A stretch of 64,000 nucleotides of DNA. Origin: an uncultured Hyphomicrobiales bacterium. GTDB lineage: Bacteria > Bacteroidota > Ignavibacteria > Kapaibacteriales > UBA7675. Shown piece after piece: positions 1-64,000 of the stretch; within the stretch, counting starts at the first letter, position 1, and the number at the start of each line of letters is the position of its first letter. The DNA is taken from contig CAYULF010000028.1 in assembly GCA_964445695.1 (NCBI GenBank), positions 7,103 to 71,102 on the forward strand, written 5' to 3'. The position numbers were made by a program, and so were the translations under genes. The notes under the pieces are model-generated. The model searched no databases and was not told the origin of the DNA. It was given only the letters and a program-made list of their open reading frames with translations.

Positions 1-508
1 CCGAATCGTAGAAGTAGCGGCGATTGCTCAGCGCAATCAGACCGTTCGTTGAGACGTAAAAACTGTCGTAACGGATACCGTTAAAATAAAACGGAAACCC
101 GATGCGCATCGGCCCCGCAAAGGCGTTGTCGGTTGAGTCGTCTTTGTTGCCCGGATTGCGGAAGTACATTTGTCCTTCCTCAAACGAATCCCAATATTCC
201 GCCGGAAACTGGTTCGGGCCTGAGATAATGCGACGCCAGGTACCACGCTCAGTCGTGGTATCGACAAAGAGCTCCGACGGCTTGGGCGTATAGGGATCGC
301 CGGCGCCGTCTTCACTGTCCACAATGTAATAACCGGTCGAGATCGGCGGCGAGGTGCGCGGCCAATCCGCTTCGGTGTCGAAAGGTTGAGGATAGGACGC
401 TCCCGCGCTTCGCCTCAACAGCTCATCGGCCGAGCCTTTTCCGCCGGCAAGCAATGGGATACTGCCGAGCAAGGTCAGGGCCAAAACAGCCAGAAATGCA
501 CGTTTCAT
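1..508 (-). CDS. 5' part (169 codons, runs off left edge) of a fourth ~1500-aa secreted surface-protein paralog; near-identical to the N-terminus of 11362-15870
   Basis: Not in the ORF track. Hand translation from the ATG at 508 gives MKRAFLAVLALTLLGSIPLLAGGKGSADELLRRSAGASYPQPFDTEADW...GFPFYFNGIRYDSFYVSTNGLIALSNRRYFYDS. It is collinear without gaps with 15363-15870, and a GGAG SD lies upstream. Confidence 0.95.
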   Translation of the reverse strand, partial: MKRAFLAVLALTLLGSIPLLAGGKGSADELLRRSAGASYPQPFDTEADWPRTSPPISTGYYIVDSEDGAGDPYTPKPSELFVDTTTERGTWRRIISGPNQFPAEYWDSFEEGQMYFRNPGNKDDSTDNAFAGPMRIGFPFYFNGIRYDSFYVSTNGLIALSNRRYFYDS

Positions 509-1042
509 AAAACACTCCAAATGTGCAGGTCATATTCAATTTGTTTAATCATCTGGGCTTACGGATGTCATCGCTCTGCAGGGTTTAACCTGCGCGGGTG
601 TTCGAGGCGTTAATCATCACCTTCAATCACACGGGGTGGTTGTATCGTGGTCCGGCTTCGTTCTGCACGACGCAGACAAGCCGACCATCCGGTCGCGTGT
701 GACTCCGCAACTGACCGCGTGCAGGAAACTCTACGCGGTCACTCTGTTAACTGGTGTTTCATGCCGGCCTCCGTGACTATTAACGTTTTGTGTGTGGAAC
801 TGTGGCTGGTACAGAGGCACAGAACCGCATCTCCGGCTCCGTTGTACAACAACAGACCGGATGACTCAAGGTCCGGGCAATATGATCTGAAATTCGGGCG
901 GTAATTGTCTTGCAGGCATTGATCACGTGCTACGGGCGGAGGGCGCGCAGATCAATGGTCCACAATTTAAACGGGCAAGATTTAAACAAACGGCGCTGGT
1001 CGGGCGGCTGTTCCAGCATCTGAGGGTATGGTTCGGCGATGG

Positions 1043-1068
1043 AACACAGAGACGCGCGTCGGGTTACA
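1043..1068 (-). promoter_or_regulatory. Conserved motif TGTAACC-N14-GTGTT (ECF-sigma-like promoter candidate), upstream of the paralog starting at 508
   Basis: Plus strand has AACAC at 1043-1047 and GGTTACA at 1062-1068. The same spacing is seen upstream of all four paralogs. Confidence 0.7.
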
Positions 1069-1107
1069 GTTGATCTATAAAAAGGATTTTCACACGGTGG
1101 AATTATT

Positions 1108-1169
1108 CTGAGCGCTTCGCTTCCTTCGCACGGCTCGGCAGCTTGCTCTACTATTTTGTTTGTCATTGA
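1108..1169 (-). repeat. Dispersed intergenic three-block motif, copy 1 (TGACAAACA-N9-AGCAAGC-N20-GCGAAGCGCTC)
   Basis: The same three blocks in the same order recur at 51488-51541 and 54284-54340. Confidence 0.7.
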
Positions 1170-1326
1170 GTGGCATGTGACCGGCCTGTGCACTTGTTTA
1201 CGGCGGGTTGGCAGATTCACCGGGAGGCTTGAGACTTATCTCTGCGCGACGAACAAGATAATCGCGCCAAGCCTGAGGCCGCCGCAGCGGCTAGGCCTCA
1301 AAGCGCTGTTTAAAACGCACAGCCTG

Positions 1327-1368
1327 AAAAATAGCACGTCGCCCCGATGTTTGGATCGGGACGACGTG
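1327..1368 (-). terminator. Intrinsic terminator of the 1399-5883 gene
   Basis: Hairpin CACGTCGtCCCGAT-ccaaac-ATCGGGgCGACGTG followed by CTATTTTT on the minus strand, 30 bp after the stop codon. Confidence 0.8.
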
Positions 1369-1398
1369 TATGCGCGAGTGTTGTCTTTGAGATGATGT

Positions 1399-4300
1399 TT
1401 AACGCAATACCTGCAGCACCTGCACCTTGTGTAGTTTACCAATGGTCAATCGACAGAAATAAGCGCCGGCCGCTACCTCCGCCCCATTGTCGTCACGCGT
1501 ATCCCAGGCTATGCTGTGCCGCGGGTCGGCAGACAACACGCCGTCGTGAAGAACGCGAACGGGATTTCCGAGTGCATCATAGAGTTCGAGTCGCACGTGC
1601 GATGCGGACGGAATGTTAAATATTATATCGGTTCCGGACCGGCAGGGATTTGGCGTGTTCGTCAGTTCCAGGTCATCGGCAAAATCGTAACTCACAACAA
1701 CTGAAGCAGAGAACTCTGTAGTTCCGTCGTAGTCGACCTGGCGCAGGCGGTATTCGTACGTTGCGCCGCGCTGCGCTTCGGCATCAAGGAAGTCGTAGTG
1801 CTGTTTAATTGTCGAAGAGCCATGTCCCTGTACAAAGCCCAGTGAATTAAAGTCGTTATGGCTGCCGGCGGGCCGGCGTTCGACGTAGAACCCGGCATTG
1901 TTTAACTCGGACGCCGTATTCCACAGAAGCTCAACACCGGACGGCGGCGCGGCAAAGCCCGCAAAGTCAAGCAGTTCTACCGGCTTGAATTCATTCGTGT
2001 AAATCGGCGGATCGGCGAAGTCGCGGAAACCGGTGTACAGGCGCAGCATGGGAATCCAGCTGCCGCGGCTGAAAGTGTTAATCTCGCCAACTTGTCCGGC
2101 GTGTGTCAGGTGCGCGTACCCGGGATTGCCGATGTTTGGTGTGAAGTCGCCGAACTCAAAACTCCCCGGGTCGTTTTCGTACAGAAAACGGCGACCGTTG
2201 AGCAGATCGTTGGCCCGGCTCATTTCCCGCAATCCTTCCTCCAATAGAATACTCAGACCGGAAACGCCGAGCTCGGGTGTTGTTCCATAATTGAGCGTCT
2301 GCATGCCCATGCGATGCGCGGAACCGCCCAGTTCAAAACCGCGCGAATCGAGCTGACTGATGTAGAGCCAGTAAACACCGGGTTCGAGAATGAGCGGCTG
2401 CGGCAACAGGTAGGTGCCGTAGGCATCAAACAGTTTATCGGTTGTTACAGAATCGCCGGCGGCGTCCAGGTCAAAGTCGCCACGCTTGCGGGTTGTGACG
2501 GAACCCGTTAACGTAACCGCCGCAGGCGCGCCCGAGTTTGAACGATACATGCCGAACTCCACCAGGTCGGCTTGCGTATTGAGCCCGCCAAAAAAAGCCT
2601 GGTAGCCCAGAATAGTATCGGGTTTGTCAATGTCAAATCTGACGAATATCCGACCGGGACCGTCGCCACCGTCCGCGCCATAGGCGCTGCCTGAATTAAA
2701 CAAGGCGCTGCTTTGTGCGCCGAGGTTAATCCCCTTGCCCGCCACGCCCGAAAATGCCGGGACGTCGTTGCGTCCCTGAACCTGCGGATGGTCGTGTGCA
2801 ATGAAGTTGTTAAACTGCAGGTCGTAGAAATCATGCACAAAGTCGTTCAGTTCATTGCCGTCTCCACCCGGCAATATCAACCGCGCACAAAGCTGATAGC
2901 GACCTGGCCTGGTATTCTGGCCATGCCACCTCGGAAAAACCTTAACGGTCTGTGTCTCACCGCGCAGAAAAGGCAGCGTCTGAGCGCGTGAGTACACCGT
3001 GCGTAAAAGCGGATCGCCGCGCTCCATAATCTGCACCCAACAGGCAAAAGCGCGGCTGGGCGATTCACTGTTGTTAACAATTGTCACCAGCGGCCGCAGG
3101 CAATTGGCGACGTTGGCCGGAAATGCCGTCTTGGCAATACGTTCGATTTCGACGCTGCTCACTTCCAGATCGACACCTTCTTTGTCAGTCAAGATGGCCA
3201 CGTTGTCGACAAAAAAGTCGTCGGCGTCGTCGCGAGGATAAGCCGGCAGACCGTTGTTTTGCGCTTTGACGGCGAACCTGACGCGCAGCAATGACTGGCC
3301 ATCCTGCGCCGCTTTTAACATAAAGCTCGGGATTTCAACAAAACCTTTGTTAAAGACAAAGTCCTTGCCCGTGTCGAAGGGAAAGTAGCGCAGCCCCTGA
3401 GCCACGGTCAACGATGAATCGCGATCCTGTTCGCTGAAGCCGCGGCCATACCCGCCGCCGCCGAAAATTGTCAGCGCCGGATTGTCCGTAATCGGGTTTT
3501 CAGGGTCCCGTGAATTGTAGTGAACACTCCAGCCGTCATCCGGAATGTTAACCAGACTGTTTAATCCCGAAGCGTCGGGATAGGCCAGGTGAACTTCCAG
3601 CTCATCCGGCTGCTGAACCGGCGTCGTTGTCCAGTCACTGTTTTGAATTACGCGCGCTTCCGGCCCCACGCGCAGTTCATCCGACCATCCGCGATCAAAG
3701 GTATTGGACGGCGGCCGCCCTGTGCGTTGATACGAAAAGGATAACAGCGCAGTCTCCGCGTCGCCCAGGTCAATGGGATAAGAAATCAGTTCATCGCCGT
3801 CCGGCGCCAGATCGCTGCCGTCCAGATCGAGGCGGTTGAGCCGCATGACGGGCGAATCATAACTTAAAGTGAAGTTCTCTTCCACATCGACCCTTTCGCG
3901 CGGCGGCGGCGGATGAAATGTATTTGCCGTCCCGTCTACAACTTCCACGCCCTCGGAGCGCCAGATGCCGGCATTGGGAAGCGGCCCGGTTTGTTTTGTG
4001 TAGTCAAAATCCGAGGCATTGTCATACAATCCGTTCAGAACCCGCATCCCGTAGACTTGCACTTTTTTAACATTGTCGAAATTCCACGGCTCGGGGTACT
4101 CCAGACCGTTGCAGGCGTAAGGTTCAGCCAACGCCGAAAAACTCAGCCGACCAAAGTGCTCCGGCTTTCCCTGCATCAGATCTTCCACCGGCGGAAAAGT
4201 CACTTCAACAAAGGCATAGGGCGGCACGCCGTTGCCGTTAAACACAAGCGGCCGACCGGCGTGATCAATCAGTCGCACGCCGCTGTTCTCGGGGTCGGCA

Positions 4301-5883
4301 AGGGCGGCGCTGTCGACGCATTGAATGTACGTAGCAATGGTTTGATTCGCGCGCAGATCATTCGTCAGTCGATACGACACCAGGAAGTTGATGTCCTGAG
4401 CCTGATAGTTAACACCGTCCGGTCCCTGGATGTCGTTTGAAAGATTCTGGAAGACCGCGACCGGCTGAAAACTGCTCAGATCCTTGTTTCCCGGTACAAC
4501 TTCAAAGTGGTCAGGATCTTCGGCTGAAACAGAATACGAGCCATCGAGTGGGTTCCTGCCGTAGAGGCGCAGGCTGACGGTCCGCAGCACATTGCGCAGT
4601 TGTGCAAATTGCACAGCCGTTGATGCTCCCATAACATTCCGGGTCTGACGTTGGTACTCGGTCTCACGCAGAAACACCTGACCGTTGTGCACCGCTTCCG
4701 TGTATTGTGAATAACGCCGCACCTCGCCCTGTGAGTCGCGGTAACGCGCCTTGCCGCGCACGCCTACAGTGGCATTCCGGCGCAGAATCGCGGCGGGATT
4801 CAGCTGTCGGCCATTAACCTCGACCTCGCTCACCGAATAACGCTCCGGAACAATTGCGATCGCGCCGTTATCGTGTTTTAAGGTGATCTGGGCGCTGATG
4901 GAAAAGTTTGGCGTAGCTGCGCCGGGACGGATGTTTGCTTTAAAGTCGATATCCGGCAAGGGCTGGTTGGGATGTTCTTTTTTACCGAGAGGCGAAAGGT
5001 TAACAAAGTAGATGGTCAGCTCCCGCCCGTCACGCGAACGACGGTACCAGACCTGACCGTAATCTTCCACGCGGTTGGTCTGACTGTTAAACTGCGAGAG
5101 ATGCCAGTCGTCCCAGAACGGCGCAATAATCGGCGCATCATCAATCAGGGCGGAGCCGTTGATTGCATCGTCATTCAGAGCCGTGTTGCGCGGCGAACGG
5201 ATACCGCCAAGCGGGTTGTGAACGTCGCCACCACAGGCCACGTGCAGAAAACCCCAGTCGTCGGCCACGGCATCGTTAAGTCCTTTTGTGAACTGTGCGT
5301 CGGTGCGCGGACGCGTGTCGTCGCTTTCATCGTCCCAGGCCGTTGCAGCGCCCGCGGGAATTGTTCGCTGCCCACTCTCATCGTAGTGGTAGCGCCGATT
5401 ACTGAGCGCGATCACGCCATTGCTCGAAACGTAAAAACTGTCGTAGCGCACGCCGTTGAAGTAAAACGGAAATCCAATCTTGATCGGACCCGCAAACGCA
5501 TTGTCGGTTGAATCGTCGGCATCGCCCGGATTGCGGAAATACGCATGTCCTTCCGGGTGCGTTGTCCAGTGCTCAGATGGAAATTGATTTGGACCTGAAA
5601 TGATCCGATACCAGGTGTCCACTTCTTCGTCAAGCGAATGCAGCAGTCTGGTCGGATCGGGAACGTGACGTGATTCCGACGGGTCTTCGCTGTCGAGCAG
5701 ATAGTAGCCGGTCGAAATTGCCGGTTCATCACGCACCCAGTCGGATTCGGCGTTGAATGGTCCTGGTATCGATTGACCGCCAGTATAAACCGTAGTTTCG
5801 TCGCTCGCCTTTTTGGCCTTAAGCGGAATTGCCATGGATAGGGCAAACAAACACAGGATAGAAATGCGTAGCAGATGTGTCAT
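1399..5883 (-). CDS. Large secreted surface protein (~1494 aa) with T9SS type-A/FlgD-Ig-like C-terminal domain; paralog C
   Basis: Signal peptide MTHLLRISILCLFALSMAIPLKA, with a GGAGG SD before the ATG at 5883. N-terminal IGFPFYFNG...YVSSNG...IAPFWDD block. C-terminal PVEL..F.G...LW.TASELNNAGFYVERR Ig module, then TPNP...IFNIP...LELYDALG...WDTRDDNG...GAYFCRL. Confidence 0.92.
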   Translation of the reverse strand: MTHLLRISILCLFALSMAIPLKAKKASDETTVYTGGQSIPGPFNAESDWVRDEPAISTGYYLLDSEDPSESRHVPDPTRLLHSLDEEVDTWYRIISGPNQFPSEHWTTHPEGHAYFRNPGDADDSTDNAFAGPIKIGFPFYFNGVRYDSFYVSSNGVIALSNRRYHYDESGQRTIPAGAATAWDDESDDTRPRTDAQFTKGLNDAVADDWGFLHVACGGDVHNPLGGIRSPRNTALNDDAINGSALIDDAPIIAPFWDDWHLSQFNSQTNRVEDYGQVWYRRSRDGRELTIYFVNLSPLGKKEHPNQPLPDIDFKANIRPGAATPNFSISAQITLKHDNGAIAIVPERYSVSEVEVNGRQLNPAAILRRNATVGVRGKARYRDSQGEVRRYSQYTEAVHNGQVFLRETEYQRQTRNVMGASTAVQFAQLRNVLRTVSLRLYGRNPLDGSYSVSAEDPDHFEVVPGNKDLSSFQPVAVFQNLSNDIQGPDGVNYQAQDINFLVSYRLTNDLRANQTIATYIQCVDSAALADPENSGVRLIDHAGRPLVFNGNGVPPYAFVEVTFPPVEDLMQGKPEHFGRLSFSALAEPYACNGLEYPEPWNFDNVKKVQVYGMRVLNGLYDNASDFDYTKQTGPLPNAGIWRSEGVEVVDGTANTFHPPPPRERVDVEENFTLSYDSPVMRLNRLDLDGSDLAPDGDELISYPIDLGDAETALLSFSYQRTGRPPSNTFDRGWSDELRVGPEARVIQNSDWTTTPVQQPDELEVHLAYPDASGLNSLVNIPDDGWSVHYNSRDPENPITDNPALTIFGGGGYGRGFSEQDRDSSLTVAQGLRYFPFDTGKDFVFNKGFVEIPSFMLKAAQDGQSLLRVRFAVKAQNNGLPAYPRDDADDFFVDNVAILTDKEGVDLEVSSVEIERIAKTAFPANVANCLRPLVTIVNNSESPSRAFACWVQIMERGDPLLRTVYSRAQTLPFLRGETQTVKVFPRWHGQNTRPGRYQLCARLILPGGDGNELNDFVHDFYDLQFNNFIAHDHPQVQGRNDVPAFSGVAGKGINLGAQSSALFNSGSAYGADGGDGPGRIFVRFDIDKPDTILGYQAFFGGLNTQADLVEFGMYRSNSGAPAAVTLTGSVTTRKRGDFDLDAAGDSVTTDKLFDAYGTYLLPQPLILEPGVYWLYISQLDSRGFELGGSAHRMGMQTLNYGTTPELGVSGLSILLEEGLREMSRANDLLNGRRFLYENDPGSFEFGDFTPNIGNPGYAHLTHAGQVGEINTFSRGSWIPMLRLYTGFRDFADPPIYTNEFKPVELLDFAGFAAPPSGVELLWNTASELNNAGFYVERRPAGSHNDFNSLGFVQGHGSSTIKQHYDFLDAEAQRGATYEYRLRQVDYDGTTEFSASVVVSYDFADDLELTNTPNPCRSGTDIIFNIPSASHVRLELYDALGNPVRVLHDGVLSADPRHSIAWDTRDDNGAEVAAGAYFCRLTIGKLHKVQVLQVLR

Positions 5884-6161
5884 CCCAGCCTCCGTAGCTG
5901 TTAACATTTTCGGTGAACAATGCGGTCAATGCAACGGCAGGAACCTGCGACAACTTAGCCGTTGCAAACCAGCGGGCGGACGGCTTGACGTCCGATTAAA
6001 GCGATCTGAATGTGGGACCGGCGGCTGTAGCTGCATCATTGAAGCAGTCGAACGGGCGTCTGGATTGCAATTCAATGACACTCAGTCAATCCGCGCAACT
6101 GTTTAAAAGCCGGTTTTGGGCAAGCGGCTTTTCAGTATCGGAATGTATGGTACGGCGACTG

Positions 6162-6187
6162 AACACCGGGGCGGCGCTGTGGTTACA
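6162..6187 (-). promoter_or_regulatory. Conserved motif TGTAACC-N14-GTGTT upstream of paralog C
   Basis: AACAC at 6162-6166 and GGTTACA at 6181-6187; 35/48 ungapped identity of 6145-6192 with 1026-1073. Confidence 0.7.
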
Positions 6188-6290
6188 GCTGAATTAACCG
6201 AGCGGCTGGATTTATTGCACTTAAACAAATTGCCTATGGGCAACTGCGCGAATCCAGGGTGCGGGAATATCAAACTCTTCCGGACCTGGG

Positions 6291-6338
6291 AAAAGTAAAG
6301 ACAGAGGAGGTCCCCGTGTTTCTTACAGCGGGGACTTC
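6291..6338 (-). terminator. Intrinsic terminator of the 6371-10891 gene
   Basis: Stem GAAGTCCCCG/CGGGGACCTC (6307-6338) followed by a T-rich run on the minus strand. Confidence 0.65.
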
Positions 6339-6370
6339 ATTGCACAACTTAATGCTCGCCGGTCTGCCGC

Positions 6371-9300
6371 CTATCTGACGACATTGAGCATGCGTACGAC
6401 CGTTTGTTCGCCAACCGTCAAGCGGCAAAAATACAAGCCTGCGGCTACCTGCAGGCCGCGCTCATCGCGGGTATCCCATTTTACCGTAGTGCGCGCAGTC
6501 GGGCGCATTTGACCTTCAGTTAACAAACGTATTGTATTGCCGAGCACATCCTGTATTTCCAAACGAACGGCAGCCGACGCCGGCAGACCAAAAGAGATAT
6601 CCGTTGACTCACTGATCGGATTGGGTGTATTTCTCAGGTCAAGTGAGTCGGCGTAGTCGTACTCAACCGTGACGGAACGCGAATACTCGACAGTCCCGTC
6701 GTAGTCGACCTGACGCAGGCGGTATTCGTAGGTCGTCCCTCGCTCCACTTTGGAATCGAGCAGGTCGTAGTTTATCTGCCGCGTTGCCGTTCCTGCGCCT
6801 TTGACAAAACCAATGGAATTAAACTCGGCACTGTACCCGACTGTGCGTCGCTCAACATAAAAGCCCGCATTGCCAGACTCCGAAGCAGTCAGCCAATACA
6901 ATTCAATTCCCCTTGGCGGCAGAGCTTCACCGTCAAAACTGGCGAGCTCAACCGGCGGAATAATTGGACAGTTGAAGGGATCAATGTAGATCGGTGGATC
7001 AGCCCAGGTCCTGGGACCAAAATAGGGTCTCAACATCGGAATCCACGAACCGCGTGTATACGTTCGCAGTCCATTGATTTCTCCGGCGTGATCCAGGTGT
7101 GCGTAGGCCGGATTTCCGACGGTCGGAGTGAATTGTTGCCAGTCGTCGCCGAAAAGACTGTTAACATACAAGAAGTGGTTGTCGTTGATCAACTCTCCCT
7201 GGCGCGTGCGCGTGCGGAAGTTGTGTGACAGCATCATGCCGGCGCTGCTGCCGCCCGGCTCCGGTTTTGTGGTATAATTTAAGGTCTGCATTCCCATGCG
7301 GTAGGCCGAAGCTCCCAGTTCAAGACCTTCCTGACCAGTTTGTGAAATTACCATCCAATATTTTCCGGGTGGTAAAACAAGCTCCTTGGGCAACAGATAT
7401 GTCGCATACTCGCCAAATATCAGATCGTCGGTAGCGCCGGTAGACGGCTGTTCACGTGCATCCAGATCGTAGCGCCCGCGTTCACGCCGCATGAAAGATC
7501 CCGGAAGTGGGTTTGGAGCCGGTATTCCCCCCTCGTTTTCGTGAATCGCAAAGTGAACTTCCTGTGTATTGTCTGCAAGAGCCGCAAAATATGGCTGATA
7601 ACCGAGAATTGTATCCTGCCGCGACAGTCCAAACTTAACTGCAATCCGTCCGCTCACACTACCGGCATCATCGCCGAACGCCGTCGCGGATGAAAAACGC
7701 CCGCTGTTGTATGCCCGCAGATTTATTCCCTTGCCTGGCGTCTCTGCAAATGATTCAGCGCTGTTTGTACCGACAATGTCCGGTTTATCATAGGCGAGAA
7801 CATTGGCAAAATCCAGAGTGTAAAAACTGCTCGTGATGTCGTTTAAGGGATTTGGATCTCCACCGGGGACAAGTACCTTTGCTGCTGCAAAGTATGTCAG
7901 CGACCGGAACTGACGCGAATTCCAAATCGGAAATATCTTGACCGTTTCAGTTTTGGCGCGTAAAAAAGGCAGGGTCTGAACCCAACAATAGGCGATCTTT
8001 TCGGTTCCGCCGCCTTTTTCACTCAGCATCGCGACAGCACTAAAAGCACGCGACGGCAGATTGCTGTTGTTCACGATCTTGATCTGAATCGGAATCCCTT
8101 CGGCCTGGCTGGCCGGAAATGCCGAGTATGGAAAAGCTTCGTTCTGTTGACCGATTGTCACCGTGCTCATTTCCAGATCAGGTGTTTCTGTCGGCGGCAT
8201 GACCACGACATTATCGATGTAAAAATCGTCAAAGTCGTCGCGCGGATATTTAACTATTCCATCGTCTTTTGCTTTGACTTTTAACTTGAATCTGAAATAG
8301 CGATTGCCGTCGCTGGGCGCATTGAGTATATAGTCCGGAACACAGACCCAGGCTTTAACAAAAGCGGGGTCGCTGCCCGCATCGAGCGAGTCGTAACGCA
8401 GTCCCTGTCTTCGCGTCAGAGCCGAATCAGGATTGTCTTCGTGAAAACCGCGCCTGTACCCGCCTCCGCCAAAAACGGTAAATGCGGGATTGTCGACAAT
8501 CGGATTGTCGAGATCGGCAATGTTGGGATGCACGCTCCAGCCGTCATCAGGAATATTGACAATGTTGTTAAAACTATCAGGGCTGGGATTGGCAAAGTGC
8601 AGTTCCAGTACGTCCGGCTCCTGCAGCGGTGCAGTCGATTCCCATTGTCCATCTTCCACCACGCGCACCTCGGGTCCGATGCGAATCTCATCAGACCAGC
8701 CGCGATCAAACGTATTGGCCGGCGGAATACCGGTGCGCTGATACGAAAAAGATAAAACAGCGGAGGATCGTCCGCGCAAATCAATCGGAAATGAGATGAG
8801 CTCATCGCCGCCCGGTGTCTGGTCCCGGCCATTCTCATCGATGCGATTCATTCGCATGACTGGTCCAACCAGCGTAATATCAGGATTGCCGGGCGCTTCC
8901 ACCACATCGATCGGCGGCGGCGGATTGAACGTATGTTTCCTGCCGTCGACCGCTTCAGCACCATGTGAAACCCATTTGTAACTGTCGGGAATCGTACCAT
9001 TACGCCTGGTGAAATGGAAGCCGGAAACGTTATCGTAGAAGCTGCTTAACACCTGCAGCCCGTGCAGCCGAATACTGCAGGTATTGTCAAACGTCCACTC
9101 TTCCCCAAGCTTAACATCGGTGCAAGATAGATTCTGCGCCAACGCGTCCGCACGCAGCCGCCCAACAAGGTCAGGCTGGAAATTTGTTTCAAAGTCCGGG
9201 AAAGCAACCTGGACAAATCCATATGGAGGCACGCCGTTGCCGGTAAACTCCAGAGCCTCGCCCTTGTAGTTAACAAGTTGTACACCCGTTAAATCGCTGT

Positions 9301-10891
9301 TGGTGAGCGCCGCGCTGTCAACACAAATGCTGCGATTGTATACCAATGTATCTTGTACCACTTCATTACGAATCTGAAGGGTCGCGCGGAACCGGGCGTC
9401 CTGTTCACGATAATTGATACCGCCGACACCCTGGATGTCGTTGGACAGGTTCTGATACGTCACAATCGGCCGGAAGCTACCCAGCAAGGTGTTTCCGATC
9501 AGAAGTTCATAATTGTCCGGATCCGCAACCGGAATGGTGTACTGGAGAGTTTGCGGATCTTTCATCAGGAATTCAATCCGCACAGCTCTGAAAAGATTCC
9601 GGTATTGTTTAAAACGCAAGGCATTGTTGGGACCAAGCACATTCTCAATCGCATGGGGTGTATCCGTTTCCCGGACAAATACCTGCCCGTCGCGTAATCC
9701 TTCGGTATACTGCACATAGCGATTGACTTCCCCTTTGTTGTCCTTGTAGCGTGCCTGTCCACGAAGACCGACGGTTGCATTCTGCCGAACGATAGCGGAT
9801 GAACTCACGGGGCGATTGTTTACAATGAGGATCGGTGAGGAGTACTTGTGAGTCAGAACGACGACGGAGCTATCCTTGCTGTTTAAGGTCACGTGTGCAT
9901 TAACGGTAAACGCCACACGCTGCTCACCCGTCTGCGCATCATTTGCAAACACAATGTCAGGCAAGCCCGCATCGGGATGTTGTTTGGCGCCGATCGGAAC
10001 GAGATTGACAAAGTAGATTGTCAATTCTTTGTTGTCCGCTGATCGCCAGTACCACACCTGACCAAAATCTTCCGCCTCATTGGTGTTAATGTTAAACTGG
10101 GGAAGCTGCCAGTCATCCCAAAAAGCGGCAATCAAGGGCGTTTCTTCAATCATACCGGACTGTGCAAAACCATCGGCATCCAGCGAGGTATTGCGCGCAG
10201 CCCGAATTCCGGCAAGCGGATCGTCGGGATCGCCGCCGCAGGCCACGTGATAATACCCCCAATCGTCCGCGACGGCATCGTTAACACCACGTGTATTCTG
10301 GGCGTCATTGCGGACACGCGTATCGTCGCTCTCCGAGTCCCAGGCCGTGGATTTTCCTTCCGGTATTGTTCGTTCGCCGTTGGCATCGTAATAGTAACGC
10401 CGGTTGCTCAGCGCAATCAGTCCGTTGCTCGACACGTAAAAACTATCGTATCGCACACCGTTAAAATAGTACGGGAAGCCTATGTTGATCGGCCCCGCAA
10501 AGGCATTGTCGGTTGAATCTTCCCGATCTCCCGGATTTCTGAAATAAGCAAAACCCTCTTTGTTAGTCGTCCAGTGTTCAGCCGGAAACTGATTCGGCCC
10601 CGAGACAATTCTGTGCCAGGCTTCGGGTTCTTTATCGAGGGATCGCAGAAGATCCACCACGTTCGGACGTAGCGGCGTGTCCAACGGATCTTCGCTGTTG
10701 AGCATGTAATAACCAGTGGAAATCGCCGGTTGGTTGCGCTCCCAGTCAGCCTTCAGGTTAAACGGCCCGGGAAGCGATTGTCCGCTGGTTGCAGCGGCGA
10801 CGGGATCGCCTGCGTTTTTGTCGGCGCAAAGAAGATTAAACGGGGAAATCAATAAAGCGCTGAGGAATAAACAATGTAGCAGTCGTCCCAC
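6371..10891 (-). CDS. Large secreted surface protein (1506 aa) with T9SS-type CTD; paralog B
   Basis: GTG start with GGAGG SD and a signal peptide. Collinear along its whole length with 1399-5883 and 11362-15870 (STGYY..SED, SGPNQFP, DDSTDNAFAGP, FQNLSNDIQG, GNGVPPY, FSYQRTG, RGSWIP, PVEL module). Confidence 0.93.
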   Translation of the reverse strand: MGRLLHCLFLSALLISPFNLLCADKNAGDPVAAATSGQSLPGPFNLKADWERNQPAISTGYYMLNSEDPLDTPLRPNVVDLLRSLDKEPEAWHRIVSGPNQFPAEHWTTNKEGFAYFRNPGDREDSTDNAFAGPINIGFPYYFNGVRYDSFYVSSNGLIALSNRRYYYDANGERTIPEGKSTAWDSESDDTRVRNDAQNTRGVNDAVADDWGYYHVACGGDPDDPLAGIRAARNTSLDADGFAQSGMIEETPLIAAFWDDWQLPQFNINTNEAEDFGQVWYWRSADNKELTIYFVNLVPIGAKQHPDAGLPDIVFANDAQTGEQRVAFTVNAHVTLNSKDSSVVVLTHKYSSPILIVNNRPVSSSAIVRQNATVGLRGQARYKDNKGEVNRYVQYTEGLRDGQVFVRETDTPHAIENVLGPNNALRFKQYRNLFRAVRIEFLMKDPQTLQYTIPVADPDNYELLIGNTLLGSFRPIVTYQNLSNDIQGVGGINYREQDARFRATLQIRNEVVQDTLVYNRSICVDSAALTNSDLTGVQLVNYKGEALEFTGNGVPPYGFVQVAFPDFETNFQPDLVGRLRADALAQNLSCTDVKLGEEWTFDNTCSIRLHGLQVLSSFYDNVSGFHFTRRNGTIPDSYKWVSHGAEAVDGRKHTFNPPPPIDVVEAPGNPDITLVGPVMRMNRIDENGRDQTPGGDELISFPIDLRGRSSAVLSFSYQRTGIPPANTFDRGWSDEIRIGPEVRVVEDGQWESTAPLQEPDVLELHFANPSPDSFNNIVNIPDDGWSVHPNIADLDNPIVDNPAFTVFGGGGYRRGFHEDNPDSALTRRQGLRYDSLDAGSDPAFVKAWVCVPDYILNAPSDGNRYFRFKLKVKAKDDGIVKYPRDDFDDFYIDNVVVMPPTETPDLEMSTVTIGQQNEAFPYSAFPASQAEGIPIQIKIVNNSNLPSRAFSAVAMLSEKGGGTEKIAYCWVQTLPFLRAKTETVKIFPIWNSRQFRSLTYFAAAKVLVPGGDPNPLNDITSSFYTLDFANVLAYDKPDIVGTNSAESFAETPGKGINLRAYNSGRFSSATAFGDDAGSVSGRIAVKFGLSRQDTILGYQPYFAALADNTQEVHFAIHENEGGIPAPNPLPGSFMRRERGRYDLDAREQPSTGATDDLIFGEYATYLLPKELVLPPGKYWMVISQTGQEGLELGASAYRMGMQTLNYTTKPEPGGSSAGMMLSHNFRTRTRQGELINDNHFLYVNSLFGDDWQQFTPTVGNPAYAHLDHAGEINGLRTYTRGSWIPMLRPYFGPRTWADPPIYIDPFNCPIIPPVELASFDGEALPPRGIELYWLTASESGNAGFYVERRTVGYSAEFNSIGFVKGAGTATRQINYDLLDSKVERGTTYEYRLRQVDYDGTVEYSRSVTVEYDYADSLDLRNTPNPISESTDISFGLPASAAVRLEIQDVLGNTIRLLTEGQMRPTARTTVKWDTRDERGLQVAAGLYFCRLTVGEQTVVRMLNVVR

Positions 10892-11162
10892 ACAGTCCTC
10901 CAGTCAAAATTTCGTCAGCCGGTTAAAGTGATCTGTTTGCGGCAGCCTGGTACCACATCTCAACTTGGCTCTGTACTGCAAGCCGCACTTCATGTTACTC
11001 ACGCCATGCAGTTCGGTGCATGAAAGTTCGAATTGCAACTCGCTTTCAACTTCGCGGTTTCGCGAAAATTGACAGTAGCTTTGTTGAACACTCAACAACA
11101 ATCGAGAAGGCTGTTCATCAAGGTGGGGGGCAAACTTGAGGGATTGCGTCGGGTCAGTGGTT

Positions 11163-11188
11163 AACACGTATTACCGGTCGAGGTTACA
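11163..11188 (-). promoter_or_regulatory. Conserved motif TGTAACC-N14-GTGTT upstream of paralog B
   Basis: AACAC at 11163-11167 and GGTTACA at 11182-11188. Confidence 0.7.
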
Positions 11189-11292
11189 GCTTGACAGGCA
11201 TAGTTGACGCGGATTGTGGTTCTGCAGAATTGAGAGTTAATACATTTAATGTGTGCGCTGAAGAAACATACAAACATGTGCAAAAGTGTTTA

Positions 11293-11331
11293 AAAATCGA
11301 AAACCCCCGAACATTTCTGTCCGGGGGTTTT
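11293..11331 (-). terminator. Strong intrinsic terminator of the 11362-15870 gene
   Basis: Minus strand reads AAAACCCCCGGACA-GAAA-TGTTCGGGGGTTTT then CGATTTTT. Confidence 0.9.
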
Positions 11332-11361
11332 CTTATCTATTTACCGTAGAACGGCGATGAA

Positions 11362-14300
11362 TTACTTCACCACGTTCAGGGTACGAACGATCGTCTCTTC
11401 GCCGATAGTCAGGCGGCAGATGTAAGCACCTGCAGCAACTTCGGCACCCGTGTTGTCGCGGGTATCCCAGGAGATCGTTTTCTCAGCAGCCGGACGCATG
11501 TCGCCGTCGTGCAGAACGCGGACGGAGTTGCCAAGTACGTCGATGATTTCGAGGCGTACATTGGAAGCGCTCGGGACGCTGAAGGTAATGTCGGTCATTT
11601 CCGTAAACGGATTCGGCTTGTTGGCCAGTTGCAGAGCGTCGGCATAGTCGTATTCCAGCGTGATAGCACGCGAGAAGGAGACCGAGCCGTCAAAGTCAAC
11701 CTGGCGCAGACGGTATTCGTACGTTTCACCGCGGAATACGTCGGCATCCAGGAAGTCATACTTGACCGGAGCCGTCGAGGAACCAGCACCTTGAACAAAG
11801 CCGAGCGACAGGTATTCGCTGTCGGAGCCGGCCATGCGGCGCTCAACGTAGAAACCGGCGTTGTTGGTTTCCGAAGCGGTCGCCCAGTACAGTTCGATAC
11901 CGGCGGGCGGCAGCGACTCACCATCGAAGTCGGTCAGTTCGACCGGAGCGAATTTCTCGCACTCTTCGAAGTCAACGTACTGCGGCGGGTTGCTGAAGGC
12001 GCGCTCACCAAAGTACGGGCGGATCAGCGGAATCCAGCTACCGCGTGTGTAGGTGCGATAGAAGACAACCTGACCGGTGTGCGCAAGGTGCGCATAACCC
12101 GGGTTGCCGATGGTCGGCGAGAACTGCGACCATGCACCACTGCGATAGGTGTTTTCGTATGCGAACCAGCTACCGTTGATCAGCTGACCGGAGCGATTGC
12201 GCTCGCGCAGCGTTTTGTCAATGATAAGGCTGGTACCGCTGACACCAAGGACCGGAATCGTCGTGTAGTTCGTCGTTTGCATACCCATGCGGGAAGCCGT
12301 AGCACCAAGTTCGAAACCTTCCGTACCCATCTGAGCAACGGCCATCCAGTAGATACCCGGCGAAAGAACAACTTCTTTCGGCAGCAGGTAGGTGGCGTAC
12401 TCATTGAAGATCGGGTCGGACTGCGAAGTAGCCGGACGGCCTTGAGCGTCGAGGTCATAGAGACCACGCTGACGCAGCATGCGCGTACCGGAAACTTGCG
12501 TTGCCGACGGGCTTCCGCCGCCGTCTTCGTAGATCGAGTAGGTTGTATTCAGAACATCGGAGTTAAGGCTACCGAAGTGAGCCTGATAACCGAGGATCGT
12601 ATCCTGCGTGAACAGTTCGAACTTCATCGCGATCTGACCGGAACGGTTACCAGCATCGGAGCCAAAGGCCGTCGAAGCCGAGAAACCACCGCTGTTGGCG
12701 CCGGAGAGGTTAAGACCTTTACCGGTAGCCTGCGAGAATTGCGGAACGTCGTTCGTACCGGTCGGGTTCGGCGGATCGTAAGCAAACGCCTGACCGAAGA
12801 CCAGGTTGAATTCACCGTAGGTCGTGTCGTTCAGAGGCTCGGGATCGCCGCCGGGGATGCGCATACGAGCAGCCAGGATATAGCGGCCCGGACGCGTCTG
12901 GCGAGCATTCCATACCGGGAAGGCTTTAACCGACTCGGTTTGAGCGCGCAGGAACGGCAGCGTTTGTGCACGGCAGTATACGCGCAGTTCATCGGAAGCA
13001 CCGCGTTCTTTGATCAGAACCTGAACAGCGAAAGCGCGCGAGGGAATGATGCTGTTGTTGGACAGTTTCACTTCAACCGGAACGCTGGAAGCCTGGCTGG
13101 CAGGAACCATCGTGTACGGCCAGTTCACGCGAACAAGGCTGATTTCCAGGTCGGGCGTTTCTGTCGGGAACAGGATCGCCGTGTTGTCAATGTAGAAGCG
13201 GTCATCGTCATCCTGCGGGTTCGGCGGAACACTGTTACGGCTCGCGCGAACGCTCAGTTTGAAGCGGAAGAAACGAGCGCCGTCGTTCGGGGCGTCGAGG
13301 ATGTAGCTCGGGATTTCAACAAAGACTTTGTTGAATTCCTGGTCTTTACCATCGTCGAACTGATCGTAGCGCAGACCGTCCGCATTCGTCAGAGCCGAAT
13401 CGGAGTTCATCTCATGCCAGCCGCGACGGAAACCACCACCACCAAAGACGGTGAAGGACGGGTTGTTCGAGATGGGCTTGGCAGGATCAGCCAGGTTGGG
13501 GTGCGTGCCCCAGCCGCGCGGCTCAATGTTCGTGATGTTGTTGTAAGCATCCGGGCTCGGGTTGGCAAAATCCAGCTCAAGCAGGTCAGGACGCTGTACC
13601 GGAGACGTCGTTTCCCAGTTACCGTCCTGAACGACACGGATCTCCGGGCCGATCAGAGTAGCGTCGGACCAACCGCGGTCAAACGTGTTGTCCGGCGGAA
13701 CACCGGTACGCTGGTACGAGAAGGACAGGATCGCCGAGGAGCGACCGCGCAGGTCGACAGGGAACGAACGGAGTTCGTCACCGTTCGGAGCCAGGTCATT
13801 ACCGGCAAGGTCAAAGCGATTCATGCGGATAACAGGCGAGTTCAGAGTTACGAACTCGTTGTTGGCCGACGAGAATTCACCTCTCGGCGGCGGCGGGTTG
13901 AAGGTGTTGGCGTCGCCGTCAACAGCCTCAGCGCCCAGCGAGACCCACTTGTTCACTGACGGAAGGGTACCTTCGCGACGTGAGAAGTTAAAGTCCGTAA
14001 CGTTGTCCGAGAAGCTGTTGAGGATGCGGATACCAAACAGACGGATACGCGTGGTATCGTCAAAGGCCCATTGATCGCCGTAACCTGCACGCGAACCGGA
14101 ACATTGTGCCGGCTCACCGATAACCAGCGAGGTCAAACGACCAATCTGGTTCGGCAGGAACTGGTTCGTTTTGTAGGCCGGGAATTTGACTTCCACAAAG
14201 CCGTACGGCGGAACGCCGTTGCCGTTGAACGGCACGGACTCACCAGCGAAGTTGACAAGACGCACACCCGAAACGTTCGAGTTGGCCAGCGCAAAGCTGT

Positions 14301-15870
14301 CAACACAAACCTGACGGCTGTAGACGATCGTGTCATTCAGAATGTCATTCTGGATTTTGAAACGGGTGCGGAAGGTCAGATCCTGTTTCTGGAAGTTGAC
14401 ACCGCGCGTGCCTTGAATGTCGTTCGTCAGGTTCTGGAAGATGGCCACAGGTTGCAGCGCACCGAGAAGCTGATCGCCGACGAGAAGCTCGTAGTTGTTC
14501 GGGTCGGAAACCGAGATGTTAAACTTGCCGTCGGTCGGATCCGGAATCAGATAGTTGATACGAACCACGCGCAGCACGTTTTTGTACTGCTTGAATTTGA
14601 TGGCAAGGTCAGTGTTCGGCGTCGAAGTCTCGGAGTTAACCGGACCAACAACAAACACGTTGCGGTTCCACAGGTAGGTCGAGTGCTGCGTATAGCGCTG
14701 CTCCTGGAAGTTGTCATCGATGTAGCGGGCTTTACCACGCACACCAACGGTCGCATTGAAGCGCACCACGGCCCAGGGGTCGACGGGACGGTTGCCCACC
14801 ACAAACAGCGGCGGGTTTTTGAAGCGGTACAGGAAGTTGATCGTCGAGTCCGAACGATTCAGAGTCACCTGTGCGTTCACATAGAACGCCGGGCTGCCTT
14901 CACCGATGCGGTTGTTCGCGCCAAAACTGATCGTACCGCCATTGGGGTTGGTTTTCAGGCCAATCGGCGAGAGCTGCAAATAGTAGATCGTCAGACGATC
15001 GCGGCTGACCGAACGCTTGAACCATACCTGACCGTAGTCTTCTTTCAGGTTCAGTTCGTTGTTGAACTGCGAAAGTTGCCAGTCATCCCAGAACGGCGCG
15101 ATAATCGGCGCGTCCTGAATGATGCTCGTCGTGTTGATACCGGGGCCAGGGCCGAAGTCCGTCAGGTTGGAGTTCGTAGGCCAGCGGATACCGCCGGTCG
15201 GGTTGGACGGATCACCGCCGCAAGCCACCCAGGTGTAACCCCAGTCGTCGGCGATAGGATCATTCAATCCATCGGCGTCGGGATCATTACGCGTACGGGT
15301 ATCGTCGCTTTCGGGATCCCATGCGGTCGGCTGACCTTCGGGAATCGTGCGCTCGCCCGTTTCCGAATCGTAGAAGTAGCGGCGATTGCTGAGCGCAATC
15401 AGACCGTTCGTTGAGACATAAAAACTGTCATAACGAATGCCGTTGAAATAGAACGGGAAACCGATACGCATCGGACCCGCGAAGGCATTGTCAGTTGAAT
15501 CGTCTGCGTTACCGGGATTGCGGAAGTACATGTGTCCTTCCTCAAACGAATCCCAGTATTCCGCCGGAAACTGGTTCGGGCCGGAGATAATGCGACGCCA
15601 GGTACCACGCTCGGTGGTGGTATCGACGAACAGCTCAGAGGGCTTCGGCGTATAGGGGTCGCCGGCGCCATCTTCACTATCCACAATGTAATACCCGGTG
15701 GAGATCGGCGGCGACGTGCGCGGCCAATCAGCCTCGGTGTCGAAAGGTTGAGGGTACGACGCTCCCGCGCTTCGCCTCAACAGGTCATCGGCCGAGCCTT
15801 TTCCACCGGCAACCAGAGGGATGCTACCGAGAAAAGTCAGGGCCAAGACAGCTAGAAATGCACGTTTCAT
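11362..15870 (-). CDS. Large secreted surface protein (1502 aa) with T9SS-type CTD; paralog A, codon-optimised (candidate major surface/S-layer-like protein)
   Basis: Start re-set to MKRAFLAV at 15870 based on the GGAG SD and the match to the start at 508. Signal peptide and the same domain order as B and C. TTC/AAC/TAC/GGT-rich codons. Confidence 0.93.
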   Translation of the reverse strand: MKRAFLAVLALTFLGSIPLVAGGKGSADDLLRRSAGASYPQPFDTEADWPRTSPPISTGYYIVDSEDGAGDPYTPKPSELFVDTTTERGTWRRIISGPNQFPAEYWDSFEEGHMYFRNPGNADDSTDNAFAGPMRIGFPFYFNGIRYDSFYVSTNGLIALSNRRYFYDSETGERTIPEGQPTAWDPESDDTRTRNDPDADGLNDPIADDWGYTWVACGGDPSNPTGGIRWPTNSNLTDFGPGPGINTTSIIQDAPIIAPFWDDWQLSQFNNELNLKEDYGQVWFKRSVSRDRLTIYYLQLSPIGLKTNPNGGTISFGANNRIGEGSPAFYVNAQVTLNRSDSTINFLYRFKNPPLFVVGNRPVDPWAVVRFNATVGVRGKARYIDDNFQEQRYTQHSTYLWNRNVFVVGPVNSETSTPNTDLAIKFKQYKNVLRVVRINYLIPDPTDGKFNISVSDPNNYELLVGDQLLGALQPVAIFQNLTNDIQGTRGVNFQKQDLTFRTRFKIQNDILNDTIVYSRQVCVDSFALANSNVSGVRLVNFAGESVPFNGNGVPPYGFVEVKFPAYKTNQFLPNQIGRLTSLVIGEPAQCSGSRAGYGDQWAFDDTTRIRLFGIRILNSFSDNVTDFNFSRREGTLPSVNKWVSLGAEAVDGDANTFNPPPPRGEFSSANNEFVTLNSPVIRMNRFDLAGNDLAPNGDELRSFPVDLRGRSSAILSFSYQRTGVPPDNTFDRGWSDATLIGPEIRVVQDGNWETTSPVQRPDLLELDFANPSPDAYNNITNIEPRGWGTHPNLADPAKPISNNPSFTVFGGGGFRRGWHEMNSDSALTNADGLRYDQFDDGKDQEFNKVFVEIPSYILDAPNDGARFFRFKLSVRASRNSVPPNPQDDDDRFYIDNTAILFPTETPDLEISLVRVNWPYTMVPASQASSVPVEVKLSNNSIIPSRAFAVQVLIKERGASDELRVYCRAQTLPFLRAQTESVKAFPVWNARQTRPGRYILAARMRIPGGDPEPLNDTTYGEFNLVFGQAFAYDPPNPTGTNDVPQFSQATGKGLNLSGANSGGFSASTAFGSDAGNRSGQIAMKFELFTQDTILGYQAHFGSLNSDVLNTTYSIYEDGGGSPSATQVSGTRMLRQRGLYDLDAQGRPATSQSDPIFNEYATYLLPKEVVLSPGIYWMAVAQMGTEGFELGATASRMGMQTTNYTTIPVLGVSGTSLIIDKTLRERNRSGQLINGSWFAYENTYRSGAWSQFSPTIGNPGYAHLAHTGQVVFYRTYTRGSWIPLIRPYFGERAFSNPPQYVDFEECEKFAPVELTDFDGESLPPAGIELYWATASETNNAGFYVERRMAGSDSEYLSLGFVQGAGSSTAPVKYDFLDADVFRGETYEYRLRQVDFDGSVSFSRAITLEYDYADALQLANKPNPFTEMTDITFSVPSASNVRLEIIDVLGNSVRVLHDGDMRPAAEKTISWDTRDNTGAEVAAGAYICRLTIGEETIVRTLNVVK

Positions 15871-16009
15871 AGAATGCTCCAAAAGGTGCAGGATAAAGAA
15901 ACAATGTTTATTCACACAGATTTACAGATTTCGTCGCTCTGCAGGTACTTGGGTTGCTCGGGTATTAACCCGTTAAAAATCATCGATTTAGAGCCAAACT
16001 CCGCGACAG

Positions 16010-16035
16010 AACACACAATAATTTTGCGGGTTACA
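16010..16035 (-). promoter_or_regulatory. Conserved motif TGTAACC-N14-GTGTT upstream of paralog A
   Basis: AACAC at 16010-16014 and GGTTACA at 16029-16035. Confidence 0.7.
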
Positions 16036-16140
16036 AAAAGTTTTCCCCAATCTTATCAGTTCTTTGCGAATTTTTTGAATACCTCAATTTCAGGCTGTAA
16101 ACGGCATGCAACAAGCTTGGAAGTTATGTAGGCCTGCCTT

Positions 16141-16182
16141 TAAAATCAAATGGGGCCATGTGCAAATTTTCCACATGGCCCC
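16141..16182 (-). terminator. Intrinsic terminator after the NarL-type regulator
   Basis: Perfect 11-bp stem GGGGCCATGTG/CACATGGCCCC (16152-16182) followed by ATTTGATTTTA on the minus strand. Confidence 0.75.
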
Positions 16183-16221
16183 TGATATCTCGTTGAAGTC
16201 AGCGATTTTGTCTGCTTGAAT

Positions 16222-16866
16222 CTAGTCGGTTACCTTCTCAAGCAGCCTATGCTTCAGAGCGTACTGCATCAACTCGGAGTTGGTGGCGAGTTTCATCTTC
16301 TCCAGAATGCGCTTGCGATACGTGCTGATCGTTTTCACCGACAGGTGCAGTTCCTTTGCAATACCTCCTACAGACTTGCCGGAACCGATCTGGCATAAAA
16401 TCTGGAACTCGCGGTCTGACAGAGTTTCGTGGGCGGCCAGATCCTCGGATTCACGGGCGGCATCCTCAATCAGTTTTTCCGCCAGAGATGGGCTCACATA
16501 GCGCCCGCCGGACAGGCACTTGCGAATAGCCGTCATCAGTTCGATTGTGTCTGCTGATTTGTCGACGTAACCACTGGCACCGGCTTTGAGCGCCCGCACG
16601 GCGTAACGCTCTTCCGGCTGAGCGCTTAGAATCAGAATGGGCATGTCCGATTTTGCACTGCGAAGGCTTTTCAGGAGATCGAGCCCTGCACGCCCCGGCA
16701 TGGAGAGATCAAGCAGAACGATGTCAAAATCCCGCTTTGCTATTTGCGCAAGCGCTTCTTCCCCATTTTGAGCTTCGGTGACTTCCATATCCATACTATA
16801 TGTCAGGAAGAGTTTCAGACCGCTGCGAAGAATCTGATGGTCGTCTGCTACCAGTGCTGTGTGCAT
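16222..16866 (-). CDS. NarL/FixJ-family response regulator (REC + LuxR HTH)
   Basis: VADDH, phospho-acceptor in LLDLSMPG, GASGYVDK, LSDREFQIL...IAKELHLSVKTISTYRKRILEKM. Confidence 0.95.
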   Translation of the reverse strand: MHTALVADDHQILRSGLKLFLTYSMDMEVTEAQNGEEALAQIAKRDFDIVLLDLSMPGRAGLDLLKSLRSAKSDMPILILSAQPEERYAVRALKAGASGYVDKSADTIELMTAIRKCLSGGRYVSPSLAEKLIEDAARESEDLAAHETLSDREFQILCQIGSGKSVGGIAKELHLSVKTISTYRKRILEKMKLATNSELMQYALKHRLLEKVTD

Positions 16867-17212
16867 GTACTTGCCGCAATAAATGTAATACGTTCCGTGG
16901 GTTGGCCGCGTAGCCGTCGGCGCTATCTATCAACGCCATGAAGTCGGCGTAGCCGTCAAATTTCCTGAGCTGCGAATGAACTTGCGGGCGCTTACCTTCG
17001 GACCGGCTGGGCAGCCCGGTGTTGCAAAGGGGTAAGTAAAAGGATTGGATGTTTACGCGCCTCTGACTCGGCAAAAATAACACAACAGAGGCAGCCTGCA
17101 AATTATCCGACTTTCAAAATACACCAGGCAAAAATCGACGAAATTTCGCCGAGAACATAAGATACTCGCCCTGAGATGAGAGTCAACAGACGAATTCGGT
17201 ACCAGCCGGGTC

Positions 17213-18697
17213 TCACTCAATAAGGGTGATTGCAACGCGGCGGTTACGTTTCCGACCTTCTTCTGTAATGTTGTTGGCGATCGGAGAACGTGCGCCAAGA
17301 CCAGAGCGGTAGAGTCGATTCGGGTTGATACCTTTTCGTTGAAGGTAATTGTAAACGTGGTTCGCACGCAACTCAGACACCCGCTGCGTTTCTTCGGGCG
17401 TTCCAAAGTTGTCCGTGTACCCTGCAATTTGAACTTCAACCGAAGGATTCTGATTCAAGAAATTGACCACGGCATCAAGGTAGTCATAGGATTCCCCTGT
17501 CAGGTCGGTGCTGAGTGCACCGCCATCAACTCCGAGAATGAATTCTTCATTGAGTCCGGCTAGCTGGATCGCAGGACGCCGCGGACGCGGAGTTCTCACC
17601 TCTGCACTGGCGACGGTAGGCGGCTCGACTGTCACCGAGTCTATGATCGGCGCTTCCGGAACAGGCCGTTGAATGATGTCCAAAGCTGCAACGGCGATCC
17701 TTTCACTCGGCTGAATGGACGGGATTTCATAGTCAAAGCGGTTGGTCAGGGTTGCCAGGTAAACCGTCGGTTCCAGATAGGTTGGGTCATAGCGCCGCAG
17801 AATCCGCGTTTCGCTGTTGAGTGCGACCTTCAGTTCCAATCCAAGTCGCATAAAGCCCAGGTTTAGATCGGAGTTGAGGTTGTTCGTCACTTCCGTGCCG
17901 TAATGCAGGCTGAGAAACGGAGCAAAACGGACCCGCGCACTTTGTGCCACTTCCAGCATCAGCACTTCGTAGGCGGCGCCCACTTGTATCCCCATGCGAA
18001 AACCGTGAACGTCCAATTGGACCGCACGGCGCTCGCGGATCAACGCTGTTGAGTCAACCGTCGGAACAACCACGGCTTCCGATCCGGTATTGAGCTCAAA
18101 ATCAAGTCCGCCAAAAACGTACAGCCCACCTACCACGTCCATTCGGGCAGATGGCGAGATTGTCAGATAATTAAATCGCGTCTCTCCTTCGTACTCAGCC
18201 AGCACGGATTGATTCTCCAGCGATTCAAAAGCTCCGTCGCGGACGTCAAACAGCGCAACATGTAGCCTCAGGCCCCAGCCCCACTCGGGTGGATTCCACT
18301 CTGCCATCCCACCGATGAAATATCCAAGCGAGGATCCGGAACCGAAATGTCGCCCGAGATTGCGAAGTTGCGCAGAGCGACTTAGCGCCAGATTCAGATC
18401 GCCGAGATAGGTGCCGAGGTTAGGACCGCCGAACACACCAAACCAGAAGTCGCCATAGCCGGAAGTTATTATCAAAGTGTCTTTGTTGTCGAGTACATCC
18501 ATGCGCGTGGCTGCGCCCACCAGTTGACGATCGGTGCTGACGTCATCAACTGAAAACTCCAGATCAGGCTGATCGTCGGCGGACGAAGATTCCGGGCCGT
18601 CGTTTTGCACTGCGAGCAGATGCAGGGGCAAACCTGCAAACAGGCACACAAGCAACAACAATTCTGGAATTCGACGCCGGACCATCGCGAAACACAC
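17213..18697 (-). CDS. OmpA-family outer-membrane protein (N-terminal beta-barrel, Pro-rich linker, C-terminal peptidoglycan-binding OmpA_C domain)
   Basis: Signal peptide; alternating aromatic beta-strands (FWFGVFGG, GYFIGGMAEW, MGIQVGAAYE); C-terminal IAGYTDN.G...N/S..LSELRA..V..YL...G...GLGARSPIANN..EEGRKRNRRV. Confidence 0.9.
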   Translation of the reverse strand: MCFAMVRRRIPELLLLVCLFAGLPLHLLAVQNDGPESSSADDQPDLEFSVDDVSTDRQLVGAATRMDVLDNKDTLIITSGYGDFWFGVFGGPNLGTYLGDLNLALSRSAQLRNLGRHFGSGSSLGYFIGGMAEWNPPEWGWGLRLHVALFDVRDGAFESLENQSVLAEYEGETRFNYLTISPSARMDVVGGLYVFGGLDFELNTGSEAVVVPTVDSTALIRERRAVQLDVHGFRMGIQVGAAYEVLMLEVAQSARVRFAPFLSLHYGTEVTNNLNSDLNLGFMRLGLELKVALNSETRILRRYDPTYLEPTVYLATLTNRFDYEIPSIQPSERIAVAALDIIQRPVPEAPIIDSVTVEPPTVASAEVRTPRPRRPAIQLAGLNEEFILGVDGGALSTDLTGESYDYLDAVVNFLNQNPSVEVQIAGYTDNFGTPEETQRVSELRANHVYNYLQRKGINPNRLYRSGLGARSPIANNITEEGRKRNRRVAITLIE

Positions 18698-20002
18698 TTA
18701 TCTGATTAGTTGAAGTTTGACGTCGGCCGTTGAAATCAAAACGGCCGGATCATCAACCGGGTATGCGGTGAACCGCACATTATATAGCCCTTGCGAGCTG
18801 AGACGCGCCGCCTCGAATCTGATCTCATAACGCCCGATCGGAGTAATCTGGCGGTCGATCAGCGTTTCAACTTCACGTCCATTGAAATCGTAAACTTTTG
18901 CCGTCAAAATTACGCGGTCGTCGACAGCATACTGAATAGTCGTCTGACGAGAAAATGGATTTGGATTTGCCTGTGCGGAACTGATGACCGAGCTCGGAAC
19001 GTACACACGCGTTTCGGCCAGATAAACCAGGCTGCCGTCAAAGTGATGATAGTACAGTCTATAAACGTACTCTTCTTCACGAAATTCAACCGTATCGCGT
19101 GTCGAGTAGTCAAGAGGCGTCAGACTCAGGCCGGGACTGTTCAGATCGGCGCGACGACAGTCCGGATCTTCAGCCGGATAAAGTTCATGGCAGGCAATCG
19201 TGTCAACAAAATCCAGTTCATCCCCCAGCTGTCCAATCGGCCTGATGCCACGCACGATAACAAAACCACGATTGGCATATTCGGATTCGGTTCGCCAGAA
19301 CAGTCTCACCTTGCGATCGCCCAGATACTCGCCATAGAAATCTACCAGCAGGAAAGGGGGCAAATCGATGTCGCGAACCTCATAGGAGGTGGCATAATCC
19401 CCGACAAGCATCGCGACGTTATCATCGGAAAAGAAAAAAGGCGCACGGTCATCAAAAATCTTGAACGCCGTGGCCTGAAATTTTGTCAGCGGCTGCACCC
19501 AGTCCATGCTGAGCGGCAGAAAGCCCGGCTCGGGAATAGAAACCCGAAAGCGACCAACCCGAATACTGTCATCAACAGCAACCGGAATACAATCGCCGAA
19601 ATTGCGGGGTCCCAGAACGCCGATACTCATGCGTCCCGGGAAGGTATTGTGAATGATTTCGTATTGGGCGGCAGGCAAATCGGAGAATCCCGGGAGCAAT
19701 TCCACTGAACATTCTTCCATTGCGATGCCGGGAAATTCCAGTTGGAATGTTCCATTTGCCCACATGAGCCATTCGTTGTCCGAGATATTTAGTACCCAGA
19801 CATCCAGGTCTACCGCATTGGGTTTGGGCTGCGCCACCAACACGGCGGAAACATGAGCAATCGTGTCCTGCTCATTTTGTGCAGAAGCCCTTTCTGGCAG
19901 TACAAGACATAGGACTGCGCAGGCAAGCGCCAGCAGAACCGCGTGCCGGCGGATTAGTACCGGCAGAAGTCGATGAAATTTGTGTGGGCGGGTTGTCTTC
20001 AT
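18698..20002 (-). CDS. Secreted protein (~434 aa): putative cohesin-like beta-sandwich + PVEL-type Ig module + T9SS type-A CTD
   Basis: Start re-set to MKTTRPHK at 20002 because the longer ORF overlaps the upstream gene. Signal peptide ends PERASA-Q. LLVDFYGE...VRLFWRTESEYANRGF module; ANPNPFSRQTTIQY...KVYDFNGREVETL...GRYEIRFEA...GLYNVRF CTD. The cohesin-like assignment is inference. Confidence 0.85.
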   Translation of the reverse strand: MKTTRPHKFHRLLPVLIRRHAVLLALACAVLCLVLPERASAQNEQDTIAHVSAVLVAQPKPNAVDLDVWVLNISDNEWLMWANGTFQLEFPGIAMEECSVELLPGFSDLPAAQYEIIHNTFPGRMSIGVLGPRNFGDCIPVAVDDSIRVGRFRVSIPEPGFLPLSMDWVQPLTKFQATAFKIFDDRAPFFFSDDNVAMLVGDYATSYEVRDIDLPPFLLVDFYGEYLGDRKVRLFWRTESEYANRGFVIVRGIRPIGQLGDELDFVDTIACHELYPAEDPDCRRADLNSPGLSLTPLDYSTRDTVEFREEEYVYRLYYHHFDGSLVYLAETRVYVPSSVISSAQANPNPFSRQTTIQYAVDDRVILTAKVYDFNGREVETLIDRQITPIGRYEIRFEAARLSSQGLYNVRFTAYPVDDPAVLISTADVKLQLIR

Positions 20003-20021
20003 ATCAGGCCATGCTCCCGGA

Positions 20022-22115
20022 TTATCGCGCAAAGGATTCCTTTTCGCGGTTGTTCCAGGAAACATTCGCATCTCGCGTTGTCACTATGCCGTTCATGTCG
20101 GTGTCGGGGTTGATATATCCCTCCGCATCGTGATTTAGCCAGGTTGCCGTAGCCGAAGAATCATAGTCTCTATCGTCAATCAAACCGTCGCCATTGGTAT
20201 CACCGCCGATCATAGCGTAATATTGACGTCCGGTTTCACTTTCATCAACAAGGTTGACGGCGTTGCTGCCGCCCAGCAGCAAAGCTGCACGCGTAAAATC
20301 AAAAGTGTGAATTTCCGGCGTCAGCATCTGTTGGTCCCGCGTTACCACGGCAAGGTGATTGCGATGGTGGACAACGATGTAGTAAGTGCCGGAATCGATC
20401 TTGATCTGAGTCTGGCCGTCACGATAGTCGACGATATTGCCGTCCCATGTGATCAGGCCGGTGCGGAAGCGGGATTCTCCGCCGCTCAACAACGTGCGGA
20501 ACTCCACCACGACCCAGTCAACAATTTCTTTGCGGCGGTCACCCAATTCTCCCATGGCAATAAACTGCCGGTTGGGATCGAGGCTGTAGGGATACATTGC
20601 CGGAGGAGAATCCGGCAGGAAGCCGCCTTCAGACAGATCCGCAGCCATACGACCATTGCGGTACGGACCTTCCATGAGAATGCGAATGTCGACAAGTGCA
20701 TTGGGCAGCAGTTCACCAATGCCGACTGCATAAAAACCGGAGCGTTGCAGATTTGCTACGCTGCCTTTGGCCCAGTTTCCGTCTATCTCAATTGTCTCAC
20801 GTGGTTCGGCCACGTTTTGCCAGGCATCAACGGTACTGTACTGCAGCTGAACATCAAAGGTGTCCAGACCGTTTAACTCATCCGTTTGATCCAGACGAAA
20901 CGCATAACCGAATTCGGCGTTAAAACCATCCTGCACAATTTCGCCGCCTTCATCTTCTGCCGTTACGGTAATGGATCGGAGAACTTTGTCTTCCGTGTCT
21001 ACCGTCAGCGGCAACGGGATAGTATCGGGCAACACTCGCACCGTCATGGCAGTCATTCCACCAAGACTTTGCTCATCGTCAAAAGCGGCATAGGTGTGTT
21101 TGTTGTTAAACACATTTTGCACTCCGCCCGCAGCCAGTCTCGTCCGCCGCACTGAACCGCGGACCTCAACATCGTCATTTCCGAATTCGGGATTTTCGAT
21201 GCTCGCATGTGTCAACACATGCTGTTCCTGACCAGGATCCGTATCGACATTGCTGCCAAGATATAATGTGTCGTTGACCGTCACGGACTGATTGAGAACC
21301 AATCCTTCCGTGGTTTCAAGCCGCAGATTCTGCAGCGTGTTGTCATCCACCGGAAGTTCCGCTCCGGAGAACATCTTCCCATCACCGATGTAGGTGACGG
21401 AAACATTTTCGCCAAACAGCGGAGCTTCGGCCAATTCGGATGCAACACTTCTTACTATCAACGCCGAGTCGCCAAGAGTAAAGTTGTTCGCCACATCGTT
21501 GCGGAACATACCGCGCAACAATTCCAGCCGACGGTTAACACTGAATCCACCACCGTTAACAACATCAGAACCAGCAGCATTGTCAAGTGCAAGAACTTTG
21601 AAACTTCCGCTGCCGTCAATCGCCTGTGCCTGAGTACCCTGCATCACAACTCGACCGTGCAGGAAATCGCGATTAATTATACCGTTGTGTTTAACACGAC
21701 CATGAGTTACAACTTCAGCGCCTTCACGCATGACGATTTGCACTTCACCTGAGGCGGTAACAAATGTGTCGAGCGTTACGATGGTATCAAGTGCTTCAAG
21801 TCGTTTAAGTCCACGGCCACTGAATTCGAGATTCTGGTAAACTATCTGGGGAACAAACTGCGATTGCGATTGGTCGTCGCCGTCATAAATAACGTGGCCG
21901 TCGATGGTGTCTTGTTGAAACGATGCCGCGGCACTGATGAAGAGACTGCCGGGATTGGTAATTCTTCCCTGGCTGCTTTCCGCTACGCTCGTTTCAATCT
22001 TGCCTGCGTTGTAAATCTGACCGGCATTCTTCATGGATCCACCTGTCCTGCCGAGCGCGATACCGGGCAGGATTGCTGAAAGGAGAACCGTCAATATGAG
22101 AATGCGCTGTTTCAC
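20022..22115 (-). CDS. Secreted beta-solenoid-type protein (~697 aa) with C-terminal EGPY...HRNHL module ending in dockerin-like duplicated Ca-binding loops
   Basis: Probable GTG start (VKQRILILTVLLSAILPGIALG signal). Shares the EVRGSVRR..FNN..V.P..KVLRSITV block with 22321-24603. The C-terminus has GDTNGDGLIDDRD and PDTDMNGIVTTRD. Confidence 0.88.
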   Translation of the reverse strand: MKQRILILTVLLSAILPGIALGRTGGSMKNAGQIYNAGKIETSVAESSQGRITNPGSLFISAAASFQQDTIDGHVIYDGDDQSQSQFVPQIVYQNLEFSGRGLKRLEALDTIVTLDTFVTASGEVQIVMREGAEVVTHGRVKHNGIINRDFLHGRVVMQGTQAQAIDGSGSFKVLALDNAAGSDVVNGGGFSVNRRLELLRGMFRNDVANNFTLGDSALIVRSVASELAEAPLFGENVSVTYIGDGKMFSGAELPVDDNTLQNLRLETTEGLVLNQSVTVNDTLYLGSNVDTDPGQEQHVLTHASIENPEFGNDDVEVRGSVRRTRLAAGGVQNVFNNKHTYAAFDDEQSLGGMTAMTVRVLPDTIPLPLTVDTEDKVLRSITVTAEDEGGEIVQDGFNAEFGYAFRLDQTDELNGLDTFDVQLQYSTVDAWQNVAEPRETIEIDGNWAKGSVANLQRSGFYAVGIGELLPNALVDIRILMEGPYRNGRMAADLSEGGFLPDSPPAMYPYSLDPNRQFIAMGELGDRRKEIVDWVVVEFRTLLSGGESRFRTGLITWDGNIVDYRDGQTQIKIDSGTYYIVVHHRNHLAVVTRDQQMLTPEIHTFDFTRAALLLGGSNAVNLVDESETGRQYYAMIGGDTNGDGLIDDRDYDSSATATWLNHDAEGYINPDTDMNGIVTTRDANVSWNNREKESFAR

Positions 22116-22230
22116 GTGTCTACGTTCTACTTCCCTGTTGGCGGAAAGGAAACCTGCTTGTTTAAGCGGAGTGACTTCAACCGTAAGCCTGCGTGCGTCA
22201 CTCACTTGCGTTGACAGCCTGTCTTTCTCC

Positions 22231-22265
22231 GGAGTACCGGTCGGGCTGTTCGCCCGACCGGTTCC
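22231..22265 (-). promoter_or_regulatory. Strong intergenic stem-loop without U-tract (mRNA-stabilising or attenuating element)
   Basis: Perfect 11-bp stem ACCGGTCGGGC-tgttc-GCCCGACCGGT (22236-22262), extendable by GGA/TCC. No T-run follows on the minus strand. Confidence 0.65.
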
Positions 22266-22320
22266 GAATCATGCTGTCTTTCCTGTCAAATCACAGAACC
22301 CATGGACGGATTCAAACTGA

Positions 22321-24603
22321 TTAGTCACAAACGCGGAGCGTACCGCCGTTGGCGATATAACCGGTGTTGTCGATCGAGTTGGCCTGGAAGTGACCAAGGT
22401 TGCTGCCGATATTACCGAAGTTGATGAAACCGGGGTAATCGATGGCATCGCCTTGCGTCGTCGTCAAAACTGCTTCCGTCGGAGCCGTCGTTGCGCCGAG
22501 ACCCGAAGCGTTCGTCAGCAGACCACCGGTGGCAAGCTGCCACGCAACCGTACCGTCCGTCTCATCGGCGGCGCCTGCGGCGTCATAACCGATAAGCAGA
22601 CCACCACCATCTTCGACCGTCACGTTGACTGCCAGAGCGTCGTCACGCGTGTTGTCGCCGCCCTGCGAATAACCCTCTTCAATCTGACCACCGATCGGGC
22701 CGGCAATCAGACCGTCAATACCGTCACGACGATAACCGACGTGAACCGTAAAGCCGTTGGGGATGATGACGTTGTCATACTCGTGCGGTTCCAGACCCTC
22801 GTCCCAGGTGCCCGGGTTCGACCAGCGACCGTCGGCAATAGCGTAGAAGGTCGTCGGTCCGCCACGCAGCAGCAGGTCGTTGGTTGCGTAGAATTCGCTG
22901 ATGGCGTTGCCCGGCATGGCAACCGCCGTAGCGTCGATACCTGCCAATTGCACATAGCGGAGCTGGTTGGCATTGTCGCGCGAAGGCGCATTACCCGTAG
23001 CAACTTTCTGCTCGTTCGTACCGTCGGCCTCGAAAAAGCGAAGCTGGTCTTCCGTCGTAACCGGCGAAGCACCACCCCAGCCGGCGCCCTGCTCGCCATC
23101 CTGCCAACCGGCGCGAATGGTAGCAGTCCAGGTGTCGTCGTCGAAGTCAAGCGTAATTTTACGATTTACGTCCGTCGAGGCGTCGTAGTTGTTCGGCGCG
23201 GTACCAGGCTGAACATTCATCTCGAAGTAGCCTGTGTACGGGTTGTTCGTGAACGTTACTTGCGATTCGGCGTTGTTGAATGTGTAAGGACCGGCGACAC
23301 CAGCGTCAACCGAACGACGCATGGCGCCTACAACTTCGGTATAGTTCGTGGCATCGTAATCGGCCGTTGCGTTGGGGTCCGTCATGAACAGCGTATTGGC
23401 GCCCATGTCCAGGTTGCCGCCTGCACCATCGGTAACACCGACGTCCAGGTTGTTGCTCATGTAAACATCGCCGCCGGCATCTTTCACACCGTTATCCGTG
23501 CTCAGGTTGCCATAGGGATTGGAAGCGACCGTCTGCATAACAACCTGGTTAGCCGCACCGCTGAACACAACCGTCGAAGCATCGTCGAAGTTGGCGTTCA
23601 CACCGGCGGCGTGGTTATTCGTCAGGCTGCCCGTCACAACCACGGTAGCGTTTTGCTCCAGATTGATCGTCGCGGTAGCCAGGTTGGCAAGCGTCATCGT
23701 GCCGGAGACCGTCACGTCGCCTGTACCGTCGCGGACAAAGAAATCACCATCGTTAACGTCGACGGTATTCGAAAATTCATTGGTCGCACCGGCGCCGGCA
23801 ATGTCAAGCAGACCGCCGTTGTCGATGGTAACCGTACCGGCAAATGTACCGTTGCCCGTTCCGGTCGTAAACTGACCGTCGGAGGCGCCGCCACCCGTGG
23901 CGTCGACCAACAGAGGCGCCGCGGCGTCCTGCGTAACTTCGTCGCCGACCGTCAGGCTACCGAGAACTTCAAAGCCGCCTGTGTTGCTGGCCAGCATAAC
24001 GAGATCGCCGTCGATCGTCGTTTCGTCGCCTGCTTGCAGCGTTTTGGTACCGGCCTCGCCCAACTGAAGATTGTTGTAGCGGTTTGTGCCGGCTGCCACG
24101 CCGACCTCAGCAAAGATGTTCTGTGCGAGCGAACCATCGTACGTGAACGTTCCGTTGTACGTACGGTTCGCGCCGCCGGCTGTGTAAACTTCGCTGACAA
24201 AAATTCCATCGGAGATGGTCTTCAGCGAGGCATCTTCAACCGTCAGGTTCTCGTAGTAGCGCCCCTGAACAGTTTGTGTACCGGCCGCTGCGGTCCAGAT
24301 CACTTCGTAAGGAATGCGCGTTCCGGCGGTTTCACCGGGCGTCAGTGCATCCACGAATACGCCGTTCTGGTCGGTGAAACGGTTGTCAATGCCTTCAAAG
24401 GTCACAGTACCGTCACCATTGAGTGCGGCGCCGGCGCCACCGCTCTGAAATTCACCGGCAGTCGTACAAAACACAATGTCGCCGATATTGTTTATCGTAC
24501 CGCCGTCATTGTTCAGATTCTGCGCAACAGCACCTGCTCCGGCGACCACGAGACCACAGGAGGTCGCAAGGGCAAGGCGCTTCAATTTGTGCTTAATCCG
24601 CAT
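22321..24603 (-). CDS. Secreted acidic Gly/Asn/Thr-rich beta-solenoid-type protein (760 aa), strongly codon-optimised; candidate major filament subunit
   Basis: Signal peptide MRIKHKLKRLALATSCGLVVAGAGAVA-Q. One FYAIADGRWSNPGTW..P..DNVII motif shared with the giant protein. Only two Cys in the mature chain. No T9SS CTD. Confidence 0.9.
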   Translation of the reverse strand: MRIKHKLKRLALATSCGLVVAGAGAVAQNLNNDGGTINNIGDIVFCTTAGEFQSGGAGAALNGDGTVTFEGIDNRFTDQNGVFVDALTPGETAGTRIPYEVIWTAAAGTQTVQGRYYENLTVEDASLKTISDGIFVSEVYTAGGANRTYNGTFTYDGSLAQNIFAEVGVAAGTNRYNNLQLGEAGTKTLQAGDETTIDGDLVMLASNTGGFEVLGSLTVGDEVTQDAAAPLLVDATGGGASDGQFTTGTGNGTFAGTVTIDNGGLLDIAGAGATNEFSNTVDVNDGDFFVRDGTGDVTVSGTMTLANLATATINLEQNATVVVTGSLTNNHAAGVNANFDDASTVVFSGAANQVVMQTVASNPYGNLSTDNGVKDAGGDVYMSNNLDVGVTDGAGGNLDMGANTLFMTDPNATADYDATNYTEVVGAMRRSVDAGVAGPYTFNNAESQVTFTNNPYTGYFEMNVQPGTAPNNYDASTDVNRKITLDFDDDTWTATIRAGWQDGEQGAGWGGASPVTTEDQLRFFEADGTNEQKVATGNAPSRDNANQLRYVQLAGIDATAVAMPGNAISEFYATNDLLLRGGPTTFYAIADGRWSNPGTWDEGLEPHEYDNVIIPNGFTVHVGYRRDGIDGLIAGPIGGQIEEGYSQGGDNTRDDALAVNVTVEDGGGLLIGYDAAGAADETDGTVAWQLATGGLLTNASGLGATTAPTEAVLTTTQGDAIDYPGFINFGNIGSNLGHFQANSIDNTGYIANGGTLRVCD

Positions 24604-24763
24604 GTTGATTTGTCCTTGATTGATGAAGGAATACAGCATGAATTGATTGAATTATGTGTTGTAATGTTTTTCGAGAGAACTGATTCTGTGCCAGAAAAGC
24701 GCTGGAATACGACGAGATGCCCAGGCTGTACTACAAACATAGCCCAGAAGCAAGCTTCAGTTC

Positions 24764-24783
24764 AATCCGTAGAACTACGTATT
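24764..24783. promoter_or_regulatory. 9-2-9 inverted repeat AATCCGTAG-AA-CTACGTATT (candidate NarL-family operator)
   Basis: Imperfect palindrome; 24761-24783 matches 41979-42001 at 22/23 nt. Confidence 0.7.
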
Positions 24784-24856
24784 TTGAGGAGGGAGAGCCA
24801 AGCAAGTACGACTGATTTTTCGTGCCATTAAATCAGAAGTGACGAAAACGTAAACG

Positions 24857-25498
24857 TCAGGGCAGATTCAATAGTGCAAATCTGATCAATCCGGCGACGT
24901 TCTTGATTTGCAGCTTTTGCATGAGGTTAGTGCGGTGAGCCTCGACTGTGCGCGGACTGATGAACAGTTCTTCAGCGATTTCCTTACTGGTCAAGCCCTT
25001 TGATATCAACTTCAGAATTTCCTGTTCGCGGTCTGACAGGTATATATTGACATTGGCAATGCTGAACTCATCACTGAAGTATGGAACTTCGTTGGGATTG
25101 GCCATTATCTTCAAAATTGACGAGCTGAAAACGCGCTGACCACGCACCACGGCATGCAGCGCATCAATCAATTCCTGACGGCCAACTTCTTTTGACAGGT
25201 ATCCGTTGGCCCCGGCGGACATGGCCTTGGTCAAGTGAAAATTGTCTTCGAGCGACGTCAACATGATGATTCGAATGCTCTTGTCGTACTCCTTCAGCTC
25301 CAGGACTGCTTCAATTCCGGTCTTTTCCGGCATCAGGATATCGATCAGTGCCGCATCGGGGTGGAGTTCTTTGACGAGCCGGACAGCATTGTTACCATCG
25401 GGCGCTTCGCCGACAATCTCAATGTCGTTTTCAGACTTCAGCAGCGTTTTCAATCCGAGCCGAAATACTTCATGATCATCTGCGATGACTATACGCAT
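24857..25498 (-). CDS. NarL/FixJ-family response regulator (REC + LuxR HTH)
   Basis: IADDH, LIDILMPEKTG, GANGYLSK, LSDREQEILKLI.KG.TSKEIAEELFISPRTVEAHRTNLMQKL; lies 63 bp downstream of the giant gene. Confidence 0.95.
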   Translation of the reverse strand: MRIVIADDHEVFRLGLKTLLKSENDIEIVGEAPDGNNAVRLVKELHPDAALIDILMPEKTGIEAVLELKEYDKSIRIIMLTSLEDNFHLTKAMSAGANGYLSKEVGRQELIDALHAVVRGQRVFSSSILKIMANPNEVPYFSDEFSIANVNIYLSDREQEILKLISKGLTSKEIAEELFISPRTVEAHRTNLMQKLQIKNVAGLIRFALLNLP

Positions 25499-25561
25499 GG
25501 TCGTAGGTGACAGGAGTGAAACAAGGTGCGGCTGCCGATTTCCCCTGGGCAGAAGCGCTCG

Positions 25562-28500
25562 TTATGAGCCGATCTTCAATCGACCCTCATTGAGTATCGT
25601 CGCGTCATTGCTGACTGCTCCGAATACTTCAAAAGCATTGACGCCGGGTAAAATATGCAATATTGCGCCGTTCTGCACACGTAAATCTCCACGGGCGCGA
25701 ACGGGCAGGGTCACGGTCTTGGTGCCGCTAAGGTTGATATCGACGTTGCCGTAGCCGTCCAGCCCATTGGGCGGAGCTGTGACGATCTGATTGATACCGT
25801 AATACTCGACCGTGTTTTGAATGTCTATCCGGTAGTTTGCAAATCCAGGCAAGGCAGTTGAAAAGTCGGCCGAACCACCAATCCTGAGCAGGGTATTGCT
25901 CGTCATAACGGCTTCCCCACCGCCCGCATTACCTACTCCGAAAGTCACCGCATCCAACACGCCGGAAATCAGTCTCATAGCCTCGGACACGGTCAAGTCG
26001 CGATCGAGCGTCACAACGTTGTTACCGGTCGCTCCACTGTTTTCGACCGTGAAACTCGCCATCGTGGCAGGCAGGCCGTCGCCCAACACCTGATTGGTTG
26101 TTCCACTATATACATAGCTCGCTTCCGTTGAAAACAGCCTGTTTGCGGTCCGAACATTGCCGCTGCTGACCGGCGATGCCACAATTCCCTGCGGAGACCC
26201 GATTCGGAGAGTCGCTCCCGTCGTGGTTTGAAACCACTCGCCGGAGATTGACCGGTCGGCCAGATCTAACGTTCCGGTATTTGACAGTGATGTTCCGACA
26301 GTCATACCGCCAATCGTGCGATCCGTGTCCAGTAAAACGACGTGGTCGCCTGTCCCGGCGGTCCCGCCTCCGATTACGATGCTGTCCTGCGGATTGTCGG
26401 GGAAAATTCCCGGGCCAACCGGCGCGCCTAGGTGCGATGGATCAAATGTCCACGTAGAACCAATATTCCACAATCCGGACGCCAGACTATAGAATATTCG
26501 CCTGAAAGCACCGACATCGCCGAGGGTCCAGTCTCCCTCAAACTCAGATGCCGCCAAGGCGGCCGGCGAAGTAAAGATGTTGCCTCCGGAGTTAAGTGTT
26601 GCACCCGACATCAGACGCCATGAACCACTGCCGCCTTCATCAACCGGATTCCAGCGGGCGATCGTGGCAAAATTGCTTTCGTCGCCTGTTATGTCATCAA
26701 CACCGTCGAGGTAATGAAACGTCCACTGACCGGACACACCGGTGCTTACGTCGCCTATTGCCCAATAACGCCGGATATAATCGCTCGCTCCGCCGCTCAG
26801 ATGCAAGTGGCCGCCGTCCGCTTTCTGACCCGGCGATACTCGAACACCAACAGAGCCATCGGCTCCTGCAACAGCAGCGGCAAACTCCGCAGGAGTGTAT
26901 TTATCCGCGCCGCCGTCAAAAGATCCAAGGGGGAACAGATAGTTGCCTCCGGAGGCCGTCACGGCTCGATGCAGTCGTCCGCTCAGCAGGCTCGTACGCA
27001 CGTATCGATATGGCGCGGCGCTTGTCCCCGCGTCGACAATTGCGCCAACAGCCGAAGACTGAACCGTAAGATTTGCACTGCTTCCAAGTTCGACCACCTG
27101 CTGATTTGAATTGGCGCCTTCACGCAGGTCGAGTATGCCGGCTACGCTGACGTCGTGACCAAGGTGAACGACGCCGCTACCCGCGGCGCGATTCATGGTC
27201 ATGTGCTGCAATGCCGTCACACCCGCGCCGGTAACGTTCTGATCGTCCGAGCCGCCGCCCTGGAAGGTCATGACCGCATCAGGAGCGGCTGCAGCGCTTC
27301 TCAGTTCGGTGAAATCAATGCGTCCGTCGTTCAACACGTCCGCCTGAATTCTGAGGTTACCGGCCGCCGCCAGCGGATGCAGCACAGCGCTTGTACTGCC
27401 GACCGCCAGATTCCAGATTGCACCGTTACTCACTTCTATATCAAATTCCTGGGCTGCGGCCGATAGAGCGTCTCCGAACTGAATCGTTCCGCCGGTTACG
27501 TTGACCGTGGACGCCAAAATATTGACATCCGCCGGGCGACCGACGGCGCTGCTCATATTTGCATTGCGCACCAAAAGCTTTCCGGCAGCCATGGCAAACG
27601 AAGAGCCGGGAGCGCGCAGATCAAATGAACCGAGCGTGGCGTTGTCATGACCGACAGTTGCAACATTAACCTGTCCGCCGGCCTGATAGTAGTCGAGCAA
27701 ATAGGTATCGACGGCTACTTCGGGACTGATGCGTCCTGCGACCGTCATCGTTCCGTTTAACACACTGATCCGGCTGCCGGCAGTATTGGTGTAGCGCAAG
27801 GAATTCCCGTCAAAATTTCCAATCACAACCGCTCCGCTGCTGTTAAGCAGCAGCTCGCCGCCATCGATCACCTGGGATGCACCGGAGCCGTCCTGCCCCA
27901 TGACATATGAACCAGATCCAGTTATGTGCAACGCCCCTGTTGCCGCAATTGTCTGAGTTCGAGATTGTCCAACGCCGTCGTCCATCGTCAACGTGCCGGC
28001 ACGCTGCTCCCAGGTGCCGTTAATAAAATTGATGGCGTCGCCGCTGCCGATTCGGCTGACACCCAGGTCGACAGAACTGACGACCGGCGTTGCCGGTGCA
28101 CCTTTGTCAAGCGTAACGCCATGCAGACGCACCGCCCCTACGCCGCTCAGGTTCTGAGTTGCCGTTGAGCTGAAGATCGTTTCGGCTTTGAAATTGGAAT
28201 TGTTCGGCACGGGACGCATCAACCATTCGCCGTCAATGTTAACATCGCCGCGCAGAGACAGGCTGTGTGTCCTTGGACCTGTGCCGCTCGTTTCTACCTC
28301 AAATGCCGCTCCGCCGGCAACTGAAAGACGACCGTTAACAAGAAGGGCCTGGTCAGCCGGAGAGCCAAACGCATCATTGTTGTCAAACACCAGTCGACCG
28401 GTTTGAACAGTCAGGTCGCCGCTCATGTCAATCCCGTCGCGATTGAGCATGACATTGCGTGTATTGTTGTCCGTGTCCACAAGAATGTCATTAACAGCAA

Positions 28501-31500
28501 GGGGAAACGCGCCGCCAAAAAACTGATCCAGTGAACCGCTGAAGACGTAATCTGCACGCGGCTCGAACACTCGCACGGCATCGCTGAATCGCCAGACGCC
28601 TGCGCTAGTGCCGGATTCGATACCCACAGCCGCAGCAATGTTAACAACCGCATCATCGCGTACGATCGATGCGCTGGTGCCGTAGGGACTTTCCGTCAGG
28701 AATGAACCCGCGCCGATGCGCAAAACCCCGTTGCTTGTTAACTCGAGATAGGCAATCTCCGGCTGCGTGTTTAACAATATTTCGTGGCCACCGCCAATAA
28801 TCACGCTGTCGCGCACCTCGTACTCTTGTCCGGGCGCGAGCTGCCAGTCGTGATTCGGGTATACCCCGGCAGGCACCGCTGCGCCGGCAAATCCGGTAAA
28901 TGACCAGGATGTTGAGTTATTCCAATCGCCGTCGCTGCGGCTATAGAAAATGCGTTGCGCACGCTCACCTATATAAAACTCGCCCAGGCCGGGCCAGGGA
29001 GTCGCTCCGACGGACAGTCGTACGTTGGCCGCACCAACATTCCACTCCAGATTCCGCCGATCCGACCACTCCGGCGTTTCAAGCGGAATACTGCGACGGC
29101 GGATAATGCTGTTAGTGGTTGTAAGGGATGCGAGCTCAGCCGCCGGGAAGCCAAGTGTGAGGTTGGCGGTGCGGCTGCCCAGCGCAAAGGTCGTTGCACC
29201 CGTTACGCTCCAATATCTGTCGATTTTGGCGGCAGCGTCGAGGCGGTTGCCGATCCATTCTTCATCGGGAACCGGCGTATACGAGATGACGTCAACCGAT
29301 CCGGCCACACCGCCGCCACCGGCCGCCAACTGTACCTCAACCGGCGTGTAATCGTCCAGATTGCCTACTTCAAAGACAATGTTGTCGGCCCCCGCGCCGG
29401 CAGGTTTGCGCATCTTTCCGTCAACGTGTCCCGCGTTGTTAACACGCAGTACATTGCCGGGAACCTGCACTTCCACATAGCGGTCTGCATCGCGGACGCG
29501 GATGTTGCCGGAGGAACTGAACGTCAAAGTGTTAATGACATGTACATGCGCCGTCGAGGAAGCCACATAGTCGGATTTAACCAGCAGATCCTCACCTTCA
29601 ATGCTGATGTCGTAGAAGTCAACGCCGCCGTGGTTGTCCAGGCGCAAATCACGGTCAATCTGACCGCGGAACGCAACTGATGCATCCAGCGGATCAAAAA
29701 GTCCATTATTGCGCAGTATCATGTCGCCGTACAGGTGCAGGCTGCGGCGTCCGCAGTTAAATGTTCCGTGCTCAATGAGCAAAGTGTCGCGAACGCCGAC
29801 GGGGTTTGCGCCGGTCGGCAAGGACAGGAACACGGAATTAAACGGCGTCGAGTTGTTGTCTACAATGATGGCTGCAACACTGTCCGGAAGTGCATCGCCG
29901 GTATTCTGGCTGCCGGCAGTACTGTTAAACACGTAGCGGCCCACCCCAAAAATACGGGTGTCGGTCTGTATTGCACCGCGGTCGCCAAGGGGAGCGATTC
30001 CCTGCAGGTGATGCATGCCAAGCGTACAGGAATCCTGGAGTTCAAAACTCAGCCCGCGCACGGTGCCCAGGTCGCCTTCAATGTACAGTTCGCCGGGCAG
30101 ATTGTTAAACACCTCCACTAGAACAGAGCGAATAGTGGGTGTGATAATTGAACCGGGAAGACTGACGCGTTTGCCGTTGCCGATCCGCACAATGTCCGTC
30201 GACTGATCCGGAATGCGCGGTGCGACCGCCCCCGTGTAACCTGTTATCGACCATGTTGTGGGGTCGGTCCAGTCGCCGTTCTGACGACTATAGAAGGTCG
30301 TGCTGTTTAACTCCGCCAGCAGGAAATCGCCGAATTCCGTGTTGCCGGAAGAGCGCATCGTGGTGTCGGTGCGCGTCGGCGTTGAAAGCGTCGCCCAACT
30401 TCCGCCGGATGGGCACAGTGCCGGAAGGTCCGGGCAGGCAGGCGTGTAGCGATGCTGCTCAAAAAAGAGCAATTCTGGACTGTTGCGCAGATCGTCGGGA
30501 TTGATAAACTGCAGCGTTAAACGGAAGGTACGCGAAGCTCCCAGGTCAAACGCCCCGGCAGTTGTAACATTCCAGTAGCGTTGAATATTGTTGTCGAGTT
30601 TAACATTTGCCGTGGAGATGTGCGGGTGATTGCTGCCGTTGGCCATCACGCCCACCAGACCGGCGGTTCCCCCGCTGCCCTGCGTTTCAAACACCGCCGG
30701 TGTATAAGCACTCAGGGAAGCGGATGTGCCGACCGCAAAGTCGACTATTCTGGCGCCGGCGTCGACCCAACGATAGAGCCGACCATCAACGTGCCCCTGG
30801 CCGTTGCGAATCAATTGCAGCGTACTGCTGGTAGTCGGGGAATGCTCAACATAACGTGCATTGCTGCGAGCATCAATGAGGGCCTGGTTTCCGACGGCAA
30901 ACTCCAGCGTGTTGTGCACGATCAGATTGGAGTTGGCGCCGCTGCCAAGAATAAGATTTCCACCGGATTTGGACAGCCGCAAATTGTAAGTTTGCAATCC
31001 ACCGGCATCGTCATTGTAGATCGTTTGGTCGGAACTTCCGTTCAACACCAGCAGGCGGGCGTCCGACGGATCTGAACCGCTGACCGCATCAAACAATCCG
31101 TAGTTAACAATATCGCCGCCCACTTCCAGCGTATTGCCGTACAGTTGCAGACGGTGCGCGTTGTCGACTTCGACTCCGTTACTGATGACAAATGTTTCTT
31201 CCGTGACCCGTGTTTTGACTCCGCCGGAGACAGCATGCAGCGAATAGATCGGCATGGAACCGGCAAGTTTGATAATACCGGTATTTGTAAACGTTGAATC
31301 TCCCGTCTGAATCAATCCGCCCGTCATACCGCTTCCGCTGCCCGCATCGACGCGGAAGTCCGCCGACGCGCCGCTGGTTCCATTGGCGACAATAATGCGA
31401 CCGCCACCCATGCTGAACGACGAGCCGGAATTAACCATATCAAAGCCAATCCTGGACGCATCGCTGTTGCCTTGCCGCAGTACGCGCGTAGTTCCACCGG

Positions 31501-34500
31501 AAGACTGTTCGTACTGCACCGTCGAACCGGCGTTAAATCGGCCAAAAATGCCCGCAACATCAAATTCACCGTCTTCTACTCGGACAATTGTGCCCGCGCG
31601 ATACAGAAAGTGTTCGTTTAACCCGTCGCCGACGCGCAGATCGCCGCCACGCAGTCGTATCCGTGTGGCTGCGTTGGAAATCAGGCTGCCGGAGCTCTTG
31701 ATTTCCCCATCCTGAATATCAAATGCAGTGTTCGGCGACATGGTAACTGAAACGTTGCCATATGAGAGGCCCAACGTTCCGCTGGTGGCATGGCGCAGCA
31801 CCCCGGCAAGCGGTCTGAACAAATAATTCGATGCACGGCCGGTCGCTTCGGAAAAGGTCGCCGACAGGTTTATGAGTGTATCTGCCAGGCCGTTGGATTT
31901 CTGCATTCTGACGCGTGCAACATCGCCCCAGACGCCGTCTCCGCTGAGCGTGTTGTTGCCTCCGCCGGAAAAACGCAAAACCGTATTGTTGGTCGGACTG
32001 TTGTTTAAGTAGACGCCCGCACTTGAACCGGACTGTGCAACGTTGCGCATGTTGCCCGTGATTGTCAGTGTGTCGTAACGCGCGCCGGAGTTGTCGCCGT
32101 CGATAATGCCATCGTACTCAACATCCAGATTGCGACTGACAACCAGATGTTTCAGTCCCGGCGTGGCACCGAATCGGACAATTCCACGGCCCAGAGCCTC
32201 CGTGCCGTTAAACGGGCCACCGATGCGCAACGAGTCGACCATGACTGAATCGAGGTCCATCGTGATAATGTGACCATCGACCATTACGGTATCGTTGCTG
32301 TACAATTCAAATGGATAGTAGGAAGCCGAAATACCGGCATGCCCGATGTTGGACCAATTTTCAGGATTGCTCCAGTCGCCCGTCTGCCGGCTGTAGAAAA
32401 TCCGGCCGGTAAAAAAGACGAGTTTGCCGCCGGCGCTCCAGTCGCCATCGACAAATGGCGCATCGGTAGCCACCACCGGCGAAGGCGTGGCTTTGGGGTT
32501 GTCGCCGACGTTGATTTCCCACTCGCCGGTACCGCGGTAAAACGCGGGCAAATAACTCGAGACGTCGCCTGTAATGTCAACATCTTCGTACCCAAACTGC
32601 AGGGAGTTTGAGACGATGGCTGAAATATCGCTTGTCGTCACCGTCCAGAATTTTTTCAGCATGTCATCCTGCAAACGCTGAGGATGCAATCCATCGCGCA
32701 GTCTGACGCCGATCGTCGGCAAAGCACCGTAAGTTCCTGTGATGCTGAGATCGGCCGGATTGTACACCGTGTCAATACCTATCGGGAACAGGAACGACTT
32801 CGCGCCGGCCGCCGTACTAAACTGTTTAATGATGATGCCCGCGCTGGTAGACCCGTCGCTGCGGAACATCCGTGTTTTGCTGAAAACTCCGGCACCGGGA
32901 CTCAGAGTCGCCGCAGGCTCAAACGTCAATTCAATATCGTTTCCAAGGAGAACAAGGTTGTCCTCGTCGAACGTCATTGTGCCGCCGATGGTGGCACTGG
33001 TGGCAAACTCAAGGGTGTTTTCGTCTTTGTTCAGGCTGAAATCGTTAAAACTTGTCGCTGCGCTGCCGCGAATTTCCTGCTGTTTAAATCCAACACAGGT
33101 CACCTCTCCCGTTCCGGTGTTGAGCGCGGCAGTGGAATTGTTGTTAACCCAGTCACCGCCGAGGTCGATATCATTGCTGCCGATTTCAAATGTACCGCGC
33201 GTTAACACAAGCGAGTCGGCCACGTCAATATTCTTGCCGAGTTGAATCGTGCCCGGGTTTGTCCGCTGTGCGTCGACTTCAAAAGCCCACAAGATGTCCG
33301 GCAGTCCGTTGCCCGTCTGCTGGGTCACCTGAATTGCGTCATTAACAATCAGCACCGTATAGTCTTCCACTTCGCCGGTACTGCCGTTGCAGGGCCCTGA
33401 CGTGTTGGTTCCTTCGCGCATCTGTACGCGCATCCGTGCAACGCCAGGTAAGGTTCCGCCTGGAATTGTGAAGTCAGGCGAGGTCTGCTGACCGGACCCT
33501 GTGAAATCGACCATCCGCTCAGACGAGTTGTCGTCAAACGACCCATCGCGGTCAAAATCGATCCATACACGCCAGCGTTTGGTGCTGCCCGTGCTTGGAT
33601 TAAATATCATGTCGTACTGCTGCCCGGCTGTCATGGTAATGACGCTGTCGGCATAGTAAAACAAGCCGTTGCCGAAGTTGTTCGTCGAATTATCAAAAAT
33701 CGTGGCAGTGCTGTTGTCGCGCACGCGCACGCGCGAAATCCAGTGTGTATTTGAATTCCAACCGGGTCGACAATAGCTGAAGTCACCGCCGACCGACGCA
33801 TTGTATCCCTCAGCGGTATAAACAATGTTCATGCTGTCGAGGAACGCACGCGTATATGTCAACACATTGCCGTTCCCGGTAAATCCACTGCGGATACCAT
33901 CCTGCGATCCAACTCCAAGCGTACCTCCCTTTTCCACCGTCAGCGCCGCTCCACGCAATTCAAACGGTCCAAGCATCAGCGTGCCGGTTTTCTTGACCGT
34001 CACATTGGGCCCATAAAAGGCATTCTCGGTTGCACCGCCGCCGTACAGCCATGATGTACCAATGTTACAGTCCATCGAGACTGTGTGGTTGGCGGCTATG
34101 AATACTACGTCATACTGGGTATTCGGGTGGCGCGAAGCCGGTGCGCCGTTGTGGTCGACGGTCGACCAAGTGTTAACATCGCACCAGTCGCCGTCCGTGC
34201 GGCTGTAGAACGTCGTGATCGCAATCGAATTCTGGTTGCCTATGACAAAGTCGCCCAGCAAGGTCGAGCCGTCCGTCAAAACCTGTGTCGATCCCAACAG
34301 GGTGTCGACCGGGAAGTCGTTGGCGACGATAGTACTGGCGCTACCGTCGTAGTCAATATTGCCGAGTGTTAAACGCGTATCGCCGCAGCCGAAGCCGGCC
34401 GCATAGTTCGCGGCGGCTGTATTGGGACGCAGAGACTGCCAGCCCTCGGTCGCGCCGCGGTGAATACCGATTTCACTACAGGCGATCGCATCGATAAGGC

Positions 34501-37500
34501 CGGCATCCGCCGGATCGAGAATCTGGCATGTCACGGTCACCGTGCGATTGCCGCGAACAAAAGTTGAATTCTGCGGGGTCGTGACACGCCAGAAGCGAGG
34601 AACATACCGGTTGGGATCAATCGGCGTGTTAAAATGGTTCAGCGCCGTGTGCCGCCCAGGATTGTTGCGAACACCAACCAGGCCCGCCGTCCCGCCCGAA
34701 CCTTCCAATCTGAACGTAAACGGCACGTAATTTTCATCCTGCCCAACGTGAAACAAAACCGTCTGGGTGCCGGTACCAACGCTCATCTGCAGGTTGCCGT
34801 CCACGTGACCAATCCCCGCGCGCACCACACTGCCGGGTACTATTACATTGCAGTCCGTATTGCTGCGCGCGTCGATGTACGCCTGGTTCCCCGTTTCAAA
34901 TCGCAGGCTGCCATTGACGGTTAGCGCGGAGTTTGTTCCGAGTGTAAGCAGCCCCGTATTGATCGCTTTGTCCACTGTCAGGTTAAACAGCGAGAGATTG
35001 GACGCCGAAGCAATGATGCTCTGACCGGTGCTGCCGTTAAACGTCACCGTAGAAGTCTGTGGCGTGATCGAAGCATTGGTTGTTGCGCGCAGATCCCCCT
35101 GCAGGTTCAACGCCGCTCCAAGCACCAGTTCACCACTCTCAATGCGGCAGGTGTCAGTGACATTAACGCTGTTGTCCAGCGTGACATCCGCGGCATTTTT
35201 CTGAATGATCAGGCGTGCCACGGTGCCGGGCAGTCCGTCGCCGGTGATTTGTGAGGCCAATGCACCGGTGTAAACAAATGTCCCACGATTGTGCGATGCC
35301 GGATTGTAATTGCGCACCGAGGTCTGGATCGACCCGGAAGCCGCCGCGGCGCGCAATCCACCAACGTTGCCGCACATCAGCATCGACTCTACGTCCATAC
35401 TGAACGTACCTGTGCCGGTCACCACATTGATGTCCGCATTAAACACGCCGGATGAGTCGATTGTCAGTTCCCCATTAACGGTCGCCGCGGCGTCGAGACG
35501 AATGGTTTTGCTGTCGCCAATGTAAATGCGTGCATTGGCTGTGGGCACGATGGACGCGGGAGCGCCGCCATATCCCTGCGTAGACCAGGAGGCCGGATTT
35601 GTCCAATCCCCGTTGTCGACAAGACTGTAAAAACTGTATGCATCGGGCTCGCCAATTGTCAGCGTGCCGAACTCGGTAAGTCCTTCAAATGCAATGGTCG
35701 TCGCCGTGCGCAGCCCCTGGGCCGGATTCTCAAATCGATTCGGCAATATCCAGGACGTTCCATTCCAGAGGCGTGATTCGTAGAGGAGCGGGTCGGCACC
35801 ATTGCGCGCATCGCCGGCCAGGAAGTTAAGTTCAGCGGTGTAACTGCGATCTGCGCCAAGACTAAACGATCCGCCGGACGGCACGGAAATACGCCACTGA
35901 CGCCGTACGTGACGCGAATCGTTTAACAAACTGCCCGCCGGAGCAACACCGGTGCTCACGGGCGAAGATGATGCGATTACAGTGTCCGATCGAATGCCCA
36001 CCACTCCGGCACTTCCACCAGTCCCGTCAACAGCGAGTATTACAGGCGTATAAGCGGCGGCATAACCGACTTCGTACTCTATCGATTGCGGCCCTGTTGC
36101 AACAGTTTTCCGCAATTCTCCGACGACGTGACCGGGAGCGCCGCCGCCACGCACAATTGATCCCTTAGTCCAGATGTGACGCTCGCCGACGTCGATATTT
36201 CCGCCTGTAAGGATAAGGCTGTTTTCAATTGTCAGTCCATCCGTCGCCGCACCAATAAACCGTGCATCAAGTCCCGCACCGCCGTTGTCGACAGTCAGAT
36301 CGTAAAACTCCTGACCATGTCCGGATACTCGCAGTTTTTGCTGCGCCGCACCGTTAAATACAACCTGTGAATTGCCGGCCGAAAACGTCCCACCCGTATT
36401 GATCCAGTCCCCTGCCAGGCTCAGCGTTGAACTGGTCATGTTCAGCGTTGCCGATGTGCCCATCAACAGGTCATTGTCAATTGCCATATCGTCCAGCGGC
36501 GTGATTGCACCCAGACCGTCAAACAGAACGGTGTTAAATGCATTGTCCACCGTACTGCGCGATCTGATATTGATGTTCTCACCCAATGATTCGGAGCGAA
36601 ATATAACGGCATTGTTCCCGGCGTCAAAAACGCCACCGCTGTTCTCCCAGTCGCCGCGAACTTCCAGGTCAAAGCCGGCCGACTCAAGCGTTGTATTGGT
36701 CTGAATTTCAAGATTGTTAAGCACGACAAATGTACTGGCGCCGGTGCTGGAGAGCGACTTTACGCCGCTGCCCGACGTTACGAGGTTGTAGTAGTTCAGA
36801 TAAACAAGTGAATCGGCGGGAGCAAGCGGCCGCGTCGGAATCGACTGAGCGCCCGCCGCGTTAAACACTACGGTAGAACCGTCGGTGAGAAAACGCTGCG
36901 AGGCGGCGCCGGCAAATTTCAGTTCGGAAATATCCAGTAAAGCACCGATTCTGATCTGTCCCTGCGGACGCAGGCTGATCGCCGCAGTTGGCCCGCGCTC
37001 TCCGCTGATGGCAAGTTCGTTGTACTGCAACACGGCCGGACTGGAGCCTGAGCTGGGAATTGTCTGGTTACCGGTGCCGCCAAACGTCACACGACCATTG
37101 GTAAATGTGGGAGCGCTGTAGTTGGTCGGAAATGTATTGCGCACCAGGAGCTCGCCGTCGCGCATCTTGAGACTGCGCCCGGAACTGTTGCCGTTGACGG
37201 TGAATGCAGCCAGATCGAGTACGCCGTTTTCTATTACCAGCGAATCGCTGATCGCGATGGACTTGCCTAGCACCAGGGTGTCGCCCACGGCTTTGTCAAC
37301 AATGATTGTCTGCACTGGGCTGGGCAGCCCGTCGCCCGTGGATTGCGGCGAGGCTGTTCCGTTAAATCGATACACGGCTGCTGCGCTCAGATCGCGAATG
37401 GTCGTCTGCACCGCTCCGGACGCTCCAACCAACGCAAAACCTTCGGAATGGGCATTAACAAATTCCGTGTTGTCGGCCAGCCGCAAAGTATCGCCTGTAA

Positions 37501-40024
37501 AGGCATAGTCGCCGTTGACCGTGATTTTGGATCCGCTTTGAATGTCAATCAACGCAGCAGGAGCCGGATCGGCATTGACGCTGATTTCGTGGTTGCGGAT
37601 AAACACCTTGTCGGATAACTTATTCGGAATTGTGCTCGAAGGCGGGCCGCCAAACGTCGAACGCGACCATGTCGACGGATTTTCGTAGGGGCCGTCAATA
37701 CGACTGAAATATTGCGCAATACCGGCATCATCTTCACCGGCTGTCCAGTCCCCGTCCAACGCGTTAACTTCCTGCGAGTAAAACAGTTTAAAGTTAAACT
37801 GCACGATGTCGTCGGAAAGGCCCGGATCAATCTGCCAGAAACCACCCGCCTGCGGCCAGGAAGGCGAAAAGTAGAGAACGACGTAACTACCTTCGTTGCC
37901 GTTGACTTCGCTCTGAACGTATTCAAACTGGACGGTCGCACCGCGCGGATTGAGCGTGACAGCGTTGGTCGTTATCGTCCAGTATTTTTCGAGCGAGACA
38001 TTTGTAAGTTCAACTGCAGGATGTTCCTGCGTCACCGCACGCATCTGAACTTCGGCATTGGCTCCAAAGCTTGCGCCGCCATTCAGGAACTGCACCAAAC
38101 CGGGCGTATATGCTCCGGGCGTGCCCAGCGGAAATCGAAGATCAAGAGGTGTTGACGCTCCCTGAGCGACGGAGCGAATCAATGTGCCCGCATTTACTCC
38201 TTCCGCCGAAAAAATATTTTTGTCAACGTTGAAAACGCGTGCTGTTGCGGCGTCGCTGTAGATGTTAATTCCTGCAGCGAGTGTGAGGTTGTGCCTTGCG
38301 ATATCCAGTTTGTGACTGGATATGAGTCGTATATGCCCGAGCGCTACAACCGGCATATCCAGAACAACATTGCCCACACCACTTTTGTTTATCTGAATTT
38401 CCGGTAACGAGGTTGGGTTGGAATTGCTGCCACGAATAAGTTGTTCACCCGAACCATTGAAGATGATTCGCGAGGTGTTGCCTTCATTGACGGCATTAGC
38501 ACTGTTGCCGTTGTTAACAAAATCGCCGCCAATTCTGAGGTCGTTATTGGCAAAAATCAGTCGGTTCCCGCCGTCGCCGGCCAAGGTAAAATCGCTCAGC
38601 AGCGAGAGGTTGCGATCCAGGCGAACACGCGGATTCAGATTCGCTTCCATGACGAGTTCGTACACATCCGCCGCGCTCTGGATATCGTAGCGATCGTTGT
38701 CCTGATCCTGATTGTCGATGCGAAGGACGCCGCCGGTGACGCTGCCGGCACCGGCAAAGTTTACGTATTCTTCGCGACCGTTGCTGCCGTCAACTACGCG
38801 CTGCAGGACAATCTCGCCGCCGCTCCAGTCAAAAGTCGACGCGGCCGAGCTGATGTCGAACATGCCAAACGCACCGTTCGTGGAACGAGCGGCCGTTCCA
38901 ACGCGCAGAAATCCGCCACTCTGTTCGTAGGTCAGTTCATCCGCGGTGGAAGTTCCGGAAAAACGAGCTGCAACGTTTACCTCCCCTCCGAGAATTTCAA
39001 TCTGCGCTCCATCGTCGTACAACAGGCTGTTTTCATTGGCGCCGTCGCCGACATTAAACACACCCTCGCTGACGCGCAGTAAGCCTGCCACAGTACCGTC
39101 ACCGTTCTGACCTTCAGCCGTCACGGAAGAATTGTCAAGCCACAATCCACCGGTCGACGGAATGGTCCAGGCGGGGTTAACAAAAAATTCTGCCGACAGG
39201 GAAAACGCGCCGGCGAGGTGCAGCAGGCCGCCGTCAATAGTTAACCAGTTGTCGGGAACATCAAAGTCTGCGGCAGCGACATCAACGACGTCGGCAAGTG
39301 AGTTTTTGTCGACGGTAATTCGATTAAAACGCGTAACGGCTCCTGTACCGCCCAACGTGACGGAGCCGGAACCACTCAGCCGAAGATCAGCTGTAGCCGG
39401 ACCTCCGGGGCGCAGATCCAGGACATTCAAGTTCGTGAGAGAGCCGGAAATTTCGAGTTGGTGGCTGAGCGCATTGCCTGCGGTGGCAACATCCAGCGAG
39501 GCTGTCGCCGAAATGCTGAGATCGCCCTGAACCGTAACGGTGCGAGCGAAATTGTTAACAAATCTCAGCGTGCCGGTTGTAATCGGAAATGGCCCCGATA
39601 CTGTGAAATCGGCATCAATATTTACGAGGTTGCCTGGTGCATCCTTGAGAATGAGCAGTTGGTTGAACGTTGTAGTTGCGTTGCCTCCGATTGTCTGAGC
39701 AACCGAGCCATGAAATTCTACTTCGCCGTTGCCGGCGTTAAAGGTTCCGGAATTTGTCCAGTCACCGGTAAGGCTGATTCTGCCGTCGCCCTGCTGAGTG
39801 AGGTTGGACGCGGCGTCAATTTCGAGCGAACCGTTCAGGGTAAACAAAGCGCCGTCCGTCAACGTCAATCCTGCGCCGTTAGTCAGGCTGAACGGAGTCT
39901 GAGCCGGCATTGAAGACTGCGCCAGGAGCAAACAGAGGAGTATGGTCAGCAGGTTAACACAGTACCAGTGACGTCGTGTTCTCAGGCGGGGCCCAGTAGT
40001 ATGTAGAGATATGCGATTCCACAT
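25562..40024 (-). CDS. Giant (4820 aa) secreted repetitive adhesin-like protein with beta-solenoid repeats and one GEVED domain
   Basis: Uninterrupted 14.4-kb ORF with a signal peptide ending SSMPA-Q. Seven FYS.x.G.W....TW..P...D.V.I modules. GEVED signature WRVWIDFDRDGSFDD...ARMRVQM...GEVEDYTV. No T9SS CTD and no autotransporter barrel at the C-terminus. Confidence 0.93.
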   Translation of the reverse strand: MWNRISLHTTGPRLRTRRHWYCVNLLTILLCLLLAQSSMPAQTPFSLTNGAGLTLTDGALFTLNGSLEIDAASNLTQQGDGRISLTGDWTNSGTFNAGNGEVEFHGSVAQTIGGNATTTFNQLLILKDAPGNLVNIDADFTVSGPFPITTGTLRFVNNFARTVTVQGDLSISATASLDVATAGNALSHQLEISGSLTNLNVLDLRPGGPATADLRLSGSGSVTLGGTGAVTRFNRITVDKNSLADVVDVAAADFDVPDNWLTIDGGLLHLAGAFSLSAEFFVNPAWTIPSTGGLWLDNSSVTAEGQNGDGTVAGLLRVSEGVFNVGDGANENSLLYDDGAQIEILGGEVNVAARFSGTSTADELTYEQSGGFLRVGTAARSTNGAFGMFDISSAASTFDWSGGEIVLQRVVDGSNGREEYVNFAGAGSVTGGVLRIDNQDQDNDRYDIQSAADVYELVMEANLNPRVRLDRNLSLLSDFTLAGDGGNRLIFANNDLRIGGDFVNNGNSANAVNEGNTSRIIFNGSGEQLIRGSNSNPTSLPEIQINKSGVGNVVLDMPVVALGHIRLISSHKLDIARHNLTLAAGINIYSDAATARVFNVDKNIFSAEGVNAGTLIRSVAQGASTPLDLRFPLGTPGAYTPGLVQFLNGGASFGANAEVQMRAVTQEHPAVELTNVSLEKYWTITTNAVTLNPRGATVQFEYVQSEVNGNEGSYVVLYFSPSWPQAGGFWQIDPGLSDDIVQFNFKLFYSQEVNALDGDWTAGEDDAGIAQYFSRIDGPYENPSTWSRSTFGGPPSSTIPNKLSDKVFIRNHEISVNADPAPAALIDIQSGSKITVNGDYAFTGDTLRLADNTEFVNAHSEGFALVGASGAVQTTIRDLSAAAVYRFNGTASPQSTGDGLPSPVQTIIVDKAVGDTLVLGKSIAISDSLVIENGVLDLAAFTVNGNSSGRSLKMRDGELLVRNTFPTNYSAPTFTNGRVTFGGTGNQTIPSSGSSPAVLQYNELAISGERGPTAAISLRPQGQIRIGALLDISELKFAGAASQRFLTDGSTVVFNAAGAQSIPTRPLAPADSLVYLNYYNLVTSGSGVKSLSSTGASTFVVLNNLEIQTNTTLESAGFDLEVRGDWENSGGVFDAGNNAVIFRSESLGENINIRSRSTVDNAFNTVLFDGLGAITPLDDMAIDNDLLMGTSATLNMTSSTLSLAGDWINTGGTFSAGNSQVVFNGAAQQKLRVSGHGQEFYDLTVDNGGAGLDARFIGAATDGLTIENSLILTGGNIDVGERHIWTKGSIVRGGGAPGHVVGELRKTVATGPQSIEYEVGYAAAYTPVILAVDGTGGSAGVVGIRSDTVIASSSPVSTGVAPAGSLLNDSRHVRRQWRISVPSGGSFSLGADRSYTAELNFLAGDARNGADPLLYESRLWNGTSWILPNRFENPAQGLRTATTIAFEGLTEFGTLTIGEPDAYSFYSLVDNGDWTNPASWSTQGYGGAPASIVPTANARIYIGDSKTIRLDAAATVNGELTIDSSGVFNADINVVTGTGTFSMDVESMLMCGNVGGLRAAAASGSIQTSVRNYNPASHNRGTFVYTGALASQITGDGLPGTVARLIIQKNAADVTLDNSVNVTDTCRIESGELVLGAALNLQGDLRATTNASITPQTSTVTFNGSTGQSIIASASNLSLFNLTVDKAINTGLLTLGTNSALTVNGSLRFETGNQAYIDARSNTDCNVIVPGSVVRAGIGHVDGNLQMSVGTGTQTVLFHVGQDENYVPFTFRLEGSGGTAGLVGVRNNPGRHTALNHFNTPIDPNRYVPRFWRVTTPQNSTFVRGNRTVTVTCQILDPADAGLIDAIACSEIGIHRGATEGWQSLRPNTAAANYAAGFGCGDTRLTLGNIDYDGSASTIVANDFPVDTLLGSTQVLTDGSTLLGDFVIGNQNSIAITTFYSRTDGDWCDVNTWSTVDHNGAPASRHPNTQYDVVFIAANHTVSMDCNIGTSWLYGGGATENAFYGPNVTVKKTGTLMLGPFELRGAALTVEKGGTLGVGSQDGIRSGFTGNGNVLTYTRAFLDSMNIVYTAEGYNASVGGDFSYCRPGWNSNTHWISRVRVRDNSTATIFDNSTNNFGNGLFYYADSVITMTAGQQYDMIFNPSTGSTKRWRVWIDFDRDGSFDDNSSERMVDFTGSGQQTSPDFTIPGGTLPGVARMRVQMREGTNTSGPCNGSTGEVEDYTVLIVNDAIQVTQQTGNGLPDILWAFEVDAQRTNPGTIQLGKNIDVADSLVLTRGTFEIGSNDIDLGGDWVNNNSTAALNTGTGEVTCVGFKQQEIRGSAATSFNDFSLNKDENTLEFATSATIGGTMTFDEDNLVLLGNDIELTFEPAATLSPGAGVFSKTRMFRSDGSTSAGIIIKQFSTAAGAKSFLFPIGIDTVYNPADLSITGTYGALPTIGVRLRDGLHPQRLQDDMLKKFWTVTTSDISAIVSNSLQFGYEDVDITGDVSSYLPAFYRGTGEWEINVGDNPKATPSPVVATDAPFVDGDWSAGGKLVFFTGRIFYSRQTGDWSNPENWSNIGHAGISASYYPFELYSNDTVMVDGHIITMDLDSVMVDSLRIGGPFNGTEALGRGIVRFGATPGLKHLVVSRNLDVEYDGIIDGDNSGARYDTLTITGNMRNVAQSGSSAGVYLNNSPTNNTVLRFSGGGNNTLSGDGVWGDVARVRMQKSNGLADTLINLSATFSEATGRASNYLFRPLAGVLRHATSGTLGLSYGNVSVTMSPNTAFDIQDGEIKSSGSLISNAATRIRLRGGDLRVGDGLNEHFLYRAGTIVRVEDGEFDVAGIFGRFNAGSTVQYEQSSGGTTRVLRQGNSDASRIGFDMVNSGSSFSMGGGRIIVANGTSGASADFRVDAGSGSGMTGGLIQTGDSTFTNTGIIKLAGSMPIYSLHAVSGGVKTRVTEETFVISNGVEVDNAHRLQLYGNTLEVGGDIVNYGLFDAVSGSDPSDARLLVLNGSSDQTIYNDDAGGLQTYNLRLSKSGGNLILGSGANSNLIVHNTLEFAVGNQALIDARSNARYVEHSPTTSSTLQLIRNGQGHVDGRLYRWVDAGARIVDFAVGTSASLSAYTPAVFETQGSGGTAGLVGVMANGSNHPHISTANVKLDNNIQRYWNVTTAGAFDLGASRTFRLTLQFINPDDLRNSPELLFFEQHRYTPACPDLPALCPSGGSWATLSTPTRTDTTMRSSGNTEFGDFLLAELNSTTFYSRQNGDWTDPTTWSITGYTGAVAPRIPDQSTDIVRIGNGKRVSLPGSIITPTIRSVLVEVFNNLPGELYIEGDLGTVRGLSFELQDSCTLGMHHLQGIAPLGDRGAIQTDTRIFGVGRYVFNSTAGSQNTGDALPDSVAAIIVDNNSTPFNSVFLSLPTGANPVGVRDTLLIEHGTFNCGRRSLHLYGDMILRNNGLFDPLDASVAFRGQIDRDLRLDNHGGVDFYDISIEGEDLLVKSDYVASSTAHVHVINTLTFSSSGNIRVRDADRYVEVQVPGNVLRVNNAGHVDGKMRKPAGAGADNIVFEVGNLDDYTPVEVQLAAGGGGVAGSVDVISYTPVPDEEWIGNRLDAAAKIDRYWSVTGATTFALGSRTANLTLGFPAAELASLTTTNSIIRRRSIPLETPEWSDRRNLEWNVGAANVRLSVGATPWPGLGEFYIGERAQRIFYSRSDGDWNNSTSWSFTGFAGAAVPAGVYPNHDWQLAPGQEYEVRDSVIIGGGHEILLNTQPEIAYLELTSNGVLRIGAGSFLTESPYGTSASIVRDDAVVNIAAAVGIESGTSAGVWRFSDAVRVFEPRADYVFSGSLDQFFGGAFPLAVNDILVDTDNNTRNVMLNRDGIDMSGDLTVQTGRLVFDNNDAFGSPADQALLVNGRLSVAGGAAFEVETSGTGPRTHSLSLRGDVNIDGEWLMRPVPNNSNFKAETIFSSTATQNLSGVGAVRLHGVTLDKGAPATPVVSSVDLGVSRIGSGDAINFINGTWEQRAGTLTMDDGVGQSRTQTIAATGALHITGSGSYVMGQDGSGASQVIDGGELLLNSSGAVVIGNFDGNSLRYTNTAGSRISVLNGTMTVAGRISPEVAVDTYLLDYYQAGGQVNVATVGHDNATLGSFDLRAPGSSFAMAAGKLLVRNANMSSAVGRPADVNILASTVNVTGGTIQFGDALSAAAQEFDIEVSNGAIWNLAVGSTSAVLHPLAAAGNLRIQADVLNDGRIDFTELRSAAAAPDAVMTFQGGGSDDQNVTGAGVTALQHMTMNRAAGSGVVHLGHDVSVAGILDLREGANSNQQVVELGSSANLTVQSSAVGAIVDAGTSAAPYRYVRTSLLSGRLHRAVTASGGNYLFPLGSFDGGADKYTPAEFAAAVAGADGSVGVRVSPGQKADGGHLHLSGGASDYIRRYWAIGDVSTGVSGQWTFHYLDGVDDITGDESNFATIARWNPVDEGGSGSWRLMSGATLNSGGNIFTSPAALAASEFEGDWTLGDVGAFRRIFYSLASGLWNIGSTWTFDPSHLGAPVGPGIFPDNPQDSIVIGGGTAGTGDHVVLLDTDRTIGGMTVGTSLSNTGTLDLADRSISGEWFQTTTGATLRIGSPQGIVASPVSSGNVRTANRLFSTEASYVYSGTTNQVLGDGLPATMASFTVENSGATGNNVVTLDRDLTVSEAMRLISGVLDAVTFGVGNAGGGEAVMTSNTLLRIGGSADFSTALPGFANYRIDIQNTVEYYGINQIVTAPPNGLDGYGNVDINLSGTKTVTLPVRARGDLRVQNGAILHILPGVNAFEVFGAVSNDATILNEGRLKIGS

Positions 40025-40090
40025 GTTGAAAAGGCGTCTCCGGTACGGGAGTAAGACAGACTGTGTATGATGGCGTACAGGCAGAAAGGG

Positions 40091-41821
40091 CTATTCGATA
40101 ACTGTCACATAGTAATCCTGGGCAGCCGGGTTGGCGGGGGCGATGCCGATGTTAATAAACTTGACTTCGACCGAATTGTCGGCATCTACAAATGCGTGCC
40201 CGATAACTATACCTGCCGGCAATTGTGCCGAGGGCGAAACAAAAACCGTCGATCCGGCGCGCGCGCCGGTCACCGTAAAGGTTTCGGTGCGGAAGTCGTT
40301 GGACCCAAGGGCACCGACATCGACATTTACGGTAACTTTGATCACGTTTGCAATCGTGGTGCCGCGGGTTCCAAGCTTGACTGAACCATTCACATCAAGG
40401 TGCGCGGTCGGAGTCACTGTTCCGATACCCACGTTGCCACTCGTCGAAATGCGCATGTATTCGGTGTTGTTGCTGCGAAACGGCAGATCACGGGCATTTG
40501 TGGTACCGAGGAAGTCGCCGGGATCAATGCTGTTACCTGTGACCGACCATCCACGAAGGGAGCCCGTCAGCGAAATCCAGCCGGATCCGTCGTGACCTTC
40601 AAAGTCGGCGCCGGTAAAACGAATGCTACCGCCTGTGGCCTGGGTTGTATTGCCAAGACGAATGGCGCCGGCAACATCCAGCATTTGCTGCGGCGATGTT
40701 AAACCGATCCCCACGTTGCCCGCGGTCGTCACCAGGAGACGCTGCACATTGTTAACACGCAGTCGAAGATCCTGCGCGTTGAGCGTTCCAAGGAACGAAG
40801 CGGAAGTGGCGCTGTTCCCGTTTAGATTCCAGCCGGAACCACCTGCCCCGCCCCCGGTAAAGGAACGCCATTGCGTACCGTCATGTCCTTCAAAATCCGT
40901 TCCACTCCAGCGAATAACACCGCTGGTCGCCGTAGCTGCGCCGCCAAGACGCAAAGCACCGTCGACATCGAGTTTAACCTGTGGGTTGCCTACACCAATT
41001 CCCATGCGACCTGCGCCGCTGATGATGAGGTTAAAGCCCGCATTTGCAATTACGGTATTCGTCGTCATGCTGCCGCCCAGACCAACGGAATTGGCGGAGC
41101 GTTGCAGGCCATTGGAAAAAGTCAAGGGCAGTTCGTAGTCGGTCCCGCCGAGCGCGGTGGACAGACGGCCCGTGCCGACCGCGGCAGAAACCAGCCCACC
41201 GGCATTAAGGGCCGTGAAGTCTATGTCACCCGAGGAGACGATTCCGGCGGCGGCTTCGATCTGACCGGACGCGTTCACGCGAAATTCGGAGCTTGGCCCC
41301 ACACTCAGCAGGGACAAAGGATTTGTTGTTCCAATGCCGACATTGCCGCCGGCGGCAATGCGTGCACGCTCGGAGTTGTTCGTGCGCAACACCAGCGGCT
41401 GGCCATCGGTTGTACCGACGAAGTCAGATGCGGGATTGGTCGAGGCATTACCGCTCGAAGACCAGAAACCGGAATTAACAACATCGAGCGTGACCAGATC
41501 GCGCCAGTCGGGCGCTGCCGGCGTTCCGGCATTGTATTGAAATCGATTGTCGCTCGTGTTAAAGATCAAAAGAGCGGCCGCTGGTAAAACAATGGCGTCG
41601 CGTTGCGCCGTCGTCATGCGCGGTGTTAACAAACCGGAATTTGTTGAAGACAGCTCAAACAACGCCGAGGGATCCGGCGTGCTCGTTCCAAGGCCGGCAT
41701 TCTGCGCCTGTGCGGCTGTTAATACGGCCAACACCCCCGCCAGAAAAACCAGCACGCGCAATAGCGACCTGCTGAATTTGCCGAGATATAAGCGTACAGA
41801 AATTGTGGCAGCTGGATCCAT
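40091..41821 (-). CDS. Secreted fibre-like protein (~576 aa) with GNVGIGT repeats (Bacteroidota tail-fibre/trimeric-adhesin-like)
   Basis: Signal peptide ends TAAQA-Q. QNAGLGTSTP..SALFEL.S...GLL.PRMTTAQRDAI head. Three W...GN...FLGT.....L..R.NN..R..I...GNVGIG repeats and two IR..G.DFEGHDG..W units. The start is uncertain (41821 or 41884). Confidence 0.85.
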   Translation of the reverse strand: MDPAATISVRLYLGKFSRSLLRVLVFLAGVLAVLTAAQAQNAGLGTSTPDPSALFELSSTNSGLLTPRMTTAQRDAIVLPAAALLIFNTSDNRFQYNAGTPAAPDWRDLVTLDVVNSGFWSSSGNASTNPASDFVGTTDGQPLVLRTNNSERARIAAGGNVGIGTTNPLSLLSVGPSSEFRVNASGQIEAAAGIVSSGDIDFTALNAGGLVSAAVGTGRLSTALGGTDYELPLTFSNGLQRSANSVGLGGSMTTNTVIANAGFNLIISGAGRMGIGVGNPQVKLDVDGALRLGGAATATSGVIRWSGTDFEGHDGTQWRSFTGGGAGGSGWNLNGNSATSASFLGTLNAQDLRLRVNNVQRLLVTTAGNVGIGLTSPQQMLDVAGAIRLGNTTQATGGSIRFTGADFEGHDGSGWISLTGSLRGWSVTGNSIDPGDFLGTTNARDLPFRSNNTEYMRISTSGNVGIGTVTPTAHLDVNGSVKLGTRGTTIANVIKVTVNVDVGALGSNDFRTETFTVTGARAGSTVFVSPSAQLPAGIVIGHAFVDADNSVEVKFINIGIAPANPAAQDYYVTVIE

Positions 41822-41981
41822 ACGTGCGTCCGAATTAGCGTGCAGTCGGGGCAAGACAGTCCCTGATCGCTGTGGCGGAGCCACGCGACCTTACGTTTCC
41901 AAATTGCACTGGTCTTGCTGGAGAGCTGAAGCCTATGCTTCAACATCGGCTACAAAGTTCTTCAAAGCAAAGCTCTTATTC

Positions 41982-42001
41982 AATCCGTAGAAATACGTAT
42001 T
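41982..42001. promoter_or_regulatory. Second copy of the 9-2-9 inverted repeat (AATCCGTAG-AA-ATACGTATT)
   Basis: Matches 24764-24783 with one substitution and lies at the same distance from the downstream ATG. Confidence 0.7.
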
Positions 42002-42145
42002 CTGCATTTTGGTGAGAATGCTCACAGAATGACTCTTGAACTGCGACAGATGGGTTACAGCCAGCCTTCACATTTTAAGACAAGGGGCGGCTGTTTAAAA
42101 AGATTTAAACACATTAGCCGGTGCATCCCCTCCCGGTGATTAACA

Positions 42146-42190
42146 AAAAAATCAGGAAAAGCCGGTCAAGAGTAAACATTGACCGGTCAA
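42146..42190 (-). terminator. Probable terminator after nagZ, overlapping a perfect 12-bp palindrome TTGACCGGTCAA
   Basis: Stem CCGGTCAA/TTGACCGG (42162-42186) followed by CTTTTCCTGATTTTTTT on the minus strand. Confidence 0.6.
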
Positions 42191-42227
42191 GGGAAAGTGC
42201 TGATCTTTGAAACAAATTTGCCGCGTC

Positions 42228-43769
42228 TCAGCCCTGGGAATCCTGCTCGTCGGCGGGACGATTGCGCGTGGTAAGTTCACGAGCGGCGGCAGCCAGACTA
42301 CCTTCACCGTTGGAAAACACACAAAGGTGTGCGGTGGCAGGCAAGGTGTGGCGAACGTGCGGATTTCCGAACAGAACGGCTACGGAAGGGCGACGACCCG
42401 CCAGCTTGCGAGCCACTGTTTTGAGCCGACCGGAGATCTGGACTTCGTCCTGCTTGACCTCGGCGCGGGCAAAAACCGGGAGAATTACCACGCGTGCGTC
42501 CGCCGTGTCGGCGACGAGAGAGTCGACCTCGTCCTCGCGAATTCGGTGATCGATGAATGCAAAGTGGCAGTCTTTTTCAAAACACTGCGAGAGATAGCGG
42601 AAAAAGCGGGTCGCGGTCGGGATATCGCCGTCATCTACGAGGGCAAAACCGGCAATGACGTCGAACTGATCCAGCGGAGCGATTTTTTCGTCGCGACCGT
42701 ACCACTCCAACGCGCCGGCCGAAGCTTCGAGGGCAATACGACGATGCGCGTCCAGGGAAAGCTGCGGCACGTCGTTCGCGCCCATTTGTGAACTCTGACG
42801 GATCGCGCCGGCCCATTTTTTGGCTTCGAGAATCCGCTCGACGGAGTCCTGCATGCGCAGACGTGGAATTTCGCCGGAGCGAATAGCCTCTTCCAGCGCG
42901 TCGATGGCCGCCAGAGGATCTTCGGGCAGAAGCGCCACATCAGCTCCCGCCTTGATGGCCGCCAGCGTCGCCGCAGCAGAATCGTAGGACCGGGTAATAG
43001 CTTTCATATCCAGCGCGTCGGTGACGATCAGTCCCTGATAGTCGAGTTTTTCGCGCAGTTCCTGCTGGACAATTTTCGGGGAAAGCGAGGCCGGAGTGTT
43101 TGAAGGATCGAGCGATGGCACGGCGAGGTGACCGACCATGATGGATTTGACGCCTTCTTCGATGGCCTGACGAAAGGGCTCGTATTCGCGCTCGCGCAAT
43201 TCTTCGGCTGACTGCGTCAGCACGGGCAGATCGAGGTGTGAATCCACACTGGTGTCGCCATGGCCGGGAAAGTGCTTGGCGCAGGCCAGCACGCGTTCGT
43301 TCTGCAGACCGCGGATAAACACTCGGGCGTGGCGCGAGACGAGTTCGGCGTTTTCGCCAAAAGAGCGAATATTGATGACCGGGTTGAGCGGATTGGAAAA
43401 AATATCCACGACCGGAGCAAAATTCCAGTGGATGCCGACGACGCTCATTTCGCGCGCTATCGCTTCGGCGACGCTCTGCGTCAGCTCGGGCTGGTCCGAC
43501 TTGCCGAGGGCGAGGGCATGCGGAAAGGCGGTGCCTTCGTCCAGGCGCATGCGCAGTCCGTGTTCAAAATCGCCTGCGATCATCAGGGGAATTTTGGCTT
43601 TGCGCTGGAGGTCGGCAATGATATTGGCGGTTCCGGTCAGGCTGCCGGCAAACACACATATGCCGCCGAGACCATCTTTCTCCACGAGGGAGGTGATGCG
43701 CTCGCGCACTTCGGGTTTGTGATAGTAATCCGCTTCATTCAGTCTGGCTATGACACATTGCGCCGCCAT
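42228..43769 (-). CDS. nagZ: Glycoside hydrolase family 3 beta-N-acetylhexosaminidase
   Basis: KHFPGHGDTSVDSH signature, IAGDFEHG, NFAPVVDI..NP.NPVINIRSFG, IVTDALDM nucleophile. Start re-set to MAAQCV to avoid overlap. Confidence 0.88.
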   Translation of the reverse strand: MAAQCVIARLNEADYYHKPEVRERITSLVEKDGLGGICVFAGSLTGTANIIADLQRKAKIPLMIAGDFEHGLRMRLDEGTAFPHALALGKSDQPELTQSVAEAIAREMSVVGIHWNFAPVVDIFSNPLNPVINIRSFGENAELVSRHARVFIRGLQNERVLACAKHFPGHGDTSVDSHLDLPVLTQSAEELREREYEPFRQAIEEGVKSIMVGHLAVPSLDPSNTPASLSPKIVQQELREKLDYQGLIVTDALDMKAITRSYDSAAATLAAIKAGADVALLPEDPLAAIDALEEAIRSGEIPRLRMQDSVERILEAKKWAGAIRQSSQMGANDVPQLSLDAHRRIALEASAGALEWYGRDEKIAPLDQFDVIAGFALVDDGDIPTATRFFRYLSQCFEKDCHFAFIDHRIREDEVDSLVADTADARVVILPVFARAEVKQDEVQISGRLKTVARKLAGRRPSVAVLFGNPHVRHTLPATAHLCVFSNGEGSLAAAARELTTRNRPADEQDSQG

Positions 43770-43801
43770 GCGCCGGATACCAAGAGAGCGGGGAAGACGC
43801 C

Positions 43802-44332
43802 CTAGGCGCTGTACTTGTCCCATTGGCTAATCTCTACTGTTGAACCCTCAAAATCTTTGACCAGTTTGCGATAGGAGTCCGGAATACGCTGGGGACGTTG
43901 ATCGGCAGGGTTCAAATTGACCAGAACGGCTTGAGCGGTCAGGAGGGTTTTACCATCCGGCAGGCTGATGATCTGATCCATTCCAAACGATGTGTTCCTG
44001 ACAAAACCTGTACGAGTCCGGACGACGTATTCGTCGTCAAACTGCGCAGCCCACAGGTAGTTGATTTCAAGATGCGCCACAACAAAATGATGCTTTGTGA
44101 TAAATGTCTTGCGGTCGATCGGCAGGCCGATTTCCCGAAAATATTCCACACGAGCAGCTTCGAGCCAGTACAGATAAACTGCATTGTGAACGATGTTTTG
44201 ACGATCGCAGTCCGAATTGCGAACACGCGATCCGAAGCGGTGGCGAAACAAATCGATATTCGCCGCAATTTCCCGGGAAGCGGACTTGTTCGACGCAGTG
44301 TCCTGCGTCATTTCATCTTGCTTGAGGTTCAT
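43802..44332 (-). CDS. Acyl-CoA thioesterase, 4HBT/YbgC-FadM hot-dog family
   Basis: RVRNSDCDRQNIVHNAVYLYWLEAARVEYF, INYLWAAQFDD; the start is probably MNLKQ (44332) or MTQD (44311). Confidence 0.85.
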   Translation of the reverse strand: MNLKQDEMTQDTASNKSASREIAANIDLFRHRFGSRVRNSDCDRQNIVHNAVYLYWLEAARVEYFREIGLPIDRKTFITKHHFVVAHLEINYLWAAQFDDEYVVRTRTGFVRNTSFGMDQIISLPDGKTLLTAQAVLVNLNPADQRPQRIPDSYRKLVKDFEGSTVEISQWDKYSA

Positions 44333-44422
44333 ATTGGAATAGGTTTTCAGCCTGTGGGTCACTTTCACGCATAGCTGCAAATTTACGTAAAACTGCTCAA
44401 AAACCCAGATTGAGACGCGCAA

Positions 44423-45469
44423 TCAGACCGCGGCCGCAAAGACCGATGTTACGATTTCAGCGGCCGATTGCGCTGCTGCGTCTCCCACCTGAAAGTGGAA
44501 GACCGCCCGCAGCATGTTGCCGCCCATGTTGGACAGAAGAACTCCGCGTCGTCCACATTCCTCCAGTATCGCCGCGGAGTCGCGACGCCCGTCGTGACGC
44601 AACAGAACGATATTTGTGAGACGTCCCTGCAAGTCGGCGGTGAAGTTGGTCTCTACCCCCAGCCCGGCCGCATCCAGGGAGGCGGCAAAAGCAGCCGCAC
44701 GACGATGATCCTCGGCCAGCAGGCCGTAGTGTTCGCGAATTGCGTGCAATCCTCCCGCCGCGATGATGCCGGCCTGGCGCATCCCGCCGCCCAGAATCTT
44801 GCGCCACTTCAGGGCCTTGCCGATGTTTTCCCGGCTGCCCAACAGCAACGATCCGACGGGCGCGCCGAGCGCCTTGGACAAACAGACCGAGAGCGTATCG
44901 AAGGGAGCCGCGTATTCTGCGGGCGAAACACCGGCGCCGACGGCGGCATTCCAGAGACGCGCGCCGTCACAGTGCAGCCTGATATCGCGCTCCGCGGCCC
45001 AGGCGGCCACACCGGCCAACTTGTCGAGCGGCATCAACAGGCCGCCATATCGGTTGTGCGTGTTTTCGATGCAGAGCAGACGCGTATGTGGAAAATGCAC
45101 GTCGCCGGGACGAACAGCCGCATCCAGCATCGCTATGTCCAGCAAACCACGATTGCTCTCGACCGGTCTGAGTTGTACGCGCGAAATGACGGCAGGCGCG
45201 CCCGCCTCGTAGTAAAAAATATGCGCCTGAGAGTCGATGAGCACTTCATCGCCGTCGTTGCACAAAACGCGCAGCGCGAGTTGATTCCCCATGACGCCGG
45301 AGGGCATGTAAAGGGCGGCCTCCTTGCCGAAGAGGCGGGCACCGTACTCCTGAAGTTCAATGACGGTGGGGTCTTCGCCCCAGACATCATCCCCCACCGG
45401 AGCGGCGGCCATAGCGGCGCGCATTGCTTCGGTCGGGACGGTAATTGTGTCGCTGCGCAAATCAATCAT
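44423..45469 (-). CDS. ltaE: Low-specificity L-threonine aldolase (PLP-dependent)
   Basis: MIDLRSDT start, [65 protein letters not shown]. Confidence 0.93.
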
Positions 45470-45639
45470 AGTGCATTCCTTGCCTGTCGAAATCGGAAAC
45501 TGCAAACTAGCACAACGGCCGCACCCTGCAAGCTGCAGGCGCAATAAAGGGCTGTCCGCGTTTTACCAATTTTTGGCTAATTTGTGCGCCGCCGGGCAGA
45601 GACTCCCGCAAGTGATTTATTGAGAAAATTGATACCGCA

Positions 45640-47307
45640 ATGCAAGATTACCGAGCAAATATTTCGGCCGCCCAGCGCGCCTACGGCACCGACGCGCGCC
45701 ATGTAGAATTTCCGTTTAATTCCGTCGCCGAAATGCTGCTGACGCGCGGACGCGAGCAGGCGGACGACGTCTTTCTGATTTTCAATGACGAGGACGGTCA
45801 GCGCTCGGAACTGACTTTTGGGGAATTCCACGAGCGCTGCGCCTGTACGGCTTCATATATGCGCGAACTGGGACTGAATCCCGGCGACCGCATTGCCACG
45901 GCTGCGCACAATCACAGCGATACAATTGTGCAGTACTTCGCCGCCTGGGCGCTGGGACTGTGCGTGGTGCCGCTTAACATGGGCGAGGATGACGCGCGTC
46001 TCCAGTTCATACTGGAAAATTCCGGAGCGCGCGTGCTGTTTTGCCGCCAGGATTATCTGGAACGGGTTTCGCGCTTCCGGCCGGCGGGTTCGGGCTTGCA
46101 CGTTGTGCCCGTCTACGATCAGCGGCGCGAGGAGGACGACTTCCACTTTCACGTGGACCGGCAGGATGCGATGGACTTCATGCCGACCTACGATCTGGAT
46201 GCGGAAGCACTGATTGTTTACACCAGCGGCACGACCGGCAAACCCAAGGGCGTGGTACTGGTACAGCGCAATCTGATGTCGGACGCGCAGGCAATAGCCG
46301 ATTGGCACGGCATCGACGCGGACACGCGCATGATGTGCGTGCTGCCGGTTCACCATGTCAACGGCACGATCGTTACCCATGTCACTCCCATGTTTGCCGG
46401 CGCGTCGGTCGTGTTAAACCGCAAATTCAGCAGCTCGCGCTTTTTCCGCACGATCCGGGTAGAGGGCGTTAACATCGTCTCGGTGGTGCCGACGCTGCTC
46501 GCCTTTCTGTTGGAGACCGACACGGAGGCCGACGGAGTTCACGAAGCGGGCTTCCGGCACATTATCTGCGGCGCGGGGCCTCTGACCTGCGAGCTGGCGC
46601 GGCGGTTTGAAACGCGGTTCAACATTCGTATTATTCACGGTTATGGACTGTCGGAAAGCACCTGTTACTCCTCATTTATGCCGCTGGATCTGAGCGACGC
46701 CGAATTCAACACCTGGCGCGACGACTACGGCTTCCCCAGCATCGGCCTGGCGCTGCCGAACAATGAAATGGCGATTCACGATCCGGAAGGCAATGCCCTG
46801 CCGGAAATGGAACGCGGCGAAATTGTGATCCGCGGCAGCAATATCATGAAGGAATATTACAACAACCCGGAAGCCAATACCGACACGTTTAAACACCAGT
46901 GGTTCCGCAGCGGCGATGAAGGTTTTTTCAAGCTTGATGATGCCGGGCGCGCCTTTTACTTTATCACGGGACGTTTAAAAGAACTCATCATTCGCGGCGG
47001 TGTTAACCTGGCTCCTCTGGAGATCGATGAAGTACTGAGCGCCGCACCGGGCGTCAGAGCCGGAATATGTGTCGGCTTTGACAACGATTTCTACGGCGAG
47101 GAAGTCGGCGCTTTGGTTATTCCGGAAAATGAGAATGTTAAAGCCGACGATATCATCAGACATTGTGCAGAACGCCTTCCATTCAGCAAACAACCCAAGG
47201 TTGTTTTATTCAGCGATGAATTGCCGGTGACTTCTACCGGCAAGTATCAGCGCACGCGCGTCCGCCATCTGTTCAGCGAGTGGAAGTCACAGCAGTTTAA
47301 AGCCTGA
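45640..47307 (+). CDS. Adenylate-forming (AMP-binding) acyl-CoA synthetase / long-chain fatty-acid-CoA ligase
   Basis: YTSGTTGKPKG P-loop, HGYGLSE, WFRSGD, GRLKELIIRGG, P.TSTGK. Confidence 0.92.
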   Translation: MQDYRANISAAQRAYGTDARHVEFPFNSVAEMLLTRGREQADDVFLIFNDEDGQRSELTFGEFHERCACTASYMRELGLNPGDRIATAAHNHSDTIVQYFAAWALGLCVVPLNMGEDDARLQFILENSGARVLFCRQDYLERVSRFRPAGSGLHVVPVYDQRREEDDFHFHVDRQDAMDFMPTYDLDAEALIVYTSGTTGKPKGVVLVQRNLMSDAQAIADWHGIDADTRMMCVLPVHHVNGTIVTHVTPMFAGASVVLNRKFSSSRFFRTIRVEGVNIVSVVPTLLAFLLETDTEADGVHEAGFRHIICGAGPLTCELARRFETRFNIRIIHGYGLSESTCYSSFMPLDLSDAEFNTWRDDYGFPSIGLALPNNEMAIHDPEGNALPEMERGEIVIRGSNIMKEYYNNPEANTDTFKHQWFRSGDEGFFKLDDAGRAFYFITGRLKELIIRGGVNLAPLEIDEVLSAAPGVRAGICVGFDNDFYGEEVGALVIPENENVKADDIIRHCAERLPFSKQPKVVLFSDELPVTSTGKYQRTRVRHLFSEWKSQQFKA

Positions 47308-50298
47308 TCAGCGTAGCAGAACAACCAGAAATTCGGACGTGCGCCAGAAGACTTCCGGTTTGTCAATCGTCAGCAGCGTCGCCGTGGCATCGCCCGTCGG
47401 GTGATAACTGACACTGTAGTCGGCCTGCGGATGCGTCAGCAGCTGAAGGCGTTCTGCGGGAAAAGGCCTGTCGGCCAGCTCAATGATTCTGGCATCGCGA
47501 CGTGCAATGTTAAAATCCTCTGGATCGAGCGGTTCTACCAAACGAAGGTTGGCGCCGCGCCCCTGGATAAGACCGCGGTTGCGCAGTTCACGCTCCGTCC
47601 CCACCGCGACCCAGGCCACGGATTTTTCAACGTCAGCTTCGGCACGTGCGTCCGCGCGCAATTGCTCCATGCGGTCGCGCAGGTCGTTTAACTCCGCATT
47701 CAGGAGGGAGCGCTGCGCATCAAGGATCGCCAGCGTATCGCCCGCCCAGACCATAAGCGAATCGTAGGAACGCACCAACAGACCGGCCCGCTCACGCTCA
47801 TCCAGCATCTGACGAAACAGCGTTTCGGATCTGACTTCGGCCTGATCTTGCAATTCTTGCGCCATGAGCAGACGGCTTCCCAGCGAATCCGCGCGAGCGA
47901 TCAGCGAATTCATGAGAGCGGCATCTTCGGGACGGATCACGCCTTCGACTTCGCGTTGCTTCATCTCCGCCGCCAGCGCATCTCTCTCTTGTTTAAGCGC
48001 AGCAATGGCGTTTTCGCGTTGTTCAAGCGTCGTTCGCAGTTCACTGTTTTCATCGCTTAAACGACCGACGTTCGCATCGGCCAGTTTGAGATTGATTTCG
48101 AGGGCGGCAGCGGTACTGCGCGCCTGCTGCAAATGCGCGACAATGCTGTCGTAGACAGCGACCGGCACGGCACTGTCGGCCGCAGCGGTTGTTGTCGAAG
48201 CAGTGGGTTGCGCAGCGCTCTTTTGCAGCACGTCGAGGGAGTCATTCAGTTGTTTAATTGTTGCAATCTGCGAGACAAGCAAAATGCCCATGCTGTCGAG
48301 GCGCGTGGAAAGGTCAGTCACCACGGCAACGCTTTCGCTGCGCAATGCGGTTAATGTGTCGCGCAGATCCAGATTGGCGTTTTCGGCTTGTTTGCGGCGA
48401 CTTTCAAGCTGGTCGACATCGGAGCGCAGTCTGCTGTTGGCGCGACCAAGCGTTTCAACAATCCTGGCGAGTGAATCGGCGCGCTCATCACTTCCCTGTT
48501 CCGCGTTGGCTGCATCGGCCCGATCGCGCAATTCTTCGACGCGCGCCTGCAGCTCGGCGATGCGCACTCGGCCGGCGTTTAACTCGGCTTGCATCTGATC
48601 GGGTTCGGCGTCAGCATTGCCTGTTGGTTCGTCGACAGAATTGTTAATAGAATCGCGCAAAGCGGTTAACTCCCGGCGCAGGTCTTCGATGCGGGCTTCG
48701 CGCGCGAGAAGTCGATTTTCCAGAATGCCTCCGCGATCCCGCAGACTATCGACGGCGCGCGATATGGCCGTATCAGGAGCCGGATCGGCCGCGCGCTCAA
48801 GACGGCTACTTAAACTTTGCAGCAGCCGCTCACGTCCGGCCAGACTATCGCGCAGCGAAATTGCCTCCTGTTCGGCATCGGCAACAAGTTGAACAAGTGA
48901 GTCGCGTTCTGCGGCAGTCGCCTCCGTTGCGCTGAGGTTGCGACGGCGCAGAGTGGCCTGCAGGTCGCTGTTTAACTGCGTGAGAGAATCGCGCTCTTCC
49001 TGCAGCTTGCCGATGATGTAGAAGCGGCGCTGGGCGCGTTCATTGGTCTCGCGCAGGGCATTCATTTCAGCCAACAACGAGTCGGTGTTAATATCTTGCC
49101 GCGAATTATCCTCGAGTTGTTTAATACGGAAAAAGAGCGAGTCGTTGACGGCACGCAGGCGATCGGATTCGATCTGGTCGGCCATCAGGCTGCGCACTTT
49201 TTCGGCGGATTCCCAGTTCATTGCGTCGAGCACTTTGTTTTCCTCGGCCAGGCTGTCGATGCGGTGCTGTTGACCGGCAATTGAATCCTGGAGTCCGGCC
49301 TGCAACGTAATGCGATTGCGCAACTCACTGAGTTCCTGCCGCAGGAGGCGTTCGGACGTTCTGAGACGCGCCAGTTCAGCTTCGGTGCTGTCCGCGGCAG
49401 CCGGAGCTGAGCTTGCGGTTACGTCCGGCGTTTTGGGTGAACGATCTGAATTCGGCCTGGTCAATGGGTCGAGTTCCGGCTCGGGCGCAGTGATGACCTG
49501 CGGTTCCACCTCTGTTGGTTCATCCAGCGGAGGCGGCGGAATTGGTCCGGATTTACCCGACGTATTTTCACGCACTGACTCTGTGGCGACCGGATCCGAG
49601 ACTGCTTCGGGGTCGGGGGCGGCTTCGGGCTCGGATTGTGATTTGGTTTCCGGCTCGGGAGCTGTTTCGGACTCGACGACCGGATCTGGTTCCGGGACGG
49701 ATTCCGATGCAGCTTCCGCTATTGGCACAGATTCGGAAACAGCTTGTGGCTCAGGTTCGGAAACAATCTCCGGTTCGGATTTTACATCCGGCTCTGCTTC
49801 GGGGACAGATTCAGGCTCAAATGCCGCATCAACTTCGTTGTCAGGGGCGGATTCGGTCGCAACCGGCGCAGGCTCGTTTTGCACATTTGATGTGGCAACC
49901 GGCGGCGCTTCGATCTTTGCGTCCAGGGTGATTTTCAACCCGCGACCTCGATTCTTTACAAGCGCAAATCGCTGCTTCATTTCTCCGCTGACGACATAAC
50001 GAGCCACTATTTCCTGGCCGGCATTCCGGAACCACAGTGTATCGATTTGCACCGTCAGGCTGTCTTCGTCGCGCAGAAAGACGTACTCGCCCACCAGTCC
50101 CGCCAGTGTCTTGGGCGCCATGGATTCATAGAGCTGCCACGACCTGCTATAGTCTTTGATGATCCCGCGAAATTCCTTACTCCGCGCAGGATCAGCAAAG
50201 TCAACAGCGGCCGGCAGGAGATTGGGAACGAGCAGAAACAGCAGGAACAGTCCGCAGCATTTGGCGCGGAATCCGGAGAAACAAAGGGGGGCACTCAT
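47308..50298 (-). CDS. Exported long coiled-coil protein (996 aa) with Pro/Glu-rich linker
   Basis: N-terminal signal peptide, EPE/SEP-rich low-complexity stretch, ~600 aa of heptad-rich helix, and a C-terminal WVAVGTERELRNRGLI domain. Its stop codon abuts that of the convergent ligase (47307/47308). Confidence 0.85.
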   Translation of the reverse strand: MSAPLCFSGFRAKCCGLFLLFLLVPNLLPAAVDFADPARSKEFRGIIKDYSRSWQLYESMAPKTLAGLVGEYVFLRDEDSLTVQIDTLWFRNAGQEIVARYVVSGEMKQRFALVKNRGRGLKITLDAKIEAPPVATSNVQNEPAPVATESAPDNEVDAAFEPESVPEAEPDVKSEPEIVSEPEPQAVSESVPIAEAASESVPEPDPVVESETAPEPETKSQSEPEAAPDPEAVSDPVATESVRENTSGKSGPIPPPPLDEPTEVEPQVITAPEPELDPLTRPNSDRSPKTPDVTASSAPAAADSTEAELARLRTSERLLRQELSELRNRITLQAGLQDSIAGQQHRIDSLAEENKVLDAMNWESAEKVRSLMADQIESDRLRAVNDSLFFRIKQLEDNSRQDINTDSLLAEMNALRETNERAQRRFYIIGKLQEERDSLTQLNSDLQATLRRRNLSATEATAAERDSLVQLVADAEQEAISLRDSLAGRERLLQSLSSRLERAADPAPDTAISRAVDSLRDRGGILENRLLAREARIEDLRRELTALRDSINNSVDEPTGNADAEPDQMQAELNAGRVRIAELQARVEELRDRADAANAEQGSDERADSLARIVETLGRANSRLRSDVDQLESRRKQAENANLDLRDTLTALRSESVAVVTDLSTRLDSMGILLVSQIATIKQLNDSLDVLQKSAAQPTASTTTAAADSAVPVAVYDSIVAHLQQARSTAAALEINLKLADANVGRLSDENSELRTTLEQRENAIAALKQERDALAAEMKQREVEGVIRPEDAALMNSLIARADSLGSRLLMAQELQDQAEVRSETLFRQMLDERERAGLLVRSYDSLMVWAGDTLAILDAQRSLLNAELNDLRDRMEQLRADARAEADVEKSVAWVAVGTERELRNRGLIQGRGANLRLVEPLDPEDFNIARRDARIIELADRPFPAERLQLLTHPQADYSVSYHPTGDATATLLTIDKPEVFWRTSEFLVVLLR

Positions 50299-50899
50299 AT
50301 ATTAATGTATCCACGGTTGACGTAGATTTTGCCGCTTCGGCAGCGAGCTATCGTCGCGAATATTGCCGAAACAGGCATAAAAACCAAGTCGGCGGAGTCG
50401 CGCAGGCATCCGACGCAGCGTCTACCGAAGGCGAATCGCGGTGTTTTGGTCTCGACAATTGGGCGCGCGTACGATCTCATCGGCACGATTCAGCGGTCGG
50501 CAGTTGCTCGGTAAATTGCGGGACCGGCAACAGCTTCGCACAGAATTCCATTGGTATTCCGGCTCGTTTCAAGCCTGAATTTTCAACTTCTTCCGGACTT
50601 TGTTCTGGTGTTTATGGTTCGGTGGTCTCGGACTTGACAACGTCTCTTTTTCGGTCCCAAAGCAGATCGATCGCGTGTATCTCCGCTGTTCCACTAGGCG
50701 TTCGGAAATTCGACGGCGTATGAACAGGCAGTCAGCAATTCCACTGGCCGGGGGGGCGAGATGCTTCAAATTTCCGGATTTTTGGATTCGCCCTTTCATC
50801 CGGTCATTCCGGAAGAAGGTTAATGGGTGAGTTTTCGGCAGCCTGCATGCTCATGGTTGAGTACAACAAATTAAAACTCTCAGGCCCTGTGGCTAAACG

Positions 50900-51095
50900 C
50901 TCGCTTTGGGACTCGATCTGCGATTTTAAACTCCGGAGCCCTTTGGATGAATACTCGCTCTGGGATTATATCTGCGATTTTAAATCCGGAGCCCTTTGGA
51001 TGAATACTCGCTCTGGGACTCGATCTGCGATTTTAAATCCGGAGCCCTTTGGATGAATACTCGCTCTGGGACTCGATCTGCGATTTTAAACTCCG
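50900..51095. repeat. Intergenic minisatellite: 3.7 tandem copies of a 53/54-bp unit
   Basis: Units 50900-50953, 50954-51006, 51007-51059 and a partial 51060-51095. Consensus CTCGCTCTGGGACTCGATCTGCGATTTTAAA(C)TCCGGAGCCCTTTGGATGAATA; no unique spacers. Confidence 0.92.
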
Positions 51096-51487
51096 TGAGT
51101 GGTTGGACTGATACGAACTTCGGGCGCCTTGGAAGGATGTTAACTACTGAAGTTCGGACTTGATTCAGACAAGGCGCATTTTGGGCCTATACAAAAAAGG
51201 GTCCCCCTCCCCCTCCACCACCTGTCCAGTTTGTTACATTTTTTCCGCACCAAGGCACAGTTCACCCTTGCCCCGAAATTCGCGGATTTCATTGAGCAGG
51301 CTCGCCCGGACGGGCGAATATTGAGTCGCGGTCGAACCCTCCGGAGGCATCGACAACTACAACATGCAAAAGTCAAGATGGTTGGTCAATTGGAAAAGGT
51401 TAAGCGGGCAGGATAGTGTCCTGAACGGGCGGTTTTCCGTAGATTAACGCACGGATTTCTTCGTATTGCTGGATCAGATCCGACGGC

Positions 51488-51541
51488 CTGAGCGCTTCGC
51501 CACGTTGCCGCGGCTTGCTTTTTTCACTTGTTTGTCATTGA
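51488..51541 (-). repeat. Dispersed three-block motif, copy 2
   Basis: Minus strand reads TCAATGACAAACA-agtgaaaaa-AGCAAGC-N12-GCGAAGCGCTCAG. Confidence 0.7.
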
Positions 51542-51781
51542 ACTGAAAGTTTAAATTCGGTGGTAAACTGATGGAAGCTGCCAGCCTACGTTTCACCAGG
51601 CGGCTCACAAGAATTTGCGCTGTCGAACCCGGGACCGCCGCGCAACCGCACAATTTCAGGTTGCATGACCAGCAAAAATGTCAGACAGACCGTGAGCGAA
51701 GTGAGCGAGGCTGCTCAAGGTGCACAGAACATGTAAAACAACGGGTGTCAGTCGGCAATCTGTTAAGAAAGTCAACTACAC

Positions 51782-51813
51782 AAAAAGGCCGACGGAAGAT
51801 TATCCGCCGGCCT
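51782..51813 (-). terminator. Intrinsic terminator after the thiolase gene
   Basis: Stem AGGCCG.CGGA/TCCG.CGGCCT followed by TTTTTG on the minus strand. Confidence 0.7.
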
Positions 51814-51849
51814 GCAATACTTAAACAAATTCTGTCAAACAGGAGTATT

Positions 51850-53052
51850 TCACACACCTTCGAAAACAGCTGCCAGGCCCTGACCGACGCCGACACACAG
51901 TGCGGCCGCAGCATAACGCAGACCGTCGCGTTGCATGGAACGTGTCAAAGTTCCGACGAGACGACCGCCGCTCATGCCGAGCGGATGTCCGATGGCAATC
52001 GCGCCGCCGTAAATGTTAACAATCGAAGGGTCGATGCCGAGTTGATCGACACAGGCCAGCGACTGAGCCGCAAACGCTTCGTTGAGCTCCATGCGCTGCA
52101 GATCGGCTACCTTGAGCCCCGCGCGCTGCAGCGCCAGCTGCGTTGCGGTAACAGGACCGATGCCCATGATGCGAGGATCGACGCCCACAGCGCCGGACGA
52201 AACATAACGAGCCACCGGTGTGAGATTAAACTCCTCAAGAGCACGACGACTGACGACCAGCATCGCCGCGGCGCCGTCGTTGAGGCTGGAAGCATTGCCG
52301 GCCGTAACGCTCCCGTCCTTGCGAAAAGCAGGACGCAATTTGGCGAGTTTTTCGACCGATGTGTCGGAACGCGGCTGCTCGTCGCGGTCGACGACAATCG
52401 GATCGCCTTTGCGCTGAGGTATAACGACGGGAACGATTTCATCGTTAAACACGCCGGCCTGCTGCGCGGCGATAGCTTTCTGGTGTGAGGCGAGAGCAAA
52501 TTCGTCCTGCGCTTCGCGGGAAATTTGCCAACGTTCGGCCACATTTTCAGCGGTCTCGCCCATAGCTTCAAGCGGGAACATCTCTTTCATGGCCGGATTG
52601 GGATAACGCCAACCAAGAGCTGTATCGTAGGCCGTCAGATTGCCGAAGAGCGTCTTGCCGGTAGCGTTTTTTGGAATCGAATAGGGCGCACGGGACATGG
52701 ACTCCACACCGCCGGCGATAAAGACCTCGCCTTCACCGGCTCGAATGGCGCGCGCTGCCTGGATGACGGCCTCCAGCGACGAAGAGCACAGACGATTGAT
52801 GGTCACGCCGGGCACGGACTGCGGCAGACCGGCCAGCAGAGCGGCCATTCGCGCAATATTGCGGTTGTCCTCACCAGCCTGGTTAGCGCAACCCAGAATA
52901 ACGTCGTCGATTTCACCTGCGGGCATGCCGGTGCGTTCGACCAGATTTTTGATCACGTGCGCGGCCATGTCGTCGGGACGGACAGAAGCCAGGGAGCCGC
53001 CATAACGACCGACGGGCGTGCGCAGGGGTTCAACGATAAAAACTTCATTCAT
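51850..53052 (-). CDS. Acetyl-CoA C-acyltransferase (thiolase, PcaF/PaaJ-like)
   Basis: TINRLCSSS (catalytic Cys), [59 protein letters not shown]. Start re-set to MNEVFIV. Confidence 0.93.
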
Positions 53053-53582
53053 GGGGAGCCACACCAGATCAACATGGGACAATCGCTTGTTCAGTCGGCG
53101 ACGTAAACGATTGACAGAGGGATCTATTGACGGAGCGGCAGTCGCCGCAAATAGCCGGAGCAAATCAAGCCGGGATCTTTTGATGTTGGCGTTATCTTCA
53201 GCTGAATTGAGATGACAGGAATTCCCGATACCACAGATAGATGGATTGGGAAAAACGACTTAAACAAGGCAAAAGGATTCAGCGGGTGTTGTGGTGGGAT
53301 GAGAGGGCGTGAATTCGGGTTTAACGGTTTTCTCTGAAGATCAATGGGCCCTCCCCCGCCTCCAAACCACCAAGTTCCGTGGTGCCACCACCAACGGTAC
53401 AGTCAGGCCGTCCGGCTCCCGCCGAATTGCCCAACCTTTAACCCACTGACCGGTGCAAGGCTGTATGATGAAAATCTTCCCGAAACCGCGACCGCATGCT
53501 TCGCCTGCTTCCACCGACAACTTGCACTTATTACCGCGGCAAGTCCAGCGCTTTCGACTCAAGGTCGCGCGTGACGTGGGTA

Positions 53583-53965
53583 AACGTCGTGTTTTCGCCC
53601 CTGAACGGGTCACTACAAATGCAGTGTAGCCGGAGAGACGTCCGACTCCTGACAAAGAGGTTCCAGCCTGAGGTGCAAAAGACCTGTCTCTCGCGACTAC
53701 GATCATCGCGCAGAACGTCGTCAAATTTTGTGCTTTCGCCGCTGAATGAACCAATGCTGATGCGCTGTCGTGGTAGAGACATCCGGCACCGGACCCAGCG
53801 GATTCAAACTGCTGGGCCAACTATTCGTTTCTTGCAATTACGCACATAGCGCAGAACGTCGTTAAATCTTGTGCTTTTACCGCTGAGCGAACCAGGTCCG
53901 ATGCGCGGGAGTCATCCGGACGCCCGACTCCTTGTTCAGTGGATTCAGATTGCTGAGCGTCAACC
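53583..53965. repeat. Degenerate tandem triplication of a ~141-bp unit in the intergenic region
   Basis: AACGTCGT anchors at 53583, 53714 and 53855. Copies 2 and 3 share GCGCAGAACGTCGT.AAAT.TTGTGCTTT..CCGCTGA..GAACCA....GATGCGC; copy 1 lacks 10 nt. Confidence 0.7.
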
Positions 53966-54283
53966 CAGTCTACCGCAAAATCCGAAGCACACCGGCGTGC
54001 GAAACGGTAGATCCCGGCAACTATGAATCCATATCATTGATAGTGAACACAGGCAGACATGTCGGTGGGCCGAACGCAATCCTGTGAGCTACTTTTCTTT
54101 TTATTCTCATTGACAACACACGCGATCTTCGCAATCGGAAAATAACGAGTTCTGGAAGATTGCGCCCTTAAACAGCTGAATGGTTCACACACTGCGAGCT
54201 GGACGGACGCCAAGGTTGATGCAGCTCTTAACCAAGAATGCAGATTCACTTAACAGGATGAACTCACGGCACGTCCAACACGC

Positions 54284-54340
54284 TGACAAACAGAAAGAAA
54301 AAAGCAAGCCGGCGAACAGCAGTGAGAAGGCGAAGCGCTC
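54284..54340 (+). repeat. Dispersed three-block motif, copy 3 (opposite orientation)
   Basis: TGACAAACA-gaaagaaaaa-AGCAAGC-N20-GCGAAGCGCTC. Confidence 0.7.
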
Positions 54341-54458
54341 TGGATCTGAAAGTCCATGTTAAACAAAAAACGGAGAGTAAAAAACCGGCATTAAACACCC
54401 GAGTCACAGAAACCAAATGAACTTAAAACGAGGAAAAAGCGCAGGAAGCAGTTAATCA

Positions 54459-55634
54459 TCAGGCCAGCGCCTGACGGCAGGCGGCAATGCGGCGCACTAT
54501 ATCCTGCGTCCCGGCGGCAAGCGGTCTGGCGATCTCGTAAAACTCCAAAGCGCGTGCGTAGTTGCGCTTCTGCTCGTATAAATATCCACCGATAAACATG
54601 GCGTCATAGGATGGTTCTTCGCGCGCCAGCTCACAGTATTCCAGCGCCTCGTCAATCTTGCCTTGTTTAAGCAGAACCTTGGCGATCTCGGCGTACAATG
54701 CACCGCGTTTAACACGATAAAAACGACGGTCAATTGAAGCAGCGTCAATTTCGCGGTAGCGTTTAAGTGCGCCGTCCGGGTGATCCTCCAGCTGGTCCAA
54801 CACCGCCAGCAGATACTCGGCAAAAATGTTGCCGCCCATCTGGGTCGCCTTGATGGCCAACGAACGCGACTGTCGCAGTTTTTCGCCCTCGCGGCGATGG
54901 ACGTCGGCCTGCAGCGCAAGCAACATTGAACGGGCCGTCCCCGGCAGATCGTTGGTCTGCGACGACAGCGCAATACGGAAGTTTTCGTTGGCGCGCTCGT
55001 AGTCGCCGGCGTAGTAATGGTTCAGCGCCAGGTGGGTGCGGATCCAGGCCTCGGTCGGGTCGTTGTTAAGCTCGGATTCAAACAGGCGGCGGTTGCGCAC
55101 GTGGCGCATGCGATCCGCGCTCTCAAATCCGTGATGCAGAATTTCGATGTCGGAAGTCTCCGCCGAACGCGTCGTGCGGCGCAGAGCGTCACGAATAGTT
55201 TCGTGCACGCGGCCCTTGTAGCGCAGTCGATCATCGCGGCGGAACAGGCGCGTGGACGGCAGCGGCAAAAGCGGCACAACCACCTCCTGCGGCAGCAGGT
55301 TCATGACGGTGCAACTGTAGGCTATGTGCGGCCCTTTCATTGCGCTGCGGATTTTGTCCTGTGATCCGGCGTCGACGCGTTCGTCGGCGTCGAGCATCAA
55401 AACCCAGTCTTTTGTGGCGTGCTCCAACAGAGTGTTGCGAGCCGTACCAAAGTCGTCGGTCCAGGTTGTCGACTCCGCGCGCGCACCGGCGGCTTTGGCA
55501 ATGTGCAGGCTGTCGTCGGTGGAACCCGTATCGAGCACCACGATTTCGTCCGCCAGATCGCGCACGTTCTCAAGCAATCCCGGGAGAGAATCGGCTTCGT
55601 TTTTGACCAGTACACAAACAGACAAAGATGCCAT
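54459..55634 (-). CDS. Glycosyltransferase family 2 with C-terminal TPR-like repeats
   Basis: LSVCVLVKNE, EIVVLDTGSTD, DFG.ARN, WVLMLDADE (DXD), RLFR...Y.GRVHE, H.G; helical TPR-like tail. Confidence 0.9.
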   Translation of the reverse strand: MASLSVCVLVKNEADSLPGLLENVRDLADEIVVLDTGSTDDSLHIAKAAGARAESTTWTDDFGTARNTLLEHATKDWVLMLDADERVDAGSQDKIRSAMKGPHIAYSCTVMNLLPQEVVVPLLPLPSTRLFRRDDRLRYKGRVHETIRDALRRTTRSAETSDIEILHHGFESADRMRHVRNRRLFESELNNDPTEAWIRTHLALNHYYAGDYERANENFRIALSSQTNDLPGTARSMLLALQADVHRREGEKLRQSRSLAIKATQMGGNIFAEYLLAVLDQLEDHPDGALKRYREIDAASIDRRFYRVKRGALYAEIAKVLLKQGKIDEALEYCELAREEPSYDAMFIGGYLYEQKRNYARALEFYEIARPLAAGTQDIVRRIAACRQALA

Positions 55635-55787
55635 ACTGCCGCAGCGTTTTGTCGATCGGGCCTTCAGAAATCAACGCCCGTTAACACGAATTCAATGCAG
55701 TTGCAGCCCGCGGACACACCTGGGCGTGTTGAGGCGCTAAACCGCCTAATATACATTTTGTTTTGCCGGTTTCAGAATGCCGGTCGA

Positions 55788-58529
<2,742 letters not shown>

Positions 58530-58667
58530 TCCAAAAACACGAACAGCCGCACCGGCAGGTGCGACTGCGTTGCTAAGGCTGAAACTTCACTTTGCAAAAT
58601 TACAATTTTTTGGCGCAAGCTGTGGGCCTGCGGCTCGTCACGCGTTGACAAACAAAAGAGGCATTTG

Positions 58668-60029
58668 TCAGGGCAAATCGAATTTCTTGCGGATTTCCCA
58701 CAGGGTTTTGCGGCTGATGCTCAGCGAGGCGGCGGTTTTTTCCAGGTTGCTCTGGTAGAATTCGAGCGTCTGGCGGACGTATTCGCCCTGCAAGTCCTTG
58801 ATCGAAAGTCCTTGTGGAATGGAAAAGACCGTGCCCGTTTGGCCGGAAGACCAGCCGGCGGTGCCGAGCGTCAGATTGCGCAGTGTGATAACGTCTTTGA
58901 CGGCGTCGAGCATGGCGCGATCCAGAGCGTTGTGCAGTTCCGAGATATTGTGCGGCCAGGCATAAGAAACCAGGCGTGTCATTGCCTCTTCGTCCACCGA
59001 AAAATTGCGCATGCGGCGCATGGAATTTTCTTCAAGGTAAAAATGCGTCAGATCGGGAATGTCTTCCGGGCGTTTGGCAAGTGAAGGCACCTGGATGACC
59101 GAGTCGCCAATGTCCCGCAGGAGGTCGGGATCGATGTTGTGTTTTTCGGTCAATTCCTCGATATCGGGCACATCGGAAACAAAGATGACGCGGACATTGA
59201 CGGGAATATCTTCGTTCGAACCAACGGGACGAATGCCGTGCCCGGAGCCGGCGTCGTAGAAAGCGCGCAGCACACTGGGTTCGAGTTTTTCGGGATGCTC
59301 AATAATTACTGTGCCGCCGTCGGCCTGTTCGAGCACACCCCGCTGACGGACGGGCGTACCGCCGTCGGACGGTCGGTTCATCTGCCCCAGAAAAAAGGCG
59401 CGCTGGTCGTCCGGCTCGATCTGATTGGCGCGATAGGTGGCCAGCAGTCCGCCGATGGCCGCACTTCCGTAGTGGATGACCCGGGCGAGGTGCCGTTTGC
59501 CCGCACCGTATTCGCCGAGAATCCAGATGGGACGAGCCGGAGCGGAAATGGCTTTGACGGCTTCTTCGCGCAATTTGCGTGCGTGTTTGCTCTCGCCCAC
59601 GATACTCGTAACGGAAAAACGATCGCGTTTAGCCAGCAGTTCGGATTTGGCGGAGGATCGCAGCGCACCGACTTCCAGAGCACGGCGGACGCGCAGGACA
59701 AATTCGTCCTTGTCGATCGGCTTGGTAATATAGTCGTCAACACCGGCTTTCATGGCGCGCACCGCCGTCTCGATTTTTGCCTCGGTGGTGAGCATAATAA
59801 CGGGGATGTGCTGGCGCCGTTTCCGGACGAACTGGAGCACGTCGATACCGCTCATTTCAGGCATCAAAAGGTCGAGGACAATGACGTCCGGCCCTGATAC
59901 TTCAAAAGAAGCCAGAAAGCGTTGTGGAGAATTATACAGGAGGACGTCGGCACCGGAAGTTGAAAGCACCTTACCGAGATATCGCAACATGTGGGCATCA
60001 TCGTCGATGATGCTGATCTGGTTTCGCAT
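58668..60029 (-). CDS. NtrC-like response regulator (REC + degenerate sigma-54-activator AAA+ domain + Fis HTH)
   Basis: IDDD, VLDLLMPEMSG and ITKP receiver motifs; AAA+ remnants GEYGAGKR, ADGGTV and YAWPHNISEL; HTH NLEKTAASLSISRKTLW. Start re-set to MRNQISIIDDD. Confidence 0.88.
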   Translation of the reverse strand: MRNQISIIDDDAHMLRYLGKVLSTSGADVLLYNSPQRFLASFEVSGPDVIVLDLLMPEMSGIDVLQFVRKRRQHIPVIMLTTEAKIETAVRAMKAGVDDYITKPIDKDEFVLRVRRALEVGALRSSAKSELLAKRDRFSVTSIVGESKHARKLREEAVKAISAPARPIWILGEYGAGKRHLARVIHYGSAAIGGLLATYRANQIEPDDQRAFFLGQMNRPSDGGTPVRQRGVLEQADGGTVIIEHPEKLEPSVLRAFYDAGSGHGIRPVGSNEDIPVNVRVIFVSDVPDIEELTEKHNIDPDLLRDIGDSVIQVPSLAKRPEDIPDLTHFYLEENSMRRMRNFSVDEEAMTRLVSYAWPHNISELHNALDRAMLDAVKDVITLRNLTLGTAGWSSGQTGTVFSIPQGLSIKDLQGEYVRQTLEFYQSNLEKTAASLSISRKTLWEIRKKFDLP

Positions 60030-60404
60030 GGTTCGCGTAGCTTTAGAAGGAAGATTTACGGCGAAAATTAGCAAAAAGCCGCAATTTCGACTAAAAAATA
60101 TACGCGAAAGGCTTTTGCTGTTACGTGCCGGCGCAAAATAAGCTGTTGAAATCGATTACTGCAAACGCATTGACAAACTTCCGGGCGACTCAGCTGTAGT
60201 GCCGAACGAAGAGTGACGCCGGAGACGGGATGGTTACCGCGAGATTGGCGGTGCGTTACCAAAATCTTCAATTGCGCATTTTTTCATTTATGCATACTTT
60301 TTATGGGTTAATCGCCAGAAAAGCACTAATTTGTGTAATTCTCAGGCGAATGTCCTTTTACGAATCTGAATACAACTGTAAGCTACTGTGACTTTGGAGG
60401 ATGC

Positions 60405-60689
60405 ATGCGACAAAATTTTAAAGCATTGCTTGTGAGCGGCCTGATTGGCCTGTCTTCATTGGCGATGTTTTCCTGCACTTCAATGATTACGCCGGAACAA
60501 TTGCAAGAGATCCGCGAGCTGCGTCAGCGCCAGGCACAACTGGAAGAGACGATCCGCAAGCGCGAGGCCGACCTGGCCGGATTGCAAACCGAAGTGAAGG
60601 CGCGTCAACGCGAACTGGACAAATGCCAGGAAGTGAAAGCCTTCATTGAGGAAAAACTGGCGAACTGGCCGAATGTCTGGCCCGACTAA
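60405..60689 (+). CDS. Small coiled-coil lipoprotein
   Basis: GGAGG SD, hydrophobic signal ending AMFS-C (lipobox-like), heptad-rich mature part. Confidence 0.75.
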   Translation: MRQNFKALLVSGLIGLSSLAMFSCTSMITPEQLQEIRELRQRQAQLEETIRKREADLAGLQTEVKARQRELDKCQEVKAFIEEKLANWPNVWPD

Positions 60690-60821
60690 TTCACCAGGCC
60701 AAATGCCGACCGCCAGAGTCCCCACGCTCGCAATCGGCCGGCAACGGATTTGCCTCCCGACAAATTCCTGGACAAAACTATGAACACATTACCCCAATCA
60801 ACTAGCATCAAAGTGCACGGA

Positions 60822-61622
60822 ATGAAACGTACATTTCTCCTACTGGTCCTGGCTCTGACGGTCCTCGCGGTTCCGGTCCTGGCGCAGCAGTACAATCCTC
60901 AGACGCCTGATGAAAAACTGACGGAAGAGCACGCTGCCATCCGCATTTCCCAACTGAAGGAAAAAGTAGCGGATCTGGAAAAGCGCCTCAATGAGGTTGA
61001 CGGCGACATTACCAAGGCCCGCGCGGAACTGGATCGCCTCAACGAAGAGCTTAAAAAATGTAATGAAGCGCTCTATGCGCTCGTCGGCGCTACGCAAGCC
61101 GATATCGATGCATTTGCTCAGAAACTGGGTGTCCTTGAAGGCAAAGTGCGCGAAATGAAGCGCCTGTCCAATGACGAGCTGGCCGACCGCCGCGCTGAAG
61201 TCGAAGAACTGGACCGCCAGTACAAAGAGCTCCAGAAAAACAAAATCTCGGTGATGCCGCAGTTCTACGATCGCATGGTTCAACTGGGCCGCGACATCAA
61301 AGGACTGTATCGCGAGAAGAAAATCACGACCTACACGGTGGGCACCTGGGCCAAAGATCGCGACTGTCTGTGGAATATCGCTGCCAAAAACGATATTTAC
61401 GCCGACGCTTTCATGTGGCCGAAAATCTGGCAGGCCAACACGGATCAAATCCGCAACCCGGACATTATCTTCCCGGGTCAGGTCCTGCAAATTCCGCCCA
61501 AAGGCCCGAAAACGAGCGACGAGCAGAAAGCCGAACGTCGCTACTGGCGTCAGAAACGCGAAGCCGCAGCCGGTTCCACCGGTGATGCTTCCTCCGACGC
61601 GGGTACCAGCTCCGGCAATTGA
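60822..61622 (+). CDS. Exported coiled-coil protein with C-terminal LysM peptidoglycan-binding domain
   Basis: Signal MKRTFLLLVLALTVLAVPVLA-Q; YTVGTWAKDRDCLWNIAAK..IY.D..MWPKIWQAN.DQIRNPDIIFPGQVLQIP. The start could also be 60780. Confidence 0.9.
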   Translation: MKRTFLLLVLALTVLAVPVLAQQYNPQTPDEKLTEEHAAIRISQLKEKVADLEKRLNEVDGDITKARAELDRLNEELKKCNEALYALVGATQADIDAFAQKLGVLEGKVREMKRLSNDELADRRAEVEELDRQYKELQKNKISVMPQFYDRMVQLGRDIKGLYREKKITTYTVGTWAKDRDCLWNIAAKNDIYADAFMWPKIWQANTDQIRNPDIIFPGQVLQIPPKGPKTSDEQKAERRYWRQKREAAAGSTGDASSDAGTSSGN

Positions 61623-61648
61623 TGCCCAACGGAACCACGGAACCTTTC

Positions 61649-61686
61649 AAAAGTCCCGCGCGCCGTTTGGCGGCGGGACTTTTTTA
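61649..61686 (+). terminator. Intrinsic terminator after the LysM gene
   Basis: AAAAGTCCCGC...GCGGGACTTTTTT. Confidence 0.85.
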
Positions 61687-61775
61687 TTTGTTGTATTTTT
61701 GCCTGATGCGCGTCACTGACTGCTCTCCTCGCGGCAGCGTCAACTAAACGGGCTGCCGGATATCAACCGGAAAAC

Positions 61776-62867
61776 ATGGAACGTATGGAGTTGGAAGAAA
61801 AAAGAATCAACCTTGAAGCATCCGACCGACTGCTGCTCCTGGGCTACAACGACACTAATCTGAACCTGATCGAAAAACGCTTTGAAGCTTCGATAACCGT
61901 GCGCGGCGAGTGGGCGATAGTTCGCGGCCGGCCGGAAGACATCAAACGCGTTGAAACGGTGATCAAAGAGCTGCAGTACATTATCAACCGCACCGGCGAA
62001 CTCAGCCAGGAGGACGTACTCACGGTCATCGACCTGGTCGGCGGCGTGCCCGAGCGGCGCACCCCCGGCAAAGGCGGCGGCAACGAAAAACTGGTGTACC
62101 GCGGTGTAAAAGAAGACATCAACACACGAACGCCGACGCAGCTGGACTACGTGCGCCGCGTCCGCGAAAACGACGTCGTCTTTGCAATCGGCCCGGCCGG
62201 TACGGGTAAAACCTACCTTGCGGTGGCCCTGGCGCTGGCGGCGCTCAAACGCGGCGACGTCTCCCGCGTACTGGTCTCGCGGCCGGCCGTCGAAGCCGGC
62301 GAGTCGCTGGGATTCCTGCCGGGCGACTTCCAGGAAAAAGTCGATCCATATCTGCGTCCGATTTTCGACGCCCTTGCCGACATGCTCGGGGCGGAAAAAC
62401 TGCGCAGTTTACTGGAAAAACGCATCGTCGAAGTTATTCCGCTGGCCTACATGCGCGGACGCACGTTCAACGGCGCGTTCATCGTACTGGACGAGGCGCA
62501 GAACACGACCGTCACACAGATGAAAATGTTCCTGACGCGTCTGGGCCGAAACTCCAAAACGATCATTACGGGCGACATCACGCAGATCGACCTGCCTTCG
62601 CGCTCAATGTCCGGCCTGGTCAACGTGCAGGACGTACTGAAAGATGTTAACGGCATAGAATTTGTCTATTTTAACCGCGGCGACGTCGTGCGCCATCGCC
62701 TGGTGGCGGACATCATCAAGGCGTATGAAGACCACGACAACGAACGCGAAGCGGAAGAACACGGCGGTGATCGCCGCGCGAGGTACAAACATGCCGAACC
62801 TGCGAATCCCGCAGACAAAGCGGAAGGCGGACAACCCGAAGACGGTACGGTCCCGGCCGCGCTGTAA
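61776..62867 (+). CDS. phoH: PhoH-family ATPase (PhoH-like/YbeZ)
   Basis: GPAGTGKT, RPAVEAGE.LGFLPGD, PLAYMRGRT, LDEAQN, GDITQIDLP, DVVRH.LV..II.AYE. Confidence 0.93.
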   Translation: MERMELEEKRINLEASDRLLLLGYNDTNLNLIEKRFEASITVRGEWAIVRGRPEDIKRVETVIKELQYIINRTGELSQEDVLTVIDLVGGVPERRTPGKGGGNEKLVYRGVKEDINTRTPTQLDYVRRVRENDVVFAIGPAGTGKTYLAVALALAALKRGDVSRVLVSRPAVEAGESLGFLPGDFQEKVDPYLRPIFDALADMLGAEKLRSLLEKRIVEVIPLAYMRGRTFNGAFIVLDEAQNTTVTQMKMFLTRLGRNSKTIITGDITQIDLPSRSMSGLVNVQDVLKDVNGIEFVYFNRGDVVRHRLVADIIKAYEDHDNEREAEEHGGDRRARYKHAEPANPADKAEGGQPEDGTVPAAL

Positions 62868-62909
62868 TAGTCGGCAAACGCCGGGCGAAGGGCGGTCAAC
62901 AGAACAGGT

Positions 62910-63725
62910 ATGAGCCAGGAACTATTCAGCATAGGTTTTGTGGATGTGACGCTGCTCGACGTTGTCGACATAGCCATCGTCACCGCCATATTCTATCGCC
63001 TCTATCAGTCGCTGCGCAACACCGTCACATTTCAGGTGATTGCCGGCGTCCTGGTGGTAATGGGCCTCTACCTGTTCACGACGGCCTTCGACATCCGCGC
63101 TTTGAACTGGCTGTTGGGGTCGCTGTCGGACATCTGGCTGATCGCCTTTATTATTCTCTTTCAGCCTGAAATTCGGCGGCTGCTGATTCCGTTGCTGCGC
63201 GCTCCCCTGTTTAACTTCTTTGCCAAGACCGACATCACCGAGACGATAGACGAGGTGCTGGACGCCGTCCGTGAAATGTCCGAAAAACACACGGGCGCGC
63301 TGATAGTGTTCTCGCGCGACCGCAACGTGACAATTTCGACAGACACGGGCGTGACGATCCAGGGACAGCTGACGAAGGAATTGTTAATCTCGATTTTCAA
63401 CGTCAAATCGCCGTTGCACGACGGCGCGGTGATAGTGCAGAACGGCCACGTGCAGGCGGCGGGATGCATTCTGCCGCTCAGTCTAACAACGCGACTGGAA
63501 AACCAGAATCTGGGCACGCGCCACCGCGCGGCGCTCGGTATCTCCGAACAGGCCGACGTGCTGGCGCTGGTCGTTTCGGAAGAATCGGGCTTTATCTCTG
63601 TGGCGGAGGAAGGACGCCTGATTCGTGGCTTGACGCTGGACCAGCTTGAAGAGCAGCTGCGCGAGAGCCTGACGCTGGAAAACCCGCAGCGCGAACGCCA
63701 ACTGTTCTCCTTCGGCAGCAGTTGA
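62910..63725 (+). CDS. cdaA: Membrane diadenylate cyclase (c-di-AMP synthase, DisA_N/DAC domain)
   Basis: Three N-terminal TM segments with FQPEIRR; SPLHDGAVI and GTRHRAALGISE catalytic motifs; VVSEESG.IS. Confidence 0.93.
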   Translation: MSQELFSIGFVDVTLLDVVDIAIVTAIFYRLYQSLRNTVTFQVIAGVLVVMGLYLFTTAFDIRALNWLLGSLSDIWLIAFIILFQPEIRRLLIPLLRAPLFNFFAKTDITETIDEVLDAVREMSEKHTGALIVFSRDRNVTISTDTGVTIQGQLTKELLISIFNVKSPLHDGAVIVQNGHVQAAGCILPLSLTTRLENQNLGTRHRAALGISEQADVLALVVSEESGFISVAEEGRLIRGLTLDQLEEQLRESLTLENPQRERQLFSFGSS

Positions 63726-63820
63726 TACTCTCCGTCAGCACTACGACAGACATTGGTCAGAACGAATTGCAACACGACTGTTAAACAAAAAATCAGCGTG
63801 CAAACCGGCATCAGGGGAAT

Positions 63821-64000
63821 ATGAAAACACAATCGCGTTACAACCGCACGGAACTTGCACGCGCGGAATTGCTGCGGGAACTGAGGCAGCAGGGCATTGA
63901 AAACGAAGCGGTTCTGGCAGCCATCGGCAGAGTGCCGCGCGAGGCATTTGTTTCGGAGGCTTTCGGCGCGCGCGCCTACGAAAACTCGGCTTTGCCGATC
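63821..64000 (+). CDS. pcm: Protein-L-isoaspartate O-methyltransferase, N-terminal 60 codons (runs off right edge)
   Basis: Not in the ORF track. Hand translation [60 protein letters not shown] matches the VPR..FV....AY...LPI signature; an AGGGG SD lies upstream. Confidence 0.85.

Follow-up and report, generated by a model that had tools for sequence, protein, structure and literature searches.

Does the tandem gene array at the left end of the 64,000-nt stretch of kapabacterial DNA analyzed here (the window) encode a cell-surface coat, and do its copies contribute to it equally? Kapabacteria occur widely, in lakes and sediments as well as in hot springs and bioreactors, and are, to our knowledge, uncultured. 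Our search for literature on their cell envelope, type IX secretion system (T9SS), S-layer, or metaproteome found nothing relevant. Proteins bearing a C-terminal sorting domain (CTD) are exported and surface-anchored by the T9SS. The S-layer glycoproteins TfsA and TfsB of Tannerella forsythia are CTD-bearing T9SS type-A cargo proteins; they are encoded side by side and co-expressed from one operon as two co-assembling subunits. The initial annotation of the window had drawn on this example and proposed a lineage-specific family of structural coat proteins, used as alternatives or in combination.

The array consists of four tandem paralogs, which we call P, A, B, and C from left to right (Table 1); they encode all-beta proteins of ∼1,500 residues that are predicted to be secreted and displayed on the cell surface. 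Open reading frames and alignments agree with the earlier description of three complete genes and one partial gene that share one orientation and are collinear. The three complete proteins align collinearly from end to end, with a pairwise amino acid identity of 50.5–53.7%, and the nucleotide identity of A and B to C is only 63–74%, without long identical tracts. The N-terminus of P is much closer to C (97% identical in protein, 87% in DNA), and this likeness includes ∼70 nt upstream of the gene. The open reading frames of A and C reach further upstream, to 5907 and 15915, respectively. For A, the ATG at 5883 after a GGAGG motif is the likely true start, whereas C starts at the ATG at 15870 after GGAG, exactly where the initial annotation had ended the array. 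The proteins of the family are acidic (pI 4.8) and contain few cysteines. Two plus-strand reading frames of 816 and 447 aa inside C, as well as one of 813 aa over the gene of a second secreted protein (U772), were dismissed as spurious antisense frames that arise from strong codon bias. The count of at least four copies also held: the contig of a sister MAG carries exactly four, the last of which, the ortholog of P, is complete (1501 aa) and precedes a HIT gene.

Table 1. Features of the array and its upstream flank (positions in the window)
Feature	Position	Strand	Remarks
Paralog P (fourth copy, partial)	1..508	-	first 169 codons; cut at left window edge
Region upstream of P	509..1398	-	distal part homologous to A upstream, proximal ∼100 nt to C upstream (DNA alignment)
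Intrinsic terminator of A	1335..1368	-	14-bp stem then U-run; fold z-score -4.5
Paralog A	1399..5883	-	1494 aa from ATG 5883; minor copy
Weak hairpin 3' of B	6310..6335	-	fold z-score -1.4; adjacent U-run absent; doubtful as terminator
Paralog B	6371..10891	-	1506 aa; GTG start after GGAGG; minor copy
T9SS type-A CTD of B	6374..6640	-	residues ∼1418-1506; profiles and AlphaFold2
FN3/Ig-like 'PVEL' domain of B	6659..6949	-	residues ∼1315-1411; AlphaFold2
Jelly-roll domain 2 of B	6965..7813	-	residues ∼1027-1309; AlphaFold2
CARDB-like Ig domain of B	7814..8176	-	residues ∼906-1026; AlphaFold2
Jelly-roll domain 1 of B	8198..9082	-	residues ∼604-898; AlphaFold2; ends in DDxDxFYIDN
Two Ig-like beta-sandwiches of B	9134..9625	-	residues ∼423-586; AlphaFold2 secondary structure
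N-terminal beta-sandwich domain of B, NIDO-like motifs	9632..10819	-	residues ∼25-420; AlphaFold2 pLDDT ∼90
Intrinsic terminator of C	11299..11332	-	15-bp stem then U-run; fold z-score -6.4
Paralog C	11362..15870	-	1502 aa; major, highly expressed copy
Promoter and leader region of C	15871..16221	-	3' of response-regulator terminator hairpin (∼16152..16182); read from sequence
Orphan LuxR/NarL-type response regulator	16222..16866	-	Pfam Response_reg + GerE; directly upstream of array

The gaps along the array measure, from left to right, 890, 463–487, 470, and ∼350 nt. It had been suggested that the genes are separate transcription units with their own terminators. This holds for A and C, which end in canonical intrinsic terminators, but is doubtful for B, where read-through into A may occur because the hairpin is weak and lacks an adjacent U-run. 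The region upstream of P contains a relic A-type ribosome-binding site and ATG, followed by a seven-codon reading frame. At the opposite end, the promoter and leader region of C is 93.8% identical to that of the sister MAG, and the response regulator encoded next to it is syntenic there. We consider this protein a candidate regulator of the array.

We then looked at the two export signals. All four N-termini, assessed by eye rather than with a predictor, show a basic N-region, a hydrophobic core of 12–15 aa, and a cleavage site rich in the small residues Ala and Gly, in line with the signal peptide that had been assigned to each copy. At the other end, a search for the FlgD_ig and TIGR04183 models had been recommended, and its outcome was divided. 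FlgD_ig scored 27.5, 21.9, and 22.4 bits in the three complete copies, so that only A reached the cutoff of 27, and TIGR04183 remained below its curated threshold of 23 in A, B, and C (17.5–20.6 bits), as did Por_Secre_tail in B and C (16–21 bits, cutoff 27). At the family level the CTD assignment is solid: FlgD_ig was found in 31 of 31 members and Por_Secre_tail in 25 of them (best E 1e-7), the family profile matches the CTD of PorU in the PDB (6za2, E 3.8e-6), AlphaFold2 places a terminal beta-sandwich at the C-terminus, and NCBI names several members 'T9SS type A sorting domain-containing protein'. The C-terminal ∼85 residues thus resemble those of generic type-A cargo such as PorU, whereas the core of ∼1,400 residues lacks any described domain. 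This points to T9SS-dependent export and surface attachment of the family. Components of the T9SS machinery are not encoded within the 64-kb window, but the CTD of at least one neighboring protein, U457, speaks indirectly for such a system in this genome.

The family is not restricted to a narrow lineage, as had been assumed. We found 314 relatives, essentially all of them from MAGs of Candidatus Kapabacteria, and a survey of paralog numbers in related MAGs gave mostly a single copy and in some cases two- to fourfold tandem expansions, which alone are lineage specific. The usual state across the class is one copy at a conserved housekeeping locus that comprises u563, PurN, the family gene, HIT, KpsF, and RodZ; AtuA, a GT2 glycosyltransferase, PurM, and MetH are further neighbors. 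The recurrent upstream protein u563 looks cytoplasmic and has a Rossmann-like N-terminal motif (by eye). None of these conserved neighbors is located within the window, and all attempts to derive functional partners from the neighborhood of the single-copy orthologs led to housekeeping genes only. Protein length is uniform across the class (1,480–1,660 aa), with an amino acid identity of 32–45%. This identity is high for an S-layer protein and counts against a coat.

The four copies are neither equivalent nor interchangeable, as both codon usage and transcripts show: C is the dominant, expression-optimized, and transcript-abundant gene, in contrast to A, B, and the P-type copy. The ENC of C is 38.6, compared with 48.9 for A and 53.7 for B. 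C prefers GGT, CGT, GCT, GTT, TTC, AAC, and ATC, avoids rare codons, and uses GGT and CGT for a fraction of 0.52 of its Gly and Arg codons. This bias is absent from A and B, and the P-type copy is, unlike C, not expression-optimized either. The same pattern was seen in a set of 79 family genes: in 42 cases no other gene of the locus has an ENC as low as that of the first or only copy, GGT plus CGT lies above the median of the neighbors in 71, and extra copies do not show the bias.

At the RNA level, where our evidence consists throughout of assembled metatranscriptome contigs and not of read counts, C was the sole gene tiled within 60 kb in two salt-marsh metatranscriptomes, even at a likeness threshold of 80–85%. 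DNA contamination was rejected as the source of this signal, since neighboring genes with 88–93% similarity to the sister MAG should have been covered at this threshold but were not. Orthologs elsewhere behave alike and yield a monocistronic mRNA of ∼4.7 kb at 20–50 times the level of flanking genes or second copies. The single-copy ortholog at locus L015 was covered end to end at a depth of 10–26 with flanks near zero (four runs from three studies), and at locus L013 copy 1 reached a depth of 323–350 (68–84 in another run), compared with 2–8 for copy 2 and 2–30 for the flanks. L013 copy 1 seemed to be missing from three RNA runs at 95% likeness, but this was due to an allele ∼8% divergent, which showed a depth above 320 at 80%; the major-copy allele at this locus has been replaced between strains. 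S-layer genes are expected to be among the most highly expressed genes. For RNA and codon usage this is what we found for the major copy, but not for A, B, or the P-type copy.

Based on these results we lean, at slightly better than even chances, towards an array of four paralogs of a dominant T9SS-exported cell-surface protein of Kapabacteria, in which C is the master copy of a coat or S-layer-like covering and the others are minor isoforms. The protein would be made with a Sec signal peptide and fold in the periplasm into about eight beta-sandwich and jelly-roll domains. The T9SS would then recognize the type-A sorting domain and carry the protein across the outer membrane, where, if it behaves like other type-A cargo, it would undergo cleavage and be anchored to the cell surface. 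As a monocistronic master gene, C would supply the bulk of the surface protein, most likely for a coat or S-layer-like covering, whereas A, B, and the C-like P would be intact, selectively maintained isoforms of low expression. These may serve at low stoichiometry or in different conditions, with the adjacent LuxR-type response regulator as their possible controller.

The comparison with TfsA and TfsB concerns general features; our searches against named families and the PDB revealed no sequence relationship. Both systems comprise large (>1,100 aa), beta-rich, acidic proteins with a Sec signal and a T9SS CTD, which are encoded side by side and highly expressed. But the analogy to a two-subunit operon fails because the mRNA of the family is monocistronic (∼4.7 kb), C has its own terminator and lies behind that of the upstream gene, and a single paralog is abundant. 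Moreover, the kapabacterial proteins differ by a highly conserved N-terminal domain that is maintained across the whole class. A more far-reaching proposal is tentative, and we give it somewhat less than an even chance: the family may represent a new S-layer or coat protein unrelated to TfsA/TfsB, T9SS-exported, with a NIDO-like N-terminus, encoded by a universal top-expressed surface gene of Kapabacteria that was repeatedly duplicated into a master and isoforms and whose master alleles are swapped between strains.

An enzymatic fold in the core would have spoken against a coat. AlphaFold2, run on two monomer halves, predicted almost wholly beta structures (pLDDT 85–86, pTM 0.79 and 0.66). We did not find any catalytic family or fold with Pfam and NCBIfam (three proteins and 31 family members), PDB profiles, or Foldseek on the whole half-models, and an HExxH motif is absent from the family proteins, in agreement with the initial annotation, which had recognized no catalytic motif. 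An enzyme in the core was rejected, as the matches were restricted to generic Ig, FN3, and jelly-roll beta-sandwiches with Foldseek query TM <0.2. These included RhoGDI/PDE-delta-type Ig folds, for which the output does not give the covered part of the model, and a marginal CARDB match in 1 of 31 family members; the core did not match any named family or PDB entry.

Within the family, conservation is highest in the N-terminal domain, which also has the lowest dN between orthologs, whereas dN is highest in the Ig pair that follows it in B. The domain contains numerous invariant Asp, Ser, Arg, and Tyr residues and the invariant polar motifs DSTDNAF, NRRYxYD, SDDTR, and FWDD. Searching 1.84 billion proteins with this domain gave only 131 representative matches. 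The family motifs FPFYFNG..YDSFYVSSNG and IAPFWDD resemble the core of the NIDO domain (PF06119), for which we know of no function, and the motif region draws distant T9SS proteins, one of which carries a bona fide Pfam NIDO (E 2e-10). However, the family domain is larger (∼400 aa) and has long extra loops, Pfam NIDO did not match the proteins of the window at E ≤ 1, and among the 31 family members there was a single match (E 0.058), below the gathering score. The domain should lie far from the C-terminal anchor, and its conservation is unusual for an exposed coat.

A structural coat role, as originally suggested, is only partly borne out: a structural or abundant surface role fits the expression evidence, but a domain so conserved and rich in invariant polar residues points more to a dedicated site for binding or catalysis than to an exposed coat under free evolution and is compatible with a binding or enzymatic function. 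The family could therefore represent an abundant surface or secreted protein that captures or processes substrates, with the N-terminal domain as a ligand-binding or catalytic module of new fold, the jelly-rolls as carbohydrate-binding or 'cleaved adhesin' modules, and paralogs that differ in substrate. In Foldseek, the jelly-rolls partially match the K1 cleaved-adhesin domain of Kgp as well as accessory beta-sandwich domains of glycoside hydrolases, which agrees with this idea. Major secreted hydrolases and binding proteins are also typically highly expressed, and a new activity would escape recognition in so narrow a domain family. We nevertheless regard this explanation as unlikely, though by no means negligible. 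Besides the negative searches for a catalytic fold, there are no linked transporter or utilization genes among the conserved housekeeping neighbors, and a substrate tied to a particular niche is hard to reconcile with a gene conserved as a single copy in almost all members of the class across habitats.

A function in attachment or gliding, similar to the T9SS-exported adhesins SprB and RemA and with the paralogs as alternative adhesive specificities, is improbable. It would be compatible with the large size and beta-rich make-up of this T9SS cargo, its Ig, FN3, and jelly-roll domains, the several paralogs, and the other giant surface proteins nearby. But for the first 881 residues a compact shape is predicted (pTM 0.79) and not a long repetitive filament, the CTD is of type A and that of SprB of type B, a PorP/SprF-like partner is not adjacent, and the very high monocistronic expression and uniform length differ from known motility adhesins.

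Orthologs in the sister MAG gave ω values of 0.03–0.13 across the copies, which indicates purifying selection and therefore real genes. The C ortholog is 99% identical in protein (ω 0.03, with a low dS of 0.19), the A ortholog 91% (ω 0.10), and that of B, the fastest-evolving copy, 83% (ω 0.13). Phase variation was rejected: we detected no Rfam elements, no enrichment of Bacteroidetes-type -7 boxes, no recombinase domains among the scanned reading frames (some small ones were left out), and, between the genes, neither close inverted repeats nor any that flank a promoter. It is accordingly very improbable that A, B, and P act as silent cassettes that donate sequence for antigenic variation at the expressed C locus by gene conversion or promoter switching, as known for sapA homologs of Campylobacter fetus and slpA/slpB of Lactobacillus: one expressed copy next to several weakly expressed full-length homologs, the closeness of the visible part of P to C together with the chimeric P upstream region, which suggests past recombination, and the allele replacement at L013 would fit, but those systems rely on features such as an invertible promoter that are missing here, A, B, and C are only ∼50% identical to one another, every copy has its own upstream region, start codon, ribosome-binding site, and signal peptide, A and B are too far from C in nucleotide identity, a dS of ∼0.5 between C and P (∼0.64 between sister-MAG copies 1 and 4) means that any conversion was not recent, and the second copy at L013 is not silent, since it is transcribed at the level of its neighbors.

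In any case, the family represents the one giant surface protein of Kapabacteria that is both conserved and very highly transcribed. About 1,400 of its residues match no described domain, and its master and minor copies provide a clear natural example of paralogs whose expression diverged once they had been duplicated in tandem. If it forms a coat, this would be a second, independent T9SS-dependent S-layer. Such a coat could help to capture Kapabacteria cells with antibodies or FISH, would probably be a phage receptor and useful for strain typing, and would provide a bacterial setting for studying the NIDO-like fold. Two further proteins share features with those of the array. U457, which is encoded nearby, bears a CTD and likewise a 'PVEL' domain. 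The secreted protein U772, which is encoded in the window, shows the same expression signature as C and could itself be the real coat.

Four minus-strand paralogs fill the leftmost 16 kb of the window: A, B and C are full-length, and P is cut by the window edge. The initial annotation had described a tandem array of at least four collinear, equally oriented paralogs, and this observation was confirmed. A, B and C share 50.5-53.7% amino-acid identity in end-to-end alignments, and the array has a repeat period of ~5 kb. P and C are 97% identical as proteins and 87% identical as DNA, including ~70 nt ahead of the start. Sec-like signal peptides were judged by eye to be present at all four N-termini. 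The gaps between genes measure 890, about 470, 470, and about 350 nt. Canonical intrinsic terminators close A (fold z-score -4.5) and C (fold z-score -6.4), and the response-regulator gene upstream of C has its own terminator hairpin. B is followed only by a weak hairpin (z -1.4) that lacks a U-run, which leaves room for read-through from B into A. The proposal that each complete copy is a separate unit with its own intrinsic terminator therefore holds for A and C, with a reservation for B.

Features of the window, and predicted domains of protein B (AlphaFold2)
Feature	Position	Strand	Basis or remark
P, fourth gene, first 169 codons	1..508	minus	ORF running past window edge
Region upstream of P	509..1398
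A	1399..5907	minus	likely start ATG at 5883, GGAGG ahead of it
B	6371..10891	minus	ORF
C	11362..15915	minus	true start ATG at 15870, GGAG ahead of it
816-aa antisense ORF	11509..13959	plus	opposite C
447-aa antisense ORF	14071..15414	plus	opposite C
U727, U457, OmpA-family protein (494 aa)	17213..22205	minus	upstream of regulator
U772	22321..24639	minus	772 aa
813-aa antisense ORF	22390..24831	plus	opposite U772
Second LuxR-type response regulator	24857..25498
Giant ORF	25562..40024	minus	4,820 aa
Large N-terminal sandwich	B residues about 25-420
Two Ig-like domains	B residues about 423-586
Jelly roll 1	B residues about 604-898		ends in DDxDxFYIDN
CARDB-like Ig domain	B residues about 906-1026
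Jelly roll 2	B residues about 1027-1309
FN3-like domain, then CTD	B, after jelly roll 2

Contig JAUIKM010000012 of the sister MAG Co_bin.359 is collinear with window positions 1..20885 (88.6% nucleotide identity). Its array has exactly four copies, with the same response regulator upstream and a HIT gene downstream. With these boundaries, this array occupies what is left of the ancestral locus. Given the four copies in the sister MAG, the window array very probably comprises four genes as well. The sequence ahead of P is chimeric. Its proximal ~100 nt are homologous to the upstream region of C, and its distal ~340 nt to that of A; the distal part retains a relic GGAGG and ATG, with a 7-codon ORF after them. 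This suggests that a C-like copy recombined into an older paralog position. In two metagenome DNA runs (X1 and X2), the assemblies break up precisely at gene C (11358..15361) into small contigs of raised depth, and an 11.4-kb contig ends at window position 1. Contig breaks and raised depth fit either strain variants or a collapsed C/P repeat, which would explain why source contigs fragment at the array.

The C-terminal sorting domain (CTD) of the window copies scored near or below the cutoffs: 27.5, 21.9, and 22.4 bits for FlgD_ig (cutoff 27), 16-21 bits for Por_Secre_tail in B and C (cutoff 27), and 17.5-20.6 bits for TIGR04183 in A, B and C (cutoff 23). Across 31 family members, FlgD_ig was found in all, Por_Secre_tail in 25, and CHU_C in 14. 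The family profile matched the PorU CTD (6za2, E 3.8e-6) and FlgD Ig domains in the PDB, AlphaFold2 predicts a terminal beta-sandwich with the FN3-like 'PVEL' domain just before it, and several members carry the NCBI name 'T9SS type A sorting domain-containing protein'. The predicted T9SS-type CTD is solid at the family level.

The ~1,400-residue core had no match in Pfam, NCBIfam or PDB sequences. We modelled B in two halves from an alignment of 54 sequences (residues 25-905: pLDDT 85, pTM 0.79; residues 895-1506: pLDDT 86, pTM 0.66); the protein is predicted to be nearly all beta. When these models were compared with the PDB by Foldseek, all matches were partial and generic (query TM < 0.2), namely to RhoGDI-type Ig, the Kgp K1 'cleaved adhesin' domain, glycoside hydrolase accessory domains, integrin/complement Ig arrays, a Haloferax S-layer protein Ig array, and PorU. 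No catalytic fold was seen among them. The array proteins (pI 4.8, 6-10 cysteines) lack an HExxH motif. The absence of a catalytic motif noted from the sequence was thus upheld in Pfam, NCBIfam, PDB, and Foldseek searches.

NIDO-like motifs (FPFYFNG..YDSFYVSSNG and IAPFWDD) occur in the N-terminal domain, but the family stays below the Pfam NIDO threshold, with 1 of 31 members matching (E 0.058). A profile of the domain yielded only 131 matches among 1.84 billion representative proteins: the family itself, a sister T9SS family, and weak motif matches in giant repeat proteins, one of which bears a true NIDO match (E 2e-10). The sister family (P0201, P0205, P0210, P0219, P0222, and others; ~1,150-1,300 aa) has only the first ~140 residues of this domain in common; P0201 and P0219, the two members scanned with Pfam, end in FlgD_ig / a T9SS-type CTD.

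The copies differ strongly in codon usage. C shows the codon choice typical of highly expressed genes (ENC 38.6), with GGT at 0.61 and CGT at 0.40 versus 0.20 and 0.21 in window housekeeping genes. GCT, GTT, TTC, AAC, ATC, and CAC are also preferred, and GGG, GGA, CGG, AGA, ATA, and CCA are nearly missing. A (ENC 48.9), B (ENC 53.7), and the fourth copy of the sister MAG (GGT+CGT 0.24) are without such bias. The same trend holds across the fetched loci, which contain 79 family genes: the only or first copy ranked lowest in ENC at its locus in 42 cases and exceeded the median GGT+CGT of its neighbours in 71, and extra tandem copies were unbiased. The long plus-strand ORFs opposite C and U772 were rejected as genes, since their translations look like nonsense; apparently, strong codon bias strips stop codons from the opposite strand.

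Transcript data agree with this pattern. In two salt-marsh metatranscriptomes, contigs mostly 95-99% similar to C tile 11574..15791. Down to a threshold of 80% similarity there was no contig on the other three paralogs (P, A and B), on U457, or on the genes for the regulator and the OmpA-family protein, and the remaining 40 kb had a single contig, on U772. DNA carry-over was rejected as the source of the C signal because neighbours would be covered as well. The single-copy ortholog L015 was covered end to end (depth 10-26) in four lake metatranscriptomes from three studies, with depth near zero over 7-8 kb on each side. That contigs begin and end at the gene borders indicates that its mRNA is monocistronic and about 4.7 kb long. 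At the two-copy locus L013, copy 1 reached a depth of 323-350 in three runs and 68-84 in a fourth, versus 2-8 for copy 2 and 2-30 for the flanks. In the three deep runs the copy-1 allele (9943..14649) was ~8% divergent from the MAG, with most differences at third codon positions; the flanks were ~99% alike. Strains therefore carry differing major-copy alleles, and this amounts to between-strain allele replacement limited to the major gene. Expression is gauged only roughly by contig depth; nevertheless, the contrast is large and recurs in independent studies. The copies are thus not equivalent: within the array, C alone has the codon bias and is represented among the transcripts. This dominance of a single copy over array expression is our addition to the earlier description.

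Divergence from the sister MAG was also very uneven: C orthologs are 99% identical as proteins (dN 0.006, dS 0.19, omega 0.03), A orthologs 91% (0.049, 0.47, 0.10), and B orthologs 83% (0.093, 0.72, 0.13). As purifying selection acts on every copy, none of them is a pseudogene. Neighbouring genes have dS values of 0.39-0.61, and C is constrained at synonymous sites too.

The family comprises hundreds of full-length members (1,480-1,660 aa, 32-45% identical), annotated as hypothetical or generic T9SS type A sorting / FlgD Ig-like domain proteins. Scanning a single genome for each species gave 314 relatives, the best 80 of which are essentially all from Candidatus Kapabacteria (Kapaibacterium) MAGs, several under plainly wrong taxon labels. 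At most loci a single copy lies amid conserved housekeeping genes (u563, a recurrent upstream neighbour, PurN, the family gene, HIT, KpsF, RodZ, AtuA, DUF2279, GT2 glycosyltransferase, PurM). Two or three tandem copies occur at about ten loci, and these expansions have independent origins. The family is therefore class-wide, and only its expansions are lineage-specific. Many public MAG records (L015, L018, L025, L028, L029, L055, and L060 included) hold a Kapabacteria-type gene under the names Hyphomicrobiales, Patescibacteria, Bradyrhizobiaceae, Chitinophaga pinensis or Chloroflexota. Several, for example L015, L018, and L025, show Kapabacteria synteny; the odd labels are probably errors.

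Taken together, our data support a very abundant, all-beta, Sec/T9SS-exported surface protein as a core feature of Kapabacteria, with C as the master gene and the other three copies maintained as minor isoforms in the window lineage. Abundant T9SS surface cargo is itself known; the family is new and uncharacterised. As the most economical reading we lean, with modest confidence, towards a putative coat or S-layer-like role. The proposed analogy to TfsA/TfsB stands for export route, size, and abundance, but the two-subunit operon arrangement is not matched. The original interpretation is supported in part, and its lineage-specificity falls away. A binding or enzymatic role is the less likely alternative and draws on the strongest argument against a pure coat: the N-terminal domain, expected to be remote from the C-terminal anchor, shows the highest conservation in the protein and has many invariant polar residues. 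Adhesin and silent-cassette models give a poorer fit.

Synteny of U727, U457, and the OmpA-family gene is kept in the sister MAG. U457 ends in a PVEL-Ig and CTD like the array proteins and is probably another T9SS cargo. The giant ORF, with a signal-like N-terminus and matches to GEVED and G8 only, is flanked by the second response regulator and an unknown 597-aa protein. The secreted protein U772 (pI 4.05) is rich in Gly, Thr, Asn, and Asp; it matched nothing in Pfam, NCBIfam or the PDB and lacks a recognisable CTD. Its gene shares the expression-type codon bias of C (ENC 39.9) and, C apart, was alone within 60 kb in being matched by a metatranscriptome contig (23354..23566). It may encode another major surface protein.

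Follow-up and report, generated by a model that had tools for sequence, protein, structure and literature searches.

The four copies of the motif TGTAACC-N14-GTGTT that precede an array of large paralogous genes are very probably the core promoters of these paralogs, read by an ECF-type sigma factor that is probably a member of a conserved family (see An ECF sigma family that carries the motif), and the paralogs would then form four co-regulated units. The motif itself is genuine, and the reading of it as an ECF promoter, for an array in an uncultured Kapabacteria-like bacterium, is strongly supported by sequence comparisons. The first-pass annotation had proposed an ECF-sigma-type promoter (GTAACC-N16-GTT) that places the four paralogs in one alternative-sigma regulon, and this proposal finds support in the evolutionary footprint of the motif, its dissimilar halves, a published -35 element, the lack of a sigma-70 site, the terminators of the array and the occurrence of the motif at sigma genes.

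The motif and the paralog array

We analysed a window of 64 kb, in which the sense strand of the motif is the minus strand, such that it reads AACAC-N14-GGTTACA on the plus strand. An exact search for this pattern returned four matches against 0 expected, and none across 100 dinucleotide-preserving shuffles, in agreement with the earlier report of four copies (1043-1068, 6162-6187, 11163-11188 and 16010-16035), one per upstream region. All four lie on the sense strand of the paralogs, one in each intergenic region. Three are situated 5' of a ~1500-aa paralog and 3' of the terminator of the preceding one, while the copy at 16010-16035 has a gene for a LuxR-type response regulator upstream, again with a terminator in between. 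The features of the array, all on the minus strand, are as follows.

1..508, minus strand: paralog 1, first 169 codons only; the gene runs past the window edge
1043..1068, minus strand: predicted promoter of paralog 1, TGTAACC-N14-GTGTT; ends 534 nt before the ATG at 508; long mosaic leader
1335..1368, minus strand: strong intrinsic terminator after paralog 2; 14-bp stem
1399..5907, minus strand: paralog 2, 1502 aa
6162..6187, minus strand: predicted promoter of paralog 2, TGTAACC-N14-GTGTT; ends 254 nt before the ATG at 5907
6300..6334, minus strand: weaker terminator-like hairpin after paralog 3
6371..10891, minus strand: paralog 3, 1506 aa
11163..11188, minus strand: predicted promoter of paralog 3, TGTAACC-N14-GTGTT; ends 271 nt before the GTG at 10891
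11299..11332, minus strand: strong intrinsic terminator after paralog 4; 15-bp stem
11362..15870, minus strand: paralog 4, 1502 aa; signal peptide; C-terminal FlgD_ig / Por_Secre_tail-like domain
16010..16035, minus strand: predicted promoter of paralog 4; TGTAACC at 16035-16029 (-35), 14 nt, GTGTT at 16014-16010 (-10 region; GTT core); ends 139 nt before the ATG at 15870
16142..16182, minus strand: intrinsic terminator after the LuxR-type response-regulator gene, read from sequence; 11-bp GC-rich stem and T-run

The terminator at 16142..16182 would isolate promoter 4 from upstream transcription. The C-terminal domain of paralog 4 is probably a type IX secretion (T9SS) sorting domain, and a PDB sequence search with the paralog profile gave no match. 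Paralogs 1 and 4 are 91-97% identical, and the counterpart of paralog 1 in a sister MAG (L001) is full length at 1505 aa. The copy number of the array varies among strains, as seen from a joint that links 1750 to 11852. A related strain expresses paralog 4 in a salt-marsh metatranscriptome, the only RNA run with this locus; it is stored as assembled contigs, whose coverage is limited to portions of the paralog 4 coding sequence and ends within it at 15791.

Relaxed patterns (two mismatches; GTAACC-N12-18-GTT; GTAAC-N17-GTT) revealed no further intergenic sites in the window, which bears out the earlier statement that other intergenic regions hold no full copy, and the housekeeping genes within the window lack the motif. 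The half-site CTGTAACC reported at 42053-42060 is indeed present, but because it has no GTT at the right spacing we judged it a chance occurrence.

Conservation of the paralog sites

The DNA around the motif had been described as mostly unrelated. This is true of the flanks across genomes, but inside the window, paralogs 1 and 2 have clearly similar leaders over more than 45 nt 3' of the motif, and leader 1 combines leader-2-like with leader-4-like stretches in a mosaic. Seen in the window alone, duplication could therefore explain part of the conservation of the motif, a doubt that is removed by comparison across genomes. The 12 conserved bases and their spacing are kept before three paralogs in L001 (88% nucleotide identity to the window), before two of three in L002, and before the single paralog of L003 (Ca. 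Kapaibacterium; 47% amino acid identity), even though the spacers and flanks of such sites are unrelated among these genomes. Between the window and L001, substitutions affect 0 of 36 motif positions vs 11 of 42 spacer positions (p = 6e-4); at the orthologous site of paralog 3, for example, all 12 bases are kept and five of the 14 spacer bases differ. The strict form TGTAACC...GTGTT is thus found with 12 of 12 bases unchanged in all 10 of these paralog sites. The paralog 4 site (16010..16035) has no variants in strains 95-99% alike, and at the paralog 1 site strains vary at 1061, in the spacer, and at 1070, in the flank, which leaves its conserved bases untouched.

A lineage at 34-36% amino acid identity carries the looser form TGTAAC-N17-GTT before all three of its paralogs (two in L023 and one in L029), here outside the strict sub-class (TGTAACT...ATGTT and TGTAACA...TAGTT). 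Upstream of still other distant homologs (L004-L022 and others, 31-38% amino acid identity) the motif is absent, and one finds instead a sigma-70-like TTGTCA-N17-(TG)nGTTAAT or a TTTTGG...TTGCATTTTTACG box 3' of a purN-like gene; ECF control therefore appears to be lineage-specific.

Across 448 kb of non-redundant loci, TGTAAC-N17-GTT has 24 matches against 2.9 +/- 1.6 in shuffles, an enrichment that is ascertainment-biased because the loci were picked via paralogs and sigma genes. Each match whose context was checked lies just 5' of a co-oriented gene, with the exception of L035 1664-1639, where the downstream ORFs are only 62-68 aa long. Several of the genes downstream of such matches have a Por_Secre_tail domain, and genes neighbouring the paralogs also bear the motif, some of them encoding T9SS cargo.

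An ECF sigma family that carries the motif

The genes of one ECF sigma family are preceded by TGTAAC, 16-17 nt and GTT (GTA in one) in nine of nine lineages examined (49-100% amino acid identity), at loci in L003 (twice), L035, L036/L043, L037, L039, L047, L048 and L049, and a distance of 26-105 nt separates the end of the motif from the called start codons. A motif shared with the gene of the sigma factor itself is a hallmark of ECF autoregulation. At all nine loci the product of the gene that follows begins with a conserved N-terminal domain of ~80 aa, continues with a transmembrane segment and ends in a variable C-terminus; it has a weak NCBIfam 'antisigma' match and resembles, by prediction, an anti-sigma factor. 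The generic ECF model TIGR02937 is the sole NCBIfam match of the sigma proteins. No ECF sigma gene is encoded inside the 64-kb window. The L043 sigma locus belongs to the same MAG as the four-gene array of L001, and the L036 sigma locus comes from run ERR13847729, which also contains window DNA at 98.9% identity; the shared run accession and a similar divergence from the sister MAG suggest that L036 derives from the organism of the window.

The expectation that an ECF sigma gene would carry the motif was thus borne out, albeit in a slightly different sub-type, TGTAAC[G/T]-N14-nGGTT. The 12 sigma-associated sites read TGTAAC[G/T]...nGGTTyTT, whereas in the paralog sites position 7 is C, not G or T, and GTGTT takes the place of nGGTT with its following yTT. 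Given these consistent differences, a different, perhaps paralogous, sigma could read the paralog sites, for instance one dedicated to this gene family, in which case the sites would still be ECF-type promoters and their likeness to the sigma genes' own would reflect a shared -35 preference. We consider this rather unlikely, though it is the alternative with most in its favour: the strict sub-class holds in 10 of 10 paralog sites, the genomes of L003 and L035 each encode at least two paralogous sigmas of the family, and the window itself is without a sigma gene. The separation of the two sub-types is incomplete, however, as the L023 and L029 paralog sites depart from the strict form and the TTGTT of the L037 and L047 sigma promoters bridges both classes. 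The L003 paralog, moreover, is flanked by two sigma genes of the family, 3 kb and 2 kb away, which favours a sigma of the conserved family as the one that reads the array.

Promoter class

The sites have the architecture of ECF (group 4) promoters, TGTAAC(C)-N16/17-GTT, with an AAC-containing -35, a short -10 and an unconstrained spacer, and they share with such systems both a bipartite motif repeated before the ECF sigma genes (in all nine lineages) and a predicted cognate anti-sigma gene after the sigma gene. No sigma-70-like promoter (TTGACA/TATAAT) was found when the four intergenic regions were scanned on their sense strand, inspection of the same regions found no suitably spaced Bacteroidetes-type box (TTTG / TAnnTTTG), and the four sites do not fit a sigma-54 promoter (TGGCAC-N5-TTGC; GG/GC elements 10 nt apart). 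Reading the motif as an RNA element was dropped because an Rfam scan of the whole window found no match and the halves are not complementary.

A transcription-factor site would be the explanation if the motif were bound, for example, by the LuxR-type regulator at 16222-16866 and the real promoter lay elsewhere in the long leaders (139-534 nt). This regulator, with a GerE/LuxR helix-turn-helix domain, is encoded immediately 5' of the array, a second of the same type is found at 24857-25498, and downstream of some of the sites lies another conserved box (TCGCSG, AGTTTGGC). Nevertheless we regard this explanation as improbable. The two halves of the motif are unlike each other at a fixed spacing, with neither dyad nor direct-repeat symmetry, whereas NarL/LuxR-type sites are built from half-sites that repeat, usually in inverted orientation, and their regulator is conserved beside its targets; no homolog of the regulator occurs near the motif in L002, L003, L023 or L029. 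The position of the motif before the ECF sigma genes of nine lineages is that of a classic autoregulated promoter, and the intergenic regions offer no sigma-70-like or Bacteroidetes-type promoter in its place. That the motif is merely a passive remnant of duplication, or a recombination or gene-conversion site without a role in transcription, is highly improbable: the related leaders 1 and 2 with the mosaic in leader 1, the near-identity of paralogs 1 and 4 and the strain difference in copy number speak for it, but the motif is kept before the single-copy L003 member and across paralogs only ~35-50% identical in protein with randomised spacer and flanks, and it occurs at unrelated genes too, both sigma genes and those for other cargo.

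Comparison of the ECF promoter reading with known systems places the motif among familiar elements. The sigma-X and sigma-W promoters of Bacillus subtilis (TGTAAC-N17-CGAC and TGAAAC-N16-CGTA) have a similar TGTAAC-type -35, which contains the AAC core, and a spacer of 16-17 nt. Autoregulation and regulons related to the cell envelope would be further likenesses, but their -10 is CGAC or CGTA rather than GTT and the sigma family is unrelated in detail. SigR/SigH-type (ECF12) promoters, GGAAT-N18-GTT, share the short GTT -10 and the bipartite ECF architecture, and differ in their -35 (GGAAT vs TGTAAC) and spacing convention; the ECF12 group is also actinobacterial, with a zinc anti-sigma (RsrA-type). 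For ECF16 (SigF / EcfF / BcrS-type), the consensus cited in PMC3420878 and PMC8315932 is tGTAACc-N16-CGAA. Relative to this consensus, the -35 half is identical and the -10 core begins 16 nt later, but GTT (in GTGTT or nGGTT) occupies the place of CGAA, which puts the sites outside the ECF16 promoter class. A sigma gene autoregulated from the same motif and followed by a co-transcribed membrane anti-sigma would be a further likeness to the ECF16 systems; the differences are that the sigma family is here one of Kapabacteria/Bacteroidota with only the generic ECF model in NCBIfam, and that large secreted proteins take the place of oxidative-stress genes as targets.

In Porphyromonas gingivalis, type IX secretion is under the control of PorXY-SigP, and the targets of SigP are the secretion-machinery genes (PMC4800418). 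Both cases would tie a Bacteroidota-lineage ECF sigma to type IX secretion, and here too a response-regulator gene lies beside ECF-dependent genes; yet the targets in the array are cargo-like proteins, and the neighbouring regulator is LuxR-type, not PorX-like, in a comparison made at the level of the circuits. Our literature search turned up no paper that describes a promoter of the form TGTAAC...GTT, whether in Bacteroidota or for T9SS genes.

A model for regulation of the array

From these patterns we infer promoter function, start sites, a cognate sigma and an inducing signal as follows. Each site would be the core promoter of one paralog for RNA polymerase with an ECF-type (group 4) sigma, with TGTAAC(C) as the -35 element contacted by sigma region 4, and GTT within GTGTT, 16-17 nt downstream, as the short -10 element contacted by region 2. 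Transcription would start ~6-8 nt past GTT, giving leaders of ~130-530 nt. As three of the four genes would have leaders 254-534 nt long, a second, proximal promoter is possible in these. Each paralog would be a separate transcription unit, and since a terminator bounds each of them upstream, the four units would answer together to one sigma. The likeliest sigma is a member of the conserved Kapabacteria/Bacteroidota ECF family, encoded beside a single-pass membrane anti-sigma factor and presumably using TGTAAC-N17-GTT to drive its own gene. In response to a signal from the envelope or from outside the cell, the anti-sigma may free the sigma, which would then raise its own level and turn on genes for surface or secreted T9SS cargo, this array included.

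To our knowledge, nothing is known of the transcription signals of Kapabacteria and relatives. The analysis provides a testable consensus, TGTAAC-N17-GTT, and a candidate sigma/anti-sigma pair for these uncultured Bacteroidota, and it connects an ECF regulon with a multigene array that encodes very large surface proteins, probably secreted by T9SS, and that would be co-regulated as separate transcription units. The promoter/sigma pair is also a possible orthogonal part for synthetic circuits. The understanding of how ECF sigma factors work is unchanged, the motif being a well-supported but ordinary regulatory element. More speculatively, and with the odds clearly against it, strict cTGTAACC-N14-GTGTT (10 of 10 sites) may mark a dedicated sigma/anti-sigma switch for a variable family of giant T9SS surface proteins in Kapabacteria, possibly with the adjacent LuxR-type regulator. 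Such a switch, if real, would be a previously undescribed, cargo-specific ECF circuit for type IX secretion, in which the partnership with a regulator might recall that of PorX with SigP.

A bipartite motif precedes each of the four paralogs

An exact pattern search of the window found AACAC-N14-GGTTACA four times (1043–1068, 6162–6187, 11163–11188 and 16010–16035) and never in 100 dinucleotide-preserving shuffles, confirming the four copies reported in the first-pass annotation. Read on the minus strand, the sites are (c)TGTAACC-N14-GTGTT, and they end 139, 271, 254 and 534 nt before the start codons of paralogs 4, 3, 2 and 1 respectively. Allowing two mismatches, variable spacing or the bare GTAAC-N17-GTT revealed no extra intergenic sites in the window.

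Genes and terminators of the paralog array
16222–16866, LuxR-type response regulator gene, directly upstream of the array
16182–16142, intrinsic terminator after the LuxR-type regulator gene
11362–15870, minus strand, paralog 4, ~1500 aa
11332–11299, intrinsic terminator after paralog 4
6371–10891, minus strand, paralog 3, ~1500 aa
near 6334–6300, weaker hairpin after paralog 3
1399–5907, minus strand, paralog 2, ~1500 aa
1368–1335, intrinsic terminator after paralog 2
508–1, minus strand, paralog 1, first 169 codons inside the window

The paralog proteins have signal peptides, and their sole family matches, borderline and C-terminal (FlgD_ig/Por_Secre_tail), suggest a putative type IX secretion (T9SS) sorting domain. 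Given the terminators after the upstream genes, and since a scan of the four intergenic regions gave no sigma-70-like promoter in the sense direction, each paralog needs a promoter of its own; the motif is the only candidate common to all four. The long leaders of three paralogs would leave room for additional regulation.

Two smaller elements were also seen. The lone half-site previously noted upstream of the fibre gene, CTGTAACC at 42053–42060 (minus strand, upstream of a 597-aa ORF), is present with no GTT at N16–17 and is probably due to chance; the bases after it (ctgtcgcag) vaguely resemble a second conserved box behind the paralog 4 site (15990–16009). That box, TGTCGCSG at +2 and AGTTTGGC at about +10–15 after GTGTT, recurs in a Ca. 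Kapaibacterium MAG, on contigs L002 (copy 3, 20498–20520) and L003 (9859–9880), and would lie at the extreme 5′ end of the predicted transcripts.

Conservation across genomes

Because leaders 1 and 2 are alike past the motif, which could reflect shared ancestry of duplicated DNA, we examined other genomes. A single scan across species-representative genomes yielded a sister MAG with the same array of four genes (L001, JAUIKM01; 88% identical to the window in nucleotides) and the two Ca. Kapaibacterium contigs (~47% amino acid identity), L002 with three tandem copies and L003 with one. The exact 12 bases at the exact spacing stand upstream of three L001 copies, two L002 copies and the single L003 copy, amid unrelated spacers and flanks. 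The earlier statement that the surrounding DNA is mostly unrelated thus holds across genomes but not, within the window, for leaders 1 and 2. Substitutions between the window and L001 number 0 of 36 in the motif and 11 of 42 in the spacer (p = 6e-4), and strain variants in metagenome contigs are confined to the spacer or flanks of the sites. The middle L002 copy, whose 260-nt upstream region (14424–14684) lacks the motif even at three mismatches, may be co-transcribed with the first.

A metagenome scan added 31 more distant homologs. In the lineage of L023 (two copies) and L029, TGTAAC-N17-GTT precedes all three copies (TGTAACC..ATGTT, TGTAACT..ATGTT, TGTAACA..TAGTT). As these loci keep that much and the window's clade keeps all 12 bases, the conserved core is TGTAAC-N17-GTT, with a stricter version in the window's clade. 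The motif is absent from the remaining distant homolog lineages; in these, a purN-like gene is followed by a sigma-70-like TTGTCA-N17-(TG)nGTTAAT or by a different AT-rich box. The family is single-copy in the more distant lineages, 3′ of that gene, with a different, AT-rich conserved promoter region about −124 from the start (L014–L020, L030, L032) or about −220 to −255 (L008–L011). One version is TTGTCAAT-N14-GTGTTAAT, readable as TTGTCA-N17-GTTAAT with TG, the other TTTTGG-N15-TTGCATTTTTACG; a TACTTTTG box also lies closer to the start.

ECF sigma genes carry the motif

Among all collected loci, two ECF sigma genes were found, both in L003, on either side of its paralog. In front of the first, cTGTAACG-N16-GTT stops 26 nt short of the ATG, and the motif also precedes the divergent neighbouring gene, which encodes a Por_Secre_tail domain. 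We collected homologs of the L003 sigma, fetched their loci and examined nine lineages, down to 49% amino acid identity. All nine have TGTAAC, a spacer of 16–17 nt and then GTT (in one case GTA), and the motif ends 26–105 nt ahead of the called sigma start codons. The product of the gene 3′ of each sigma begins with a conserved domain of ~80 aa, continues with a membrane segment and has a variable C-terminus, the layout expected of a putative membrane anti-sigma factor. More copies stand directly upstream of nearby genes whose products are Ig-like or T9SS-tailed. Of the gene classes proposed for checking, ECF sigma genes do carry the motif, as the slightly different sub-type TGTAAC[G/T]-N14-nGGTT. 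TGTAAC-N17-GTT matched 24 times in 448 kb of non-redundant loci versus 2.9 ± 1.6 in shuffles, an enrichment inflated by the choice of loci. A co-oriented gene follows every context-checked match save one, L035 1664–1639. This minus-strand site (1639–1664) is a perfect TGTAACG-N14-AGGTTttt with downstream same-strand ORFs of only 62–68 aa; its product might be an antisense transcript, a small RNA or a small protein.

No ECF sigma gene lies within the 64-kb window. Its organism very probably has this sigma, adjoining metG and with promoter TGTAACG-N14-CGGTT, because P0121, a member of the sigma family (locus L043), is on contig 27 of the MAG whose contig 12 holds the four-gene array, and the 90% identical locus of P0005 (L036) comes from a run, ERR13847729, that also holds window DNA (98.9% identity).

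Nature of the sites

The two halves are dissimilar, without dyad or repeat symmetry, and keep a constant distance over an unconstrained spacer, which is what recognition by a sigma factor, through its two DNA-binding domains, produces. The footprint, this geometry, an ECF16-like −35 and the sites at sigma genes support the first-pass reading as ECF-sigma-type promoters, and by the criteria testable in sequence the four sites qualify as putative ECF-sigma-dependent promoters. The −35 half is identical to that of the ECF16 consensus, tGTAACc-N16-CGAA as cited in PMC3420878 and PMC8315932, and GTT falls exactly at the place of CGAA. An ECF16 promoter was nevertheless ruled out, as the −10 differs and the sigma fits only the generic ECF model. 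GTT −10 elements occur in SigR/SigH-type ECF promoters.

The paralog sites may in fact be read by a different ECF sigma, either a paralog within this family or one outside it: these sites form a distinct sub-class, with C at position 7 and GTGTT without a following yTT, unlike the sigma-associated TGTAAC[G/T]-N14-nGGTTyTT. Against this, the sites of L037 and L047 (TTGTT) and of L023/L029 bridge the classes. Binding by the neighbouring LuxR-type regulator is unlikely, since the motif lacks symmetry, the regulator is not conserved beside it in other genomes and, at sigma genes, the motif occupies the place of a promoter. A reading as an RNA element is likewise unlikely, the halves lacking complementarity and a whole-window Rfam scan giving no match. 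It is very improbable that the motif merely survives from the duplications or marks a site of recombination, for it is kept where the family has a single copy and also before unrelated genes.

The nearest functional parallel to an ECF promoter before these paralogs is PorXY-SigP of Porphyromonas gingivalis, which governs secretion machinery genes (PMC4800418). For Bacteroidota, the literature searched gave no description of a TGTAAC...GTT promoter, nor of an ECF regulon directed at cargo genes.

Probable recombination and strain variation in the array

Window comparison shows leader 1 (534 nt, 508–1042, minus strand) to be a mosaic, its distal part like leader 2 and its last ~90 nt like proximal leader 4, which suggests that array members recombined with each other. 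The distal part holds a vestigial Shine-Dalgarno and ATG (ACGGAGGCCGGCATGAAACACCAG, ~775–752), then a stop. Protein identity is 91–97% between paralogs 1 and 4 (window 1–508 and 11362–15870; L001 20–4540 and 15386–19903) and ~51–54% in other pairs, while paralog 4 and its L001 ortholog share 99% protein identity at loci averaging 88% nucleotide identity, a pattern indicative of gene conversion or a recent duplication, or else of exceptionally strong constraint. Strain contigs of ~93% similarity (runs X3, X4 and X5; biofloc and other metagenomes) join 1750 to 11852, omitting 10.1 kb, so such strains would have fewer copies and array copy number would be strain-variable. Salt-marsh metatranscriptome contigs (run X7, 95–99% identity) match parts of paralog 4 only, within 11574–15791; these assembled RNA contigs end inside coding sequence. 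A close relative expresses a paralog-4-like gene in situ in the salt marsh.

Other features of the window

A 457-aa ORF without Pfam match (18698–20071, minus strand), within a minus-strand gene run including an OmpA-like protein, has a ~200-aa stretch 25–31% identical to the 1500-aa paralogs of several genomes. A 4820-aa ORF (25562–40024, minus strand) with GEVED and G8 domain matches lies between the 597-aa ORF, which precedes it, and the gene for a second LuxR-type response regulator (24857–25498). The ORF at 58668–60074 (minus strand) is a sigma-54-dependent response regulator with receiver, AAA+ and lid domains, so sigma-54, which is unrelated to the motif, is also in use in this organism.

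Follow-up and report, generated by a model that had tools for sequence, protein, structure and literature searches.

The question raised by this locus is whether a run of eight co-oriented minus-strand genes (16222-41884), lying within a window of 64,000 nucleotides, which is the whole stretch of DNA analysed, specifies a filament on the cell surface. This had been put forward in a preliminary description, in which a pilus-like polymer tethered through a dockerin-cohesin pair was proposed. N-terminal signal peptides were read directly from the sequence in six of the genes, in agreement with the six co-oriented exported-protein genes described beforehand, and the remaining two, absent from that description, encode NarL/LuxR response regulators (Table 1). 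The cassette is a real, undescribed and lineage-wide envelope system. The reading favoured here, to which we assign a probability of about 0.5, is that of a modular fibre of beta-helix proteins displayed at the cell surface, a lineage-specific envelope system of Kapabacteria, Ignavibacteria and Chlorobiota.

Table 1. Features of the cluster, listed from the highest to the lowest coordinate in the window
Feature	Position	Strand	Remarks
Upstream element 1, ATACGTATTTCTACGGATTGAA	41979..42000	-	Imperfect inverted repeat; precedes the transcription unit of the fibre, giant and regulator genes
Tail-fibre-like exported protein, 576 aa from ATG at 41821	40091..41821	-	Open reading frame reaches GTG at 41884
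Giant exported protein, 4820 aa	25562..40024	-	A-like tandem array plus GEVED
NarL/LuxR-family response regulator, 213 aa, between giant and A	24857..25498	-	Response_reg E 5e-27, GerE E 4e-22
Promoter region of A	24734..24782	-	Upstream element 2 plus Bacteroidota -7 type box
Upstream element 2	24761..24782		Palindrome CGTAGTTCTACG at 24768-24779
Bacteroidota -7 type box, TATGTTTG	24734..24741		
Protein A, 760 aa, predicted beta-helix subunit	22321..24603	-	AlphaFold2 model
Hairpin, core ACCGGTCGGGC-GAACA-GCCCGACCGGT	22236..22262	-	GC-rich stem of 11 bp and loop of 5 nt, 59 nt downstream of the A stop codon; no T-run
Protein B, 697 aa from GTG at 22115	20022..22115	-	Open reading frame reaches 22205; A paralogue
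Dockerin-like Ca-loop pair of B	about 20025-20210		
Protein C, 434 aa	18698..20002	-	Signal peptide, beta-sandwich, FN3-like, T9SS-type CTD
T9SS-type CTD of C	about 18701-18985		Residues 340-432
Protein D, 490 aa (494 aa if the start is GTG at 18697)	17213..18685	-	OmpA PF00691 E 4.7e-18
Second NarL/LuxR-family response regulator, 214 aa	16222..16866	-	Response_reg E 5e-31, GerE E 3e-14

Conservation of the cassette and its control elements

The gene order A-B-C-(E)-D, where E is an optional WD40 gene of the relatives that bears a T9SS tail, is maintained across Kapabacteria, Ignavibacteria and Chlorobiota, in about 80 genomes counted at species level, and persists at 26-60% protein identity. 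In the synteny count over these loci, B adjoins A in 67/69 and C comes after B in 62/63, and D is found directly beside C in 25 of 60 loci and one gene further in another 28 (53/60 combined), with B, C and D separated by gaps of 20 nt or less or overlapping. The giant gene, immediately upstream of A in 39/60 loci, is an accessory part of the cassette. Four relatives (L008, L009, L010 and L041) carry, immediately ahead of A, an orthologue of the regulator that separates the giant from A, and the second response regulator is also found in the 96%-identical locus L001.

As regards the control elements, the window contains exactly two copies of the 22-mer ATACGTANTTCTACGGATTGAA (24761-24782 and 41979-42000), as against 0.01 occurrences expected by chance, which bears out the earlier claim that the two transcription units share an operator-like palindrome. 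Moreover, in six relatives (L004, L008, L009, L010, L012 and L013) the arrangement (C/A)CGTA-N4-TACGGATTG precedes a TAnnTTTG box by about 25 nt. The upstream element may be an activator site for the linked regulator, presumably the one that binds the palindrome.

The hairpin 3' of A, which had been described as being of a stabilising type, has a fold z-score of -5.3 and is conserved: when a hairpin of -15 kcal/mol or stronger was sought within 110 nt of the stop codon, it was present after A in 53/68 related loci, compared with 11 for the B stop codon and 5 for a coding control. In addition, A has the strongest codon bias of the cluster (Nc 39.7 vs 49-55 for the other genes), as claimed for the 760-aa gene alone, and its expected abundance could be followed in other species through contig depth, which is only a rough proxy for expression. 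In four microbial-mat metatranscriptomes of another species, A was assembled at full length (contig depth 15-32) and its neighbours in patches (depth 2-7), and the same excess was repeated in four wastewater metatranscriptomes of a second one, so that A is by far the top cassette transcript in both, at roughly 3-10 times the level of B, C and D.

Proteins A, B and the giant as one family

No Pfam, NCBIfam or PHROG family was matched by A, whose own family comprises 200 clusters at E<1e-30 among 1.84 billion representatives. The AlphaFold2 model (pLDDT 76 overall, >90 at residues 100-390) predicts a beta-helix at residues 28-390 and 570-760, with an inserted sandwich at 398-560, and Foldseek returned only weak matches, all of them beta-helix proteins (best E-value 0.07). 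On the basis of this model A is a beta-helix protein, as the beta-solenoid subunit of the preliminary description was supposed to be.

Pairwise BLASTP similarity is weak between A and B, B and the giant, and A and the giant. The family profiles of A and B, when aligned with hhalign, match with a probability of 99.4% (E 5.9e-21), B being paralogous to A across its N-terminal ~420 aa, the remainder being a conserved domain and then a pair of dockerin-like Ca-loops. The giant is in turn matched by the A-family HMM (E 3e-8, 18 partial matches), and it can be described as a tandem array of ~8 A-like beta-helix plus beta-sandwich units, of which A, according to the HMM and the module spacing, represents one. 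The distance from EVVGAMRR to FY..G.W....TW is of 163 aa in A and of 160-199 aa, four times, in the giant, where the latter motif appears seven times (residues 772-4511). The modules which had been noticed in the 4820-, 760- and ~697-aa proteins are, as judged from these sequence comparisons, real and not a product of chance. The giant also bears a GEVED domain (PF20009, residues 2151-2224, E 1e-17), which is a fibrillar-adhesin domain (PMC10952558).

Furthermore, the ends of these proteins resemble each other. The motif [VL].N.[GA].I.N.G.IEIG. is situated at the extreme C-terminus of ~65 A proteins and ~40 giants from other species; in the window, A ends in ...IDNTGYIANGGTLRVCD and the giant, with a terminal motif in common with A, in ...NDATILNEGRLKIGS. 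A related motif opens mature A and mature B, and its looser form is almost confined to the two terminal tenths of A and the N-terminal tenth of B. In six divergent representatives of one lineage, A and B are seamlessly fused, without the B signal peptide and with the A end motif running directly into the B start motif, so that nature itself has set the A C-terminus against the B N-terminus. The only fusion locus examined (L087) holds one A-B polypeptide and C, with no separate A, giant or D, so that a chain built of many A subunits cannot be indispensable.

Proposed anchoring proteins

The dockerin-like C-terminus attributed to the ~697-aa protein holds at the family level, where Dockerin_1 matches 12/43 B-family members (best E 7e-6), although it does not hold for the window copy on its own, which has no Pfam match and scores below the curated cut-off. 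The best PDB match of the B tail profile is a dockerin (5lxv_B, E 0.039), with both loops aligned, and the B tail can be considered dockerin-like for the family from its sequence.

Protein C (model pLDDT 85.9) consists of a beta-sandwich unique to C (residues 46-211), an FN3-like domain (218-335) and the CTD. The cohesin-like character that had been ascribed to it is not supported: neither Pfam nor a PDB sequence search gave a match for its N-terminal domain, and no cohesin stands among the top 50 Foldseek matches, which are tandem FN3/Ig-like proteins, PorU and MG domains. The T9SS CTD predicted for the gene after B stood, C carrying what its sequence indicates to be a weak C-terminal sorting domain (E 0.006-0.01 in the window, below the curated cut-off). 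Por_Secre_tail is matched by 18/41 C-family members. The FN3 and CTD tail of C is also homologous to the tails of three downstream 1500-aa T9SS proteins (E 1e-16 to 1e-19). Protein D comprises an outer-membrane beta-barrel (OMP_b-brl_2 in 8/32 D-family members) followed by the OmpA peptidoglycan-binding domain; this OmpA-family gene abuts C, as had been stated, if the GTG at 18697 is its start.

Proposed fibre, alternatives and known systems

In the proposed mechanism, B would be the base, and A, the abundant subunit, would continue the N-terminal beta-helix end of B end-on, probably with more than one A per fibre. As A and the GEVED-bearing giant share the same C-terminal joining motif, either may cap or extend a free A or B N-terminus, and the giant would be an adhesin acting as an alternative cap or extension on that free end. 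The Ca-binding dockerin-like module at the C-terminus of B would be bound by the N-terminal domain unique to C, a protein that the type IX secretion system (T9SS) would sort and attach to the cell's outer face, with D linking the outer membrane to the peptidoglycan at the fibre site. The linked LuxR-type response regulator would work at the conserved palindrome just upstream of both promoters, and the hairpin would hold the A level far above those of B, C and D. Since no T9SS CTD, lipobox or other recognised outer-membrane export signal was detected in A, B and the giant, their surface location is assumed. The pilus-like filament first envisaged is plausible but only partly supported: synteny, the beta-helix of A, the fusions, the B tail and the C CTD speak for it, and the cohesin half of its tether is not supported.

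A non-polymeric complex or coat, in which one A (or giant) and one B are held by C as an adhesin or an S-layer-like cover, is a possible though doubtful alternative, in which the excess of A transcripts would reflect turnover, shedding or dense surface coverage. The single A-B polypeptide of the fusion locus is in keeping with it, as are the lack of any significant match of A to a solved polymerising subunit and the presence of the beta-helix adhesins Ag43 and tapirin among its weak Foldseek matches; against it, rung-like motifs of one kind are found at both A ends, the transcript excess appears in two species, a conserved hairpin parts A from B, and A-like units are already joined covalently in the giant. 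That A, B and the giant form a periplasmic or outer-membrane-internal structure, tied to the peptidoglycan via D and with C as the sole exported part, would agree with their having Sec signal peptides only and with the peptidoglycan binding predicted from the OmpA domain of D. We consider this improbable, because the GEVED domain of the giant (PMC10952558), the tail-fibre-like partner and the T9SS tails on C and E point outward, and a dockerin-like module would require a partner in the compartment of mature C. As to unrelated exported proteins brought together by chance, with no common system, the absence of an annotated family for A, B and C is all in its favour; this reading, already most improbable given the homology of A, B and the giant and the shared promoter element, is refuted by the A-B fusions and by an order kept at such divergence.

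When the surface fibre is compared with known systems, the likeness to the Bdellovibrio chimeric (MAT) fibres and phage tail fibres (PMC10769870) concerns the sequence of the 576-aa protein and is limited to this accessory upstream gene, present upstream of A in 5/60 loci. The protein has no Pfam family, and it is matched by PHROG tail-fibre families (E 2e-15 and 3.5e-11) and, in the PDB, by Bdellovibrio fibre proteins (8ond, Bd2133, E 6e-4; also 8ol4, 8oml and 8ojn); over its N-terminal 140 aa it is 44% identical to the product of the gene that precedes the L004 cassette. Cellulosomes, and a neighbouring pair of cohesin and dockerin genes reported in Chlorobium chlorochromatii (Chlorobiota), for which a T1SS route is described (bioRxiv 10.64898/2026.03.19.712371), share with the cassette the dockerin signature of a duplicated Ca-loop, which B shows at the level of its family, and a next gene (C) predicted to encode a cell-surface-sorted beta-sandwich protein. 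They differ in that no cohesin similarity was found in C, the cassette is without carbohydrate-active enzymes, and its anchor is a T9SS CTD instead of an SLH, sortase or T1SS route.

Chaperone-usher and sortase pili likewise combine a large adhesin, an abundant subunit whose gene is followed by a hairpin that limits the transcript, a minor paralogue at the base and an anchor, but their pilins are Ig-like and the cassette subunits beta-helices, and domain searches detected no usher, chaperone, sortase, LPXTG-type or lipoprotein pilin family in the cluster. SprB and RemA typify the T9SS-displayed giant adhesins of Bacteroidota, and the cassette too has a giant, repetitive and supposedly surface-exposed adhesin, in an FCB-group organism that possesses T9SS; its giant, however, is without a type A/B CTD, CTDs occurring only on C and, in relatives, E, and no PorP/SprF-type gene lies in the cluster. 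The passengers of type V systems (Ag43, Hbp, FHA) have the beta-helix fold and are among the top, non-significant Foldseek matches to A, and Ag43 beta-helices are known to self-associate, but domain searches of the cluster detected no autotransporter barrel, TPS domain or TpsB/POTRA partner. In curli, an abundant beta-solenoid subunit (CsgA) is likewise accompanied by a less expressed basal paralogue (the nucleator and anchor CsgB), with end repeats proposed for head-to-tail contact and a LuxR-family regulator (CsgD), and the weak Foldseek matches of A include Pontibacter CsgA (8c50). Neither CsgG/E/F-type secretion genes nor the curlin repeat family were found in the cluster by domain searches, and the cassette differs from curli in its subunits, five times larger and with an inserted beta-sandwich, and in the proposed attachment of its base through a dockerin-like module and a T9SS-sorted protein.

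Gene content and export signals

The cassette interval of the window consists of eight co-oriented genes on the minus strand, whose positions are collected in the table together with those of the other features discussed. All six non-regulator proteins begin with a signal peptide, so the six co-oriented exported-protein genes of the preliminary description stand, accompanied by two regulators which it had left out of its account. Several of these signal peptides end in A-x-A followed by Q, with A27/Q28 invariant in the A family, and thereby match the Bacteroidetes Q-rule (PMC5837995).

Features of the window and, where a locus handle (L followed by a number) is given, of related loci in other genomes
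Feature	Position	Strand	Length
Fibre-like protein, first gene of the cassette	40091-41821/41884	minus	576/597 aa
Giant protein	25562-40024	minus	4820 aa
NarL/LuxR response regulator, first	24857-25498	minus	
Protein A	22321-24603	minus	760 aa
Protein B, paralogue of A	20022-22115; ORF to 22205	minus	697 aa
Protein C	18698-20002	minus	434 aa
Protein D, OmpA-family	17213-18685, or to 18697 with GTG	minus	490 aa
NarL/LuxR response regulator, second	16222-16866	minus	
Repeated 22-mer, copy upstream of A	24761-24782		22 nt
Repeated 22-mer, copy upstream of first gene	41979-42000		22 nt
Hairpin after A	22236-22262		
ORF antisense to A, rejected as gene	22390-24831	plus	813 aa
Exported protein with SMC-like middle region	47308-50298	minus	996 aa
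Three tandem paralogues	1399-15915	minus	~1500 aa each
Paralogue copy nearest the cluster	11362-15915	minus	~1500 aa
C-terminal third of A, L083	11347-12340		
Gene E, L083	15543-17435		
Fibre-like gene, L024	12520-15369		
A-B fusion locus, L087	5580-9935		

Matches to Pfam and NCBIfam are confined to the two regulators, whose receiver and GerE helix-turn-helix domains score above the cut-offs and are of the NarL/LuxR two-component type, to the C-terminal, peptidoglycan-binding OmpA domain of D (PF00691, 65.8 bits against a cut-off of 27.2, E 4.7e-18), to a GEVED domain in the giant (PF20009, residues 2151-2224, 65.1 bits against 24.4) and to a sub-threshold T9SS tail of C. The OmpA-family gene had thus been named correctly, the domain being found in 32/32 members of the D family, while an N-terminal OMP_b-brl_2 barrel was matched in 8/32. 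D was ruled out as a PorP/SprF-like or usher-like translocon, since its N-terminus matches only this small barrel.

For A, B and the N-terminal part of C, nothing was matched in Pfam, NCBIfam or PHROGs, and word-index homologue searches returned just 16 relatives of A, 14 of C and 4 of B, none with an informative name. The eight cluster proteins and the flanking genes gave no Pfam or NCBIfam match to usher/chaperone, prepilin/ATPase, lipoprotein pilin or sortase/sorting-motif families, and the A-family signal peptides hold no conserved Cys, in agreement with the earlier statement that the cluster has no hallmark of chaperone-usher, type IV, type V (lipoprotein) or sortase pili. Likewise, neither curlin repeats and CsgG/E/F export genes nor type V secretion (a translocator barrel, or a TPS domain with TpsB) found a family match in the cassette with the same databases.

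Gene order, regulation and expression among relatives

Conservation was scanned with one genome per species, which gave 97 genomes with a relative of A and 80 kept loci, almost all of them labelled Kapaibacterium/Kapabacteria, Ignavibacteria, Chlorobiota or Chloroherpeton, the last of these including the MAGs of L059 and L072. Gene order was counted by HMM mapping of all ORFs, with the loci having room for a feature as the denominator. B directly follows A in 67/69 loci and C directly follows B in 62/63, while D either adjoins C (25/60) or lies one extra gene of ~1.9 kb beyond it (28/60); the gaps between B, C and D are of 20 nt or less, or the genes overlap. The synteny search suggested at the outset thus returned a conserved gene order and, because the relatives are just 26-60% identical to the window copies at the protein level, this order is under selection. 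Much closer to the window is a 96%-identical locus in the MAG GCA_030430495.1, and the window's A gene is present in aquaculture metagenomes. An exhaustive HMMER search for the A family through 1.84 billion representatives yielded 200 clusters at E<1e-30 and 695 at E<1e-3, nearly all of 700-850 aa and matching through to the last residue; the family is small and lineage-restricted.

The extra gene between C and D, here called E, codes for ~630 aa and is missing from the window. In L083 (Ca. Kapaibacterium Ch6, complete genome), where the locus was checked, its product combines a WD40 beta-propeller with a weak T9SS tail. Between them, E and D provide the propeller and the OmpA_C-type domain that a single protein, PorE, combines in Porphyromonas.

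Immediately upstream of A, the giant was found in 39/60 loci and a tail-fibre-like gene in 5/60. The giants of two relatives, L001 and L006, also bear GEVED, which was originally defined as a fibrillar-adhesin domain (PMC10952558), and the 576-aa product of the first gene of the window's cassette matches PHROG tail-fibre families (E 2e-15) as well as, in the PDB, the Bdellovibrio fibre protein Bd2133 (8ond, E 6e-4; PMC10769870). Taken together, the giant with its GEVED domain and the fibre-like protein in the upstream slot indicate that this slot is filled by differing adhesin-like proteins in different species, while A-B-C(-E)-D is constant. Fibre-like genes upstream of the cassette in L024, L037, L054, L058, L060 and L064 vary widely in length (490-1230 aa), that of L024 having a BclA_C-like (C1q-type) head at its end (E 1.3e-4), pointing to exchangeable tips on a common N-terminal part. 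Elsewhere in the window, a 996-aa exported protein, whose middle region is SMC-like and probably coiled-coil, resembles in its C-terminal region the Cbp1 collagen-binding glycoprotein adhesin family at E 8e-14, below the curated cut-off.

With regard to regulation, the window has exactly two copies of the 22-mer ATACGTANTTCTACGGATTGAA, one ahead of A and the other ahead of the first gene (0.01 expected by chance), which confirms that the two transcription units share the operator-like sequence noted earlier. In the form (C/A)CGTA-N4-TACGGATTG, it lies ~25 nt upstream of a TAnnTTTG box, which we take to be the Bacteroidota -7 element. It is kept upstream of A in L004, L008, L009, L010, L012 and L013, and in L004 also upstream of the fibre-like gene. 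When the regions ahead of A in distant, AT-rich loci were screened for enriched k-mers, AT-rich words alone emerged, so the promoter element is documented just for the subclade of the window. In L008, L009, L010 and L041, A is directly preceded by an ortholog of the first LuxR-type regulator, and in L083 a histidine kinase comes immediately after D. The cassette is likely under linked two-component control.

Codon usage sets A apart within the cluster, as had been claimed: its Nc is 39.7 against 49-55 for the other cluster genes, and A-ending, AGR and CGA codons are almost unused. The 813-aa ORF antisense to A was rejected as a gene, since the strong third-position bias of A most likely gives rise to it. 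In four microbial-mat metatranscriptome runs from two studies, A of L083 was recovered as one contig of 2.1-2.5 kb at a depth of 15-32, and the giant, B, C, E and D as patchy contigs of 160-460 nt at a depth of 2-7; contig depth is a crude measure of expression, and the pattern is consistent. In L027, another species, wastewater metatranscriptome contigs fall nearly all on A, and the sole RNA contig found for the window's own strain (225 nt, from a seawater metatranscriptome) also lies on A; for L010, a search for RNA runs returned none. The contigs of L083 A are near-perfect over its first two-thirds and then show a 66-nt replaced segment and 73-91 differences over the last 650-930 nt, strain variation thus being concentrated in the C-terminal third of the gene.

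The hairpin described earlier after A was confirmed, with an 11-bp GC-rich stem, a 5-nt loop, no T-run and a fold z-score of -5.3. Hairpins of -15 kcal/mol or stronger occur within 110 nt past the A stop in 53/68 loci, as compared with 11 past the B stop and 5 in a coding control; their sequences are unrelated between loci, and in AT-rich genomes a T-run comes after many of them. From the metatranscriptome contigs and the conservation of this hairpin it follows that A is the major product. The probable role of the hairpin is to restrict transcription running on into B-C-D, to protect the A message, or both.

Shared modules, the proposed A-B joint and the probable anchor

Pairwise BLASTP among the 4820-, 760- and 697-aa proteins gives weak matches, and family profiles were required to relate them. 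By hhalign, the A and B families match with a probability of 99.4% (E 5.9e-21) over A 1-497 and B 1-420, and the A-family HMM matches the giant at E 3e-8 with many partial repeats. Moreover, the giant holds seven FY..G.W....TW motifs (residues 772, 1465, 1939, 2543, 3244, 3693 and 4511) and four HV.G.LRK-type segments, each of these 160-199 aa ahead of the next FY..G.W....TW, the corresponding pair in A being 163 aa apart. The profiles and this spacing substantiate the proposal of modules common to the three proteins, and the HMM matches together with the same spacing imply that A corresponds to one repeat unit of the giant.

The structure models of A and C were built on alignments of 15-17 sequences. 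That of A (pLDDT 76, pTM 0.74) has a beta-helix over ~28-390, with pLDDT above 90 over 100-390, an inserted beta-sandwich at ~398-560 and a second, less confident beta-helix at 570-760, so the beta-solenoid fold attributed to A is predicted at the level of the model. With Foldseek, no PDB structure matched A significantly (best E 0.07), the non-significant list being mostly right-handed beta-helix proteins: tailspikes, Ag43, Hbp, tapirin and a CsgA.

The motif [VL].N.[GA].I.N.G.IEIG. ends ~65 A proteins and ~40 giants from different species, one to three residues from the stop codon, and is present in A (...IDNTGYIANGGTLRVCD) and the giant (...NDATILNEGRLKIGS) of the window. A looser form is nearly confined to the two terminal tenths of A and the initial tenth of B, the mature N-termini of both reading Q-N/x-L/F-x-N-x-G-x-I-x-N-x-G-x-I-R/K. 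Furthermore, six divergent representatives (P0100, P0121, P0127, P0137, P0142 and P0155; 1451-1581 aa) are seamless A-B fusions, in which the A profile (20-725) is immediately followed by the B profile (20-679), the end motif of A running straight into the start motif of B and the signal peptide of B being missing. These fusions are good evidence that the C-terminus of A is physically continuous with the N-terminus of B. At L087, the sole fusion locus examined, a coupled C gene follows the fusion, and no separate A, giant or D lies nearby.

B itself has no C-terminal motif and bears a dockerin-like tail in its place. Its last ~230 aa are well conserved (...LEG.YR.G.M...DWVV.EFR...RHRNHL...GD.NGDG.ID...D.N.DGIVTTRD.N.SWNNRGR.). 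A dockerin (PF00404) is marked by a pair of EF-hand-like Ca-binding loops, spaced by ~22 residues, that fit the family model. Dockerin_1 was matched in 12/43 B-family members (best E 7.2e-6), the window copy having no match at E<=1, and against the PDB the tail profile scored best with the Ruminococcus dockerin 5lxv_B (E 0.039), both Ca loops being aligned. Both loops are readable in the window copy, GDTNGDGLIDDRD and DTDMNGIVTTRD. The suggested replacement of the family C-terminus by a dockerin-like module thus stands as to the missing end motif and, as a fair description, at the family level; in the window copy the module goes unmatched by Pfam.

The model of C (pLDDT 85.9) comprises a signal helix and beta-sandwich domains at 46-211, 218-335 and 340-432, and whole-chain Foldseek ranks tandem FN3 proteins, PorU and macroglobulin domains highest against it. 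No cohesin (PF00963, a nine-stranded jelly-roll) was matched in 41 C-family members at E<=0.1 or seen among the top 50 whole-chain Foldseek matches, and the family profile against all PDB sequences gave nothing but FlgD Ig-like at E about 1; the description of C as cohesin-like was not sustained by these searches. Binding of C by the tail of B is suggested solely by their invariable adjacency and tight gene coupling.

Against the CTD models (TIGR04183 / PF18962), window C scores 16.5 bits (cut-off 23) and 16.6 bits (cut-off 27), with E 0.006-0.01, and 18/41 members of its family are matched (best E 1.3e-4); in the model, this tail forms the beta-sandwich at 340-432. The FN3-like domain and tail of C are homologous to the tails of three ~1500-aa proteins encoded downstream (E 1e-16 to 1e-19), whose own Por_Secre_tail/FlgD_ig matches are near threshold and below the cut-offs. 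On the basis of this homology, a T9SS tail on C is likely. A, B, the giant and the 576-aa fibre gave no match to the type A CTD at E<=0.01 with Pfam and NCBIfam. The claim that C carries the cluster's only T9SS CTD therefore holds for its partners and is likely for C, the score of the window copy being sub-threshold. The three downstream proteins are tandem paralogues, mutually 50-54% identical and with T9SS-type tails, their homology to C covering the last ~180 aa; the copy nearest the cluster has a codon bias as strong as that of A (Nc 39.3).

A proposed surface fibre, its alternatives and known systems

The best reading of the cassette is a surface-displayed modular beta-helix fibre. B would form its base, with A joined end-on to B, and the same type of joint could be used by further A subunits or by the giant. 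The dockerin-like tail of B would be held by C, which would be sorted to the cell surface by the T9SS, and the site would be tied to peptidoglycan through D. The reading is weakened by two results, namely that A, B and the giant bear no known means of crossing the outer membrane and that C gave no cohesin signature. A bolder version, to which we give roughly a three-in-ten chance, is a new class of filament in which large beta-helix subunits, their end rungs matching and left uncapped, would associate non-covalently head to tail, with the giant as the tip, many A as the shaft and B as the base, plugged by its dockerin-like tail into a T9SS-sorted receptor that may take the CTD-less subunits across with it.

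The main rival is a complex of one-to-one composition, an adhesin or a coat, formed without polymerisation. The fusion lineage favours it, and the fusions show that many A per base are not obligatory. The adhesin-type parts and the T9SS tails make a structure confined to the periplasm less likely, and a chance neighbourhood of genes is excluded.

Kapabacteria, Ignavibacteria and Chlorobiota are frequent inhabitants of microbial mats, wastewater and aquaculture systems, and to our knowledge almost nothing is known of their cell surfaces. Literature searches for this cassette found no description of it, and its three core proteins have no annotated family. Nearly every examined genome of the group retains the cassette, and A dominates its metatranscriptome contigs in the two species examined, so it probably encodes a major envelope structure. 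Were the fibre model true, a further route of appendage building would be added, by end-on stacking of beta-helices onto a base held by a secreted anchor, and a testable question would be raised, whether the T9SS can export or display CTD-less proteins via a CTD-bearing partner.

As regards known systems, Pfam and NCBIfam show no defining component of curli, pilus operons or cohesin-dockerin anchoring in the cassette, and the likeness is one of logic. Cohesin-dockerin anchoring is similar in this sense, a dockerin/cohesin gene pair having recently been reported in a green sulfur bacterium (bioRxiv 10.64898/2026.03.19.712371), and so are pilus operons. Type V secretion resembles A in the fold class of its passengers only, while curli share with the cassette, in logic only, a major subunit, a base paralogue and a LuxR-family regulator.

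Follow-up and report, generated by a model that had tools for sequence, protein, structure and literature searches.

Docking between cohesins and dockerins is textbook knowledge for the cellulosomes of Gram-positive bacteria, and protein display by Bacteroidota is thought to use sorting domains of the type IX secretion system (T9SS) or lipoproteins. T9SS cargo carrying a type-B C-terminal sorting domain (CTD) has a dedicated PorP/SprF-like partner gene. Outside the cellulosome, the cohesin-FN3 part of Clostridium perfringens NagJ (GH84C) presumably pairs with the dockerin of NagH, both of them glycosidase toxins. In C. (Acetivibrio) thermocellum, the XDoc of CipA pairs with the type II cohesins of SdbA, OlpB or Orf2p (PDB 2b59). 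In Chlorobium chlorochromatii, Cag_2037 and Cag_2038 are neighbouring cohesin and dockerin genes whose modules are recognised by InterPro; binding was inferred from an AlphaFold 3 model, a giant protein being thereby held at the cell surface, T1SS export was proposed, and the cohesin protein is RTX-type cargo (bioRxiv 10.64898/2026.03.19.712371). Dockerin-bearing proteins have also been reported in rumen Bacteroidetes (PMC6487960); our literature search found neither named partners of these proteins nor a description of T9SS-tailed cohesins.

Here we analyzed a stretch of 64,000 nucleotides (the window) in which two adjacent genes encode secreted proteins of 697 and 434 aa; their source is an uncultured Kapabacteria-like bacterium. 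We rate the pair as a variant of known docking that is cohesin-dockerin-like, non-cellulosomal and joined to the T9SS. With a probability that we put at about 0.65, the two genes are a non-cellulosomal cohesin-dockerin-type pair that anchors the 697-aa protein at the cell surface.

Both genes belong to a predicted operon on the minus strand. It opens with the gene of a 772-aa secreted protein without CTD (22321..24639), taken from its open reading frame and considered as context only. The 697-aa protein gene follows (20022..22115), with a Sec signal peptide, an N-terminal region and a C-terminal XDoc, as defined by its translation and its orthologues; 19 nt separate its stop from the start of the 434-aa protein gene (18698..20002, ATG at 20002), which encodes a signal peptide, a cohesin-fold N-domain, an FN3-like domain and a divergent T9SS type-A CTD. 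The last gene (17213..18697) begins right at the stop of the 434-aa gene; its product, of 494 aa, ends in a peptidoglycan-binding domain of the OmpA type (Pfam OmpA, E 4.7e-18; PDB matches over residues 396-492). Just 3' of this gene, a consensus scan picked out a terminator-like hairpin with a T run (17135..17152, minus strand), probably the operon end. Relatives keep a gene order of 738-709-445-452(OmpA) aa with overlapping stops and starts, the OmpA-like gene holding the same position as in the window. A search for sequencing runs turned up DNA metagenomes and no RNA. The locus is a putative four-gene surface-protein operon in which glycoside hydrolases are not involved, and the sequence-only reading was right to place the modules outside a cellulosome context.

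A Sec signal is the sole export signal of the 697-aa protein, which lacks a T9SS CTD; Pfam and NCBIfam scans returned no family match for it. Its N-terminal part, of about 445 aa, has a fold without assignment; a common solenoid origin with the 772-aa protein, which we considered, received no support from BLASTP, the similarity between the two being not significant (E 0.057). The whole C-terminal module (residues 470-697), here called XDoc, consists of a beta-sandwich and a dockerin-like tail. The former is an X-like support domain delimited in an AlphaFold2 model (residues 470-636; 20208..20708, minus strand), in which the motifs DWV.VE.R and HHRNHLA are invariant. In the model of the C-terminal 228 aa, residues 1-167 are all beta, with pLDDT mostly 85-97, and residues 187-228, in the tail, have pLDDT below 50 and no secondary structure, so that the two-helix F-hand fold of dockerins does not appear in it. 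In its layout the module resembles the CipA XDoc, the beta-sandwich being followed immediately, at the C-terminal end, by a dockerin-like tail with a duplicated Ca loop. Cellulosomal X modules show no significant similarity to the X domain: Foldseek against the PDB gave no significant neighbour (best E 0.055), and the type II XDoc chains 4u3s_B and 4wi0_B scored E 0.15-0.32 with TM below 0.4.

The tail (residues 637-697; 20025..20207, minus strand) was defined by sequence and profile searches, and the protein ends in ...IGGDTNGDGLIDDRDYDSSATATWLNHDAEGYINPDTDMNGIVTTRDANVSWNNREKESFAR. Dockerins carry a duplicated 12-residue Ca-binding loop with D/N at positions 1, 3, 5, 9 and 12, the repeats lying about 30-35 residues apart at the C-terminus. 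The tail falls within this duplicated-loop definition: two 12-residue D/N loops, Ca-loop 1 (residues 639-650, DTNGDGLIDDRD; 20166-20201, minus strand) and Ca-loop 2 (residues 671-682, DTDMNGIVTTRD; 20070-20105, minus strand), lie within the last 59 residues, with 32 residues from one start to the next, the order being Ca-loop 1, a conserved GY linker, Ca-loop 2 and NVSWNNR. Ca-loop 1 has D/N at all five positions and Ca-loop 2 has T at position 9. Thus, the two dockerin-like motifs with which the sequence-only reading had ended this product are present as it described them. Orthologues share 44-97% identity, and D639, D643, G644, D650, D671, D673, N675-D682 and W687-R690 are invariant in five of them, which argues that the motifs are not due to chance. 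Ca-loop 2 and the segment after it form the best-conserved part of the protein, with a mean column identity of 0.77 versus 0.43 for the N-terminal part.

The further step of calling the tail a dockerin stood by homology and failed against the dockerin model itself. Pfam Dockerin_1 (PF00404, gathering threshold 22.9 bits) gave no match at E <= 10, whether to the whole 697-aa protein or to its C-terminal 83 or 229 aa, and a genome-wide PF00404 scan did not list the site. Among the family tails, 2 of 32 matched Dockerin_1 at E <= 1 (best E 0.46), and in a PDB profile search with the C-terminal family dockerins were the only matches, none of them significant (E 0.6-7.5). The same genome encodes two giant proteins, of 3438 aa (on contig C2) and 3411 aa (C5), whose C-termini are matched by an HMM of the whole XDoc module (E 1.5e-29 and 1e-24) and whose tails are matched by a tail-only HMM (E 2e-5). 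Both giant tails pass Dockerin_1, with 33.7 and 28.1 bits. By these sequence comparisons the 697-aa tail is homologous to accepted dockerins, transitively through the two giants. Inspection of the genes around the giants showed no N-domain-like gene next to either.

The 434-aa protein belongs to a family with 144 representatives at 50% clustering, nearly all of 410-465 aa and with the same layout. A Sec-type signal peptide precedes a beta-rich N-domain of 171 aa (residues 42-212; 19367..19879, minus strand; AlphaFold2 and Foldseek), an FN3-like middle domain (about residues 213-335; 18998..19366, minus strand) and a divergent C-terminal type-A sorting domain (18701..18997, minus strand). This is the order proposed earlier, down to the strings quoted for the N-domain and the Ig module, our FN3-like domain, which was assigned from a conserved motif (F..Y.GD..V.L.W.T..E...GF) and a weak profile match. 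A lipoprotein reading was set aside, the cysteine context being, by eye, unlike a lipobox and not conserved.

Cohesins are nine-stranded beta jelly-rolls of about 140-170 residues, and their dockerin-binding face is the 8-3-6-5 sheet. As modelled by AlphaFold2 (pLDDT 92.1, pTM 0.87, 11 strand elements), the N-domain is a beta jelly roll that falls within the cohesin fold. Foldseek against the PDB matched it to type I, II and III cohesins at E 1.4e-4 to 1e-3 (TMq 0.50-0.55, TMt 0.50-0.63), and cohesins make up about 30 of the best 50 matches, type II cohesins being among the best. CBM3 and CBM2, which share the superfold, were also matched, with lower TM than cohesins, rank 1 being the CBM3c-bearing CelQ. 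The structural comparison thus bears out the proposal that the domain is cohesin-like; a non-cohesin fold, named beforehand as the outcome that would speak against it, was not what the comparison gave. Sequence models gave no such call: Pfam Cohesin (PF00963, gathering threshold 24.1 bits) had no match to the 434-aa protein even at E 10, a genome-wide PF00963 scan did not list the site, and a profile of the N-domain family found no cohesin among PDB sequences at E <= 10. The sole match of that profile was the FN3 region of NagJ (chain 2w1n_A), with a non-significant E of 0.33 and confined to FN3. W78, A82, N83, T85, Y114, G131, P132, W168, Q176, K181 and N195 are invariant in the N-domain and, judged by strand order alone, would map to strand elements 3, 5 and 6 of the model and to its last but two.

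The T9SS CTD that had been claimed for this protein is present as a Por_Secre_tail match at the C-terminus, at a score too weak for the models' own thresholds: 16.5 bits (E 0.011), below the cut-offs of 27 (PF18962) and 23 (TIGR04183). In 13 of 29 family members the match has E <= 0.01, four relatives (P0193, P0202, P0209 and P0215) end, by eye, in classic NPNPF...KM.LL.-type tails, and distant relatives and other-lineage partners score 31-54 bits. The window's genome encodes SprA (TIGR04189, 746.6 bits, a 2330-aa frame on contig C8). Since the 434-aa protein probably ends in a type-A sorting domain, export through SprA and fixation on the outer face of the outer membrane would be expected.

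Pairing of the two genes was followed across genomes. In the window's taxonomic order, a 697-family gene lies directly upstream in all 16 genomes that have the N-domain gene, and both are missing from 7 genomes. Elsewhere in the class, in seven genomes of other families (G029, G046, G076, G424, G145, G392 and G370), an XDoc-ended gene lies directly upstream of an N-domain-like gene on the same strand. The cargo proteins scanned in G046, G076 and G392 lack a CTD and contain Beta_helix, Exo_endo_phos or CarboxypepD_reg domains, and the partners scanned beside them have Por_Secre_tail scores of 24.7-48.8 bits, three of the four above the cut-off of 27; the two partners in G029 reach only about 20.5 bits. 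Such adjacency would be expected by chance at about 0.1-0.5% per locus. The two modules also occur fused, in a 471-aa protein of G096 and a 1797-aa protein of G029. XDoc occurs in 24 of 25 genomes with an N-domain-like module, as compared with 57 of 401 overall (Fisher p 7e-22, or 8e-8 when the window's order is excluded). The arrangement proposed earlier, a CTD-less protein with a T9SS-tailed partner, thus recurs: several lineages keep the gene pair, with cargo domains that are unrelated, and fusions exist. Adjacent genes speak for a functional link; they do not demonstrate contact.

XDoc was also found in 33 sampled genomes in which the N-domain profile matches nothing. At all six loci sampled from these, a gene for a beta-rich N-domain and an FN3-like domain lies directly downstream; five of the partners are complete (371-416 aa, Por_Secre_tail 31-54 bits) and the sixth is cut by a contig end. 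Alignment of the six with the N-domain alignment by hhalign was not significant (probability 8.5%), and their N-domains are cohesin-like by architecture only. A related-locus search for distant N-domain relatives confirmed no locus in genome or metagenome contigs.

Taken together, these data point to a cryptic cohesin-fold family, missed by Pfam and T9SS-tailed, encoded beside genes for CTD-less proteins that end in X-dockerin-like modules, and suggest a cellulosome-style fixing of proteins to a Gram-negative cell surface. The sequence-only reading is largely supported, its binding part being a prediction. In the mechanism that we propose, the beta-sandwich of the 697-aa XDoc would serve as support for the divergent dockerin behind it, which would bind Ca through two loops, and the 434-aa protein would present its cohesin-fold domain on an FN3 spacer, with the type-A sorting domain last. 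The tail, mainly through its invariant second repeat (DTDxNGIVTTRDxNVSWNNR), would plug into the cohesin-fold domain, so that the 697-aa protein would be tied to the cell surface. Whatever is bound to its N-terminal part, possibly the 772-aa protein, would be tied along, and the OmpA-like fourth protein may brace the assembly to peptidoglycan. Physical binding and its dependence on Ca are inferred, as are the position of the complex at the surface and what the 772-aa and OmpA-like proteins do.

The proposed arrangement resembles thermocellum anchoring in that a protein anchored at the cell surface serves as the partner and bears one cohesin-fold module. It differs in that a T9SS sorting domain and a Gram-negative outer membrane replace the SLH repeats and the Gram-positive wall, in that cellulases and scaffoldin are absent, and in that neither module passes its Pfam model. 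Like NagJ/NagH, it has a cohesin followed by FN3 and would join two secreted proteins outside cellulose degradation; that Gram-positive pair, unlike the present one, joins enzymes and has no surface anchor through secretion-system processing. As with Cag_2037/Cag_2038, in a related lineage, the genes are adjacent and one product has a C-terminal dockerin and the next an N-terminal cohesin; here, in contrast, the modules are cryptic and the cohesin-fold protein has a T9SS tail. The near one-to-one relation between a cargo gene and a dedicated downstream, T9SS-tied helper gene recalls type-B CTDs and PorP/SprF, but a soluble protein with a cohesin fold, itself type-A cargo, here takes the place of an outer-membrane barrel as helper, and the tag is a dockerin-like module, not a CTD.

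Three other explanations were weighed against a docking pair. The N-domain could be a carbohydrate-binding module of the CBM2/CBM3 superfold acting on polysaccharide, with the XDoc gene co-regulated and the modules out of contact; such a module would hold the 434-aa protein, or the cell, to polysaccharide. This is quite unlikely in our judgement. CBM3 and CBM2 structures do lie within the significant Foldseek matches, CelQ at their head, the invariant W78, Y114, W168, Q176, K181 and N195 resemble a sugar-binding strip, and no sequence model calls a cohesin, but cohesins score higher TM and predominate among the top 50 matches. Moreover, a free-standing CBM leaves unexplained the recurrent position downstream of XDoc genes with unrelated cargo, as well as an N-domain distribution nested almost completely within XDoc genomes.

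It is likewise unlikely that XDoc is a self-contained, Ca-stabilised C-terminal domain and the downstream CTD protein an accessory that does not plug into the tail; XDoc would then be a surface-glycan/LPS anchor or a new sorting signal, its Ca loops only stabilising the beta-sandwich. The AlphaFold2 model does not pack the low-confidence tail on the sandwich, the six loci whose N-domains escape the profile still have a downstream beta-rich and FN3-like gene (the five complete ones with an above-threshold CTD), two paralogous tails pass the dockerin model, and fusions of both modules exist. These points stand against a constantly extreme C-terminal position in very diverse proteins, as in a sorting tag, more than 40 XDoc-like modules in one genome, the 33 XDoc genomes without an N-domain profile match, and the lack of a Pfam score for most tails. 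A fortuitous likeness, in which adjacent genes happen to combine generic EF-hand-like loops with a generic beta-sandwich, could appeal to the direct dockerin sequence matches, all non-significant (E 0.46 to 7.5); invariant loops across orthologues, transitive homology to Pfam-positive dockerins, structural matches headed specifically by cohesins and an adjacency that recurs far beyond chance make it very unlikely.

If the modules of a docking pair bind, this would account for the arrival or retention of CTD-less XDoc proteins at the surface and give T9SS biology an additional, modular plug-and-socket layer. It would also yield annotation rules for hundreds of hypothetical proteins and an orthogonal pair of docking modules with which Gram-negative hosts could display proteins on their surface. 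More doubtful, and put forward tentatively, is piggyback export: Sec-only XDoc proteins would fold in the periplasm, dock by their tails into the neighbour-encoded cohesin-fold domain, be carried through SprA by the CTD-bearing partner and then be surface-anchored via it. Were this true, the widespread XDoc/cohesin-fold-FN3-CTD cassette would be a third, trans-acting T9SS targeting class, next to the CTDs of type A and type B.

On this same tentative reading, the genes for the 772-aa, 697-aa, 434-aa and OmpA-like proteins might follow one another in the order in which a surface fibre is assembled. The N-domain is single-copy in the window's genome. N-domain-like modules stand in tandem elsewhere (three in P0215, two in G392), and the window's own genome has two proteins that contain two such modules each. 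The N-domain behaves as a repeatable module.

On the minus strand of the window, four closely packed genes form an operon-like block, encoding in order proteins of 772 aa (22321-24639), 697 aa (20022-22115), 434 aa (18698-20002) and 494 aa (17213-18697), the last carrying an OmpA-type domain at its C-terminus. A gap of 19 nt separates the 697-aa gene from the 434-aa gene, the 434-aa gene abuts the 494-aa gene, and a terminator-like hairpin is found 3' of the latter, at the end of the block. This gene order, as 738-709-445-452 (OmpA) aa with overlapping stops and starts, is also present in two Kapabacteria-type genome assemblies, and homologues, where the source gives a name, are MAG proteins of Kapabacteria, Chlorobi or Bacteroidota. 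The source habitat is represented by aquaculture or biofloc metagenomes. We infer the roles of the 772-aa and OmpA-like proteins from operon membership only.

The sequence-only reading had described a C-terminal double motif in the 697-aa protein, and the sequence ends exactly as it had stated. Two D/N loops of 12 residues each (residues 639-650 and 671-682) start 32 residues apart, and the loop residues, together with an NGIVTTRD.N.SWNNR segment in which TTRD occupies residues 679-682, are invariant among orthologues to as low as 44% identity. The second repeat is the best-conserved stretch of the entire protein, with a mean column identity of 0.77 versus 0.43 in the N-terminal part. Pfam Dockerin_1 gives no score for the tail, and in a PDB profile search dockerins were its sole matches, at E values that are not significant (0.6-7.5). 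AlphaFold yields a confident beta-sandwich for residues 470-636, for which a search for structural neighbours gave none that was significant, and leaves the tail unstructured. The evidence that we regard as decisive is transitive homology: an HMM of the C-terminal module, run against every six-frame ORF of the genome that contains the window, matches the C-termini of a 3438-aa protein on contig C2 (E = 1.5e-29) and a 3411-aa protein on contig C5 (E = 1e-24), both of which are also matched by a tail-only HMM at 2e-5, and these C-termini are two of the sites in this genome above the Pfam Dockerin_1 cut-off (33.7 and 28.1 bits). Tails from many lineages align as one family (GD.NGDG.I...D, then GY, then D.N.DG.V...D....N, with the end often QVP). 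On the basis of this alignment and of the transitive homology, the tail can be classed as a divergent dockerin preceded by a support domain, an arrangement referred to here as XDoc (residues 470-697). The proposed dockerin-like character is upheld by the invariant loops and by homology to Pfam-positive tails, and is not borne out by Pfam itself or by the AlphaFold model.

The 434-aa protein carries a Sec-type signal peptide, a 171-aa beta-rich N-terminal domain (N-domain, residues 42-212), an FN3-like module and a weak match to Por_Secre_tail, the T9SS C-terminal sorting domain (CTD), of 16.5 bits, under the cut-off of 27. N83, T85, Q176 and K181 are among the invariant residues of the N-domain. 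The N-domain had been suggested to be cohesin-like; by sequence it is not, but by predicted fold it is. Pfam Cohesin has no match in the protein, nor at its site in the genome scan, and the N-domain family profile matched no cohesin among PDB sequences. In contrast, when an AlphaFold2 model built from 26 homologues (mean pLDDT 92, pTM 0.87) was compared to the PDB using Foldseek, 35 matches were obtained at E <= 0.001, the majority being type I, II and III cohesins (TMq 0.50-0.55, TMt up to 0.63). A CBM-type function remains a rival explanation, as CBM3 and CBM2 modules share the jelly-roll superfold with the N-domain; their TM-scores, however, are below those of the cohesins. Because the model matches mostly cohesins, the comparison did not return the non-cohesin fold that would have spoken against the earlier suggestion. 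Since neither module is recognized by its Pfam model, no family (dockerin or cohesin) is assigned by sequence, and we describe the cohesin-fold N-domain and the XDoc module as a putative pair that works like cohesin-dockerin pairs and is a distant relative of them.

Eight lines of comparative evidence indicate that the two modules are a pair, whose binding is predicted. Within the taxonomic order of the source genome, a 697-family gene lies directly upstream in 16/16 sampled genomes with an N-domain gene, and 7 genomes have neither. In further families of this class, an XDoc-ended gene is found directly upstream of, and on the same strand as, an N-domain-like gene (genomes G029, G046, G076, G424, G145, G392 and G370), the module pair being kept while the remainder of the proteins differs; those of G029 are homologues by hhalign (E 5.7e-8). 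The XDoc-ended proteins scanned in G046, G076 and G392 lack a CTD and contain Beta_helix, Exo_endo_phos or CarboxypepD_reg domains, and three of the four partners scanned there have Por_Secre_tail above cut-off (35-49 bits; the fourth, 24.7 bits), with only ~20.5 bits for two G029 partners. At 7-44 XDoc modules in each 3.5-4.3 Mb genome, a same-strand neighbor at <1 kb is expected by chance at ~0.1-0.5% per locus. Among 401 sampled genomes of the phylum, XDoc is present in 24/25 with an N-domain-like module versus 57/401 overall (Fisher p = 7e-22; 8e-8 when the order of the window is excluded).

The N-domain behaves as a mobile module that also occurs in repeats. Two proteins, of 471 aa (G096) and 1797 aa (G029), fuse an N-terminal N-domain-like module to a C-terminal XDoc, and a 725-aa protein of the representative library (P0215) carries three tandem copies ahead of FN3 and a classic T9SS CTD, an architecture that appears scaffoldin-like. 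Six loci were also sampled from XDoc genomes in which the N-domain profile matches nothing, and in all six the gene directly downstream of the XDoc gene encodes a signal peptide, a beta-rich N-terminal domain and an FN3-like module. The five complete products have 371-416 aa and Por_Secre_tail scores of 31-54 bits, the sixth ending at the contig end; compared to the N-domain alignment, the N-terminal domains of the six are too divergent for a homology call. One sampled locus (L012; G455:C1:162001-172000) has two XDoc genes in alternation with CTD genes; next to the second XDoc gene, on its downstream side, is the gene for an 827-aa BNR/YCF48-like protein (Por_Secre_tail 46.6 bits) in place of a small N-domain and FN3 partner.

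As the window's genome encodes the T9SS translocon SprA, the T9SS would be expected to export the 434-aa protein and to anchor it on the external side of the outer membrane, with its cohesin-fold domain displayed on the FN3 spacer. In the 697-aa protein, a Sec signal is present and a CTD is absent; the dockerin-like tail of this protein is predicted to dock into the cohesin-fold domain, probably via the invariant second repeat. We estimate the probability of this predicted binding pair at about 0.65. The idea that the pair links a CTD-less protein to a T9SS-anchored partner is favored by the conserved gene pairing, fusions, co-occurrence, SprA and partner CTDs, and is weakened by the sub-threshold CTD of the 434-aa protein. 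The most economical way for the CTD-less 697-aa protein to cross the outer membrane would be assembly of the complex in the periplasm and exit through SprA on the partner's CTD, a piggyback route that we consider rather unlikely.

Among known systems, the closest is the anchoring of the C. thermocellum cellulosome through type II cohesin and XDoc, and the NagJ-NagH pair of C. perfringens is a non-cellulosomal precedent. Another comes from Chlorobium chlorochromatii, for which a 2026 preprint (10.64898/2026.03.19.712371) describes a cohesin gene and a dockerin gene as neighbors, and dockerin-bearing proteins have been reported in rumen Bacteroidetes (PMC6487960). Our literature search found no description of T9SS-tailed proteins that bear a cohesin-fold module and pair with XDoc-ended ones.

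Genome G096 (same class, 4.3 Mb) encodes at least 44 C-terminal XDoc-like modules on different proteins and one detectable N-domain-like module, a many-to-one ratio that resembles that of cellulosomes. Elsewhere in the window's own genome, frames of 771 and 1364 aa (C15:172-2484, plus strand; C4:84208-88299, minus strand) each open with a tandem pair of N-domain-like modules. Both proteins resemble small scaffoldins, and the XDoc-ended giant proteins of C2 and C5 could be their partners. A ~497-aa protein (C16:24218-25966, minus strand) consists of an N-terminal beta domain, Dockerin_1 (29.2 bits, Pfam-positive), a second beta domain and Por_Secre_tail (31.3 bits, above threshold), and thus a dockerin and a T9SS tail coexist in one protein.

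On visual comparison, MKNAGQIYNAGKIET, the mature N-terminus of the 697-aa protein, is similar to the two termini of the 772-aa protein, NNDGGTINNIGDIVF and IDNTGYIANGGTLRV, as well as to the C-terminus, SNDATILNEGRLKIGS, of a 4820-aa protein (25562-40024, minus strand), a likeness that would be compatible with the proteins stacking end to end in the order of their genes; by BLASTP, similarity between the 697- and 772-aa proteins is not significant. A weak terminator-like hairpin, a consensus match only, lies between the 772- and 697-aa genes (22296-22313, minus strand), and could attenuate transcription and so make the 772-aa product more abundant than the three encoded downstream of it.
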